Below, piece by piece: positions 1-51,441 of a stretch of DNA of 51,441 bases (position 1 is the first letter of the stretch; each line of letters opens with the position of its first letter). Both the position numbers and the translations under genes were made by a program. The notes below the pieces were generated by a model that saw only the letters and a program-made list of their open reading frames with translations, searched no databases and was not told the DNA's origin. The stretch is taken from NCBI GenBank assembly GCA_020350365.1, contig CP070712.1, positions 64,812 through 116,252 on the forward strand. The letters run 5' to 3'. The DNA is from Thermoplasmatales archaeon. GTDB taxonomy: Archaea; Thermoplasmatota; E2; DHVEG-1.

Positions 1-2
1 CA

Positions 3-245
3 AGTACTGGATATTCATTCTTAAATTCAGTAACTATAAGACTAAACGGAACAATTCTTGATGAAACAGGTATTAACGTAGGAAATACAGGTTGGGATAT
101 TGGTGAAAGCTTGTTTATTGGTGATGTAATACCTGTAATAGATGATCTCAGTTCAGATGTCACTCAACTTGGTGTTGGAGATTATTCAATAACTGTTACA
201 ATTATTAAAACAGTAATTTACGATGATATTGTAACTGTAATATGA
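3..245 (+). CDS. 3' end of a gene truncated by the window start; hypothetical protein (last 80 aa, ends ...ITVTIIKTVIYDDIVTVI*)
   Basis: Frame 3 is open from nt 3 to TGA at 243-245. It is absent from the ORF track because no start codon lies inside the window. No recognisable motif and no cassette tail. Confidence 0.35.
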   Translation, partial: STGYSFLNSVTIRLNGTILDETGINVGNTGWDIGESLFIGDVIPVIDDLSSDVTQLGVGDYSITVTIIKTVIYDDIVTVI

Positions 246-349
246 AGTTACAATAGATAATATAGTTTATTCATAATTCATTTTATTAGTAACATGTATA
301 AATCAATTATAGAAGGGATTTCCTCTTTTTATGTGGTAATTTGATAAAT

Positions 350-1129
350 TTAGAGTATTAAAAGGCTGAGTGCCATAATAAACATTCCAATAACAATACC
401 TAATATTGCACAATGACCTGATTCATATCTATGAGCTACAGGTACAAGTTCGTCAACTGATATATAGACCATAATTCCTGCAACAAATGCTAGAAGAAAT
501 GCAATAGTATTATCAGATAGGAAAGGAAGTAAAATTAGAAGACCAACTACTGCTGCGACAGGTTCAGCAACACCAGACAAAAAAGAATAAAAGAATGCCT
601 TTCTTTTGTCCCCTGTTGCATAATATATTGGCATTGAAACAGAAATTCCTTCTGGAATATTATGAATTGCAATTGCTAAGGCAATTATTGCTCCTAATTT
701 GACATCACTTAAAGATGTTCCAAATGTTGCAAGCCCTTCAGGAAAATTATGAATTCCTACCGCTAGTGCAGTAAGAAGTCCAACCCTTAACAAAGATTTA
801 TCTTTCCCAATCTTTCCTTTTATTTCCATACCTTTGAATGCATGGGGGTTTTCAGCTTCTGGAATTAATAAATCAATAATTCCTATTACAATGATACCTG
901 CAAAAAATGCATAAAGTCCAATTATTTCACCAATTGTAATAAAAGCCTCAGGAAGAAGCTCAACAAAGGAAACATAGATCATAACGCCAGCAGACAGTCC
1001 CAGTGAAAAACAGAGATAACTAGTTCTTGGTTTCTTTATAAAATAAGCAATGGTACTACCAATTCCTGTGGAAAGACCTGCTATAGTTGTTAATAACAAT
1101 GCAATTATAATGTTACCAGATATTTCCAT
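350..1129 (-). CDS. zupT: ZIP-family divalent metal (zinc) transporter, ZupT-like
   Basis: 259 aa polytopic membrane protein with the paired ZIP signatures GIHNFPEGLA and AIHNIPEGIS, and the typical ZupT length and topology. Confidence 0.85.
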   Translation of the reverse strand: MEISGNIIIALLLTTIAGLSTGIGSTIAYFIKKPRTSYLCFSLGLSAGVMIYVSFVELLPEAFITIGEIIGLYAFFAGIIVIGIIDLLIPEAENPHAFKGMEIKGKIGKDKSLLRVGLLTALAVGIHNFPEGLATFGTSLSDVKLGAIIALAIAIHNIPEGISVSMPIYYATGDKRKAFFYSFLSGVAEPVAAVVGLLILLPFLSDNTIAFLLAFVAGIMVYISVDELVPVAHRYESGHCAILGIVIGMFIMALSLLIL

Positions 1130-1296
1130 AGATTCCCCAGAGAAAATAACAGAATCATTATTTAAATATACTTATTAAATATAATTAATTGGATGTTTTA
1201 ACTAGTAATTTCCTGTTTAGTGTTATTGAAAAATATAACATTAGAGCAACAATTTTATATTACTTATTTATAAATATTAATATATTGGGTAAATAA

Positions 1297-2664
1297 ATGC
1301 ATGATAATATCCTTAAAAAATTATTGATCATAGGAATTTTCATATTGTTTGTTTTAGCAAGTACTATAACAAGTATCGGTGTAAAATATAATTCAAATCA
1401 AATTCTTCCGTTTGGAGATCCTTATTTTATATTGCTTAGTGACTACACTGATGGTGCTGGAGATGAAAATTTGTGGGCACTTCAACTCAGGTTTGACATT
1501 GACCTCGGTGTCGTTGAAAGTGAATTTGATAATAAATCCTTACCTCTTATTACTGATCAATGGGTGGAAATAAGAATTTACATAGACCTTAACAATGACT
1601 GGATGGAGATATATTATAATGGTGAACTATTGCACCAGAAGCTGTGGTCAGCAGGTCCTGATAACACAGGCCAGGGAATAGTAAACCTTAGTGCAGTAAA
1701 TCTGTTTAGCGACCTGCGAACTGCTGTTTACTTTGATGATTTAACCATTGAGGAGGTTGGAGGTGGGATTATCTGGTCAGATAACTTTGATTCGTACGAG
1801 GATGGAAGTTCCATTCACGGACAGGGTGGATGGAAAGGGTGGGATAACAATTCAGAATATTCTGCATATATCAGATCTCTTAAGAATCGGAGTTCTCCAA
1901 ATTCCTTAGAAATTAAAGCATTTTCAGATATTGTTCATGAATATTTTGGCAATTATTCAGGTGAGTTTGTCTATACTGCATGGATGTTTTTCCCAGAAAA
2001 CATAAAACCATACAGACCAGATATCAAAGGTCCTGAAAGCGGTGGTGTTGGAACTAAATATGATTATATATTTGATTCTATTGACCCTAATGGAGATGAT
2101 GTATACTACTATGTTGATTGGGGTGATGGTGAGGTTGTAGAATGGATTGGACCTTACGGCTCTGGTGAGGAAGTAAAAATTGATCATTTTTGGTCTGAGA
2201 AAGGTGAATATGAAATAAGGGCAAAGGCAAGAGATGCTCTCGATCTTGAAAGCGAATGGTCTGATCCTTTTTATGTTACTATTAGTAATCCACCCGCTGC
2301 ACCAGAAATTGATGGTCCACCAAGGGTGAGGGTAAACAAAGAGTATGAATTCAATTTTTACACAGTTGATCCTGATGGAGACGATGTAAAGTATTTTATT
2401 GACTGGGGTGATGGATATTACGGAGAAACTTATTTCTATCCTTCCGGCTCAAACATAAAGATAAAACATATTTGGTCAACTAAAGGTAACTTCACAATAA
2501 AGGCAAAAGCAATAGATGTTTACAATGCAGAAAGCAATTGGTCAAGTCTTGAGATAATTGTTCCTAAAGCAATAGAATCTTATTTCAACCTTAAAATCCT
2601 AAGTTGGCTTTATGAACTATCACCAAATGTTTTTAGAATAATTAAATACCTGTTTGGATTATGA
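1297..2664 (+). CDS. Secreted protein: N-terminal jelly-roll-like domain (paralogue of 43872..45866), two tandem PKD-like modules and a degenerate cassette tail
   Basis: Signal peptide MHDNILKKLLIIGIFILFVLAS. Two copies of the DP[ND]GDDV.Y.[VI]DWGDG...KA.A.D...ES.WS module (nt ~2008-2290 and ~2290-2560). Tail VPKAIESYFNLKILSWLYELSPNVFRIIKYLFGL*. Confidence 0.8.
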   Translation: MHDNILKKLLIIGIFILFVLASTITSIGVKYNSNQILPFGDPYFILLSDYTDGAGDENLWALQLRFDIDLGVVESEFDNKSLPLITDQWVEIRIYIDLNNDWMEIYYNGELLHQKLWSAGPDNTGQGIVNLSAVNLFSDLRTAVYFDDLTIEEVGGGIIWSDNFDSYEDGSSIHGQGGWKGWDNNSEYSAYIRSLKNRSSPNSLEIKAFSDIVHEYFGNYSGEFVYTAWMFFPENIKPYRPDIKGPESGGVGTKYDYIFDSIDPNGDDVYYYVDWGDGEVVEWIGPYGSGEEVKIDHFWSEKGEYEIRAKARDALDLESEWSDPFYVTISNPPAAPEIDGPPRVRVNKEYEFNFYTVDPDGDDVKYFIDWGDGYYGETYFYPSGSNIKIKHIWSTKGNFTIKAKAIDVYNAESNWSSLEIIVPKAIESYFNLKILSWLYELSPNVFRIIKYLFGL

Positions 2665-2691
2665 TTTAAATCAATTTTTTGGTGTTTTAAC

Positions 2692-2700
2692 TTTTTTTTT
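2692..2700 (+). terminator. Oligo-T tract (T9) downstream of 1297..2664
   Basis: T9 run about 30 nt after the stop codon, preceded by TTTTTT at ~2675. Archaeal-type oligo-T terminators are plausible here. Confidence 0.35.
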
Positions 2701-2775
2701 CATTTCAGATATTTTTTTATGGTTGATTCTCATTGGGGGTTTAGAAAAAACAATTTGTTGGGGTAAGGAAATAAT

Positions 2776-2892
2776 ATGATTTGTAAAATCTGTGGATTGA
2801 ATCAAACCTATAACTTTGATGGAGTTTGTGACGACTGTAAGTTCTCAATAATTAGCAATGAGGAAATGCCGCCTGTCTTTCAAAATAACTAA
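2776..2892 (+). CDS. Tiny zinc-ribbon-like ORF (38 aa, MICKICG...GVCDDCKF...)
   Basis: ATG preceded by GGTAAGGAA. Two CxxC pairs. Below the ORF-track length cutoff. A decayed tandem copy lies 70 nt downstream. Confidence 0.3.
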   Translation: MICKICGLNQTYNFDGVCDDCKFSIISNEEMPPVFQNN

Positions 2893-2960
2893 ATTTAATA
2901 TTTTTTTAAAAGAGCTTAATTTATTTTTCATTGATTCTTAAATTGAGGCAGGATGAGAAT

Positions 2961-3050
2961 TTGATTTGTAAGATATTTAATGTAAACTAAACAAAAAATC
3001 CTTTTAATGTTTGTGATGATTGTAAGTTTTCTATAATAAAAAATGATGAT
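2961..3050 (+). pseudogene. Decayed tandem copy of the 2776..2892 zinc-ribbon ORF
   Basis: Nucleotide similarity: ttgatttgtaagat... aligns with atgatttgtaaaat..., and gtttgtgatgattgtaagttttctataata aligns with gtttgtgacgactgtaagttctcaataatt. The ATG is lost and an in-frame TAA follows after 9 codons. Confidence 0.3.
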
Positions 3051-3148
3051 ATACAGCTTAATATTAAAACTAATAATTATAATAATTTTCATTTTCAAAA
3101 CAAAACTTTATCAATACTATTTTGATACATAACTTGAGGAGATGGTAG

Positions 3149-3991
3149 ATGAAGAATAAAATCAATAAGTTTGATAATATCTTTAATTGTCCAAAATGCA
3201 ATAAGACTCTTTGGCATCCTTTAAAACTTAAGGATGGAACAAAGGTATGTCAGAATTGCTATGAAAAATGTATACATGTAGAAAATGAAAAAACAGCAGT
3301 GGACCAAGTATATAATGAATCAATTGCTAAAACATTGATCGATAAAGGTTTATCTGAACTTATATTTAATTTTTTTGAAAAAAAATATAACTTTAATCCC
3401 TCTCAAGAGGAACTAAAAAAACTATGGAAACTTATTACGAATAAATATGATATAGAAATTGAATATGATTCTTTTTTCAATATAATTAAAAGTATCTATG
3501 AGTCCCATAGGGAAACAAAGGATCTGGAATATTTTGAAAAGGATTTAATACCTACTCCTCCGCCTTCACCTCCTCCTGAGGAAAAACCTAACTATATTTG
3601 CGAAATCTGTAAATCAAGAATTGATAAAGAAACCTATGATTTTTCAGTTAAGGTTTTTGACAAATCATTATGTATAAATCATCAGGGCACAAAACACCCT
3701 AGAAATCTATTTGTCGCATTGAAAAAAAGAGGAGTTCCATGCGAGTTTGAGGTCTATGATGGATATAAATACGTTGATATCGCAATCCATGACATCAAGC
3801 TTTATATTGAAGTTGGTGAGACCCTTATTACCTCAAATCCCAAACAATTCCTCGATGACCTGAAAAATGATAGGTTCTCAAGTCAGGGTGTTTATCAGAC
3901 AAGAAGGATAAGTAGTGAATCCATTGATAAGTATCTTGATGAAATTGCAGATACCTTAAAAGAGGTTTATAATAAAACAGTAAATGGTTAG
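3149..3991 (+). CDS. Composite protein: N-terminal zinc ribbon, Pro-rich linker, second zinc ribbon and a C-terminal Vsr/DUF559-like (PD-(D/E)xK-fold) endonuclease-like domain
   Basis: CPKCNK..CQNC at the N-terminus, PTPPPSPPPEEKP linker, CEICKS..CINH. The C-terminus YKYVDIAIHDIKLYIEVGE...NDRFSSQGVYQTRRIS resembles the yivDF...klvIEvDG...D..R...L...G..v.R pattern. GAGGAG RBS. Confidence 0.55.
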   Translation: MKNKINKFDNIFNCPKCNKTLWHPLKLKDGTKVCQNCYEKCIHVENEKTAVDQVYNESIAKTLIDKGLSELIFNFFEKKYNFNPSQEELKKLWKLITNKYDIEIEYDSFFNIIKSIYESHRETKDLEYFEKDLIPTPPPSPPPEEKPNYICEICKSRIDKETYDFSVKVFDKSLCINHQGTKHPRNLFVALKKRGVPCEFEVYDGYKYVDIAIHDIKLYIEVGETLITSNPKQFLDDLKNDRFSSQGVYQTRRISSESIDKYLDEIADTLKEVYNKTVNG

Positions 3992-4070
3992 AGGAGAAAA
4001 AAAGTAAAAGTAAAATATTAACTTTTGTTACCATTATAAGATAGAACCAAGAAATTTTCTACTGATATCA

Positions 4071-5267
4071 ATGTCAATTGACCTTTCAGCCCAAAAAAAA
4101 TTTAAATATATACTCTTCACAAGCCTTTATTTTTCAGAAGGATTGTACCAGGCATTGATTCTAATTGTTACCCCTATCTATCTGATTGAAAAGGGTATTT
4201 CTTTACCACTGGTTACCTTAATTGCTGGCATTGGATATCTTCCTTGGGGACTAAAATTTGTATGGGGAGGAATCATTGATTTTTTTCATAAACATGGGCG
4301 AAAAAAGTTTGCTGTAGTTGGAACGATTGCAGGAGCCTTTGGTTTTTTTATTCTTTCTTTAATCGATCAATCTTTTTCAATTATATTTTTCACTTTATTT
4401 CTTTTGCTTGGATATGTAGGTATTGGCTTTCTTGATTCAGCTGCTGATGCCTGGGCAATTGATATATCAAAAAAAGAGGAACGCGGTAAAATTAATTGTT
4501 CTATGATTATTGGTAAATGGGTAGGTCAATATATTGGTGCACTCATAATTATATCTATTGCAGTTTCTTTTGGTTATAGTATCTCCTTTTTGGTATCTGG
4601 ATTATTGGTTCTTGTTTTAGTTATTGTTCCAATCAGCGTTAAATATGAGGATAGAAAGATTCATCAATTGCGGATATGGAAGTTGATTAGAACAGAATTC
4701 AAGAAAATAACAACAAAACTAACAACTCTTTATTTCTTAATAATCGTTCTTCAACATGCATTGTTTTTTACCTTTCTTGTTTTATATTTGAAGGTGGTCT
4801 TGGATCTTGATGATACCTATATTGGCATATTATTTGCATTATGGTTGGTTGTTGTTGTACCTGGATCTATTATAGGAGGTGTTCTTTCTGATAAATTTGG
4901 CAGGAAACGACCACTTTACTTCTTTTTAGTTTTGGTTTTGATTTTTTCAATAACACCTATATTTTTATCTGATTTTATTCATCTCATTATAAATTTCAGT
5001 ATCTTACTTTTTTTCTTGAATGGTGTAATTTCGGGGAATTGGGCAATGATTATGGATATAATAAACCCGAAAATAAGTGCATCTCAACATGAGATAATTT
5101 GCTCGATTGTCAATTTTGGAAGTATTATCATTGGTTCAGCGACAGGAACTCTTTTTGTAGTATTAGGTGCTGATAATATATTTATCCTAGTTGCATTACT
5201 AACTCTTCTTTCTATAATGATTTTGTATACAATAAAAGGTCTTGATAATATGAAATGGAACACTTAG
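4071..5267 (+). CDS. MFS transporter, AmpG/PAT-family-like
   Basis: 398 aa with about 12 predicted TM helices. AmpG-like N-terminal signature YFSEGL...GYLPWGLKFVWGGIIDF. Confidence 0.75.
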   Translation: MSIDLSAQKKFKYILFTSLYFSEGLYQALILIVTPIYLIEKGISLPLVTLIAGIGYLPWGLKFVWGGIIDFFHKHGRKKFAVVGTIAGAFGFFILSLIDQSFSIIFFTLFLLLGYVGIGFLDSAADAWAIDISKKEERGKINCSMIIGKWVGQYIGALIIISIAVSFGYSISFLVSGLLVLVLVIVPISVKYEDRKIHQLRIWKLIRTEFKKITTKLTTLYFLIIVLQHALFFTFLVLYLKVVLDLDDTYIGILFALWLVVVVPGSIIGGVLSDKFGRKRPLYFFLVLVLIFSITPIFLSDFIHLIINFSILLFFLNGVISGNWAMIMDIINPKISASQHEIICSIVNFGSIIIGSATGTLFVVLGADNIFILVALLTLLSIMILYTIKGLDNMKWNT

Positions 5268-6271
5268 AATGTATGACCACGACAGAGCGGGTCTTTATTT
5301 TTTAATATTTCAGGGACCATGAAGTTATATTTAAATACATTATAAGCACTAAAAAAATGATAATCATTTATTGAATTTGGAAAAGTTGTGGATAGATTCT
5401 CTATTATTGTTCGTAATTCTTGCATGTTTTTTAGGAGCAGTGTGAAATGAAGGTCCATATCCAGGTTTATGAATTTGAATCTGCGAATTAAATTAGGATT
5501 TTTACGCATATGTTCTATTATTTGATTTTTTTTACTATAATCTCTGAGACTAATTCTGAGATGAAAGAATCTATAGCCTAGTTTTGACCAATCGATATTT
5601 ATTGTATATAAACCTATGATTAATTCTTGTTCTAGTTTTTTTATCCTGTAATTGATGGTACTTACCGTTGATTTCAGCTTATTTGCAATATTTTTTGTTG
5701 AAATCCTGGCATTGTTTGAGAGTTCCTTTAATATTTTAAAATCCAATTCATCAATACAATAAAGTTTTTGTCCCCATATCCAGTTAATCAACATTTTTTT
5801 TGGCATGTCTTTTATCAAAAAAGAATAGTTATAGAACTCCCCTCTAAAAAAGAAATATGAGGATTGAAAGGAAAGATAAGAATAGAACTTTCCTCTAATA
5901 TCATCTAATAATTTTTCAAATTGTTGAGGTCTTCCCATATAGAAATCTGATTGGAGGTCATTGATTCCCTCGACAAGACTCACATACATTGTATGATTGT
6001 GTTTGATAAAAAAATCAAGGATTTCTTGTTTTATTTTTGGATTTATGTTAATGAATTTATAATGGGTTTGCATCAATGAATAACCTAATCTTTCGAAATT
6101 TATTATTATTGAAAAATTCATGATTATTTTATTTTTAAGCATTCTTTTTATCCTATAGGATGCAAGTTCTTTTGATATTCCGACTTTCTTTCCAAGACTT
6201 TTTAGGGATTGCCTGGAATTTTGTGTTAAATAAAACAATATCTTTTTGTCTTTTACATCAAGATCATACAT
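5264..6271 (-). CDS. Fused double Lrp/AsnC-family transcriptional regulator (two HTH + ligand-domain units in one chain)
   Basis: Two HTH_AsnC-like segments: DKKILFYLTQNSRQSLKSLGKKVGISKELASYRIKRMLKNKII and DFKILKELSNNARISTKNIANKLKSTVSTINYRIKKLEQELII. Each is followed by ~90 aa. 335 aa is about twice a normal Lrp. Paralogue of 32521..33489. Confidence 0.8.
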   Translation of the reverse strand: MYDLDVKDKKILFYLTQNSRQSLKSLGKKVGISKELASYRIKRMLKNKIIMNFSIIINFERLGYSLMQTHYKFININPKIKQEILDFFIKHNHTMYVSLVEGINDLQSDFYMGRPQQFEKLLDDIRGKFYSYLSFQSSYFFFRGEFYNYSFLIKDMPKKMLINWIWGQKLYCIDELDFKILKELSNNARISTKNIANKLKSTVSTINYRIKKLEQELIIGLYTINIDWSKLGYRFFHLRISLRDYSKKNQIIEHMRKNPNLIRRFKFINLDMDLHFTLLLKNMQELRTIIENLSTTFPNSINDYHFFSAYNVFKYNFMVPEILKNKDPLCRGHTF

Positions 6272-6406
6272 ATTTTTTTCACAAAATGATGGTATTTTCT
6301 TATATTTTAATTTTTTGTTAAAAAACAGCGTCAGAGGTTTAATATTTTACATATTAAATAGTTGGAACGTAAACTTCCACCTTTAACCATGGGAGGAGAA
6401 AGGATA

Positions 6407-6440
6407 GAGGAAAACCTCATGAAATATTGAGGTTTTTCTC
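6407..6440 (+). other. 13-bp stem-loop in a divergent intergenic region
   Basis: GAGGAAAACCTCA (6407-6419), loop TGAAATAT, TGAGGTTTTTCTC (6428-6440). All positions pair if one G-U is allowed. It is the most GC-containing element in the 6272-6480 spacer. Confidence 0.35.
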
Positions 6441-6480
6441 AAAAAATCAATATCTATTAAAACTTTAAGGTGTAAAAAAG

Positions 6481-6702
6481 ATGGAAAATATCCTTCAAAA
6501 TGCAACTATAATTCTGAAAAACGGACAAAAACAACTTTCTGATGCTGCAGTTATAACTGATAAAGGTATCTATATTGGTGTAATAAGCAAAAAAAATGAT
6601 GGAACAGATGAATTCGAGGAACATTCATTTGTCCCTAATGATCAAATTGAAAAGATCTCATTTATAAATAAAGAAGGAAAACAAATAGAAATTGATTTTT
6701 GA
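6481..6702 (+). CDS. Small hypothetical protein (73 aa), upstream of and probably co-transcribed with the Ntn amidase
   Basis: AGGTG RBS 8 nt upstream of the ATG, and a 30-nt gap to the next gene. No recognisable motif. Confidence 0.4.
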   Translation: MENILQNATIILKNGQKQLSDAAVITDKGIYIGVISKKNDGTDEFEEHSFVPNDQIEKISFINKEGKQIEIDF

Positions 6703-6732
6703 AAAAAATTAAACATTGGAGGAAGGAAAAAA

Positions 6733-7965
6733 ATGAAAATAAAAATATTTGTAATGACGCTGTTGATAACAATCGTTCTGATGACTGCAAGCGTTGTTTC
6801 TGCTTGTACAGGCTTTAATGCTTCTGAAGAAGATAATGTTTTAGTTGGTATCAATTTTGATTGGTCAAGAAATTTTGATGTATACATGAATGTTTACCCA
6901 GAAGCTGAAGGTAAATATGGAAGAATAATATTTGACATTTGGTGGCCATGGTTTGGTTTTGATTACACTCTTCCAATCCAGGGAATGAACGATCAAGGTT
7001 TATTTGTAGATACTTATATTACTCCAAGTCATACAGTTGATTATAGTGGAAATCCATTTTTTGAAAGTGGTGATCCTGAGTATTATAATTTTTCCCTATG
7101 GGCATATTGTCTAGCAAAATGTTCAACTATCTCAGAAGTTTTAGATGTATATCTCAATCAATATGATCAATTTTGGCCTGATGGGATATCTCAGGGTCAA
7201 GTGATGTTTGTTGATAGTAATGGAGATTCAATTATAATTGAAGATTATGATACAATAATTTTCAAAGGAGGAAATTTCCAGGTAGTTACAAACTTTTTAC
7301 AAAGTCAGCCGGAATTAGGTGGTTATCCATGTTGGAGGTATGATACTGCAGTAAGTATGCTTGAGAATATGACTGAACTATCTGTTGACTATTTCAGTGA
7401 GATTTGTGATGCAACAAATCTACCGACGACAATTTATTCAAATGTTTATGATCTGATTTTGGAGAAGATGTATATCTATTATAATAATGATTACACAAAA
7501 TACTTGGAGATTGACTTAAATGAGGAGCTTGCCAATGGAGCAAGTAGAGTTTTACTTGGTACTCTTTTTGATTTTGAGGAAAATGAACCTCCATATAAGT
7601 CAGAAATCCCTGATGGACCTACCACAGGTGTTCCTGAAATATATTATTTGTATAAATGTAATAGGACAAGTGACCCTGACGGAGATAGAGTTATGTATCT
7701 CTTTGATTGGGGTGATGAATCTGATTCCGGATGGATTTATACGGCAAGTAACATTGTTGAGGCAGAGCATAAATGGAATGACACTGGAAAATATCAAGTG
7801 AGGTTTAAGTCAATGGATATCTATGGTAGGGAAAGCGAATGGTCTGATTCATTATTAGTAAATATTCCAAGACCAAGAAGTGTACATCACCCATTTTTAT
7901 ACAGATTGTTTGAGAGGTTTCCAAATATCTTCCCCATAATTAGGTACCTGCTTGGATTTGACTGA
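6733..7965 (+). CDS. Secreted Cys-Ntn hydrolase (choloylglycine hydrolase / linear amide C-N hydrolase family) with PKD-like module and cassette tail
   Basis: The signal peptide ends ..VVSA|CTGF, exposing the N-terminal nucleophile Cys. GMNDQGLF motif. Module at nt ~7588-7878. Tail IPRPRSVHHPFLYRLFERFPNIFPIIRYLLGFD*. Paralogue of 34852..36120. Confidence 0.8.
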   Translation: MKIKIFVMTLLITIVLMTASVVSACTGFNASEEDNVLVGINFDWSRNFDVYMNVYPEAEGKYGRIIFDIWWPWFGFDYTLPIQGMNDQGLFVDTYITPSHTVDYSGNPFFESGDPEYYNFSLWAYCLAKCSTISEVLDVYLNQYDQFWPDGISQGQVMFVDSNGDSIIIEDYDTIIFKGGNFQVVTNFLQSQPELGGYPCWRYDTAVSMLENMTELSVDYFSEICDATNLPTTIYSNVYDLILEKMYIYYNNDYTKYLEIDLNEELANGASRVLLGTLFDFEENEPPYKSEIPDGPTTGVPEIYYLYKCNRTSDPDGDRVMYLFDWGDESDSGWIYTASNIVEAEHKWNDTGKYQVRFKSMDIYGRESEWSDSLLVNIPRPRSVHHPFLYRLFERFPNIFPIIRYLLGFD

Positions 7966-7975
7966 GGTCAAATCC
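7954..7975 (+). terminator. Perfect 9-bp hairpin spanning the stop codon of 6733..7965, followed by a T/C-rich tract
   Basis: GGATTTGAC (7954-7962), loop TGAG (contains TGA at 7963-7965), GTCAAATCC (7967-7975), then TTCTCTCTCTTTCTTCTTTT. Confidence 0.5.
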
Positions 7976-8204
7976 TTCTCTCTCTTTCTTCTTTTAGATA
8001 GTTGAACACTTCTTTTGCGTCAGATGAGAGTATCACTCTTATTATTAAACTCTTATCAATATCAAATTTGTTAAATGGGATTCTAGAAGAATAATAAATC
8101 TCTAATAATTTTTCCAATTTTTACAATAAAAATTTACATTTGTACAATTTTTTAATGAAAACTGTTATATTAACAATAAAATATTAAAAAAATTGTTAGA
8201 TAAT

Positions 8205-9794
8205 ATGAAAAATAAAATATTAGAAGTATTGATATTTACGCTTTTGATTTCTGCTACTTTTTTACATGTTGCAGGCCTTGAACTGCAAAAAACAAAGAAT
8301 TCAGCCTTAAGACCTGATATTGAATGGGAGAAGACATACGGTAGTTCCATGGTTGATTGGGGACGCTGCGTTCAACAAACCTCAGATGGAGGTTATATTA
8401 TAACTGGTGCCTATGACAGGAATGTCTATTCGCCCTGGTGGGGGTATATATATTTATTGAAAACTGATTCTGATGGTAATTTTGAGTGGGACCAGAAGTA
8501 TGGGATATATCAGTATGATAACCTTGGTAATTATGTTCAAGAAACCTCTGATGGAGGATACATAGTAGCAGGTCATACTGGTTTTACCTATCATATCGAT
8601 GCTTATATTTTAAAAACCGACCCCCTTGGTAATTATTCTTGGATCCGTGTTCTTGGTGAGTTTGATTATGCTGATGATAGTCTAAGTGTCCAAGAGACAA
8701 GTGACGGTGGATATATAATCTCTGGTTGGACTGGTTCCTATAGCGCGGGAAGCAGTGATGCATGGCTTATAAAGCTTAATTCAGATGGAGAGGATGAGTG
8801 GAACAAGACATTTGGAGGGAGCATGCTTGACACAGGAGACTCTGTCAAAGAGACCCTTGATGGTGGATTTGTAATTTGCGGTAGGACTGATTCCTTTGAT
8901 TCTTTTGGTAACGGGGATGCATGGCTTATAAAGACCGATATGTATGGTAATGAACTTTGGAACAAGTCCTATGGTGGGAATTATCTAGATTACGGTAAAA
9001 GTGTATTGCAAACTTCTGATGGCGGGTACGTCTTTTGCGGTTCGACTTATTCGTTTGGTGCAGGAAACCATGATGCATGGCTTGTAAGAACCGATATGTT
9101 TGGATATGAACTCTGGAACAAGACATTTGGTGGAAGCTTGTGGGACCAGGCAAATAGTGTTGTGGAAACCTCAGATGGTGGTTATTTCTTGACTGGGGAT
9201 TATACCGATCCTGTACAGGGTGATTCTGAAATGTACTTGGTAAAGACTGACTCTGACGGAAATGAAGAGTGGAGCTATATAATTGAACACGAAAGTAGGG
9301 GTGTAACTGATTCTGGTTCCTATGGGATTCAAACAAATGATGGAGGTTTTATTGCAACTGGAGAAACCGGTGAATATAATTTGGCCCTGGTTGATATTTT
9401 GCTTGTAAAATTAGAAGGTTCAAATCAAGCACCAAGTGCGCCAGAAATTAATGGTCCTGTAAACGGGAAGACTGGTGTGTCCTATGAATACGGGTTTGTT
9501 TCAATTGACCCGGATGGTGATGATATAGCTGAATATATCGTTGACTGGGATGACGGGTCTAGAATAGAGATAATTTTTGGTCCTTTTGCATCCGGTGAGG
9601 AGATTGCTTTAAATCATACATGGGCGAAGCAAGGGTCCTATACAATTACAGCAAAAGCAAAAGACATCAATGGTTTAGTTGGCCTAAAAGGAACATTTGA
9701 TGTAAGCATTCCAAGAGGTAGAATGTTTCAAAACATACTATTGTTTAGATTGCTAGGGCGATTTATAGATGCTCTTTTTCTTTATTTTCAATAA
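8205..9794 (+). CDS. Secreted seven-repeat beta-propeller-like protein with PKD-like module and divergent cassette tail
   Basis: Seven repeats of ..[QE]T[SL]DGG[YF]...G......DAWL[IV]KTD..GN..W.K.[FY]GG. Module at nt ~9423-9722. Tail IPRGRMFQNILLFRLLGRFIDALFLYFQ*. The ORF track starts at TTG 8193; ATG 8205 (MKNKILEVL...) is the more likely start. Confidence 0.8.
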   Translation: MKNKILEVLIFTLLISATFLHVAGLELQKTKNSALRPDIEWEKTYGSSMVDWGRCVQQTSDGGYIITGAYDRNVYSPWWGYIYLLKTDSDGNFEWDQKYGIYQYDNLGNYVQETSDGGYIVAGHTGFTYHIDAYILKTDPLGNYSWIRVLGEFDYADDSLSVQETSDGGYIISGWTGSYSAGSSDAWLIKLNSDGEDEWNKTFGGSMLDTGDSVKETLDGGFVICGRTDSFDSFGNGDAWLIKTDMYGNELWNKSYGGNYLDYGKSVLQTSDGGYVFCGSTYSFGAGNHDAWLVRTDMFGYELWNKTFGGSLWDQANSVVETSDGGYFLTGDYTDPVQGDSEMYLVKTDSDGNEEWSYIIEHESRGVTDSGSYGIQTNDGGFIATGETGEYNLALVDILLVKLEGSNQAPSAPEINGPVNGKTGVSYEYGFVSIDPDGDDIAEYIVDWDDGSRIEIIFGPFASGEEIALNHTWAKQGSYTITAKAKDINGLVGLKGTFDVSIPRGRMFQNILLFRLLGRFIDALFLYFQ

Positions 9795-9800
9795 AATTAA
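9776..9800 (+). repeat. Left copy of a 25-nt direct repeat flanking the toxin-antitoxin cassette
   Basis: TTTTCTTTATTTTCAATAAAATTAA. It overlaps the last codons and stop of 8205..9794. The partner at 10483-10507 differs at one position. Confidence 0.5.
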
Positions 9801-9950
9801 GAAATACCATAAATAACCTATTTTTAGCATTGATATAACATAATCTATTTATTGCATAGATTAACTCATTTTTTAGTTCTATAGATTGATAATGAGGATT
9901 TAAAGAAAATTATAAATATAAAGTAAGACATATCTTACATTGATTGAATT

Positions 9951-10220
9951 ATGATTGAAGTTGCAATAACAAAACTGAGCTCAAAAGGACAAATTGTAAT
10001 TCCTAGTCACCTAAGAAAGGATTTCAAAATTGGTGAAGAACTATTAATACTAAAAAAGGACAATCAGGTAATTCTACAAAGGATGAAAAATATCGATAAG
10101 AAATTCAAAGAGGAACTGAAATTTGCATTAAGAACTGAAAAGGCACTAACAAAGTACGAAAAAGGGGAGTTTAAACAAAAAAGTGCTAAAGAGTTTTTAG
10201 AAGATCTTGAAAAATGGTAA
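9951..10220 (+). CDS. AbrB/MazE/SpoVT-family antitoxin
   Basis: N-terminal swapped-hairpin signature KLSSKGQIVIPSHLRKDFKIGEEL. 89 aa. Overlaps the downstream toxin gene by 7 nt. Confidence 0.75.
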   Translation: MIEVAITKLSSKGQIVIPSHLRKDFKIGEELLILKKDNQVILQRMKNIDKKFKEELKFALRTEKALTKYEKGEFKQKSAKEFLEDLEKW

Positions 10221-10462
10221 GAGAAGTTGCCTATAGTGATGAGTTCAAAAATAAAGTTAGAAAGCTAGATTCATCTATCAAAATGGAAGTTAAAAAAAAG
10301 ATTGGAAAGATAATAAACAAACCTGATATCGGAAAACCAATGAGATATAGTAGGAAGGGTACAAGAGAATTATATATTTCTTCATTTAGACTATCTTACA
10401 AATATGACAAAACAAATGATATTGTAATTCTTCTGGATTTTTATCATAAAGATGAGCAATGA
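10214..10462 (+). CDS. RelE/ParE-superfamily type II toxin
   Basis: 82 aa basic protein, ..GKPMRYSRKGTRELYISSFRLSYKYDKTNDIVILLDFYHKDE. The size, position and ATGGTAA overlap with the antitoxin are typical. Confidence 0.7.
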   Translation: MVREVAYSDEFKNKVRKLDSSIKMEVKKKIGKIINKPDIGKPMRYSRKGTRELYISSFRLSYKYDKTNDIVILLDFYHKDEQ

Positions 10463-10482
10463 TTATCTATTAGCATACTTTC

Positions 10483-10507
10483 TTTTCTTTATTTTCAATA
10501 CAATTAA
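10483..10507 (+). repeat. Right copy of the 25-nt direct repeat flanking the toxin-antitoxin cassette
   Basis: TTTTCTTTATTTTCAATACAATTAA, 24 of 25 identical to 9776-9800. Confidence 0.5.
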
Positions 10508-10534
10508 AATAAACTAGTTTATTTCTGATTTATT

Positions 10535-11731
10535 ATGACAGTTTATTCTCACTCCAGACTTTCTTGCTTTGAGCAGTGTCCTTACAAATATAAACTATCT
10601 TATATTGATAAGGTTGAAACTGAAATTCCTGAAAGCATTGAAGCTTTTCTTGGAAATCGTGTTCATGAGGTCTTACAAAAGCTGTATGAGGATTTAAAAT
10701 TCCAAAAACAAAATTCTCATGAGGACCTTAAAAAATATTTACATGAGATTTGGGAGAAGAACTGGGATGATTCAATTGTAATTGTTAAAAAAGAGTACAC
10801 AAAAGATAATTATCTAAAAATGGCTGAGAAGTTTATTGCTGATTATTATAATCGTTATCATCCATTTGACCAAGGAAGAACTATTGTCCTTGAAGATAGA
10901 ATTCTAATTACTCTAGATTCTGAAGGTGATTACAAGCTTCAAGGTTATATTGATAGACTTGTGGAAAGCTGTGACGGTTTTTATGAGATACATGATTATA
11001 AGACAAATGCTCGATTGCCATTACCTTCGGAAATTAAGTCTGACCGTCAGCTTGCTCTTTACATGATTGGTGTGAAGAGCAATTATCCTGACGTTAAAGG
11101 TGTTAAGCTTATTTGGCATTTTCTCGCATTTGACAAGGAGATTGATTCAACTAGGTCTGATGATGAGCTTGAAGCTTTAAAAAAAGAAACGATCGCACTC
11201 ATTGACAAGATTGAAAGTGAGGAGAAGTTTGTTGCAAAAACATCTTTTCTTTGTGATTGGTGTGAATACAAGCCGGTATGCAAGCAGTGGGTGCATCTTT
11301 ATAAAATTAAAGAAATGCCTGAGAGCAAGTACTTGAGTGAACCTGGTGTAAAGCTTGTTAATCGTTATGCTGAACTTAAAGAAAAGAAGAAGAAGTTTGT
11401 TGATGAGGTTGAGAGTGAGCTTGAAGAAATAGAAAAAGCTCTTTTTTCGTTTGCTGAAAAGGAAAAAGTTGATGTTGTTTTTGGTAATGAAAATAAAGTA
11501 AGGATTAAAGAAACTGAAACAGTTAAGTTTCCTTCGAAAAGTTCAAAAGAAAGAGAAAAATTGGAAAAGCTGCTGAAGGAAAATGGTATTTGGAAGGAAG
11601 TTGATCAGTTGGATACTGCAGCACTTAACAAACTTTTAAATGAAAATATAATTGATAAAGAGTTGGTTGGGGAGATTAATAAATTTATCAAGTTGGAGAA
11701 AAGTAAGAGAGTTTATTTGAGTAAGATTTAG
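10535..11731 (+). CDS. PD-(D/E)XK nuclease, Cas4/AddB-like with Fe-S cysteines, plus a Lys/Glu-rich C-terminal extension
   Basis: N-terminal YSHSRLSCFEQCPYKYKL. Nuclease core GYIDRL...IHDYKT. Cys cluster CDWCEYKPVC. The last ~140 aa are a K/E-rich predicted coiled coil. Confidence 0.8.
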   Translation: MTVYSHSRLSCFEQCPYKYKLSYIDKVETEIPESIEAFLGNRVHEVLQKLYEDLKFQKQNSHEDLKKYLHEIWEKNWDDSIVIVKKEYTKDNYLKMAEKFIADYYNRYHPFDQGRTIVLEDRILITLDSEGDYKLQGYIDRLVESCDGFYEIHDYKTNARLPLPSEIKSDRQLALYMIGVKSNYPDVKGVKLIWHFLAFDKEIDSTRSDDELEALKKETIALIDKIESEEKFVAKTSFLCDWCEYKPVCKQWVHLYKIKEMPESKYLSEPGVKLVNRYAELKEKKKKFVDEVESELEEIEKALFSFAEKEKVDVVFGNENKVRIKETETVKFPSKSSKEREKLEKLLKENGIWKEVDQLDTAALNKLLNENIIDKELVGEINKFIKLEKSKRVYLSKI

Positions 11732-11823
11732 AGATCATCTCTTACAGGTTATTATTCGTATATTTAAAGAGAAGGAATAAGTTATTATATCAATTTTTGG
11801 GAAATGTATTAAAGAAATTGTTA

Positions 11824-11844
11824 TCGAATCCCGCCAGGTCCGTA
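11824..11844 (+). other. tRNA 3'-end-like fragment (T-loop, T-stem and acceptor 3' strand), a possible att-site remnant
   Basis: TCGAATCCCGCCAGGTCCGTA is a GC-rich island in an AT-rich spacer. It resembles ..TTCGAATCC(T-stem)(acceptor) and is followed by CTTTTTTC. No matching 5' half lies upstream. Confidence 0.4.
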
Positions 11845-11876
11845 CTTTTTTCTTGCTAGATCCGTCAAAAAACCTG

Positions 11877-13091
11877 CTAGTTATTGAGAATTATATATCG
11901 TAGAACTGGAAAATCATTTGGAAAGCATTCTAATAAAAATTTTAATAAATTAAAATCGAAATTAAATATTTTGTATCTTGGTATATTAACAGTTAATGGA
12001 TCAGACCATGGGCTCTCCCATCCATCTACATCTTTGGCTTTAACCCTAATATTATAACTACCCTTTTCTTTCCAAGTATGCTTTGCTTCACATATCTCAT
12101 TAGAATTGTATCTTCCCATCCAATCTGAAAATGTACCATCACCCCAGTCCCATTTGTAATATATTGGATCTAAAGGAGCTGTTGTCTTAGTTGTAAAATT
12201 ATATTCCATATTCGGAACACCAGTGCTAGGTCCTACTGGTTTATGGGGTTTACTTGGAGATAAACGAATAAACATTATTCCTCTGACAGAATTGTTATCA
12301 TAAATACCAATTGGTTCATCATATTCATAAAAACCATCATCAACTCCATTCCATCCCATATTCAAATGAACTTCAAAGTCCTGTCCCCATTGATAACCAT
12401 CAATTACCACAGCATGGCCTGAGGTTCCCTCTATATTTTCCAAATATAACATACATGGACGATGATGATCTATTTCATCAATTATATCTGCAATTGGCGG
12501 ATTGTCAACAAACTCAGTCTGTACAGAAATATACTGAAAATGATCGATAAGTTCAGCCACCATCTCTGTTGCGTTTAACATATAATTATTATGACCAAAG
12601 TTTTTTTGGATTACAGTTGCAGTATCATATAGAAGTTGCGATGTATTATCAATTTCTTCTGGTGAAGAACTTGCATTAAGTTTATCTGGCATATAATCAA
12701 AATCATATGTAAATGCATCTAAATCATTCACACATGGAATATAATCACCCTCTTGGTTTTGATAAAGGTATTCTACAAGTCCATGAGACTGGAGTTCATG
12801 AAATCTCATAATTTGTCCAATAGCAACAGACCAACATCCTAAACGATAATGATTACCAGTTGAATCAGTAGGAGTCTTTACATTATATGGATCATGTTGA
12901 CCCCATTGAGTTGTAAGCAACCAAGTGCTAGGAATAAGGCTTGTAGAAAATGAATTACATTCTCTTTCTGCTTGAGAAAAGCTATCTCGAGTTGAAGTAT
13001 TCATTCCCATTACAGGTATTGTCGTTACTATCAATACCATACAAATTAACGTAATAAGCATTTTTCTAATCATATTTTTTCCTCCCTTCAA
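11877..13091 (-). CDS. Secreted peptidase C10 (streptopain/SpeB-like cysteine protease) with PKD-like module and cassette tail
   Basis: WGQHDPYN, catalytic Cys context LGCWSVAIGQIMRFHE, His context SGHAVVIDGY, and NMGWNGVDDGFYEYD, all matching SpeB landmarks. Tail IPRYKIFNFDFNLLKFLLECFPNDFPVLRYIILNN*. Confidence 0.85.
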   Translation of the reverse strand: MKGGKNMIRKMLITLICMVLIVTTIPVMGMNTSTRDSFSQAERECNSFSTSLIPSTWLLTTQWGQHDPYNVKTPTDSTGNHYRLGCWSVAIGQIMRFHELQSHGLVEYLYQNQEGDYIPCVNDLDAFTYDFDYMPDKLNASSSPEEIDNTSQLLYDTATVIQKNFGHNNYMLNATEMVAELIDHFQYISVQTEFVDNPPIADIIDEIDHHRPCMLYLENIEGTSGHAVVIDGYQWGQDFEVHLNMGWNGVDDGFYEYDEPIGIYDNNSVRGIMFIRLSPSKPHKPVGPSTGVPNMEYNFTTKTTAPLDPIYYKWDWGDGTFSDWMGRYNSNEICEAKHTWKEKGSYNIRVKAKDVDGWESPWSDPLTVNIPRYKIFNFDFNLLKFLLECFPNDFPVLRYIILNN

Positions 13092-13178
13092 TATAGATTT
13101 ATTATACTTTTATTGTTAATAAATATATTCCTCAGAAATTATTAAAATATAATTGCTAATTATTGAGCCCAAGATTGT

Positions 13179-13850
13179 TTACAAACTACTTTTTTCCTTC
13201 ACTCCAACAAACCCATCCTTACCAATAATCACATGATCCAAAACCTTGATTCCCAGAATTTCCCCAGCATCACAAAGCATCTTTGTAACTTCCTCATCTT
13301 CCTTACTTGGCAAACAATCCCCACTAGGATGATTATGAACGATAACAACAGAACTTGCACTAGCTTTTATCGCTGAACAAAAAACCTCACGAGGATGAAT
13401 AATTGAGGAATTCAGAGTACCAACTGATACCACCTCCTCCCCAATAATCCTGTTCTTTGTATCAAGAAACAAAGCAATAAAATGCTCTTTATTTTTAGTA
13501 GAAAGCGCGTCCTTAAAATAATTATAAACATCCTCTGCACTTTTTATTTTAACCTTAAAACCTTTACTTTCTAGCTTGCTTGTTCTTTTAAAAATCTCAA
13601 ACATAGCAACAACCTTCATAGCAGGAACCTGATCTTTGAACTCAGCCTTTAGTTCATGAAAAGAAAGACCAGCAAGCCTATCAAAATTAAACGATTTCAA
13701 GATTCTATTTGAAAGATCAACTGCATTTTCAGATCTGTTGCCTCTTCCAATTACAATTGCAAAAAGCTCGCCATCAGAAAGTGCTTCAGGTCCTTTCTTT
13801 TTTAATCTTACACCAGGTCTATTGTACCAAGGGATATCTTTTATTCTCAT
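13179..13850 (-). CDS. radC: RadC-like JAB/MPN-domain protein
   Basis: JAMM motif HNHPSGDCLPSKEDEEVT and the typical RadC N-terminal helix-hairpin-helix region (LSDGELFAIVIGRG). Confidence 0.85.
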   Translation of the reverse strand: MRIKDIPWYNRPGVRLKKKGPEALSDGELFAIVIGRGNRSENAVDLSNRILKSFNFDRLAGLSFHELKAEFKDQVPAMKVVAMFEIFKRTSKLESKGFKVKIKSAEDVYNYFKDALSTKNKEHFIALFLDTKNRIIGEEVVSVGTLNSSIIHPREVFCSAIKASASSVVIVHNHPSGDCLPSKEDEEVTKMLCDAGEILGIKVLDHVIIGKDGFVGVKEKSSL

Positions 13851-14176
13851 AAGAAATGGATTAGACTTGGTAGATTAATAGATAATGTAATAATTTGTAA
13901 CAAAATAAGAAAAGATTTGCAATACTAGTTTTTATAAATATTATCATGATGATCAAGGTCAAAGAAATAAATTGAATCATTACTGCACAAATACATAGCA
14001 AGATTTTAAACATAATCAAAAGAATTTGGTTAAATTAAGATTAATAGAAATTAGAAGTATAAAAATTTGAACTAAATAAATTTTTTATCTATAATCTTTT
14101 CAACTTCGTTCAATTTATTTTTAGTAACTATTAAGAAATTTTAAATTCTTCATTTTATTAATAAAGGAGGAAGAAT

Positions 14177-14668
14177 ATGAAAAGAAAAATATTGGTTATA
14201 ATGATTTGTATATTTTTTATTACCACAGCAGCCTCTGTTTCAACAATAGCAATTAAATGTGAAAGAAAACCTGTTGCACATACTACTAAGGAAAATTCAC
14301 CACCTGATATCCCAACAGTTGAGATTCCTGAAAATGTGGCAAGAGGTCATTGGATTTATATAAATACAGTTACTACTGATCCTGATAATGATAATGTCTA
14401 TTATAAATATGACATCGATGGGCATGATTATGGATGGGTAGGTCCTTTTGAATCTGGTAAGGAACATATTGAAAAGATTATTGTCATAGTTCCTGTCGGA
14501 ACCTATACTTTAGGTGTTCAAGCAAAAGACACATATGGAGCAGAAAGTGAATGGACTTATGCTCTTTTTAATGTAATTAAACCAAGATCAGTTTCATCAC
14601 CTTTTATCAATTTCTTACAAAGTCATCCAAACCTGTTCCCAATGTTAAGATACATTCTAGGACTTTAA
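14177..14668 (+). CDS. Minimal cassette-only secreted protein (signal peptide + short linker + PKD-like module + tail, 163 aa)
   Basis: MKRKILVIMICIFFITTAAS signal. Module ..NSPPDIPTVE..TTDPDNDNVYYKYDIDGHDYGWVGPFESG..AKDTYGAESEW. Tail IKPRSVSSPFINFLQSHPNLFPMLRYILGL*. AAGGAGG RBS. Confidence 0.75.
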   Translation: MKRKILVIMICIFFITTAASVSTIAIKCERKPVAHTTKENSPPDIPTVEIPENVARGHWIYINTVTTDPDNDNVYYKYDIDGHDYGWVGPFESGKEHIEKIIVIVPVGTYTLGVQAKDTYGAESEWTYALFNVIKPRSVSSPFINFLQSHPNLFPMLRYILGL

Positions 14669-14690
14669 TTTGTCCTAATCTTTTTTTTTT
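14658..14690 (+). terminator. Hairpin spanning the stop codon of 14177..14668, followed by T10
   Basis: TAGGAC (14658-14663), loop TTTAATTT (contains TAA at 14666-14668), GTCCTA (14672-14677), then ATC + T10 (14681-14690). Confidence 0.55.
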
Positions 14691-14726
14691 ATTCTAAAAT
14701 GAATTTTTTGATTATATATTGCTCAA

Positions 14727-15911
14727 TTATTCAATATTTACCCCATCAATAATAATGCTTGCTCCAGGATCAGCTGACGTCTCACCTGCAAAACTAGTGT
14801 TAAATAGCATGATAGTTGAATTATCAAGAGCAACCAATGAATCCTCAACAACAGAATCATGTATTTCAACAATTGCATCATTTGCAGCTGACATATAGAA
14901 AATAAAGGAGTCATAAACAAAGAACTTTGCTCTGTTATATGCCCAGGGGTCCATCATAAAACAGTCTCTTACAGTCAGTTCAAAATCACCTGTAACAATT
15001 GGCCACCACCCATCAACATAGGTATTTATTAAACGAAGGGATGCGTTGTTTGCCTGAAATATGAAATCATCATATGACATGTTCTTAAGACCAACAATTT
15101 CAGCGGATATGCCAACAGAATGTTTCTGTCCAAAGCCGTCACCAAATATCCATCCAAGCTCAAGAGGGTCAGTGTTTCTAACAATTACGTCCACACCAGC
15201 CCAGATATCAATATCAAGATTTGTAATTGTTGAGTTAAAGACATCAACTGAACCTTCAAAATAATCTGGATACCACTCTTCAACAAATCCGTTTGGAAAC
15301 TCAAATTCATAATCGATTTCAGGCTTTAGATCGATTTCAAAATAAACAGAGTTTGAATCTCTAATGATTAACGAACCTCTGAACGCATCATCTATCTCAT
15401 CGGAATTTGCAAAGATTGTAATTCCCGCAGCAGCTCGAATTAACTCTGCATCAACGTTCTGCTCGACTGTTTGCCAGGGTGAATTTTCATTTTCAAAATC
15501 AACAATTCTAATTATTGCATTGTCAAAATATTCAAAATTATACCATCGCCAATCAATGCTTTGATAATAGCAATTATCAATATGCAGGGTTGCATTGTTT
15601 TTAACAACAAGTGCGTATTGCTTGTTGTATTCTATATCAATTGTAATTCTTGAGTTGATTATTTCCAGTTTCGAATTGTCCAAAACCTCTATGTTTCCAC
15701 GGACAATGAGTTCTTTGTCCTCATATATTTGCTCTTGATTTCCAGACAGAATTAGACCATCTAAAATTACTTGCTCAAGTTGCGTATCTTCAGTAATTAT
15801 TGGTTTTTGATTTAACTGATAATCATCATCATTAACTTGATCTTGAACGCATCCAGTTAATAAGATCAAAATGATTGTAATAATATAAAATTTTAAATTA
15901 ATCCTTATCAT
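14727..15911 (-). CDS. Putative lipoprotein, hypothetical (beta-rich; no cassette)
   Basis: Signal peptide with lipobox-like LLTGC. 394 aa. No catalytic motif recognised. Confidence 0.6.
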   Translation of the reverse strand: MIRINLKFYIITIILILLTGCVQDQVNDDDYQLNQKPIITEDTQLEQVILDGLILSGNQEQIYEDKELIVRGNIEVLDNSKLEIINSRITIDIEYNKQYALVVKNNATLHIDNCYYQSIDWRWYNFEYFDNAIIRIVDFENENSPWQTVEQNVDAELIRAAAGITIFANSDEIDDAFRGSLIIRDSNSVYFEIDLKPEIDYEFEFPNGFVEEWYPDYFEGSVDVFNSTITNLDIDIWAGVDVIVRNTDPLELGWIFGDGFGQKHSVGISAEIVGLKNMSYDDFIFQANNASLRLINTYVDGWWPIVTGDFELTVRDCFMMDPWAYNRAKFFVYDSFIFYMSAANDAIVEIHDSVVEDSLVALDNSTIMLFNTSFAGETSADPGASIIIDGVNIE

Positions 15912-16027
15912 GGCAATCCCAATCCAAATTAAGTAACAAATAATTATTTTAAAAAACTTGCTAGGATTTTACATATATAGCAAGCAACTAATTTTATTAA
16001 TAGCTATTGCTTTTCAACCAATTGGAG

Positions 16028-17308
16028 ATGGGAATGAAAGAAAGATACGTGTCAATTCTAACTCTTTTTATTATTTCATTATTGGTTTTATGTGGTTGTA
16101 CAACAAATGAAACAAATAAAAATGAAGCGGAAAAAGAAAATGAAACAGTATCTGATGAATGCGGAAATGATGTCGGAAATGGTTTTGAGATAATAACTGG
16201 TCCTGATATTGATGCATTCGAGGGAGATGTTGATAATCCTTTTAGAAGTTTATCAGTTCATCCGACAGATCCAGATACAATTCTTGTTGGAACAGAGGGT
16301 AATGGTTTTTTAAAATCAACAGATGGTGGAAACTCTTGGGAACGCTTGAGGCTTGGTCTAAGACATAGTGAACTTGGCTATCCTGAGATATATGATATCT
16401 CCTGGTCTCAGAGTAATCCTGAAATTATATATGCAGCAACAACAAATGGTCCTGGACCTGTTACAGGATCAATTGGTTCGGATGCAGGAATCTATAAAAG
16501 CACTGACGGTGGACAGACATGGGTGCGAAAGAATTGTAACATTCCATGTTCTGCTATTCTTAGTGTTTATGTCGATTCCATCGATGAAGACCATGTTTTT
16601 GTTGGAGTTGAAGATGGCAAGTCGACTAGAACCGGAACATATTTTTCTGGTGGAATGTACGAAACAACTGATGGTGGTGAGAGATGGGAGCTTGTTGAGC
16701 TTGGGCCTTTAGACTATCAAAACACATATGTTTTGTTCAGATGTTCAAAGGATGAAGGCACTCTAATTACTTATGGCCTGGATAGTAGGTATGATAAATA
16801 CAGCACTGATGATATCGGATTTCTAAAGAGCAATGATAGTGGATTTATTTGGGAGGAATTTGCACCTGAACTTAAAAGCATTGGAGTATCCTTTTTTGAT
16901 ATCTCAAGTGATGGAAGTAAAATTTATGTGGTAGCTGAAGGAGTGTTTTATATTTCAACTGACGCAGGAGTAAGTTGGACCAACAAGGACATGCATACCG
17001 GAGCTTTATATTTTGTATCAGTATCTCCTGCTGATAAAAATAGGGTCTTATTTGGAAAAGATGCTGATCTTTATTTGTCAAAGGATGGATTAGATACTTT
17101 TGAAAAGGTAATTGAAATTGAAAGAACAGGTAGCATTCATTTTGCAGATATTGTTTTTGCACCTAGCAGTCCTAATATTGTATATGCAATAACAACTGGA
17201 GATTATCCTTCAACACCCGGCTATAATCTTTACCGGAGCAATAATTCAGGTGACAGTTTTACAAAAATAGTTAATCTTAGAACTGATGTATTGAACGTCA
17301 TTCCATAA
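16028..17308 (+). CDS. Putative lipoprotein with BNR/Asp-box repeats (sialidase/Ycf48-like beta-propeller)
   Basis: Asp-box repeats STDGGNSWE, STDGGQTWV, TTDGGERWE, SNDSGFIWE, STDAGVSWT, SNNSGDSF. Lipobox-like LVLCGC. The ORF track starts at TTG 16007; ATG 16028 or 16034 is more likely. Confidence 0.75.
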   Translation: MGMKERYVSILTLFIISLLVLCGCTTNETNKNEAEKENETVSDECGNDVGNGFEIITGPDIDAFEGDVDNPFRSLSVHPTDPDTILVGTEGNGFLKSTDGGNSWERLRLGLRHSELGYPEIYDISWSQSNPEIIYAATTNGPGPVTGSIGSDAGIYKSTDGGQTWVRKNCNIPCSAILSVYVDSIDEDHVFVGVEDGKSTRTGTYFSGGMYETTDGGERWELVELGPLDYQNTYVLFRCSKDEGTLITYGLDSRYDKYSTDDIGFLKSNDSGFIWEEFAPELKSIGVSFFDISSDGSKIYVVAEGVFYISTDAGVSWTNKDMHTGALYFVSVSPADKNRVLFGKDADLYLSKDGLDTFEKVIEIERTGSIHFADIVFAPSSPNIVYAITTGDYPSTPGYNLYRSNNSGDSFTKIVNLRTDVLNVIP

Positions 17309-17340
17309 TTTAAAATAATAATTATATTATTTCTGGAACC

Positions 17341-18744
17341 ATGAGGAGAGTTGGGATATTATCATTTTTTTTATTTATGCTTGTACTAAGCGCTTTTACG
17401 ATTTCAGCACAACCTGCTGGCTCTCCCTGGCCAATGTTCAGAATGGATGCAAAGCATTCCGGCATCAGCACCTATGATACAAGTCATGTGGATGGAACAA
17501 TTCTATGGACTTTTGAGACAGGTGATGGAATTGAATCTTCACCAGCCATTGGGTCTGATGGGACGATTTACATCGGTTCACATGACGGTTATTTGTATGC
17601 AATAAATCCAGACGGAACAGAGAAATGGCGTTTTGATGCTGGTCCGCCAAGATACGATGCAAGATGGGACGTTTCAAAGTCAATTATGGCTACACCTGCA
17701 ATCGCAGCAGATGGGACAATTTATGTTTATTCATCGGCAAATTATCTTTTTGCGGTAAACTCAGATGGGACAGAGAAATGGAGACACTATCTATTATGGG
17801 GGAATGATTTTTGGACATCACCAACAATTGGAGACGATGGAACCATATACATTGGATCTGCAAACTCTCAATCAACTGAGGGTTTTGATGCAGGACTTCA
17901 TGCAATAAATTCCGATGGTACTGAAAAATGGAAATTTGAAAATACTTGTGGAGTAACAACAGCAGCAGCAATAGGTGATGACGGAACCATCTATTTTGGT
18001 GGAAACATAAACAGAGAAGGTGAGCAATCAGGTAACTATGGCATGGTTTATGCATTAAGTCCAATTGATGGCACAGAATTATGGAATTTTCAAATTGAGA
18101 ACTGGATGGAATCTTCACCAGCAATAGGCTCTAATGGAACGATTTATATAGGATCTGGTAGAGAAGCCCGTATCTATGTATTAAATCCAGATGGGTCAGA
18201 GAAATGGAGACATACATTTACAGAAGGTCTTAGTTGCACACCATTAGAAGCAGAGGACGGATCAGTTTATGTTGGTGTATGGGATACAAATTTTACTAAA
18301 TTTACAAATGATGGAATTGAAATATGGAGATATAGAACGCCTGAGGCTTTTGAAGGAATTATTTCTTCTCCTGCGATTGGTGCTGATGGAACAATCTATG
18401 TTGGATGTAACGCAGGGGTTTTTTACGCATTTAACCCAAATGGAACCATAAAATGGACAGTGAATACAGAGGGCAGAGGAGTATGCAGTTCTCCTGCAAT
18501 TGGTGCTGATGGTACGATATATTTTGGATCATGGGATAAAAAACTATATGCAATAGGTGGGTCAGCAACAGATGATGAACAGGATGAAGATGGGGCTTCT
18601 AATGGGACTGATGATAAAAATCAATCACAAGAACAGGATAATAATATACTTGATTCAAAAGATGAAGCACCAGGTTTTGAAGGTATAATGTTATTTGTTG
18701 CTATTTTGGTGATTCTTTATTTTATTAGAAATAAAAATAGATAG
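17341..18744 (+). CDS. Secreted PQQ-like/BamB-like eight-repeat beta-propeller with acidic linker and PGF-CTERM-type anchor
   Basis: Repeats of SSPAIG.DGTIY.GS.D..LYA.NPDGTEKW. The C-terminus has a D/E/N/Q/S-rich linker, then PGFEGIMLFVAILVILYFIRNKNR* (PGF + TM helix + basic cluster). Confidence 0.8.
   Translation: MRRVGILSFFLFMLVLSAFTISAQPAGSPWPMFRMDAKHSGISTYDTSHVDGTILWTFETGDGIESSPAIGSDGTIYIGSHDGYLYAINPDGTEKWRFDAGPPRYDARWDVSKSIMATPAIAADGTIYVYSSANYLFAVNSDGTEKWRHYLLWGNDFWTSPTIGDDGTIYIGSANSQSTEGFDAGLHAINSDGTEKWKFENTCGVTTAAAIGDDGTIYFGGNINREGEQSGNYGMVYALSPIDGTELWNFQIENWMESSPAIGSNGTIYIGSGREARIYVLNPDGSEKWRHTFTEGLSCTPLEAEDGSVYVGVWDTNFTKFTNDGIEIWRYRTPEAFEGIISSPAIGADGTIYVGCNAGVFYAFNPNGTIKWTVNTEGRGVCSSPAIGADGTIYFGSWDKKLYAIGGSATDDEQDEDGASNGTDDKNQSQEQDNNILDSKDEAPGFEGIMLFVAILVILYFIRNKNR
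18670..18741 (+). other. PGF-CTERM-type archaeal sorting signal (part of CDS 17341..18744)
   Basis: The PGF tripeptide is followed by a 16-residue hydrophobic helix and RNKNR at the extreme C-terminus, preceded by a low-complexity acidic linker. Confidence 0.65.
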
Positions 18745-18809
18745 ATATTGAAAATTGGTAGAATGATATGATGATTTTAAACTAAAATAAAGAGAATCTG
18801 TTAGGTTTT

Positions 18810-21113
18810 TTAGAGCTGAATTAATCTTAGCAAGTATCTTAATTTTGGAAATATAGTTGAAAATCGTTCAATTAATCGGAAGAACAAAGAACTAACTTCC
18901 GTCCTGATTCTTGGAATTTCAACTTCAAACTCAGCCCATTCACTCTCACCACAAAAATCTCTCACCTTTGCTTTCATCATATATGTCCCAGTCTCATTCC
19001 AAATATGACTATGCTTTACAGATCCACCACCTTGGTATGGTCCAATCCAGCCTGTTGAATCCCCATCACCCCAATCGACCCAAAGATAAAAATCATCTGG
19101 ATCAGGGTCTATTACATAAAACTCATATTCATATTCCACACCAGGATTTCCACTGTTAGGACCATATATTTCTAGTCCTGGAGGAGTATTTGCTATCATT
19201 ACATCAACACATTTAGTGATATTTCCTGAGAAACCATCATCATCTGTAACAGTCAATGTTACATAGTAAGTCCCAACTTCACAATATTTATGATAAACAG
19301 TCTCACCTGTACCAGTTGTTCCATCACCAAAATCCCATTCATATGAAATGATTTCTCCATCAAAATCATAAGAAAATGAAGCATTAAATATAACAGGATA
19401 TTCCTCAGCATTATATGTAAAGTTTGCAATTGGTGGATTACCAATCCAAGTTACAATCAACGGATATCTATCTTTATTATCTCCACCAGGAATTAGATAT
19501 GGGATGTCACCAATCCCGTCACCATCTGCGTCTTCACCTGTGTAATCATCCCAGTAATTACCGCCAAGTGGGTATCCATTATCCCAGGTATTATTTCCTT
19601 TATCAATTGCACTAAGATTGTTGTTTATGAAATTATTATAATAGATACAGGAATAATTATAGTGTCTGTATGAAATATTAAACCCAATATTGTTACTTTT
19701 AATATTATTCTTAAGTATCAAATTACGAACTGCATATAACTTGATACCAATATCATTTTTTACAATATTATTTCTAATTACAGTATTATTTTCTGAGTAA
19801 TGGCGAATTAAAACACCGCTGTACTTGTTATTGTATATACTGTTGTTGTTTATTGTGTTATTATGTCCACCAATACATATTCCATTAGAGTTGTTTGAGA
19901 TATTATTGTCAGATATGGTACAATTAATACCTACTACATAGATTGCATTATGATCAAGGTTTCTAATTACATTATTTTTAATAGTACAATTGAACAAACC
20001 ATTACTGGAAGTGATTCCACCGTACTCTGTAGGATTTTCAATTAAATTGTTCTGAATTGTAACATTTTCGCAATTATCAGTTCTCATTGCATATTTATTT
20101 AAATTTGAGAAAATATTATTTTCAATCTTACTATCAACTGTATCAAAAAAACCAACACCCATACTAGCATTTGTAAATTCAAGATTTCTTACTGTCATGT
20201 TATTACAGGAGACAAGAAAGACTTGACCTGCTGAATCATCAATTATGATATTTGATTCGTTTTCAAAATATATTAGAGGTTTTCCATTGATTGTGTTGTT
20301 TTTTACATTATTTCTGTAAGATTTATATATATAAAGACCATCATTTATAAAACAATTATTTTTTATAATATTATCACTACAATAGCTTAGCACGAGACCT
20401 GCTTTATTATTAGAAAAAATATTTCCACTTAATGTTGCAGAGGTTGTTGAGAGTCGGATACCAAAATCACGACTTGATTCAAATGTATTATTTATTATCT
20501 GATTATTCACAGATTTATACCATACAAGCATCGCGTTAAAACTATTTGAAATCAAGTTGTTACAAATTTTGTTGTTAGAACTTTCTATAAATTTGATTCC
20601 AATGAAACAATCGTTTATTGTGTTATTAAATATCTCATTATCTGATGTAGAGTCATTTAAAATTATGCCTCTAAAACAATCAGAAAAAAAATTATTTGAG
20701 ACAATATTATTATTTGAATCGATAATTAAACCGTTTGAATTATAACCATGTATCATAAATCCACTAAACAAAACATTATCAGAATTAATAATTACTACAT
20801 CTCCAAATTTAGAACCATTTATCAATGTTGTATTTTTATCTTCACCAACTAACATTATTCCTTTATTAACGATAACATCTTCGTTATATGGTGATGAATC
20901 TTCATATACAAACACAGTATCACCAACAGATGCGTTATCAATTGCATCCTGTATTTTGGTGTAGTTGCCTTCTCCGGAGCCACCAACATATAAAATATTG
21001 CTAGATGGATTTGATGAATTAGAATTTTTAATAATTAAGGCAGCTGATGGATTTATATTTATTATTATAAATAGGAATATTATTCCTAAAACAAGGATTT
21101 TTTTTGTTTCCAT
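18810..21113 (-). CDS. Secreted right-handed parallel beta-helix (NosD/pectin-lyase-fold) repeat protein with a canonical PKD domain, the variant PKD-like module and cassette tail
   Basis: N-terminus YTKIQDAIDNASVGDTVFVYEDS..Y.E.V.V.K.I.L.GE, then many ~22-aa N-rich beta-helix repeats. Canonical PKD (YEWDFGDGTTGTG..H.Y...G.Y.VTLTVTDD.G). Module YEYEFYVIDPDPDDFYLWVDWGDGDSTGWIGPY. Tail IPRIRTEVSSLFFRLIERFSTIFPKLRYLLRLIQL*. Confidence 0.85.
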   Translation of the reverse strand: METKKILVLGIIFLFIIININPSAALIIKNSNSSNPSSNILYVGGSGEGNYTKIQDAIDNASVGDTVFVYEDSSPYNEDVIVNKGIMLVGEDKNTTLINGSKFGDVVIINSDNVLFSGFMIHGYNSNGLIIDSNNNIVSNNFFSDCFRGIILNDSTSDNEIFNNTINDCFIGIKFIESSNNKICNNLISNSFNAMLVWYKSVNNQIINNTFESSRDFGIRLSTTSATLSGNIFSNNKAGLVLSYCSDNIIKNNCFINDGLYIYKSYRNNVKNNTINGKPLIYFENESNIIIDDSAGQVFLVSCNNMTVRNLEFTNASMGVGFFDTVDSKIENNIFSNLNKYAMRTDNCENVTIQNNLIENPTEYGGITSSNGLFNCTIKNNVIRNLDHNAIYVVGINCTISDNNISNNSNGICIGGHNNTINNNSIYNNKYSGVLIRHYSENNTVIRNNIVKNDIGIKLYAVRNLILKNNIKSNNIGFNISYRHYNYSCIYYNNFINNNLSAIDKGNNTWDNGYPLGGNYWDDYTGEDADGDGIGDIPYLIPGGDNKDRYPLIVTWIGNPPIANFTYNAEEYPVIFNASFSYDFDGEIISYEWDFGDGTTGTGETVYHKYCEVGTYYVTLTVTDDDGFSGNITKCVDVMIANTPPGLEIYGPNSGNPGVEYEYEFYVIDPDPDDFYLWVDWGDGDSTGWIGPYQGGGSVKHSHIWNETGTYMMKAKVRDFCGESEWAEFEVEIPRIRTEVSSLFFRLIERFSTIFPKLRYLLRLIQL

Positions 21114-21222
21114 TTGTCCTCCCTCGATATTTACATCCTATTATGTATATTTAAATGTTACATTATAAATAGAAGGTAAAATCTAATATAATTTAAAGAT
21201 TAACAATACGAATTGATTTTAA

Positions 21223-21447
21223 ATGCTCACAATAAAATGTGCAAGGTGTAAACAAAAAATCTTCAGATATGTCAAAATCGGTAAAGGAAAACTATGGCAT
21301 TGTTGGAAGGATAGAATAATTGAGGATTTTAGTATTCACAAAGGAAAAAAAGTTTTATGTAAGTGCGGAAACCTAATTGGTATTGATGAAGAAAAGTGGA
21401 TAAAACTAAAACAGCATTCTTTTACTTATTCAGGTACAAAAACATGA
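21223..21447 (+). CDS. Small Cys-containing hypothetical protein (74 aa, CxxC...CxC)
   Basis: ORF with CARCKQK and CKCGN pairs. No obvious RBS. Weak support. Confidence 0.3.
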   Translation: MLTIKCARCKQKIFRYVKIGKGKLWHCWKDRIIEDFSIHKGKKVLCKCGNLIGIDEEKWIKLKQHSFTYSGTKT

Positions 21448-21480
21448 TGAATTGTAACAAAGAATAGCTAGTTAAGAATG

Positions 21481-21909
21481 CTAATTTTGAACAAGTCTAG
21501 CACTAAGTGACCAATAATATCCATAATTAACAAGCCTTTGTTTTGCATAAGAATAATCAAGTTTATAGGAATCAACTGAAGAGCCACCATTTGTCAAATA
21601 TATCTTACAAAAAGCTTCTCCCTCTTCAGGAATAAGTACATTTGCAACAGCAAAAGATGTCCAGCCAGTACTGTCAGTAGTTCTAATAAGTGTACTAAGT
21701 ATTTTTCCATTAACTCCAAATTCAAAGGTTACAGAAGCATTTATTACTGACTCTCCTGTACTATTTTTTTCCACATGAGCAATCGCTTCAATTATTGTAT
21801 CAATAGATAAAAATAGAATTTCTTCTTCCTCTGTAGGTTCATTACATCCACTCAAACCAACACAGATAAGTATGACAACTACACCTATTGTTGCAAGGTT
21901 TTTATTCAT
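21481..21909 (-). CDS. Small putative lipoprotein (142 aa), immediately downstream of C25 peptidase gene 21992..24193
   Basis: Signal peptide with lipobox-like GLSGC. Beta-rich. Same strand as the peptidase and 82 nt downstream of it. Confidence 0.55.
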   Translation of the reverse strand: MNKNLATIGVVVILICVGLSGCNEPTEEEEILFLSIDTIIEAIAHVEKNSTGESVINASVTFEFGVNGKILSTLIRTTDSTGWTSFAVANVLIPEEGEAFCKIYLTNGGSSVDSYKLDYSYAKQRLVNYGYYWSLSARLVQN

Positions 21910-21991
21910 ATAACTCCCATAATGAGAAACTTGTTATTTTTTAATTATTAATAAAATCTACTAGTTATTGAAGATTAATGGATTACTAAAA

Positions 21992-24193
21992 CTAAATCAA
22001 TTCCAGTAGATAATTTATTAATGAAGCAATATTTGGGAATCGTTCGAACATCAAGAAAATTATACTTTGATAAATCATTTTGGGTCTAGGAATGTTAACA
22101 TCAAACTCGGTCCAATCACTTTCTGAACTATAGGCATCTCTTGCCCTGGCCTTGATTTGATAGGATCCTTCTATGTTCCAGGTATGGGAAAATGTAACAT
22201 CAATATCTGAGTCATATGGACCTTCCCAATCAACAAATGTACCATCGCCCCAGTCAATGTAATAATATACATCATTTCCTTCAGCATCATATGTTGAAAG
22301 GATAAAATCCAGTTCCCTTCCAGTATTTCCAGTATGTGGACCAGATATTGTTGGTTTATCTGGAGCTGTATTGCTATAATGATTTAGGAAATCAACTGAT
22401 GGATCACCGAAAAGGTTCAATGCATAATAGCTCCATCTCATACATTCATCATTAATCCGGTATAGATTATCCTCCTTGGAATCATGACTTGCTGCACCTA
22501 TTACAGTTTTTCCTTCTCTAAAAACAGCATCCCAAAACTCCCGATGATAATGTTGTGAGGAAGCATCTGTTCCACCTGGGTTATACCATCCAAATCTAGC
22601 ATTCATAATTGTTGCAAATGCAGCATTATCCGTTTTTACGGTAAAATATTCTGCAACACAATCCCCGTTATCAAATCCTCCAGCCATACAGCCCTGGGAA
22701 TAAACAAAACAAAGTTTTTCATTATTTAGAGAGCTAATCTGTGAGGTACTAAGCTTCATAGCAGAATAATAATTGGCATGCCCTAGATGATTTACGAAGT
22801 GAATGCCATTGTTTATTTTGTCTATGAGATTAGATGCATACCAAACTCCATTCTTTTCATACAATGTTTCAATAGTATATTCGTCAGATGGTATCCCTTC
22901 GGTTGTATAACCATTAGCACTAGAACCATCGATTAGTTCATCCATATAAGTACCACCCCACGTCAGAGGTGTAGTAGTTAGCAATTCTCCTACCATCAAT
23001 GCATCTTCCAAATATGGATCATCAGAGAATAAATATGAAATCGTTTTAGAAACAAAGTTAGTTACTTCTGAAATAGTACCAACAGATGCTCTTCCTACAT
23101 AAACGTCAGCAACAAGGTCTACATCCCCGCCTCCAGGACCATCATTAGGTTCACCAAATAGTCCATTGCCATTGTTATCATAGGTTCCATCTAAGCAGGC
23201 ATAATAGATATCAGAAGGCATATTTTCTTCTGTTTCCGACCATGGCCACCACCAAACCGTTCTAACAAAGAGGTCCTTTGCAGCGATTATATCATCATCA
23301 GCACCAATCATTACAAAATCTATCTGTAGACTGTTATAGGCATCTAAAATATAATCTCGAATGTCGTCAGGGTTGCTACTTCCAATATCTGAGGTTGTCC
23401 TAATAATTGTACTAAGACCATTATCATTATGAAAATCTTTTAAGGTTTCAAAACCGCTTTTCAATGAATCTGTAGTAATAATGAGAAGATCGTTTGAAAC
23501 AAGAGGATGGTTTACCTGTTGATTATAGGTATCTGCAATTTCAGGATTATCAACCTTACCCATAATTTCAATTTTATCTTTTTCTAAGTTGCGAAATAAT
23601 TGATTTATGCTTCCATCCTTGATAAGATTAACAGAAATCTCTAAGTCTTTATAAAAATAGAGTTCACCTGCAGCTGGAACATATTGAACAGGATGTAACT
23701 TCAATACAAGTATCTGATATCCTCTAAAACTATGTACACCTATCTCTTCAAATAGGTTTCCAGGAAACATTTCCATTGAGCTGTATAATTCTTCATTCTG
23801 AAATGGGAGTGTTATTGAGCTTGATTTTGTAATTGGAATCATTTCTCCGACAGGTTCAATATTGAAATCTGAACCCAATAATTCACCTTCACTTTTAACA
23901 GTTATATCATTAACTTTTGTACCATGAGGTAAAAGTATATATGCTCCGCCAGAAGGTAAACGTGGTTCACCAGAGTTACCAGATGTTGATAGGTCTTGAA
24001 TTTTTATTCGCGTATAGTGTTTGTCTCCAATCATTATTTGTTCAATAATTGGCTGGTCAAATGAGTAAGTAATTGAGAGTTGTTCATAATCATTTACTTT
24101 CTCTACAGCACTATAAATTGGAATTGAAGTCAACATTAGGATAATAACTATTAATATCACATTAAAAGTTATATTAGTTTTATTATTTTTCAT
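21992..24193 (-). CDS. Secreted peptidase C25 (gingipain-like, clan CD) with N-terminal pro/Ig-like region, PKD-like module and cassette tail
   Basis: C25 landmarks: DFVMIGADDDIIAAK, PSDIYYACLDG..D....DVYVGRASV, His-Gly context VNHLGHANY, Cys context YSQGCMAGGFD, LFGDPS. Tail IPRPKMIYQSIIFLMFERFPNIASLINYLLELI*. Confidence 0.85.
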   Translation of the reverse strand: MKNNKTNITFNVILIVIILMLTSIPIYSAVEKVNDYEQLSITYSFDQPIIEQIMIGDKHYTRIKIQDLSTSGNSGEPRLPSGGAYILLPHGTKVNDITVKSEGELLGSDFNIEPVGEMIPITKSSSITLPFQNEELYSSMEMFPGNLFEEIGVHSFRGYQILVLKLHPVQYVPAAGELYFYKDLEISVNLIKDGSINQLFRNLEKDKIEIMGKVDNPEIADTYNQQVNHPLVSNDLLIITTDSLKSGFETLKDFHNDNGLSTIIRTTSDIGSSNPDDIRDYILDAYNSLQIDFVMIGADDDIIAAKDLFVRTVWWWPWSETEENMPSDIYYACLDGTYDNNGNGLFGEPNDGPGGGDVDLVADVYVGRASVGTISEVTNFVSKTISYLFSDDPYLEDALMVGELLTTTPLTWGGTYMDELIDGSSANGYTTEGIPSDEYTIETLYEKNGVWYASNLIDKINNGIHFVNHLGHANYYSAMKLSTSQISSLNNEKLCFVYSQGCMAGGFDNGDCVAEYFTVKTDNAAFATIMNARFGWYNPGGTDASSQHYHREFWDAVFREGKTVIGAASHDSKEDNLYRINDECMRWSYYALNLFGDPSVDFLNHYSNTAPDKPTISGPHTGNTGRELDFILSTYDAEGNDVYYYIDWGDGTFVDWEGPYDSDIDVTFSHTWNIEGSYQIKARARDAYSSESDWTEFDVNIPRPKMIYQSIIFLMFERFPNIASLINYLLELI

Positions 24194-24479
24194 CTATATC
24201 TTCCTTTTTATATAATTGTAAATCCCGATACAATTTATAATATTTCTGATGGTTTGAGAATACAAATTTGATAGTTATTGCTTATTGCATCAATTTTAAA
24301 TTGTATTTTATTTTTGAAACAATTATAGTAACGACAGCAATTTGGAATAAAACATATGAATAACGTGAGGATTTGTAACAAAAATGTAATATAACTGTTA
24401 TGTTTAAAATGTGCAATTTGTTAAAGGTAAACTTTTAAATATTGTACCTGTTTATAAATATATAAAGGGGGAGTGAGAA

Positions 24480-26366
24480 ATGAAGAAAATAATATCATTT
24501 CTAATAATAGTTTTTTTTATTTTTAGTGGACTGAACGTTATAGCAGAAAATATAAATCTTGAGGTTGAAAATTTTTCAAGTTCAAATTACACCAAAATAG
24601 ATATTATTTCAATTCAAACAAGTGAAGAAATGAAAATTTACTCCACAACATATAAACAAAATACAAAGAATGATATAAATAATATAGAAATTAAAGAACA
24701 CGATAGATCAACTGAAGTGTTGAATATTTTTGAAACTTATGATTATGTAATAATTACTACAGAAAACCTTTATAATTCAATTACCTCGTCAACATTTATT
24801 GGGTGGAAAACCCAAATTGGTTTTAATATTAAAATTGTAAATATCACAGATAATGAAATTACTTCCCAAGCAGGTCAGGACCTTCCAGAAAAAATTAGAA
24901 ATTTTCTTAGGGAATATTACCAATCCTGGGGAATAAAATATGTACTTATTGTTGGTAATCATGCAACAATACCTATGAGATATTGCTATCCAGATCCAAC
25001 AAATCATAGATTTGATGTTTTTGACTATACCAGTGGAGAGGTTCCAACAGATTATTATTATGCCGATCTCTCAAGCCCGGATGCAGACTCATGGGATTAT
25101 GACGGTGATGGTTATTATGGAGAATATGGAGAAGACCTGCCTGATTTCTTTCCGGAAGTTTATGTTGGTAGAATTCCAACAAATGTAGAATCTAGGATTA
25201 CTTACACTCTTGATAAAACTGTTATTTTTGAACAAGATGCTGGAGATTGGAAAAAAAATGCTTTGCATGCTGGAGCCTTTTTTTATTTTACTAATGAAGA
25301 TCATAGTGGTTATCCTGCTTATGACGGTGCAAAACTTTCGTATTATATCGAAAAGGATATTATGACTGACTGGACCATAAGTCATTATAGTGAACAGGCG
25401 GGATTAGAGAAATCTGTCTATAATTGGCCAGCACTTACTGAGACTGCATTTATCGATGACTGGCGAACTGGAAAGTATTCTGTGATGAATTGGCAAGGTC
25501 ACGGTTGGACAAACAGAGTTGCTCGAAAGGTTTGGTCAACAGATGATAACGATGGGGTTCCTGAATATAATGAGATATCCTGGCCAGATTTCATAAATAT
25601 AAATTCAAATCTTGATGATGATTACCCTTCAGTTGTTACAGCAGAATCCTGTTATGTTGGCTGTCCTGAAACTGCATCTGGCGGAAATCTCGGAATTGAT
25701 TTGCTGACAGACCCATCAATGGGTGCATCAATTGGCGTTGTTGCATCATCTCGTTCGCCATATGGTTCTTATGATTGGCCAAATAATCCAGGTGGTTCTG
25801 ATTCAATAATCTATGAATTCAACCGCTTCATGATAAATGATTCAAAGGGAGTTGGTGAGGCTCTTTATGACTCGAAATATTTCTGTAATTATAATTATGG
25901 CTGGGAGCATTATGCAGAATATCTTGATATGTATGCGTTCAATCTCTTTGGAGATCCTTCCCTTTTGATTGAGGGAATAACTACTCAAAATTCACCACCT
26001 GATACACCAACTATTGATGGTCCAGATAAAGGGTCGCCTGACACTGAATATACGTATTGTATAATTGCATCAGACCCGGATGATGATGTCTTATTTGTCA
26101 GATGGGATTGGGGTGATGGTACGAGTAGTGATTGGCTGGGTCCATATGTCTCAGGAACTGAGGTTTGCGATTCCCATGTATGGGCTGATGAAGGTACGTA
26201 TATTGTTAGAGTAACTGTAGAAGATGAACATGGAATGATTGCATCAGCAAATATTGAAATAGTTATTCCAAGGTCAAGAGCAATTAATACTATTTTTCAA
26301 TTGTTTTTTGAGAGTTTTACAAATGCATTTCCAGTTCTACGATTTTTATTTAGATTGATTTTATGA
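24480..26366 (+). CDS. Secreted peptidase C25 (gingipain-like) with PKD-like module and cassette tail
   Basis: KYVLIVGNHATIPMR, VPTDYYYADL...EVYVGRIPT, NWQGHGWTN (His), TAESCYVGC (Cys), LFGDPSL. Module at nt ~25989-26279. Tail IPRSRAINTIFQLFFESFTNAFPVLRFLFRLIL*. Confidence 0.85.
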   Translation: MKKIISFLIIVFFIFSGLNVIAENINLEVENFSSSNYTKIDIISIQTSEEMKIYSTTYKQNTKNDINNIEIKEHDRSTEVLNIFETYDYVIITTENLYNSITSSTFIGWKTQIGFNIKIVNITDNEITSQAGQDLPEKIRNFLREYYQSWGIKYVLIVGNHATIPMRYCYPDPTNHRFDVFDYTSGEVPTDYYYADLSSPDADSWDYDGDGYYGEYGEDLPDFFPEVYVGRIPTNVESRITYTLDKTVIFEQDAGDWKKNALHAGAFFYFTNEDHSGYPAYDGAKLSYYIEKDIMTDWTISHYSEQAGLEKSVYNWPALTETAFIDDWRTGKYSVMNWQGHGWTNRVARKVWSTDDNDGVPEYNEISWPDFININSNLDDDYPSVVTAESCYVGCPETASGGNLGIDLLTDPSMGASIGVVASSRSPYGSYDWPNNPGGSDSIIYEFNRFMINDSKGVGEALYDSKYFCNYNYGWEHYAEYLDMYAFNLFGDPSLLIEGITTQNSPPDTPTIDGPDKGSPDTEYTYCIIASDPDDDVLFVRWDWGDGTSSDWLGPYVSGTEVCDSHVWADEGTYIVRVTVEDEHGMIASANIEIVIPRSRAINTIFQLFFESFTNAFPVLRFLFRLIL

Positions 26367-26398
26367 TTTGAAACAAAAATAAAAAGATTCTGTAAGAG

Positions 26399-26407
26399 TT
26401 TTTTTTT
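26399..26407 (+). terminator. Oligo-T tract (T9) downstream of 24480..26366
   Basis: T9 run 33 nt after the stop codon. Confidence 0.3.
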
Positions 26408-26472
26408 AGATTTCCTAAAATAATTAATATGAAAAAATATCTCTTAAGGCAATATATAACTTAGCTATGTTT

Positions 26473-26580
26473 TCAACATTCAAAATCTTGATCTTGCATA
26501 ATTGAAGCACAACTAACACAGACTTCTCCGATCATCTCATCTTCAGTATGTTCTTCTCCACAGACTGGACAAATAGGCAT
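26473..26580 (-). CDS. Tiny zinc-ribbon-like ORF (35 aa, MPICPVCGEEH...VCVSCAS...)
   Basis: Two CxxC pairs. Below the ORF-track cutoff. Resembles the 2776..2892 mini-ORF in type. Weak support. Confidence 0.25.
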   Translation of the reverse strand: MPICPVCGEEHTEDEMIGEVCVSCASIMQDQDFEC

Positions 26581-26657
26581 TATATCACATTGATTCAATT
26601 ATGTAATTTGAATTGAATAACTTTATTAAAAGATAGTGATATCTTATATAATACATA

Positions 26658-27479
26658 ATGAGACCCTCTAAAAGATTTGTCAGATTGCTCGAAAAGTATT
26701 TTCCTAAACGATTCGAACTTGCAAAATTTACAAATTATCCAATTTTTAAAAAGATAATTGATAAGATGCTTTTTGATAATACAGATTTAACTATCCTTTC
26801 TAAAGACAACATTGTTGAAATAACCCTTAACAAGAAAATAGAACCAATAGAAAGCATCGTAGTTCCTTCAAAAGTTGTTGAATATTTTATTGATAAATCA
26901 AGCTATCATTTCATAATGGATTTTTGCTTATGTCGGGAAGCCATGCAATGCAGCAAATATCCAATAAATATTGGTTGCCTTTTTATGGGAGATGTTGCAA
27001 AAAAAATTCCAAAAGAGCTTGGGAAACCTGTAACAAAAAAAGAAGCCCTTGAACATGTAAAAAAATGTAGAAAGGCAGGTTTAGTTCATCTAATCGGAAG
27101 AGATAAAATAGACGAGACCTGGCTTGGGGTTGGATCAAAGATTCCATTACTTACAGTATGTAATTGCTGCAACTGTTGTTGTCTTTGGAAAATGCTTTCA
27201 CATCTTGATGATAAAATTTCCTCAAAAGTTAAAAGCATGCCTGGTGTCAAGATTATAACCAATGATAACTGCAAAGGTTGTGGGGCTTGTACGAAAGGTA
27301 TTTGTTTTGTTGATAATATAAAAATCAAAGATGGTGTTGCAGAAATAGATAAAAAATGTTTTGCTTGCGGACGATGTGTAGAAATCTGTCCAAACGATGC
27401 AATTGAACTTGTTATCGAAGATAATGATTTTATCAATAAGACAATTGAAAGAGTAAAAGATACTCAATTAAGGAACTAA
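26658..27479 (+). CDS. Fe-S protein with a C-terminal 2x[4Fe-4S] ferredoxin-type domain and an unusual CNCCNCCC cluster
   Basis: CKGCGACTKGIC and CFACGRCVEICP ferredoxin motifs, with the VCNCCNCCCLW cluster upstream. Confidence 0.7.
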   Translation: MRPSKRFVRLLEKYFPKRFELAKFTNYPIFKKIIDKMLFDNTDLTILSKDNIVEITLNKKIEPIESIVVPSKVVEYFIDKSSYHFIMDFCLCREAMQCSKYPINIGCLFMGDVAKKIPKELGKPVTKKEALEHVKKCRKAGLVHLIGRDKIDETWLGVGSKIPLLTVCNCCNCCCLWKMLSHLDDKISSKVKSMPGVKIITNDNCKGCGACTKGICFVDNIKIKDGVAEIDKKCFACGRCVEICPNDAIELVIEDNDFINKTIERVKDTQLRN

Positions 27480-27523
27480 AAACTAACAGGTTTTATTAGT
27501 AATATATTACTTCACCTTTTAAA

Positions 27524-27928
27524 ATGAAAAGTAAGTTAATTGCTCCATGTGGAATGAACTGTAACATATGCAAGTACTATAATCGAGAGAAAATTAAATG
27601 TCCGGGTTGCAGAATTGAAGATGAAAGCAAATCAAAATATTGTAAAGAATGTATTATAATCAATTGTCAAGAAATAAAAAATAAAAATTCTGATTTTTGT
27701 TTTAAATGTTCAAGGATTCCATGTAGAAGATTAAAAAATCTGGATAAAAGATATAAAACAAAATATCACATGAGCATGCTTGAAAATCTTGGGTTTATTA
27801 AAGAAAATGGAATCAAGGAATTTTTAGAAAAAGAAATGCAAAAATGGAAATGTCCGAAATGTGATGGAATTATTACATGTCATGGTGGTATGTGTCTTTC
27901 ATGCGGTTATGTAAAATACAAGAACTGA
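27524..27928 (+). CDS. Cys-rich protein, DUF3795-like
   Basis: APCGMNCNICKYY....CPGCR....C.EC....C pattern typical of DUF3795, plus C-terminal CPKCDG..C..GMCLSCG. Confidence 0.55.
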   Translation: MKSKLIAPCGMNCNICKYYNREKIKCPGCRIEDESKSKYCKECIIINCQEIKNKNSDFCFKCSRIPCRRLKNLDKRYKTKYHMSMLENLGFIKENGIKEFLEKEMQKWKCPKCDGIITCHGGMCLSCGYVKYKN

Positions 27929-27939
27929 TTAATTTTTTT

Positions 27940-28143
27940 TTAAATTGAATTTCGAGTTGGAGGATTTGAGCCAGGTGGAAATACTAAAGTAATATATTCA
28001 TATTGGATTTCATATTTCTCGTCCTTTTTTTTCTTAATTTTCTTTTTAAGAGAGCCAAAAGTTTCATCGGATAAAAGTTCAATTCCCAGGTCCATTAAAT
28101 CCTCCCATCTTTTTTTATAATCAGATAAATGAAACTCTGCCAC
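27940..28143 (-). CDS. Small hypothetical protein (67 aa, GTG start)
   Basis: GAGGTGA RBS 5 nt upstream of the GTG. Lys-rich centre. No homology signal. Confidence 0.3.
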   Translation of the reverse strand: MAEFHLSDYKKRWEDLMDLGIELLSDETFGSLKKKIKKKKDEKYEIQYEYITLVFPPGSNPPTRNSI

Positions 28144-28290
28144 CTATTTCACCTCTTCCAAATATATACGTATGCTTCTGATATTTATAATTTTATATAT
28201 TTTCAAGATTTTTAAAATAAAAGAAAAAATATTCTGAAATAATTTGATTATACCATTCAGTATAAAACCTAATTTTTTATTTCATTAAAT

Positions 28291-29448
28291 ATGAGCAATG
28301 CTGATTGGTTCAAAGATACAGTGATCTATCACATTTTGATCGATCGTTTTGCTGGATTTAAATCCATAGAAAATTGGGAGAGGCCGGAATTTTTAGGTGG
28401 AAACATTAAGGGCATTATTGAAAAACTTTCGTATTTAGAAGGCCTTGGAATAAAAACAATATGGATTTCACCATTTTACAAAACAAGTGAATATCATGGT
28501 TATCATGTCACAGATTTTTTTGAGGTTGACCAACATTTTGGGACAACAAATGATATAAAAGAATTAATTGAAAAAGTTCATAAAAAAGATATGAAAATAA
28601 TTGCAGATTTTGTGCCCAATCATTGTTCAAAGAATCATCCCTATTTTCTGGAAGCTCAAAGAAAAAAGAATAGTGAATATAGAAACTGGTTTTATTTTGA
28701 TAAATGGCCTGATAAATATCGCTGTTTCCTAAGTATAAAACAAATTCCAAAAATAAATCTTGAAAATGAAGATGCTAGAACTTATATAATAAACGCAGCA
28801 AAGCATTGGCTTTCCTTAGGTTTTGATGGTTACAGACTAGATCATTGTATAGGTCCCTCACATAATTTTTGGCAAATATTTACAAGAGAAATAAAAAAGA
28901 TGTTTCCAAATGTTGTCTTGATCGGGGAAGCATGGATGAAGGGAATTAAATTCAAGGAACTTAAAACTATCAATATTAGAAATAAGACTATAAAATGGCT
29001 TTTTGGTGCATCATCTGACAAACTATTGGCAGAGTATATTGGTGAACTTGATGGTGTTCTTGATTTCAGATTTCAAGAATTAATAAAAAGCTATATAGCT
29101 ACAGGCAACATTGGAAAAGAAGATTTTTATAATGAGTTAAAACATCATTATAAAAAATATCCGCAAGAATACTACCTTCCAACCTTTTTAGACAATCATG
29201 ATATGAATCGTTTCTTGTTTGATTGTAAAAATGATAAAGAAAAACTAAAAAAGGCAGCAAAAATCCAATTCTCAATTTCCCAACCTCAAATAATTTATTA
29301 TGGTACAGAGATTGGATTGTCACAGGAAAAATCAATATGGAGTTTTACTTCACATGGCGACCTACAGGCCCGACGTCCGATGAATTGGGGTAATATAGAT
29401 TCTAATCTAAAAAAATTTTATAGCTCGCTAATAAAAAATAATAGATAA
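28291..29448 (+). CDS. GH13 alpha-amylase-family glycoside hydrolase (cytoplasmic, no signal peptide)
   Basis: GH13 conserved regions DFVPNH, GYRLDHC, GEAW, FLDNHDMNRF, and N-terminal WFKDTVIYHILIDRF..GG.IKGI.EKL.YL..LGI..IWISP. Confidence 0.85.
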   Translation: MSNADWFKDTVIYHILIDRFAGFKSIENWERPEFLGGNIKGIIEKLSYLEGLGIKTIWISPFYKTSEYHGYHVTDFFEVDQHFGTTNDIKELIEKVHKKDMKIIADFVPNHCSKNHPYFLEAQRKKNSEYRNWFYFDKWPDKYRCFLSIKQIPKINLENEDARTYIINAAKHWLSLGFDGYRLDHCIGPSHNFWQIFTREIKKMFPNVVLIGEAWMKGIKFKELKTINIRNKTIKWLFGASSDKLLAEYIGELDGVLDFRFQELIKSYIATGNIGKEDFYNELKHHYKKYPQEYYLPTFLDNHDMNRFLFDCKNDKEKLKKAAKIQFSISQPQIIYYGTEIGLSQEKSIWSFTSHGDLQARRPMNWGNIDSNLKKFYSSLIKNNR

Positions 29449-29532
29449 CATGATTATTTCTCACAAAATTTAATAAAATCTGTGAGTTATTTCTTCAATT
29501 CGTTATTTGATAATATTTTTTTTCGTTTGAAT

Positions 29533-29689
29533 AAATACTTATTTGTATACATAAAAATATATATTAAATAATCGTGGTTATTTTGAACATATCAAATACT
29601 ATTTCAATATTTAGTTTTAGTTTGTTCAAATATTATATGATAACTCTTTTATTTAAAATTTATTTTTAAAAATAAATGGAGGTATAATT
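29533..29689 (+). promoter_or_regulatory. Conserved ~155-bp upstream region (copy A) of C25 gene 29690..31912, with inverted repeat TTTGAACA/TGTTCAAA and an A/T-rich TATA-like box
   Basis: Aligns at roughly 75% identity (by eye) with 36145-36298. Inverted-repeat arms at 29583-29589 and 29623-29629. GGAGG RBS at 29678-29682. Confidence 0.4.
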
Positions 29690-31912
29690 ATGAAAAAAAT
29701 ATTTACAATTTTTTTAATAGGGCTTTTAGTAATTTGTGGTTTTGGAGCTAGTGCGATTGAAGAAGAAACAAAAAATTTTGATTTATTCGAAATTAATGAT
29801 GGAACAATTAGTGTAATAATACAAGTTGAAACAGTTGATATTGAAAAAACGATAAATGGAGATAAAATATCAATTGATGGCTTTGGTCAATTATTGGTTA
29901 CTGGAAAACCAAAAATGCCATCAAAAATAATATCTATTGCCATTCCGCCAGGTGCAAGGTTAGTGGATATAAATTATGAAGTTGAAAAAGAAGTTATCCT
30001 TCCCGGAAACTATCAAATAATAAAAGCTCAACCACCAGATATTGAATTAGAAAAGAAAAAAGATTCCAAATTATTTGAAATATACCATTATAAAGAAGAT
30101 TATGAAAATGTATACAATAGCAACAATCCTTATCCATCATCTATTATAGAATATGTCCAATCTTCAGGTTATAGAAAGTACAATTTGGTAGATGTCAGAG
30201 TAAACCCGGCAACATATTATCCTTTAGATGGTAAATTGATTTACTACCCTGAAATAAAAATAGATATCAGTTACACATTTGAAGTTGATTTTTCAATTGA
30301 TGATATAATAAACGATAATATCTACAAGACCGAAAGCTTTGCAAAGACTATCATTTATAATTACGAAAAAGCAAAAGATTGGTATCTAGAATCTGATCGC
30401 GGCAGGCAAACATATGATTATGTAATAATCACACTTGACTCATTGACCTCATATATAGATGATTTGGTAGCATGGGAAGAAGCAAAAGGAAAAAATGTTT
30501 TTGTCGCAACAACAGATTGGATTGATTTAAATTATGAAGGATACGATCTTGCTGAAAAAATGAGGAATTTTTTAAGGGAAAAGTATCCATCTGAACAATG
30601 GGGAATACAAGACCTAATAATAATTGGTCATAGAGATGACATACCTATGCGACTTACCTGGCAGGATATCGGTGGTGGAAAACCAGAAACAGATTATTAT
30701 TATGCAGAGCTATCTCTTCCAGATAATGAATCTTGGGATGCTGATGGAGATCATCAATATGGCGAGGATTCTGATCCAATTGATTTTTATGGTGAGATAA
30801 ATGTTGGTAGAATACCTTGGAGCGATCCATTAACTGTTCAACATATCTGTGAAAAATCTGTAATTTATGAACAAAACAACGACCCTTCATTCAAAAACAA
30901 TATTCTACTTCTTGCAGCCTTTATTGATAGCAATACAGATGGAGCTGTTTTTATGGAATATTCAGCAAACAAATCTATTCATCCTTGGATGGCTTACTTT
31001 ATGAAAACACGTCTTTATGAGTTTCGCTCTAGCTATGAAAAAGATTATATTCTTACTCATCAAAATGTAGTAGATATATGGTCATCTGGAAAATATGGAT
31101 TTGTCAGCTGGCATGCACATGGTTCACCAAATGGTTGTTCATTTATAACAGTTGATGATTGCGATTTATTAAATGACGATTATCCAGCAATTATTAGTGC
31201 TGCATCCTGTAGCAATTCTGATACAGATTACCTAAATATTGGTCAGGCAATGATGAAAAAAGGAGCTGTTGGTTTTCTTGGGGCAAATAAAGCTGCATAT
31301 TATTGTTCTGGTTGGGATGATCCTAATGATGGTAGTGACCAATCCTTTAAATATTTCTTCAAATCAAAAGTGACATCTGGAGATTATACTCAAGGGCAGG
31401 CTCATCAATACGCAATTAGTGAAATGTATGAGAGAGGCTTGTGGTACGATTTAAAATATGAAACCTTTATACATGGCTCTTTATGGGGAAATCCAGATTT
31501 AGGGATGAACTCATTAAGTGAAAATGATCCACCAGAAAAACCTATGCAAGCATTAGGTCCATTAAATGGAAAAGTTGGGGTTGAATACTTCTATTCCTCA
31601 TCAACAACAGATCCAAACAATGAAGAACTTTTCTACCTATTTGACTGGGGTGATGGGACAAATAGTGGATGGTTTGGACCATATATATCTGGAGGACCTG
31701 TTGAAGCATCACATACCTGGTCTGATGTAGATAACTTTGAAATAAAGATAATAGCCCAAGATATCAATGGAACAAAAAGTGTATGGTCTGACCCAGTTAG
31801 TGTTGAGATACCACGATTAAAAACACAAACTTTCAAAGTTATTATGTTTGAGTGGTTATTCGAAAGATTTGCCAATGCAATTCCATTTATAAAATATATA
31901 TTAGGGCAATAA
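29690..31912 (+). CDS. Secreted peptidase C25 (gingipain-like) with N-terminal pro/Ig-like region, PKD-like module and cassette tail
   Basis: DLIIIGHRDDIPMR, ETDYYYAELS...EINVGRIPW, SWHAHGSPNG (His), ISAASCSNSD (Cys). Module at nt ~31520-31822. Tail IPRLKTQTFKVIMFEWLFERFANAIPFIKYILGQ*. Confidence 0.85.
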   Translation: MKKIFTIFLIGLLVICGFGASAIEEETKNFDLFEINDGTISVIIQVETVDIEKTINGDKISIDGFGQLLVTGKPKMPSKIISIAIPPGARLVDINYEVEKEVILPGNYQIIKAQPPDIELEKKKDSKLFEIYHYKEDYENVYNSNNPYPSSIIEYVQSSGYRKYNLVDVRVNPATYYPLDGKLIYYPEIKIDISYTFEVDFSIDDIINDNIYKTESFAKTIIYNYEKAKDWYLESDRGRQTYDYVIITLDSLTSYIDDLVAWEEAKGKNVFVATTDWIDLNYEGYDLAEKMRNFLREKYPSEQWGIQDLIIIGHRDDIPMRLTWQDIGGGKPETDYYYAELSLPDNESWDADGDHQYGEDSDPIDFYGEINVGRIPWSDPLTVQHICEKSVIYEQNNDPSFKNNILLLAAFIDSNTDGAVFMEYSANKSIHPWMAYFMKTRLYEFRSSYEKDYILTHQNVVDIWSSGKYGFVSWHAHGSPNGCSFITVDDCDLLNDDYPAIISAASCSNSDTDYLNIGQAMMKKGAVGFLGANKAAYYCSGWDDPNDGSDQSFKYFFKSKVTSGDYTQGQAHQYAISEMYERGLWYDLKYETFIHGSLWGNPDLGMNSLSENDPPEKPMQALGPLNGKVGVEYFYSSSTTDPNNEELFYLFDWGDGTNSGWFGPYISGGPVEASHTWSDVDNFEIKIIAQDINGTKSVWSDPVSVEIPRLKTQTFKVIMFEWLFERFANAIPFIKYILGQ

Positions 31913-31924
31913 AAATTGCCCTAA
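31901..31924 (+). terminator. Perfect 10-bp hairpin spanning the stop codon of 29690..31912, between convergent genes
   Basis: TTAGGGCAAT (31901-31910), loop AAAA, ATTGCCCTAA (31915-31924). TAA stop at 31910-31912. Confidence 0.5.
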
Positions 31925-31956
31925 ATTTAAATATTGGGTTTAAACCAAGTTCTACT

Positions 31957-32379
31957 CTACTCAAAAAGAAAAACAAAGTTACGAATTGATATTCCACTTC
32001 TTGTAACAACTTTACCTTCTGCTTCAGCAGTAATTGTTATTAATTTTATTCCATCAGGATAGCAAATTAAAGGGCTGATATGCTGAGTATGAGATATTTC
32101 TGATGCTACAGTTTCGTTTGATACATAAGTGCCATCCAAGCCATTCAGAAAAAAATAATCAAGTGTTAAGTTAACAAAAAGATTTATATCTTCAGTTTTG
32201 TGATTTAATGTTTCAACACAAACTCCAAATCCATTATCTTTTCCACGATAACCAGCAGATATACTGATTTCAACATCGTTTTCAACTTTTCCCAAAGATT
32301 GTGCATTAATAATAGAAGATGGTATAGCTAGTACTATAAATAGCGTACAAATAACTATTAAAATTATTTTCCTCTTCAT
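31957..32379 (-). CDS. Small secreted hypothetical protein (140 aa)
   Basis: Signal peptide MKRKIILIVICTLFIVLAIPSSIINA. Beta-rich. Convergent with the C25 gene. Confidence 0.55.
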   Translation of the reverse strand: MKRKIILIVICTLFIVLAIPSSIINAQSLGKVENDVEISISAGYRGKDNGFGVCVETLNHKTEDINLFVNLTLDYFFLNGLDGTYVSNETVASEISHTQHISPLICYPDGIKLITITAEAEGKVVTRSGISIRNFVFLFE

Positions 32380-32520
32380 GATTTATCACCATAATTATTA
32401 ATTAGTTGATACATTTAAAAGAGTTACAATTGAAATTTAATGAAAAACGGAAATAATTATTCAGATTTTTTCCATTTGTAAAATTTTTATCTTTTTAATT
32501 TTGATGAAGAATCAAAAAAA

Positions 32521-33489
32521 CTATATTTCTGGAATATATTGACTTTTATATATCTTTGAGATATATGATTGTTTATAGTTTTTTATTGTATCTGGAAACT
32601 TGTTTATCAGATCAGCCATAATATCTTGAAGTTGATCAAAACTTTTTACATAAAATTCCAGTTCCAGGTCAGCGTAACCCGCTGATCTATCAATTAATAT
32701 CAGGTAAGGATTTTTTTTGATATATGCTATTATTCTTCTTATCTTTGAATAATCTGCCAAATCAATATCCACTTTAAAATATTCATAACCAAGTTTTGAA
32801 TAATCAATATGCACTCTGAAACCCTGAATTACCTCTAAATCAATTAATTTTCTAATTCTGTCTCTTATTGTCTTACCAGAAACTTTTAGTTTTTCTATCA
32901 TTTCAACGATTTGAATTCTTGAATTTGATGCAAGGAGTTTTAATATTTTAAAATCAAGATTGTCATATTCCACCTGAGAACCTCCACCAACTATTGTAAA
33001 ATCCTCTCTGTCCTTTTTTGGATAGTTATCAAGAATAAATGAAAATCTATAATGATATAATTGGGTGTATGGGGAAAAAATTTGTTGAGCAAAATACTTT
33101 CTATATTTGAAGAGTGTCTTTTCCCAAAAACTGTAGAAATCATTTATTTTCTTCACCCAAATTATTACAACAAGGTCATATCTACCAGTGGTACTTCCGA
33201 CCCACCAAGTGTATTTGTTTTTAATAAAATAATCTATGATTTCTTTTTCAATTTCCTGATTGATGTTTTCAAATACAAGATAAAATCGTTGGCTTGTATA
33301 TCCAAGTTTAAATGTATCAATGACAGTGTAAAAATTTTTAATAATTCCTCTTTCTTGAAGGCGCTTTATCCTATAACTGACATTTGCTTTTGAGAGATTA
33401 ATTTTTTTTCCAATATCAGAAATCGTTTGTCTGGAGTTTAAATCCAATTGATATAGAATTTTTTTATCAATATTGTCAAGTTCAATCAT
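32521..33489 (-). CDS. Fused double Lrp/AsnC-family transcriptional regulator (paralogue of 5264..6271)
   Basis: Two HTH units: DKKILYQLDLNSRQTISDIGKKINLSKANVSYRIKRLQERGII and DFKILKLLASNSRIQIVEMIEKLKVSGKTIRDRIRKLIDLEVI. 322 aa. Confidence 0.8.
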   Translation of the reverse strand: MIELDNIDKKILYQLDLNSRQTISDIGKKINLSKANVSYRIKRLQERGIIKNFYTVIDTFKLGYTSQRFYLVFENINQEIEKEIIDYFIKNKYTWWVGSTTGRYDLVVIIWVKKINDFYSFWEKTLFKYRKYFAQQIFSPYTQLYHYRFSFILDNYPKKDREDFTIVGGGSQVEYDNLDFKILKLLASNSRIQIVEMIEKLKVSGKTIRDRIRKLIDLEVIQGFRVHIDYSKLGYEYFKVDIDLADYSKIRRIIAYIKKNPYLILIDRSAGYADLELEFYVKSFDQLQDIMADLINKFPDTIKNYKQSYISKIYKSQYIPEI

Positions 33490-33619
33490 TAATTGTTCAT
33501 ATGGTAATTATTATTTAAAATTATTTCCATTTGTAAAAAAATTAAAATGAAATATTTTTTATTGTTTCCTTTTCTTATTGAAATATGATAAAAAATAAAA
33601 AAATATTGGAGGAAGAGTT

Positions 33620-34855
33620 ATGAAAATTAAAAAAATATTTGTAAAATATTTTACAATATTTATTGCAATTACAATTTTTTTGCCATCAATTCTTGCACAA
33701 ACATCAGATAATAATCAAAAAAGCATATTTCAAAAAAATAAATCAAATATAATTGAGACGAAGAGTTGGACTGCTTTATATTATTTAGATGTTGATTGGG
33801 ATTCAAATAATTTCGATGCTCTTGAATATTGGTTCATTGATGAAATCGCTTCAAATGAACATCTTAATGTAATTGTAATTCAAGACAGAGAAAACGATCC
33901 TGCTTATTTGTATTATATTGATGAGAACCACAACAAAATCCTTCTTGAAGAACTTGGAGAAATAAACATGGGAGATTACCAAACATTAAGAGATTTTATT
34001 GCCTTTGGTAAAGAAAACTATCCTGCTGACCGCTATCAATTAAATATATACAATCATGGGGGTGCATGGATGGGTGCCTGCATCGATACCACTGATAATG
34101 ATCAACTTATCATGGATGAATTCCAACAAGCTCTATCTGAAACAGGCGGAGTAGATATTTTGTTCTGGATAGGTTGTTGTCTTATGGGTTCAATTGAGAC
34201 AGTATATGAACTTACTGGTCTTGTTGATGTATCTGTAGGTAGCGAAGATTTAGGATTTATGGATTGGTGGAACAACGTCTTTGATGATATGTGCACTATT
34301 GTAAAAGATGATCCTTACATTACGACAGCTGACCTTGGTAAGAGTATTGTTGAAATCATTGGTGATAATCCAAATTCTTATTCAAATTATTTAACGATGA
34401 GCGCAATTGATGTCAACAAAGTACCTGCTCTTGTTGATGCATTCAATTCTCTAAGTAAAGATTTAGGAAAAAAATGGTTTCGAGAAGGTTTTAAAAAGAC
34501 AAAACTAGCCCATGACCAAACATATCAATTAGCCCAAATTGACCAATATGCTGAAATGTTTGAAGTTTATGACCTTAAAGAATTTGTTGAAAATCTTGAT
34601 CAAAATGATTTGACAATATCAGTTTTGAACGCATTTGATGAAGCAGTTATAATAAAACGTCATGGTGAAGACAGAGAAAGAACCAATGGATTATCTATAT
34701 TCTTTCCTTCATGGATATCAAGATACAAGTTGTTAAACTCATATAACAATAAAAATATTGCCAGAAACCTTGATTTTCCTAAAGATACGATCTGGAATGA
34801 ATTTCTGAATCTCTTTGTAATTACCAACATACTATTTGGGAGGCTATTAACATGA
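33620..34855 (+). CDS. Secreted peptidase C11 (clostripain-like, clan CD), no cassette
   Basis: WTALYYLDVDWDSNN, VIVIQDRE, ELGEINMGDYQTLRDFI, YPADRYQLNIYNHGGAW (His-Gly), ILFWIGCCLMGSIE (Cys). Signal peptide present. The stop overlaps the next gene's start (ATGA). Confidence 0.85.
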   Translation: MKIKKIFVKYFTIFIAITIFLPSILAQTSDNNQKSIFQKNKSNIIETKSWTALYYLDVDWDSNNFDALEYWFIDEIASNEHLNVIVIQDRENDPAYLYYIDENHNKILLEELGEINMGDYQTLRDFIAFGKENYPADRYQLNIYNHGGAWMGACIDTTDNDQLIMDEFQQALSETGGVDILFWIGCCLMGSIETVYELTGLVDVSVGSEDLGFMDWWNNVFDDMCTIVKDDPYITTADLGKSIVEIIGDNPNSYSNYLTMSAIDVNKVPALVDAFNSLSKDLGKKWFREGFKKTKLAHDQTYQLAQIDQYAEMFEVYDLKEFVENLDQNDLTISVLNAFDEAVIIKRHGEDRERTNGLSIFFPSWISRYKLLNSYNNKNIARNLDFPKDTIWNEFLNLFVITNILFGRLLT

Positions 34856-36120
34856 AAATTATCAATAAAAAATCTAATAATATTTCAAATATGAAGAAAA
34901 TTCCTATCTTGTTAGTAATATCATTAGTAATGCTTCTGTTATCTAACAATTGCTCCTTAGCATGTACTGGATTTACATATTCAGAAGGTGAACAGGTCCT
35001 AGTAGGAAGCAATGAAGACTGGAATGATTATGATTTCTGGATAAGGTTCTTAGTCGCTGAAAAGGATACATACGGACGATTAATATTTGAGAATGATTGG
35101 CCAATACCACCTGATCCAAATTGGCGTTGCCCACAGGCTGGTATGAATGATCAAGGGTTGTTCTATGATTGTTTTGCAACCCCTTATTTATTACCTGTAA
35201 ACTCTTCTTATAAACCGCATTATTACAACAGCAGTGATCATTACAAATATTCGCTTGAGTCATATTGTCTGTCGGTTTGTTCAACAATAGAGGAAGTACT
35301 TGATCTTTATGATAGTTATAACCTTGAACATATGGAAAGATATCAAGTTTTATGGGTTGATAAAACGGGTGCTTCAATTATAATTGAAGGTGACGATATC
35401 GTCTTTAAACAAGGAGAGTACCAGGTTGTAACAAATTTCATACAAACACATCCAGAACTTGGCGGATACCCATGCTGGAGATACAATACCGCAGTGGATA
35501 TGCTTGATAACATGAATGATTTAACAGTTGAATATTTCTCAGCAATATGCAATGCAACGCATCAGACTGGGACATATCCAAGTGTCTATTCAGGAGTTTA
35601 TGATTTAAACGAAGAAATTCTCTATCTTTATTATTTCTATAATTATGACAATGTTGTGGTAATAGATTTGAATGAAGAACTATTGCTTGGGGAACATGTC
35701 TATTTTTTAGCAGATCTATTTGAATCGTTTAACCAACCACCAGATAAACCAAATACTCCAATAGGACCTGTTTCAGGTAAAATAGGTAAAAAATTCACAT
35801 ATGAAAGTCAAACAACAGACCCTGATAATGACCAATTAAATTATATTTTTGACTGGGGGGATGGGACAAATAGCGGTTGGCAAGGTCCTGTTAATTCCGG
35901 AGACAAATTTGAGGCATCACATAGATGGATAATACAGGGAAGCTTCAATATTAAAGTAAAAGCAAGAGACTCAAAGGGACTGGAAAGTGAATGGTCAGAT
36001 CCAATAACTGTAACAATTCCCAGAAACAGAGAATCTATACTGAGTTTTAATTTATTAGAGTGGATTTTCGAAAGATTCCCAAATATGTTTCCTATCATTA
36101 GATATTTGATTGGGCAATAA
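34852..36120 (+). CDS. Secreted Cys-Ntn hydrolase (choloylglycine hydrolase family) with PKD-like module and cassette tail; paralogue of 6733..7965
   Basis: ..CSLA|CTGF nucleophile context, GMNDQGLF, GGYPCWRYNTAVDML shared with the paralogue. Module at nt ~35731-36030. Tail IPRNRESILSFNLLEWIFERFPNMFPIIRYLIGQ*. GGGAGG RBS inside the end of the C11 gene. Confidence 0.8.
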   Translation: MKIINKKSNNISNMKKIPILLVISLVMLLLSNNCSLACTGFTYSEGEQVLVGSNEDWNDYDFWIRFLVAEKDTYGRLIFENDWPIPPDPNWRCPQAGMNDQGLFYDCFATPYLLPVNSSYKPHYYNSSDHYKYSLESYCLSVCSTIEEVLDLYDSYNLEHMERYQVLWVDKTGASIIIEGDDIVFKQGEYQVVTNFIQTHPELGGYPCWRYNTAVDMLDNMNDLTVEYFSAICNATHQTGTYPSVYSGVYDLNEEILYLYYFYNYDNVVVIDLNEELLLGEHVYFLADLFESFNQPPDKPNTPIGPVSGKIGKKFTYESQTTDPDNDQLNYIFDWGDGTNSGWQGPVNSGDKFEASHRWIIQGSFNIKVKARDSKGLESEWSDPITVTIPRNRESILSFNLLEWIFERFPNMFPIIRYLIGQ

Positions 36121-36141
36121 ATAGTGCCCTTTTTCTTTTTT
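36112..36141 (+). terminator. Short hairpin spanning the stop codon of 34852..36120, followed by a T-tract
   Basis: GGGCA (36112-36116), loop ATAAATAG (contains TAA at 36118-36120), TGCCC (36125-36129), then TTTTTCTTTTTT (36130-36141). Confidence 0.5.
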
Positions 36142-36144
36142 AGA

Positions 36145-36298
36145 AAATACTTATTTGTATATATACTTATATATATTGTTGTTAAGATTACTAATTGAAC
36201 ATATAAAATATTTTTACAATATATCTTTTATTTTGTTCAAATATTTTATAACAAATCTTTAATTTTAAAATGTTTTTAAAAATAAGGGAGGAATAAAT
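36145..36298 (+). promoter_or_regulatory. Conserved ~155-bp upstream region (copy B) of C25-like gene 36299..37672
   Basis: Homologous to 29533-29689. Inverted-repeat arms TTGAACA (36195-36201) and TGTTCAA (36234-36240). GGGAGG RBS. Confidence 0.4.
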
Positions 36299-37672
36299 AT
36301 GAAAAAAATATTTATAATATTTTTAATAGAGCTACTAGTACTAAGTAGTTATGGGGCTTGTGCAATATCTGAAAATGAAAACAAAACAATATCGCCATCA
36401 TTAATTTATGAGAATTATGATATGGTGATTATTACTCCTCGAAAGTTTTCATCTGCAATTCAACCATTGATTGATCATAAAAATAGCTATGGCATTCAAA
36501 CAACTTTGAAGACAACGGAAGAAATATATTCAGAATATCATGGCCGAGACAAAGCAGAACAAATTAAGTATTTTATTAAAGATGCTTTAGAAGAATGGAA
36601 TATTACCTATGTACTTCTTTTAGGTGGTCGTAAAGGCCAATTTCCTAAATTTTACATTCCTGGAAGATATGTGATTTTGGACGATGGTTATACAGACCTT
36701 CCGTATCTAAGTGATACATATTATGCTGATATTTACAAGCAGGATGGTGAATTTGATGACTGGGACAGCAATGGTGATGGAATTTTTGCAGAATGGGGAA
36801 ACGATACATTGGATTTGGAACCAGACGTCTATGTGGGAAGATTACCTTGTAGATATACATTTGAAGTAAAAATTGTTGTAGATAAGATTATTGAATATGA
36901 AACTACAGCATATGGTGAAGAATGGTTCAATAAAATGATAGTTCTAGGTGGTGACACAAATCCTGGTATTGGCGATCCGTTTCCAAATGAAGGGGAGGCT
37001 GCATGTGAATACATTTCTGATATGATGGTTGGTTTTGATATTACAAAACTATATTGTTCTGATGGAACACTTACCGGTCATAAGGAATTACTATCAGAAT
37101 TCAACAAAGGATGCGGATTTATTTTGTATGAGGGACACGGTCTTCAGAACAGAATAGAGACATTCAATCCAGATGCAGAACCTGTCGAACCATTTCACAA
37201 CAAGTATGTTCCCCTACTTAGAAATAAGGGGAAGTATCCAATAAGTGTTTTTGGATGCTGTGTAACAGCAAAATTTGATGTGACAATCTTAAATATTTTC
37301 AATCCAAATCGATTCGGAAAATCTGATTGTACTCCTGAGGAGATTGGTTGGAGACTTGTTAGAAAACCAAAAGGTGGAAGTATAGCCCATATTGGTGCAA
37401 CATCTGTTGTTTGGGGATATGCAGGAGATCTAAACGAAAATGGAATACCTGATTCTGTTGAATTTGGACTTCTTGAATGGATAAACATGGAATTTTTCAG
37501 ATTATATATAGAAGAAGGCTATGAGCATATTGGAGAAATGCATTGGGAGACAATGCGAAATTACTGTAATTCTTTTAATGTTCATACAAACAAACTTGAC
37601 TGCAAGCATGTTCAACAGATAACACTAATTGGTGATCCTAGTCTAAAGGTTGGTGGATATTCTAGTATTTAA
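36299..37672 (+). CDS. Secreted peptidase C25-like (short form: no N-terminal pro/Ig region, no PKD-like module, no tail)
   Basis: TYVLLLGGRKGQFP, LSDTYYADIY...DVYVGRLPC, LYEGHGLQN (His-Gly), SVFGCCVTAKFD (Cys), LIGDPSLKV, then stop after 9 more residues. Confidence 0.75.
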   Translation: MKKIFIIFLIELLVLSSYGACAISENENKTISPSLIYENYDMVIITPRKFSSAIQPLIDHKNSYGIQTTLKTTEEIYSEYHGRDKAEQIKYFIKDALEEWNITYVLLLGGRKGQFPKFYIPGRYVILDDGYTDLPYLSDTYYADIYKQDGEFDDWDSNGDGIFAEWGNDTLDLEPDVYVGRLPCRYTFEVKIVVDKIIEYETTAYGEEWFNKMIVLGGDTNPGIGDPFPNEGEAACEYISDMMVGFDITKLYCSDGTLTGHKELLSEFNKGCGFILYEGHGLQNRIETFNPDAEPVEPFHNKYVPLLRNKGKYPISVFGCCVTAKFDVTILNIFNPNRFGKSDCTPEEIGWRLVRKPKGGSIAHIGATSVVWGYAGDLNENGIPDSVEFGLLEWINMEFFRLYIEEGYEHIGEMHWETMRNYCNSFNVHTNKLDCKHVQQITLIGDPSLKVGGYSSI

Positions 37673-37796
37673 ATTAAAGAAAAAAAGCTAAATTGGACAT
37701 AATCACTATATAAATTGTAAATAATTTTCTTTTGTTCAATTTATTAATAACATATCTTTAATATTGTAACCTAATATTGATAATTGGAGGAATAAT

Positions 37797-38420
37797 GTGA
37801 AAAAGATATTTGTTTTTTGCTTATGTATGATGCTGACAATAACAATCACACCTCTTGTCGCATGTGGAGAAGTTATAAATGAACTTGAAAAAAATGATTT
37901 TAAATTTGATGTAAGACCCATGTTTCTTTTTGCACGTTTTAATCCATTTTGGCAGATACCTCTAAAACATCTGGATATTGTATCATTTTCAATATTTGAG
38001 GATTCTGAAGAACCAGATTTTTTACAAGCAAGTATTACACTTCGAGGTTTTGAATATTCTAATCTTCGTACATGTTATGTAATATATTTCACATTTGACT
38101 GTATTAGATATTATATAGGGATTAACACTCATACAGATGGAGAATATATTAGCTCAATTGCTGGGTATTTTGATGAAAATAACAATTGTCATGACACTAC
38201 AGTAGATTGCGAGATAAATGAAGAAGAAAATATTATGACATGGAATGTTCCAAAAGATGTTATCGGTAATCCAGAATCTGGAGACCAATTGGAAGATGTA
38301 CATGCAAGTTCTTTCTTAATATTACAGAGAGATTGTAATGCAAAGTTTCCAATACATCTTGCAAAGGATATTGCAGGACCAATATTTAGAGTAGGGTATT
38401 CATACGAAGTACAATATTAA
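37797..38420 (+). CDS. Secreted hypothetical protein (207 aa, GTG start)
   Basis: GGAGG RBS 6 nt upstream of the GTG. Signal peptide MKKIFVFCLCMMLTITITPLVAC. No motif recognised. Confidence 0.55.
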   Translation: MKKIFVFCLCMMLTITITPLVACGEVINELEKNDFKFDVRPMFLFARFNPFWQIPLKHLDIVSFSIFEDSEEPDFLQASITLRGFEYSNLRTCYVIYFTFDCIRYYIGINTHTDGEYISSIAGYFDENNNCHDTTVDCEINEEENIMTWNVPKDVIGNPESGDQLEDVHASSFLILQRDCNAKFPIHLAKDIAGPIFRVGYSYEVQY

Positions 38421-38584
38421 AAGGGAAAAATTTCTCTTTTCTTTTTTTTAAAATGACAATATATTTTGTAGCTTATCTTTCCAATTGAAATTTGATATAT
38501 ATTTTTATATATCTTTTATTAAGAAGTAGTATTTATATATACATCTAAACATAATAATTTTGTTATTGACGGGGGAAAATAATT

Positions 38585-39583
38585 ATGAAAAACAAATTTA
38601 ATGACAAAATAAGGCTGATGTTAACAATAAGTATTTTTGTTTTATTTATAGCAATAGGATTTACAGGTGTAATAGGACAATCTTTATCAAATGTGAATAG
38701 TGTAGAAGAAAAGCAAATAGAATATACTCAAACAAAGTCATCTCAGCCACTAGCATTATTTGATTTTTTCTATAAGATATTTAACAATGATTGGAACTAT
38801 TGGTCAAATTCTCCAAATATGTATTCTATTGCTTCAGGAAATGTTGGAATCGGAATAACAAATCCTGTTGAAAAACTAGATGTTGCAGGTACAATTAAGA
38901 TGACGGGATTTAATATGCCAACGGGAGCAAATAATGGATACGTTCTAACATCAGATGGTACTGGAAGAGGTTCATGGCAGTATATAAGTGCCTCTGATGG
39001 TCATTCACTTGATGCAGTAGACGGTGATCCACAAAATGTGGTATTTGTAAATGAAGACGGAACTGTTACAATCAATACCTTAGGAACATTTTTTGGTAAT
39101 TTAGGAGAAGGAAATAAAAAAACTGCAAATGTAAATATTGAAACAGAAGGAATAATGAGTACAACAGTTGGATCAGATTCAACCACATCTGTAACAAATA
39201 ACATGAATGTGGCTGTTGGAAATAATTTAGATGTTTCGGTTGGAGGAGCTGCTAATATTCAAGTAGGTTCTAACTTAGATGTTGGAGCTGATGGAGACAC
39301 TACCATTACATCTGGAAAATCCCTAACGATTACATCTGGTATAAGTACAACTATTGTTGGACCTGTTACGATAGATGGCAAATTAACTGTTACGGGCGGA
39401 ATAGATCCACCATATATGTCATTTAGCAAGGAAAGCCGAGAAAGTATAAGAGAATATGCAGAAGATGTAGATGAACATGAAGAGGTCATGCAATTCTGGA
39501 ATGGTGACTTTCATAGAATGGAAGTATATGTAATAAGTGAAGATACATTTTATACAATTACTGGTGAAATGATAGAGGAATAG
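38585..39583 (+). CDS. Membrane-anchored or secreted protein with a tail-fibre-like N-terminal motif and a G/T/S/N-rich beta-solenoid-like repeat region
   Basis: SGNVGIGITNPVEKLDVAGTIKMTG resembles motifs seen in tail-fibre-type proteins. It is followed by VGSDSTTSVTNNMNVAVGNNLDVSVGGAANIQVGSNLDVGADGDTTITSGKSLTITSG. Confidence 0.55.
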   Translation: MKNKFNDKIRLMLTISIFVLFIAIGFTGVIGQSLSNVNSVEEKQIEYTQTKSSQPLALFDFFYKIFNNDWNYWSNSPNMYSIASGNVGIGITNPVEKLDVAGTIKMTGFNMPTGANNGYVLTSDGTGRGSWQYISASDGHSLDAVDGDPQNVVFVNEDGTVTINTLGTFFGNLGEGNKKTANVNIETEGIMSTTVGSDSTTSVTNNMNVAVGNNLDVSVGGAANIQVGSNLDVGADGDTTITSGKSLTITSGISTTIVGPVTIDGKLTVTGGIDPPYMSFSKESRESIREYAEDVDEHEEVMQFWNGDFHRMEVYVISEDTFYTITGEMIEE

Positions 39584-39606
39584 TTAAGAAATAGCGATGC
39601 AATAGT

Positions 39607-40653
39607 TCATTTTAGCAGATCATAATTTAGTTTACTATCTGTTATAAGCTCGATTTTTTCACTGTCTTCATAAACTAGTTTTAAACTTGTCCCCTCAATA
39701 GGGCATCCCTTTGCATAAACTATATCTAGATGAGTATCACTTGCAACTTTTCCTTTAAAATGAATACTAGTTCCATATGCAATATGTAATCCAACTTTTT
39801 CATCTTCAAGAACATTTCCAGTTATAATTGCCTTTGGGTTACAGCCAATACCCAATTCAGCAACATTTTTTCTAGATTCGTTTTCTGAGTAAAATCTTCT
39901 AACCTCATCTGCTATTGGCCCCTCTCCGTCAATACTAGTTATCTTATTATTCTTAACAATGTACTTTAAAATTTCACCTTTATAACTAACTGGCCATATG
40001 CCCTCTGTTTTACTAGCTCCATATTCTTTTATTTCATCATTGAATGCTTCATAAGGAGCAATAAAACCTTCACCGCTAGGAAAATTTATGTATTGCCCGG
40101 TCTTTGTACAGTCTCCCTCATCGGAAAAACCAATACGATTTCTTAAATCAATAAATAGAAAGTCACCAGTAGAAAAATTGATTTCTGCACCAATTGCCTT
40201 CGTAAGCATCTTTTTAATCGCAATTGCATATTTTTTTACTTCGGAGTAATCTGCCTTAAAAACACCATCGTCCATTCTTTTTTCAGGATGTAATCCTGCT
40301 GCTCTAGTTATACTATTTTTTGCCCTAACAATTTGAATCATCGTTGATGAGATTGAATATTCCATCATAGTAATCACTAGATTATATTTACTTAATTTAT
40401 CTGATATTTCTTGTGGAAGTTGAGTATTATCAAGTCCGGGAGATTTATAACTAAAAATATCGACAGTAAAACCTTCAGAATCTCCCATTTTTTTCAGAGT
40501 ATTATACCAATCATGAGCAATTTCCCTAGCTTCCTTCCATTGATCATTGTCTTTTACATTTCCATGTGGTGTATCATAAGTAACTAATACTTTTTCTCCA
40601 GATTTTGGTGCAAATACGTCCTTGATCATTTTTATTCTTTCTTCTAACAACAT
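39607..40653 (-). CDS. M29-family (AmpS/PepS, aminopeptidase T-like) metalloaminopeptidase, cytoplasmic
   Basis: NFPSGEGFIAPYE, ELGIGCNPKA, EDEKVGLHIAYG and SDTHLDIV resemble the M29 metal-ligand blocks. No signal peptide. Confidence 0.55.
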   Translation of the reverse strand: MLLEERIKMIKDVFAPKSGEKVLVTYDTPHGNVKDNDQWKEAREIAHDWYNTLKKMGDSEGFTVDIFSYKSPGLDNTQLPQEISDKLSKYNLVITMMEYSISSTMIQIVRAKNSITRAAGLHPEKRMDDGVFKADYSEVKKYAIAIKKMLTKAIGAEINFSTGDFLFIDLRNRIGFSDEGDCTKTGQYINFPSGEGFIAPYEAFNDEIKEYGASKTEGIWPVSYKGEILKYIVKNNKITSIDGEGPIADEVRRFYSENESRKNVAELGIGCNPKAIITGNVLEDEKVGLHIAYGTSIHFKGKVASDTHLDIVYAKGCPIEGTSLKLVYEDSEKIELITDSKLNYDLLK

Positions 40654-40832
40654 ATTTATACCGTTAAAATTTAGATATGCTAATTTACTTTTATAATAAA
40701 TAACTTTTGAAGTATAAACAAAAATTTCAGATATGATTTAATAAATAAAATATGTAAAAATCAAAATTGCACAACTATAAATATTAATTAAAAAACAAAG
40801 GGTAATTTAATTAATATAATAGAAAATAGGAT

Positions 40833-41063
40833 TTATTCAGATATCTCACAAATACCGGAAATAATATTTAGAATACTTTCTTCCTCTCTTTTGATTTTAT
40901 TTATATTTTTAAGTAATTTTTTTTGTAAGTTTAAATCTCCTTTTTTAACTGCCACTTTATAGATATCCTCAGCTCTCTTTAATGTGCTTTCGAACTCTTC
41001 AAGGATTTTATTCATTCTTTTTACAGCATCGTTTTTTTCTTCAGATGTTATTTTGATATCCAA
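40833..41063 (-). CDS. Small helical hypothetical protein (76 aa, TTG start)
   Basis: K/E-rich predicted helices. GGGTGA RBS overlapping the stop of the upstream mini-ORF. Confidence 0.3.
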   Translation of the reverse strand: MDIKITSEEKNDAVKRMNKILEEFESTLKRAEDIYKVAVKKGDLNLQKKLLKNINKIKREEESILNIISGICEISE

Positions 41064-41074
41064 ATACTTTCACC

Positions 41075-41218
41075 CTAAATTTGATATTTCTTATGTTTTT
41101 CAAAATATTTATCTAATTTTTCTTTTACGCGAACATACTCCTTGTCCGAATATTTTTTATTATAATCTTTTGTGATTTCATCTATATGCTTGCAGATTTC
41201 AATAAATGTTTTATTCAT
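41075..41218 (-). CDS. Small helical hypothetical ORF (47 aa)
   Basis: MNKTFIEICKHIDEITKDYNKKYSDKEYVRVKEKLDKYFEKHKKYQI*. Below the ORF-track cutoff. Tightly coupled to 40833..41063. Confidence 0.2.
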   Translation of the reverse strand: MNKTFIEICKHIDEITKDYNKKYSDKEYVRVKEKLDKYFEKHKKYQI

Positions 41219-41322
41219 TTCATTCTCACCTATCCCTTCCATTTATTTACAATTGGATTCTCGCTCCAATGATATAAAAAACTATCCTGTAAAAATGTCA
41301 AAATGAAAAAAAGAAATTTATT

Positions 41323-43767
41323 TTATCCAAATCTTAAAATGTATCTTAGTATCGGAAATATATTTGATAATCTTTCAAACAATAATAAAAATAAATTATT
41401 GAATGTCAGTCTTGTTTCCAAAGTGTTTGATGATCTAGATTTAGGCCATTGGTTTATCAATGGATAATTGTCCTTGTTTTGCCCACCATCAATCTCATAA
41501 GGGGTGTCCCAAATACCTTTAAATGGTAGTTTTTTCGCATCAGGATACTTAGCAGTATAATCAGACCAATAGTTCCCATACTTTCCATCATCCCAGCTAT
41601 TATTTAAATCATCAAATGCGTTTTGTGAGTTGTTTATAAAGTTATTATGAAATATTGAGTTATAATATGCTTGATTTACAAGTTCTATACCAAGGGAATT
41701 ATCAAATATATTATTGTCGATGATTTTATTATACTTGCATAAATGTCTATCCTCACCAGAGAGTTTAATACCACAGCTATTGAGGCTTACATTGTTACCA
41801 ATTAATGTGTTTTCACTGCTATCTTTAAGAATCACTATACCGTTATCATCGTTTCCTGATATATTATTACTAGAGATATTGTTATTTTTGCAACTTGAAA
41901 AGAAGATACCATCTACATTTTTTAAAATATGATTGTCCATAATTGAGTTGTTATCAGACGAATAAGAAAGTATGCCATTAATACCTTTTGAAATAAAGTT
42001 ATTTTTTATTTTGTTTCTTTCTGAATTAATAAATGTTATGCTTCTTATATTTTCCAAAAGAATGTTTTCAATTATGTTGTTGTTATAGGCTTTTTCTAGA
42101 TAAATGCCATCTCTATTATTCATAATTGAATTTCTTAAGATTTGGCTGTTATTGGTGCCAAACATCCATACTCCAATTGCCGTATTTGATAGATCTTGAT
42201 TTTGAATGTTTATATTATCGCAATTTATAAGAAAAATCTGTCCTGCAGTATCTATTGTGACATCAGATTCATCCTTAAGAAATATTAAAGGTTTTCCATT
42301 AACTTCGTTATTTTGGACGTTATTTTCAATTGATTCAGATGTGATATAAAGACCATCATTAAAGAAAGAATTATTTGAAATTATGTTATTTTCAGAGTTA
42401 TAGATGTATAATCCATCAATATTTTCTGAGAGTATATTGTTTGAAATAGAGTTATTTTTACTTAATAAATAGATTTGTATGCCATTTTCATAATTTGAAG
42501 AAATGTAATTACTATCAATAGTATTATTATTACAGTGATATCCTAAACCTAATCCTTTGTTATTGTTTGAAATGTTGTTATAATATATTTCATTGAAACT
42601 AGAGTAATGTAGTCTTATACCATCGTCGTTCTTAGATATGAAATTATTTGATATATAATTAAAATAACAATCGAAAAATGAGATACCCTCGCTATTATTA
42701 TAATTAGAAGAAATGATATTTTCAGAGATAACATTTCTATTTGAATCTACTAAATCTACACCTTCATATCTGTTATTCAATATTTTATTTCCTTTAATTG
42801 TATTGAAATTTGAATTGTAGAGCTCTATTCCTTCATAATTGTTTGAAATATTATTTGCAATTATAGTGTTAGTGTCTGAGTACTCAAGGCCAATACAGGT
42901 AAATCTGCACAAGGAAAGATCATTATTTAAGATGGTATTATTATTGGAGTGAAAAACTACTATATTAAAAAACTTGTTATTGGAAAATTCACTTCCTATT
43001 ATCTTGCTATTATTTGTATTAAAAAGCTCTATTCCAACATCTATGTCAGATAAATTTAGGTTCTCAATTGTAATATCATCGCAGCTTGATAGAATAACTT
43101 GACCTGCATCTAAAATTACCTTTTCAGACTCACCTTCTAGATAAACAAGAGGTTTATCATTAACTGTATTATTCTCTACAATATTATTATATGATTGATA
43201 AACAAATAGCCCGTTATTATAAAAAGTGTTTCCTGATAATTTATTATAGTTACTATTATTATATAAAAATACACCGAGACGGCTTTTAGAAATGACATTA
43301 TTAAGAATATAGTTATAACTGGAAGATTCAAAAACTATACCATATCCATTATTTATGATATTGTTTTCAATAATTATGTTGTAGTTTGATAATATATTTA
43401 TTCCTGCAGTAGTATTGGAATCATCGCAATACTCGATTGAAAATCCACTGATATTTACCCAATCAGCATTAACCAATATTCCCGTACCATTTCTACTACC
43501 ATTAATAATTGTAGTATATTTATTTTCTCCTATCAGACTTATAGATTTATTAATTACGATATTTTCATGATATACTCCACTAGGAATATATATTGCGTCT
43601 CCATCAGAGGCATTGTCTATTAAATCTTGGATATATCCACGAGATTTTGAAAGATTAAGATTTACCTTTTCTATTTTTAAGCCTATAGTTTGAGGAATCA
43701 CAGCAGTTAAAGTAAATAATAAAAATATTACAAGAGCAAGCCCCTTTATAATTAATTTATTTTTCAT
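41323..43767 (-). CDS. Secreted right-handed parallel beta-helix (NosD-like) repeat protein with cassette tail but no PKD-like module
   Basis: IQDLIDNASDGDAIYIPSGVYHENIVINKSISLIGE, then about 25 N/I/S-rich beta-helix repeats. The C-terminus is ..NYPLINQWPKSRSSNTLETRLTFNNLFLLLFERLSNIFPILRYILRFG*. Paralogue of 18810..21113. Confidence 0.85.
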   Translation of the reverse strand: MKNKLIIKGLALVIFLLFTLTAVIPQTIGLKIEKVNLNLSKSRGYIQDLIDNASDGDAIYIPSGVYHENIVINKSISLIGENKYTTIINGSRNGTGILVNADWVNISGFSIEYCDDSNTTAGINILSNYNIIIENNIINNGYGIVFESSSYNYILNNVISKSRLGVFLYNNSNYNKLSGNTFYNNGLFVYQSYNNIVENNTVNDKPLVYLEGESEKVILDAGQVILSSCDDITIENLNLSDIDVGIELFNTNNSKIIGSEFSNNKFFNIVVFHSNNNTILNNDLSLCRFTCIGLEYSDTNTIIANNISNNYEGIELYNSNFNTIKGNKILNNRYEGVDLVDSNRNVISENIISSNYNNSEGISFFDCYFNYISNNFISKNDDGIRLHYSSFNEIYYNNISNNNKGLGLGYHCNNNTIDSNYISSNYENGIQIYLLSKNNSISNNILSENIDGLYIYNSENNIISNNSFFNDGLYITSESIENNVQNNEVNGKPLIFLKDESDVTIDTAGQIFLINCDNINIQNQDLSNTAIGVWMFGTNNSQILRNSIMNNRDGIYLEKAYNNNIIENILLENIRSITFINSERNKIKNNFISKGINGILSYSSDNNSIMDNHILKNVDGIFFSSCKNNNISSNNISGNDDNGIVILKDSSENTLIGNNVSLNSCGIKLSGEDRHLCKYNKIIDNNIFDNSLGIELVNQAYYNSIFHNNFINNSQNAFDDLNNSWDDGKYGNYWSDYTAKYPDAKKLPFKGIWDTPYEIDGGQNKDNYPLINQWPKSRSSNTLETRLTFNNLFLLLFERLSNIFPILRYILRFG

Positions 43768-43841
43768 GCTGGTTTCCTCCCTCAGAAATATAGGTTTACC
43801 ATTATTATAATAATATGTGTTGATTTAAATATTTCGAATTC

Positions 43842-43882
43842 AAAAAAATAAAAAAAAGAGAGATTGGATTATTAAAATCCAA
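43842..43882 (-). terminator. Hairpin spanning the stop codon of 43872..45866 plus an oligo-U tract (minus strand)
   Basis: Minus-strand RNA: UUGGAUU-UUAAU-AAUCCAA (43882-43864), then UCUCUCUUUUUUUUAUUUUUUU. A similar TCTCTCTTTTT.TTTTATTTTTT block follows 46026..47561. Confidence 0.45.
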
Positions 43883-45866
43883 ATAGGTTTCTTAGTACCG
43901 GAAATAGATTCGGGAACCGTTCAAAGAATCTTAGAAGCAATGGATGTAATGCCGCTCTTCCGCGTGGAATTGTAACTTCAAAAGTGCTATCAGCACTTGT
44001 TGCTCCTCTTTCATCCTCGGCACTTGCAGTTATTGTGTACGTTCCATCTTCTTCATAGGTGTGACATACTTCTACCGGTGTACATGATGGATTAAAGTCT
44101 GTCTCTTCAGAGTTTCCATCTCCCCAGTCTATTACGTATTTTACCTGGTGTCCATTGGGATCATCTGAGTGAAATGTCCAGCAAAGTTCAACACCTGCTG
44201 CACCTTTGTCCGGGCCATCAATATCCGGTGCGGTGGGAGCTTCATTTGGCTCTTCCTCTGTTGTGAAACTCCATTCAGGACCTGATGTAGTTTCACCCTG
44301 GCTGTCTTCTGATACAATCTGCCAGTAGTATGTTGTCCCCAATTCCATTGTGCCTGGATCATATGCTGTTTGGGTTAGATCTTCCTCTACCAGTGGTGGA
44401 GGACTACTTGTACCAAAGTACACATCATAGGTCACTGTATCACCAACATTTGGGTCTCCTCCGGTCCATTTAAGTATCTCATCTATTGATACATCAGTTG
44501 CACCGTTTGGAGGTTCAGGAGCTGTTGGTGCAAACGGAGGTGCGTTTTCCTCAGTTGAAAAGATCCAAACTGGTCCAGTTGCTGAAAAATCAAAAATGTC
44601 CCATGAAACAATCTGCCAGTAATATGTTGTATCAAAATCAAGTAATCCTGGGTCGTAGGACGTACCTGATTGATTACTAACAACCTGTGGCGGAGGACTG
44701 GTCGTTCCAAAGTAAACATCATAAAGAACAGTGTCACCGTCGGGATCTCCACCCGTCCAGCTTACAACAACATTGATTTCATTATCAATGGAGCCATCTC
44801 CTGGACTTGGATTGCTTGGTTCGTAAGGTGCATCGTTAGTTCTAGTTGTAAAGCTCCAAACAGGGCCAGATTTCGAAAGATTTTTTTCATCGTATGCTAC
44901 AATCTGCCAATAATAGGTGATACCAAAATCAAGACCATCTGGATCATAAGAGGTGTCGGTTTGATTTTCTGATACAAGCACATCAGGTGTGGAGTCACCT
45001 TCTTCAAGAAATACATTATAGGTAACGTTATCATCATTTGGATCTCCCCCGGTCCAACTTAGATTTGTCAGGGGTGAAACATCTGTTGCCCCGTCACTTG
45101 GGTCTGGATCGCTTGGCTCATAAGGCGGTTCATTTTCAGGAATATACATCCATGCGATATACACATACTCACCAGAGGTATAACCTGAGTATTCATGAAC
45201 AAGATCAGAATCATTTGCAATATCAACAGAATGAGGTGAACTGCGACTATTAGCAGAAGTTACATTTGCAGTATATTGGGAGTCATTGTACCAACCCTTC
45301 CATCCTCCTTGGCCATGCATTGAACTGCCATCCTCATATGAGTCAAAGTCCTCAGACCAGAGAACGCCTTCTCCAACCTTAGAAAGACTTATGTCGTCAT
45401 AATAGACGGTAGAAGCAGAGTTTGCAAAAAGATCAACTGCAGCAATATTTAGTATGCCATTTCCACCACCATTGGGTTCTGCTGTCCATTCTTTTTCATG
45501 CAATAGGTCATCATCGTAATACATCTCCAACCAGTCAGAGTCAAGGTCGATATTTATCTTGATTTCCACCCATTCATCTGTTATAAGTGGTAAGGTTGCG
45601 TCATCAAACTCACTCTCAACAATTTGCTCCTCACTATCAAATCTCATTTGAACTGCCCAGGTGTTACCTGTTCCCGAGTCAGAATAGTTGCTCAACATAA
45701 TGAAATACGTTTCACCTGTAAAAAGAGGCTCAACCAAGGGTTTATCAGAAATCATTAATTCATATTCTGATATGTTTTCAGCACCGATACAAGGTATGCT
45801 ACTAGCTCCAACAAAAAGGACAATTATAACTAAAACTAGTCCTTTCTTTAATTTTCCAATTTTCAT
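43872..45866 (-). CDS. Secreted protein: jelly-roll-like N-domain (paralogue of 1297..2664), three FN3-like repeats, Cys-containing variant of the PKD-like module and cassette tail
   Basis: The N-domain is ~55% identical by eye to 1297..2664 (..WSEDFDSYEDGSSMHGQGGWKGW..). Three ~95-aa repeats P.P.[ND]G[AS].DV....L.WTGGDP..D.V.YDVYFGT..PP......T.YDPG....TTYYWQIV. Module GVELCWTFHSDDPNGHQVKYVIDWGDG. Tail IPRGRAALHPLLLRFFERFPNLFPVLRNLFGF*. Confidence 0.85.
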   Translation of the reverse strand: MKIGKLKKGLVLVIIVLFVGASSIPCIGAENISEYELMISDKPLVEPLFTGETYFIMLSNYSDSGTGNTWAVQMRFDSEEQIVESEFDDATLPLITDEWVEIKINIDLDSDWLEMYYDDDLLHEKEWTAEPNGGGNGILNIAAVDLFANSASTVYYDDISLSKVGEGVLWSEDFDSYEDGSSMHGQGGWKGWYNDSQYTANVTSANSRSSPHSVDIANDSDLVHEYSGYTSGEYVYIAWMYIPENEPPYEPSDPDPSDGATDVSPLTNLSWTGGDPNDDNVTYNVFLEEGDSTPDVLVSENQTDTSYDPDGLDFGITYYWQIVAYDEKNLSKSGPVWSFTTRTNDAPYEPSNPSPGDGSIDNEINVVVSWTGGDPDGDTVLYDVYFGTTSPPPQVVSNQSGTSYDPGLLDFDTTYYWQIVSWDIFDFSATGPVWIFSTEENAPPFAPTAPEPPNGATDVSIDEILKWTGGDPNVGDTVTYDVYFGTSSPPPLVEEDLTQTAYDPGTMELGTTYYWQIVSEDSQGETTSGPEWSFTTEEEPNEAPTAPDIDGPDKGAAGVELCWTFHSDDPNGHQVKYVIDWGDGNSEETDFNPSCTPVEVCHTYEEDGTYTITASAEDERGATSADSTFEVTIPRGRAALHPLLLRFFERFPNLFPVLRNLFGF
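44259..45134 (-). repeat. Three tandem ~285-nt intragenic repeats encoding FN3-like domains
   Basis: aa 245-341, 344-438 and 440-536 of the 43872..45866 product align along their whole length. Confidence 0.7.
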
Positions 45867-45992
45867 ATTTTTCCTCCCTTAAAACTATAAATTTTTATAA
45901 TTAATATATATTAATAAAATTTAAATATTTGCTTAACAAGTGTTAATTATCGTACCTTTTTTAAATAAAATATAAAAAAATGATTTCATTTT

Positions 45993-46012
45993 AAAAAATA
46001 AAAGAAAAAGAG
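45993..46012 (-). terminator. Oligo-U terminator-like tract downstream of 46026..47561 (minus strand)
   Basis: Minus strand TCTCTCTTTTTCTTTTATTTTTT, homologous to the tract after 43872..45866. Confidence 0.35.
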
Positions 46013-46025
46013 AGATTGATTTGAA

Positions 46026-47561
46026 CTACATTATACCTAGTACATCTCTAAATATTTTAGACATAAAAGGAAATCGTTCAATCAATTGTAGAAATACTGA
46101 GTGATACACTGTTCTAGGTCTTGGTATTTCAACCTCAAGTGTACTTTCCGTGCTCTCTGCACCCCAACAACAGTCCTTTGCTATTGCTTTTATGATGTAT
46201 GTACCTCTTTCTGCATAAGTATGGCATACTTCAATTGGTACGCAAGAAGGCTTACATTCTGTTGTATCGGTTGATCCATCTCCCCAGTCAATAATATACT
46301 GTACAGGGTCTCCATTTGGATCGGTCGAATGGAATGTCCAGCATAATTCTACTCCTTCTCCTCCTTTATTGGGTCCATCGATTATTGGAGGTGATGGCGG
46401 TTTGTTTTCATAAGCATGAACCCATGCCCAGTCCCAATCATAAACATAATAGGGTTCACAATCACTGTATGCCTGAACTTCAACGTAGTTGGGATCAACG
46501 CTACAATCTGGGCCCTCAACATGTGCTGTAACGTATATCTCAATAGTATTACATGGGTCTAGCGGTCCAGGGAAATACCAATATATGTAATAATATGGCG
46601 GATCATAATACCATTCATCAGGTTCAGGATCTGAACTAATGTATTTTAGACTGTCATGCATCATATCCCCAACAAATATATCATATAGCGCACCGCAGCA
46701 TTCTCCATTGTTATGGATGACTATCTTAAATTGCACATCTGTACATATTGGTAAGTCAATGGCCTCAGCCTCAGTGTCAGCATCGATCCAACCTTGTGCA
46801 CATGGGTCCCAAACATATTTCTCAACATCAACACTTGGTTCACAACCCTCGTCTGAGGTCAATTGAAAGGCCATATCAAAGTCATAACCTTGTACTTCGA
46901 ATCCAGGAGTCCAGAATGTATATCCAAAGTAGTCTGATCCCCAAACTGCTGGAGATAATTGATAAGTTTCATGGGCACCCCAACCAGATTGTGGTGGATA
47001 CTGGCCTTCAGCCCAAATACTTATCCAGAACTTCTCACAACCGTAAAATGTTATAGTTTCTGGTAAATCCACTGAGAGTTCATAATATATGCTTGTACCT
47101 GTATCTTCAAGAACTTCCTTGGTTATTTCATCCCACGTGAAGCAGTATGGACCTGCATAAGTAGGAGTTTGTGGATGACCATCTGGTGATTCTCCAGTAC
47201 CATCGTCATACATAAAAGAGATGCACCAGTCAAAAGCACCAATATCATAATCTGTGCCCCAATAACCACCGACCCAATGCACATCTAAAACAGTTGTGTC
47301 TTCGTCAAAGTGGAAGTCATCTGCTACATAAGAATCAAAATCTATAGATTCATCCCACTGTGTGGCCATTAGATTTTCATATTCCATACCATTGTCCCAA
47401 ACAACTGAACCAATGGCACCTGGAGCTTGTCCACTCCCTTCAATTTTCGTTTTTGGAGTTTGAAAATCATCAGTTTCTGCTATCACAGAAGTTGATAATA
47501 TCATGGATAGTGCTATCACTAGAACAATAGCTTCTTTTATAAAATATTTTCTTTTGTCCAT
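46026..47561 (-). CDS. Secreted hypothetical protein (Cys- and aromatic-rich N-region, CARDB/DUF11-like middle) with the Cys-containing PKD-like module variant and a divergent cassette tail
   Basis: Signal peptide. Module GVELCWTFHSTDPNGDPVQYIIDWGDGSTDTTECKPSCVPIEVCHTY. Tail IPRPRTVYHSVFLQLIERFPFMSKIFRDVLGIM*. GGGGAGG RBS. Confidence 0.8.
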   Translation of the reverse strand: MDKRKYFIKEAIVLVIALSMILSTSVIAETDDFQTPKTKIEGSGQAPGAIGSVVWDNGMEYENLMATQWDESIDFDSYVADDFHFDEDTTVLDVHWVGGYWGTDYDIGAFDWCISFMYDDGTGESPDGHPQTPTYAGPYCFTWDEITKEVLEDTGTSIYYELSVDLPETITFYGCEKFWISIWAEGQYPPQSGWGAHETYQLSPAVWGSDYFGYTFWTPGFEVQGYDFDMAFQLTSDEGCEPSVDVEKYVWDPCAQGWIDADTEAEAIDLPICTDVQFKIVIHNNGECCGALYDIFVGDMMHDSLKYISSDPEPDEWYYDPPYYYIYWYFPGPLDPCNTIEIYVTAHVEGPDCSVDPNYVEVQAYSDCEPYYVYDWDWAWVHAYENKPPSPPIIDGPNKGGEGVELCWTFHSTDPNGDPVQYIIDWGDGSTDTTECKPSCVPIEVCHTYAERGTYIIKAIAKDCCWGAESTESTLEVEIPRPRTVYHSVFLQLIERFPFMSKIFRDVLGIM

Positions 47562-47855
47562 ATTTTTCCTCCCCCAAATAAATATTTGGATTATAACATA
47601 TGTAATAAAAAATAATAATATAAATGTTTTCTTAACAATAGTTAATAGTTTTATATATTAAATTTAATAAATGCTATGATATTTATCTTACTTCATGAGT
47701 TATAACTATAGTCTTATTTGATATAAGATTTAGGTTACATTTAAAAACAATCATTTTTTTTATAAATTATATACTTTAAATAAAGACTCCTATTCAAATT
47801 TAGGAGAAATTATAATAATACTTAATATTATACTATTATAAAGGGGAAAAATAAA

Positions 47856-50543
47856 ATGAAGAGAAGTTTTAGAAATAAAATAATGATATTCTTAATTACG
47901 TCTTTTTTTGTGATGCTGTCGTTTTCACCAGCACAAGAATTACCTGAGATTGATAAAAATATTGAAACTTATACAAGTAAAACAGGTGATATCATTGTTG
48001 GGGAAAAAATTGATCCAATTTACTATGGTCAAGGTTATGTAGAACATATGGATGAATGTATCGCTCGAGACCAACTGACGCGATCTGAATCAAACGCTGA
48101 TTACGATGATTTAACAAGTCAGCATGGTAACTGGGTAGTGCCCTCTCGAGAAGCAAGTTATTATCCTTACTCAGGTGAGCACTATATTATAAACAAATAT
48201 GGTGATACAATGATGGGTATTTCATTTCCTACAGATGTTGATGTGCATGGTGCTTGGTTTGCAGGTCAAGGTGGAGGAGAAGGTGTATGGACTGAAAGTT
48301 TACGAGTAATTGGATATCTAAATGGTGAAAATACACAAATCACTGATTGGTTTGATTACATTGATGATACTCCTTCATGGTTTGCAATGAACCTTCAAGA
48401 TGTTGACAGAATCATTATAGAAGCAACCCCAACTTATAATGGAGGAGGTTGGTATGGGTTGGATGATTTAACCTATACTCCTAGTATAGAAGGCGAACAA
48501 GAAGACTCTGAAACAATAGTAATTGATTTTGAGGATTGTTCTTACGATCAAAACCTCGACAGTTCAATCTATGCAGATTTGACATGGGAAACTGGAACAG
48601 GTAGTTTATACATTTCAATGGATGAAAAGTCTTCATCTCAAGAATCACTAAATTCTGATAATAATGAGATATATACTGCAGGCTCTCAAGATAAGGGCAA
48701 TACAATAGCACCTCTGTTACAAAATAATTTTCAAGGAGTTATTAGAGGTGATGCAGGTTCTTGGTCTTATCCACCTGACTCCTGTGGGGCTGCTGGTATA
48801 AACCATTATGTCGAGGTAGTTAACAGAAACTTTGCTGTATATAATAAAACCACGGGTGAGGAATTGATAAACATACTATTGGGTTCTTTTTTACCAGAGA
48901 GTAATGGTGATCCACGGGTCCTTTATGATCAATACAGTGGTCGCTGGTTTGTTATTGTTTGCGACTTCAATACCAAACTCTTTTTAGCTGTTTCAATGTC
49001 TGAAGATCCCACTGAGGAATGGTTCAAGTGTGATTTTGTGGTCTCACAAGGTAGTGATGCAGGAAAATGGCCAGATTATCCGACACTCGGTGTTGATGAA
49101 GTAGGTGTTTATACTGCTGCATATATGATAGGTGGAGGTAATGGTATGAGTATTTTTGCCCTTGATAAGGCTCCATTAATTGCATCAGAGCCCAGCTTGG
49201 GCGATATATATGCATTTCGGGAACTGCCCTGGGAAGGTGCTATTCAGCCTGTGCATACATTTGGTACAACAGAAGGAGAATATTTTGTTTCACGAATGTC
49301 ATCTACGGGTATACGTGTGCGTCTATTGACAGATCTGCTCACCGAACCTACCCTAACTGAACTGGGATATGCAACAGTTCCAGTACATTATTCCCCACCA
49401 GATGCTCCAGCATTAGGTAGTACTGTACCACTTGATACCGTTGGACACCGTCTGATGAATGCGGTATATCGTGATGGATATATCTGGACTGCACATTGCA
49501 TAGATGTTGATGGAAGAGCTGCAGCCCGCTGGTATAATATAAGTGTCACTGGACCAACACTTTCTGATTATGGAACAGTAAGTGATCCAGTGATGTACTA
49601 TTTCTTTCCAACAGTTATGATAAATGCAATAGGAAATGTAATCATGGGTTTTTCTGGATCCCATGCTGGTCAATATGGAGCTGCATACTACACAGGTAGG
49701 CTTGCAAGTGACCCGCCCGGCGAGATGGGCCCTCCTATCTTATTAAAGGAAGGGGAGGATACGTATAATCTGATAGATGGTTATGGACGAAATCGATGGG
49801 GTGATTACAGTCTTTGCTCACTTGATCCTACAAATGAATACACCCTTTGGACTATACAAGAATATGCACACTCACATAATAGCACAGGAGAAAACCGCTG
49901 GGGAACATGGATAGGGGAATTTGATTATGGAAACAGGCCTCCTTGGAAACCTACAATTGATGGGCCAACAAATGGAACCACAGGCTCCTCTTATGAATAT
50001 AAATTCAGTTCGGAAGACCCTGATGCTGATGAAGTCTATTACCTAATTGATTGGGGAGATGGAACAACAAGCGACTGGATAGGGCCATATTCATCCGGAG
50101 AAGAGATTACAGAAAGCCATTCATGGGACGTAGTAGGAGAATATGAGATAATTGCGAAATCAAAGGATAATTTTTCTGAGAGTGACTGGTCAGACCCATT
50201 TGCTGTAAGCATAGCGCCTTTGTTTGAGATAGACTCGATAAATGGAGGATTTTTTAGAGTAAAAGCTGTCCTTAGAAACAATTTAGATGAAGAGCTTACT
50301 TGTGTGAAGTGGAACATTACTCTTGAAGGCGGTGCATTTATTGGTAAACAATCATCTGGTGAGATAGATATTCCAAGTTGTGGGGAGGCAACCATAAAAT
50401 CAGGATTGATTCTTGGATTTGGAGAAACAAAGATAACTGTGACTGCTGAAGTTCCAGGTTGTTTTGACACAATGTCAAGAGGTGGATTTGTATATGTATT
50501 TTACATCAATGTAAACATTGGAGGTAAGCAATTATATAGATAA
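47856..50543 (+). CDS. Large secreted hypothetical protein (895 aa) with an internal PKD-like module followed by an extra ~105-aa beta domain in place of the cassette tail
   Basis: Signal peptide. Module at nt 49932-50219 (SSYEYKFSSEDPDADEVYYLIDWGDGTTSDWIGPYSSGEEITESHSW..SDWSDPFAVSIAP). No P-R-x-[RK] and no FERFPN tail. Confidence 0.8.
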   Translation: MKRSFRNKIMIFLITSFFVMLSFSPAQELPEIDKNIETYTSKTGDIIVGEKIDPIYYGQGYVEHMDECIARDQLTRSESNADYDDLTSQHGNWVVPSREASYYPYSGEHYIINKYGDTMMGISFPTDVDVHGAWFAGQGGGEGVWTESLRVIGYLNGENTQITDWFDYIDDTPSWFAMNLQDVDRIIIEATPTYNGGGWYGLDDLTYTPSIEGEQEDSETIVIDFEDCSYDQNLDSSIYADLTWETGTGSLYISMDEKSSSQESLNSDNNEIYTAGSQDKGNTIAPLLQNNFQGVIRGDAGSWSYPPDSCGAAGINHYVEVVNRNFAVYNKTTGEELINILLGSFLPESNGDPRVLYDQYSGRWFVIVCDFNTKLFLAVSMSEDPTEEWFKCDFVVSQGSDAGKWPDYPTLGVDEVGVYTAAYMIGGGNGMSIFALDKAPLIASEPSLGDIYAFRELPWEGAIQPVHTFGTTEGEYFVSRMSSTGIRVRLLTDLLTEPTLTELGYATVPVHYSPPDAPALGSTVPLDTVGHRLMNAVYRDGYIWTAHCIDVDGRAAARWYNISVTGPTLSDYGTVSDPVMYYFFPTVMINAIGNVIMGFSGSHAGQYGAAYYTGRLASDPPGEMGPPILLKEGEDTYNLIDGYGRNRWGDYSLCSLDPTNEYTLWTIQEYAHSHNSTGENRWGTWIGEFDYGNRPPWKPTIDGPTNGTTGSSYEYKFSSEDPDADEVYYLIDWGDGTTSDWIGPYSSGEEITESHSWDVVGEYEIIAKSKDNFSESDWSDPFAVSIAPLFEIDSINGGFFRVKAVLRNNLDEELTCVKWNITLEGGAFIGKQSSGEIDIPSCGEATIKSGLILGFGETKITVTAEVPGCFDTMSRGGFVYVFYINVNIGGKQLYR

Positions 50544-50592
50544 CTAAACATTAGATTCTTAAGAATAAAAATAAAAAAGGAGAATTTGGTAA

Positions 50593-51441
50593 TTAGAAAC
50601 CTAATAGGTATCTAACTACCGGAAATGCATTTGACGATCTTTTAGAGAACAACTCTAGTAAATTTAGTTTAATATTGCTGGATTTGAATCTTGGCATGTT
50701 TACTTCCAATGTCGCCCAATCGCTTTCTGCACCATTTGTATCTACTGCTTTTGCTTTAATTAAATATGTTCCTCCTTCAGTCCATATATGTTTTACATTT
50801 GCATCATTACCAGACGCAACATAGTCAGTCCACTCGGAATTGTTGTCCCCCCATTCGATATAAAATTTGACATCGTCACCTTCGGGATCTGCTGAGTTGA
50901 ATGTATACTCATATTCTTCTCCAGTTTTTCCACTTGTCTTCCCATCGATTGTTGGCACTTCCGGTGGCTCAGAAAGCCTCTCTGCATCAGTAGGCCAACT
51001 CAATCCAGTTGTTTGCCAAACGACTGTACCATTAGTGTCAATCTCAAAAACACCATTTCCCATATATAGCTCTGTTATGAGTGTGTTACCATTTGCAAGT
51101 CTTTCAGCATCAAATGTTAAACCCGTACTGAGATAGTCCCAGATAATAGTACCACTGTTATCAATCTCGATTATGAAATTCTCATACGAGTATAAGGTAA
51201 TAAGTGTATTTCCATTTGCTAGTCTCTCTACATCAACTGGGAAGTTACAGGCATATTGCCATACAATTGCTCCGCTATTATCTACTTCAATAATACGATC
51301 TGCCGCTGTTTCTGCTATCAGTGTATTGCCGTTAGAAAGCCGCTCTGCATCAACCGGCATATTCAATCCATCTTTAAGCCAGACAATCGAACCTGCGCTG
51401 TTTACTTCAATTACACGATCCATATAGGCATCGGAAATAAG
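50593..51441 (-). CDS. Secreted beta-propeller-like repeat protein with PKD-like module and cassette tail; 5' end truncated by the window edge
   Basis: Repeats ..I.E[IV]D.[SN]G..[IV]W......P.D[AV]ERL[SA]NGNTLI. The frame stays open to nt 51441 (LISDAY upstream of the track's Met). Module YEYTFNSADPEGDDVKFYIEWGDN. Tail MPRFKSSNIKLNLLELFSKRSSNAFPVVRYLLGF*. Confidence 0.8.
   Translation of the reverse strand, partial: LISDAYMDRVIEVNSAGSIVWLKDGLNMPVDAERLSNGNTLIAETAADRIIEVDNSGAIVWQYACNFPVDVERLANGNTLITLYSYENFIIEIDNSGTIIWDYLSTGLTFDAERLANGNTLITELYMGNGVFEIDTNGTVVWQTTGLSWPTDAERLSEPPEVPTIDGKTSGKTGEEYEYTFNSADPEGDDVKFYIEWGDNNSEWTDYVASGNDANVKHIWTEGGTYLIKAKAVDTNGAESDWATLEVNMPRFKSSNIKLNLLELFSKRSSNAFPVVRYLLGF

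Follow-up and report, generated by a model that had tools for sequence, protein, structure and literature searches.

A conserved C-terminal tail on exported proteins of Thermoprofundales (MBG-D) and its possible role in surface retention

Why do exported proteins as different as peptidases, beta-helices and beta-propellers end in the same short peptide? The question is raised by a stretch of archaeal DNA of 51,441 nucleotides (the window), in which 14 open reading frames (ORFs) close with a shared tail of consensus LFERFPNxFPxLRYLLG, the stop codon following 0-3 residues on. The window comes from an archaeon of the Thermoprofundales (MBG-D), and it shares gene order and 79-83% identity with the metagenome-assembled genome (MAG) SG8-52-3. 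Members of this group are among the most abundant archaea of marine sediments, and the part they are proposed to play in breaking down buried protein depends on exported C25, C11 and C10 peptidases.

The tail and its carriers in the window

All 14 tails claimed in the first-pass annotation are present where it placed them (Table 1); 13 are solid and that of ORF 8193-9794 is degenerate. A frameshift was considered as the cause of this degenerate tail and rejected, as no frameshift restores a canonical end. When a profile built from the window tails was searched against the six-frame translation of the window, its matches were exactly these 14 ORFs, each at the very C-terminus. Thirteen of them scored 40-60 bits and 8193-9794 scored 25 bits, the next match standing at E = 0.08. 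An independent profile, made from 267 tails of which none came from the window, recovered 12 window tails at E <= 3e-6, that of 21992-24193 at 1.3e-3 and that of 8193-9794 only at 0.023, noise in this search beginning at 0.055.

In about half of the comparisons, identical tail residues do not share a codon, Arg for instance appearing as AGG, CGA, AGA or CGG, so that recent DNA duplication or gene conversion was rejected as the source of the similarity. The tail is thus conserved at the protein level with scrambled codons, which is counted here as a sign of selection. Its core, ERFPNxFPILRxLLGL, contains two Pro, a Glu, an Arg, an Asn and a further Arg (tail peptide, NFNLLSWLFERFPNAFPILRYLLGL), and tails finish with LLGL, LLGF or LIGQ, a terminal basic cluster being absent.

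The Sec-type signal peptide first proposed for the 13 carriers with a complete N-terminus is in keeping with the hydrophobic, signal-peptide-like segment with which all 13 start. The N-terminal domains had been described as unrelated, a statement that stands between groups and fails within the paralogue groups, which comprise three C25, two NosD and two Ntn/C45-like proteins.

Table 1. Carriers of the tail in the window, with the coordinates of PKD modules and tails
ORF (strand)	PKD module	Tail	Protein	Remarks
1297-2664 (+)	1975-2280 and 2266-2559, in tandem	2560..2661		Divergent tail, YELSPNVFRIIKYLFGL; junction VPKAI
6733-7965 (+)	7558-7863	7864-7962	Ntn/C45-like hydrolase	Canonical tail; SG8-52-3 orthologue at 79% identity
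8193-9794 (+)	9390-9707	9708-9791		Degenerate tail: first helix retained, second half gone
11877-13091 (-)	11985-12278	11880-11984	Peptidase_C10	
14177-14668 (+)	14261..14665, together with tail	14576-14665	Minimal protein of 163 aa	HPNLFP subtype; signal peptide, module and tail only
18810-21113 (-)	18918-19220	18813-18917	NosD/beta-helix protein	
21992-24193 (-)	22094-22399	21995-22093	Propeptide_C25 + Peptidase_C25	
24480-26366 (+)	25959-26264	26265-26363	Peptidase_C25	
29690-31912 (+)	31496-31807	31808-31909	Peptidase_C25	
34852-36120 (+)	35704-36015	36016-36117	Ntn/C45-like hydrolase	Canonical tail; AlphaFold2-modelled
41323-43767 (-)		41326-41448	NosD beta-helix protein	Tail directly behind the beta-helix; junction WPKSR
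43872-45866 (-)	43971-44279	43875-43970	Ig-repeat protein	
46026-47561 (-)	46128-46451	46029-46127	DUF7901	Second half of tail divergent
50593-51441 (-)	50698-51003	50596-50697	Beta-propeller	N-terminus cut by the window end

Module, linker and membrane insertion

Module and tail had been taken together as one cassette. The module does usually precede the tail, but the two are separable parts: a module without the tail is found internally in ORF 47856-50543 and as the first tandem copy in 1297-2664, and the tail stands without a module in 41323-43767. The module itself is an ordinary PKD domain, a known fold with a solved homologue. The comparison with Pfam PKD models envisaged in the first-pass annotation placed most modules above the gathering score of PF18911 (PKD_4) or PF00801 (PKD), among them those of 1297 (43.1 bits), 21992 (37.1 bits) and 43872 (39.7 and 34.2 bits), and a few just under the cut-off (e.g., 24.9 bits in 6733). 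The top Foldseek match of the AlphaFold2 module model was PDB entry 4XED (target-normalised TM-score 0.92, rmsd 1.2 Å), to which the module is 39% identical (rmsd 1.2 Å over 97 residues, profile E = 1e-37), and the module profile also reached the PKD domains of ColG and ColH. 4XED is the PKD domain of an M14-like peptidase from Thermoplasmatales archaeon SCGC AB-540-F20, an MBG-D member and hence of the same archaeal group. Its crystallised construct stops at LEVTMPK, exactly at the junction, so that the tail was left out and is still structurally uncharacterised. A literature search for 4XED and AB-540-F20 found no paper describing the structure, the accession strings appearing only incidentally.

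Between module and tail, 12 of the 14 window proteins carry a P-[RK]-x-[RK] junction, the exceptions being 1297-2664 and 14177-14668 (IKPRS). The P-R-x-[RK] junction had been called nearly invariant, which turns out to be a local feature, as P[KR]x[KR] occurs in only 59% of 351 unique tails. Moreover, 18% of these tails have a linker without any basic residue (e.g., MPVNQQ, MPFSYEPP), and an obligatory Arg/Lys-directed processing site is consequently unlikely; an obligatory dibasic cleavage site was set aside because the motif reaches no more than those 59%.

A structure prediction for module plus tail, also envisaged at the outset, was obtained with AlphaFold2 for the cassette of 34852-36120 (mean pLDDT 93.5). 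The model shows a PKD beta-sandwich (residues 1-95, pLDDT 97-99), a linker (96-101, pLDDT about 69) and a tail predicted to fold as two helices (102-114 and 118-125, pLDDT about 85) separated by a P-N kink. The amphipathicity of the tails is only moderately above that of shuffled controls: the mean hydrophobic moment is 0.62 vs 0.50 over 11 residues and 0.45 vs 0.32 over 18 residues, and 15-21% of shuffles reach the observed value at either length.

The Kyte-Doolittle hydrophobicity over 19 residues is 0.4-1.4 for the tails, compared with 2.2-2.7 for the signal peptides. A PGF-type signal coexists in the window (ORF 17341-18744), and its anchor has a hydrophobicity of 2.25 and a summed insertion ΔG of +1.45. 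For the window tails, the summed Hessa insertion ΔG is +6.5 to about +14 kcal/mol; the median over 355 tail matches, from relatives and window, is +12.8, with none below +2. On these predicted energies the tail is not a transmembrane anchor and should be incapable of spanning a membrane, in agreement with the first-pass annotation, which had distinguished it from a transmembrane helix followed by a basic cluster.

Distribution, cargo and novelty

The tail was found in at least 1808 protein clusters, and in the best 150 of these all tails end at most 7 residues from the C-terminus. Similarly, a set of 80 loci drawn from 26 assemblies gave 95 tail matches, of which 90 have a stop codon no more than 6 residues on, and 89% of the 351 unique tails end within 3 residues of the C-terminus. 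Together with 14 of 14 in the window, these counts bear out the strictly C-terminal position claimed at first. The tail is taxonomically restricted: all its named sources are Thermoplasmatota, except for a probably mis-binned contig. Single genomes hold at least 8-20 carriers, as counted within the best 80 loci by a strict pattern. A hydrophobic N-terminal segment opens 78 of 87 complete carriers and three more are borderline, an association with exported proteins that applies to the loci in which N-termini were inspected. An exact search of public assemblies for one of the window proteins found no entry.

The cargo includes C25, C10, C1 and M14 peptidases, Ntn hydrolases, NosD beta-helices, PQQ/Kelch propellers and CBM96. 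Extracellular C25, C11 and C10 peptidases are abundant and transcribed in MBG-D (PMC6461988, PMC9585477). Secreted C25 peptidases devoid of the cassette adjoin carriers in the window (36299-37672) and in loci L007, L015, L021 and L041, and two of them stand in tandem beside a carrier in L081. In the 80 loci and a 20-kb stretch of a complete chromosome, the only recurrent non-carrier neighbours are such C25 peptidases, other exported proteins and a family resembling transposases, and no candidate for a membrane-enzyme partner was found. Besides the tail described here, the PKD proteins of Thermoplasmatota show a graded series of other short amphipathic C-termini, which points to a shared biophysical role.

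Whether a curated -CTERM model already covers the tail had been left as a question, and no Pfam or NCBIfam model does. Searches of Pfam and NCBIfam r20 with whole carriers and isolated tails gave no match for the tail. At E <= 10, nine window tails matched 0 NCBIfam families, and ten tails from relatives gave no sorting-domain match and two chance-level matches to unrelated families (E about 0.13). ORF 17341, the positive control, matched Heimdall-CTERM with 19.9 bits and Loki-CTERM with 14.4 bits. A full-text literature search for tail strings found no paper, and the Thermoprofundales genome papers mention the peptidases and not the tail. In the databases searched and the literature found, the tail thus appears to be so far undescribed.

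A putative surface-retention signal and its alternatives

These observations agree with a sorting or anchoring signal of some kind, as was proposed from the sequence at first reading. We consider the chances about even that the tail is, more precisely, a C-terminal signal for retention at the surface, peculiar to the Thermoprofundales (MBG-D) and related Thermoplasmatota. The carriers would be exported through the Sec pathway by their N-terminal signal peptide, and their last 20-25 residues would form two short, aromatic-rich and moderately amphipathic helices joined by the Pro-Asn kink and preceded by a flexible, usually basic linker. The tail would then keep the enzyme at the cell surface, by contact with the outer-leaflet interface, with one conserved envelope partner, or with both, and the PKD domain would serve as a stalk that keeps the catalytic domain away from the surface. 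The basic linker may in addition offer a release site for the Arg/Lys-specific peptidases of the cell itself. We infer both the retention and the mode of binding. In favour of this reading are the position of the tail, its exported and diverse cargo, its low hydrophobicity, the predicted helix-kink-helix, the related amphipathic tails and the conservation at the protein level; by established reasoning, moreover, a cell gains from keeping its enzymes attached where sediment limits diffusion. Against it stand the only moderate amphipathicity and the core itself, which is conserved far more strictly than generic amphipathic anchors and lies at a fixed distance from the C-terminus, as would suit a protein partner, perhaps an enzyme, more than lipid alone.

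Several known systems resemble the tail in part. PBP5 and PBP6 of E. coli (DacA/DacC) are exported by Sec and stay attached to the outside of the cytoplasmic membrane through a non-spanning C-terminal helix-bend-helix of ~20 residues, but these anchors are not known as a portable motif conserved across dozens of unrelated proteins and lack a PKD stalk. The tripartite signals, i.e., PGF-CTERM with archaeosortase A and PEP-, Loki- and Heimdall-CTERM, are, like the tail, short, lineage-specific elements of the extreme C-terminus, present in many copies per genome on Sec-exported surface proteins with unrelated ectodomains. Unlike them and GlyGly-CTERM, the tail has neither a transmembrane helix nor a terminal basic cluster; its basic residues precede the hydrophobic part instead of following it, and its conserved core is much longer. 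In Bacteroidota, the C-terminal domain of the type IX secretion system (T9SS CTD, Por_Secre_tail), handled by PorU, is likewise an Ig-like beta-sandwich at the C-terminus of gingipain-family C25 peptidases and many other secreted enzymes, where its role is surface attachment. It is, however, bacterial, dependent on an outer membrane and without a helical tail, whereas the module described here is a genuine PKD domain and the conserved recognition element would be the tail, not the sandwich. A T9SS CTD belongs to organisms with an outer membrane and a T9SS; the host here is a Thermoplasmatota archaeon, and the Por_Secre_tail model gave no match on 20 window proteins in NCBIfam or Pfam.

Among the alternatives to surface retention as outlined above, a sorting signal processed by an enzyme is a real, if rather unlikely, contender. 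A membrane or surface enzyme would recognise ERFPNxFPILRxLLG, cut in or near the linker and attach the protein covalently to a lipid or an envelope polymer, following the logic of sortase/LPXTG, archaeosortase/PGF-CTERM, PorU/T9SS CTD or GPI transamidase without a transmembrane helix. Such recognition would suit the 17-residue core, which is very information-rich (profile up to 79 bits vs curated cut-offs of ~20-24 bits for Loki-/Heimdall-CTERM), as well as the fixed distance to the C-terminus, the number of carriers per genome and the basic linker found in 59-66% of tails. The non-conserved junction, and hence the lack of a universal cleavage motif, speaks against it, and we know of no enzyme-processed prokaryotic signal without a transmembrane segment other than the T9SS CTD. 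The candidate enzyme would be a cassette-less clan-CD C25 peptidase of the kind that recurs beside carriers, PorU and GPI8 being clan-CD transpeptidases; as these genomes are rich in C25 peptidases in any case, their adjacency to carriers is weak evidence. A bolder and rather improbable reading would make the tail the target of an as yet undescribed sorting machinery of archaea that does without a transmembrane segment. This might be a C25-type clan-CD transpeptidase (like PorU or GPI8), which would covalently fix the extracellular peptidases of MBG-D to the envelope.

The tail might instead be a docking peptide. Through non-covalent contact with one scaffold or S-layer protein, it would gather many hydrolases into a multi-enzyme array on the surface, much as dockerin does with cohesin; dockerin, too, is a C-terminal module that secreted hydrolases of diverse kinds have in common. 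We judge this improbable. The presence of one short, highly conserved module on many different secreted hydrolases, the conserved polar residues (E, R, N, R/Y) inside the helices and the small proteins made of signal peptide, PKD domain and tail only (14177-14668, P0030 and P0046) would be in line with docking. Dockerin, however, is a Ca-binding duplicated EF-hand of 60-70 residues and the tail is much smaller; neither a cohesin-like partner nor any receptor candidate with repeated binding modules was found in the window or the 80 flanks, and a single specific receptor is hard to reconcile with the gradation towards looser amphipathic tails.

A removable C-terminal propeptide, which would ensure latency or folding, have no part in localisation and be taken off when C25 or C11 peptidases specific for Arg/Lys cleave the basic junction, seems very unlikely. 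Gingipain-like and clostripain-like peptidases are encoded alongside, the low linker pLDDT suggests that the modelled junction may be accessible, and the P[KR]x[KR] motif is common in the window and among relatives. But the same tail closes non-enzymes and folds that need no activation (propellers, beta-helices, PKD-only proteins), nearly a fifth of the tails (the 18% above) lack any basic linker residue, and there would be no need for propeptides on unrelated cargo to keep the same 17 residues. Finally, a plain transmembrane anchor at the C-terminus or a tripartite signal of the PGF-CTERM kind, which a hydrophobic-looking C-terminus on exported proteins might evoke, is hardly credible, being contradicted by the tail hydrophobicity and insertion ΔG, the two Pro and the polar residues of the core, the missing basic cluster and the lack of any NCBIfam CTERM match at E <= 10, while ORF 17341 does match such models.

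A surface-retention signal of this type, very specific and carried by the peptidases as well as by dozens of further exported proteins in each genome, would make the surface proteome of an uncultured lineage definable from sequence alone, and the tail profile is an annotation tool that can be used immediately. The archaeal repertoire would gain a type of C-terminal localisation signal without a transmembrane segment. For MBG-D, the tail suggests enzymes that are attached to the cell rather than freely released, which would alter the reading of enzyme kinetics in sediments.

A strictly C-terminal tail

The ~20-residue tail (consensus LFERFPNxFPxLRYLLG) ends 14 ORFs of the 51.4-kb window (G+C ~31%), where exported-protein genes are unusually dense, and the coordinates given for it in the first-pass annotation were exact on re-check. 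A profile built from these 14 tails matched, in six-frame translation, only the same ORFs and always their last residues, with 40-60 bits for 13 of them, 25 bits for 8193-9794 and a next match at E = 0.08. Since this test is circular for those tails, a second profile was built from 267 tails from outside the window, which recovered 12 tails at E <= 3e-6, that of 21992-24193 at 1.3e-3 and that of 8193-9794 at 0.023, noise starting at 0.055. A frameshift as the cause of the degenerate tail of 8193-9794 was rejected, as none restores it. In roughly half of all comparisons, the codons behind an identical tail residue differ; the similarity is therefore kept at the protein level and recent DNA duplication is ruled out.

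Scanning one genome per GTDB species with [FL]ERFPNxFP[IV] yielded 157 matches (141 confirmed). The best 80 confirmed loci belong to 26 assemblies, which bear the label Thermoplasmatota, Thermoplasmatales, Thermoplasmata or Euryarchaeota, with two exceptions: one Methanobacteriota-labelled MAG and one 'Pirellulales' contig. The latter (L075, CAZIKS010000184.1) carries a canonical tail within a 'Pirellulales bacterium' MAG, a sign, most likely, of mis-binning and not of a tail in bacteria. Synteny links the window to MAG SG8-52-3 (79-83% amino-acid identity), which we take to be a member of MBG-D (Marine Benthic Group D)/Thermoprofundales, and the tail is also found in EMR74854.1 from the original MBG-D single-cell genome, AB-540-F20.

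Confinement to C-termini, as first proposed, was borne out: 90 of the 95 tail matches in the 80 loci end at most 6 residues from the stop codon. When 1.84 billion cluster representatives were searched exhaustively with HMMER, 1808 clusters matched the tail at E <= 1e-3 (300 at E <= 1e-10); in each of the best 150, no more than 7 residues separate the end of the match from the C-terminus, a distance of at most 3 residues in 89% of 351 unique tails. A hydrophobic N-terminal segment is present in 78 of 87 complete carriers and borderline in 3 more; in the others the start of the ORF is doubtful or the sequence masked. Among the carriers examined, no internal or clearly cytoplasmic tail was seen, L048:380-1690 aside. 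We consider it established that the tail is a portable signature of Sec-exported proteins which is strictly C-terminal, does not span the membrane, is restricted to one archaeal lineage and is under strong purifying selection. L048:380-1690 is the sole clear case with ~28 further residues after the motif (...FPILKQMLGLLNKIISLPFLNPQKEETNPSNTFSLFLV), which may mean that the stop was read through or frameshifted, or that this copy is truly internal.

Cargo and the PKD module

Window carriers comprise three Peptidase_C25, one Peptidase_C10, two Ntn/C45-like hydrolases, two NosD beta-helix proteins, two propeller proteins, single DUF7901, Ig-repeat and tandem-PKD proteins, and a 163-aa protein consisting of signal peptide, PKD domain and tail, nothing else. 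The tail is missing from two further peptidases of the window, a C11 clostripain and a fourth C25. Among 72 complete carriers from relatives, Pfam identified PQQ/propeller (14), C25 (8) and NosD (5) domains, as well as M14, C1, Kelch, FG-GAP, CBM96 and others; no family was common to all 72, so Pfam holds no model of the tail.

Selected features of the window
Coordinates	Feature	Remarks
1297-2664	Tail carrier	Two tandem modules, tail behind the last one only
5264-6271	Regulator, two Lrp/AsnC-type HTH domains	Paralogue of 32521-33489; also L033:472-1479
5264-7965	Regulator and adjoining tail carrier	Gene order kept in SG8-52-3, 79-83% identity
8193-9794	Tail carrier	Tail truly degenerate
14727-15911	394 aa, no Pfam match	N-terminus ends ...LLTGC, lipobox-like
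17341-18744	PQQ-type beta-propeller	Classical tripartite C-terminus: APGFEG, TM helix, RNKNR
21992-24193	Tail carrier	
32521-33489	Regulator, two Lrp/AsnC-type HTH domains	Paralogue of 5264-6271
33620-34855	C11 clostripain family, no tail	Overlaps start of 34852-36120 by 4 nt
34852-36120	Ntn/C45-like tail carrier	
36299-37672	Secreted C25, no module or tail	Adjoins a carrier
38585-39583	Exported, 332 aa	Repeats weakly match phage T4 gp5 C-terminal trimerisation beta-helix (23 bits, below cut-off)
41323-43767	NosD beta-helix, then tail directly	No PKD module
47856-50543	Exported, 895 aa	Internal PKD-like module (49905-50210); different beta-rich domain, ~100 aa (about 50226-50540), in place of tail

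The 4-nt overlap suggests co-transcription and translational coupling of the clostripain and the hydrolase, and the Lrp/AsnC-type paralogues may regulate exported hydrolases.

The module is of a known kind, a PKD domain, matching Pfam PKD_4 and PKD at or near the gathering score. In the AlphaFold2 model of the C-terminal 128 residues of 34852-36120 it forms a sandwich (pLDDT 97-99), whose best structural match is PDB 4XED (39% identity, rmsd 1.2 Å), a solved homologue entitled 'PKD domain of M14-like peptidase from Thermoplasmatales archaeon SCGC AB-540-F20'. That construct ends exactly at the junction (...LEVTMPK), so no structure has yet shown the tail. The module lies directly upstream of the tail in 277 of the 288 relatives with 150 aa or more and is absent there in 11; with the tail lacking a module in 41323-43767 and the module internal in 47856-50543, the indivisible cassette initially described does not hold. 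The beta-rich end of 47856-50543 also terminates neighbours of tail carriers in relatives (L046, L043, L057, L004, L017), and is possibly an alternative, second module for C-terminal localisation.

Tail shape and known signals

The tail was rejected as a transmembrane segment on hydrophobicity and insertion free energy. Kyte-Doolittle 19-residue maxima are 0.4-1.4 for tails versus 2.2-2.7 for signal peptides and 2.25 for the PGF-type anchor of 17341-18744. Summed Hessa energies amount to +6.5 to +13.8 kcal/mol for window tails, with a median of +12.8 and none below +2 kcal/mol in 355 matches from relatives and window. A basic cluster at the extreme end is absent, and the contrast drawn with PGF-CTERM stands. 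No curated model in NCBIfam release 20 or Pfam covers the tail, which settles the question of novelty raised in the first-pass annotation: searches with whole carriers did not match it, and isolated tails, at E <= 10, matched only unrelated families at chance level (E 0.13-0.2). As positive control, the end of 17341-18744 matched Heimdall-CTERM (19.9 bits, cut-off 24) and Loki-CTERM, both below threshold. Tail strings were not found in the full text of 8.3 million papers, and the Thermoprofundales genome papers describe peptidases, not the tail. Given the tripartite C-terminus of 17341-18744, the organism probably has an archaeosortase-type system alongside the tail system; the lipobox-like N-terminus of 14727-15911 would be a third surface-attachment route in the region.

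AlphaFold2 predicts a flexible linker (PRNRES, pLDDT ~69), a first helix (residues 102-114, ILSFNLLEWIFERF), a Pro-Asn kink and a second helix (residues 118-125, FPIIRYLI, pLDDT ~85). Aromatic residues are frequent in the tails, whose amphipathicity is moderate (mean hydrophobic moment 0.62 versus 0.50 for shuffles, 15-21% of which reach the observed value). Beyond two conserved subtypes, LFERFPNxFPILRxLLGL and FL[EQ]xHPNLFPILRxLLGL, PKD proteins of the same archaea show a continuum of looser amphipathic ends (e.g., ..LERFPLLEKLLNL.., ..PLFFQILQRLMNIR). Many Thermoplasmatota PKD proteins (P0017-P0135, P0283-P0396) have non-canonical short amphipathic tails (e.g., ..WFLERFPMLEKLLNLIR, ..SSNPLFFQILQRLMNIR) behind the same MP[KR]N[KR] junction, so the canonical tail is the best-conserved member of a broader set.

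Function

The sorting or anchoring idea of the first-pass annotation is retained, without its conserved dibasic processing site: the junction thought nearly invariant, P[KR]x[KR], is found in 12 of 14 window proteins, yet just 59% of the 351 unique tails have it and 18% show no basic residue there (e.g., MPVNQQ, MPFSYEPP). The most economical function, to which we give an even chance, is to keep exported enzymes on the cell surface by non-covalent binding, the PKD domain serving as a possible stalk. The tail could bind the membrane interface directly, or be recognised by a protein, either receptor or processing enzyme. The features point different ways: the amphipathic continuum and basic linker fit interfacial membrane binding like that of PBP5/6 anchors, whereas a protein that recognises the tail would explain the very high conservation of the 17-residue core and its constant distance from the free C-terminus.

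That the tail is a sortase-type processed signal seems unlikely. No recurrent partner gene was found in the window, the 80 flanks or a 20-kb chromosomal stretch, besides secreted C25 peptidases of ~455 aa adjoining carriers (in the window, L007, L015, L021, L041 and L081:12874-15623), which lack propeptide domain, PKD and tail and end in ...GDPSLK[IV]GGYS; two stand in tandem on chromosome CP070724.1. Soluble peptidases are one possible reading of these proteins, a candidate processing enzyme another. Their position is suggestive, PorU and GPI8 being clan-CD transpeptidases, but weak evidence because C25 genes abound in these genomes. A docking peptide for a scaffold is improbable, and a mere propeptide very improbable.

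Although likened in action to known C-terminal sorting and anchoring signals, the tail shows neither the transmembrane helix, the terminal basic cluster and the model match that define the tripartite family, nor the defining features of the T9SS CTD. We therefore file the tail as a putative, undescribed C-terminal localisation signal without transmembrane helix, which would be specific to MBG-D and related Thermoplasmatota.
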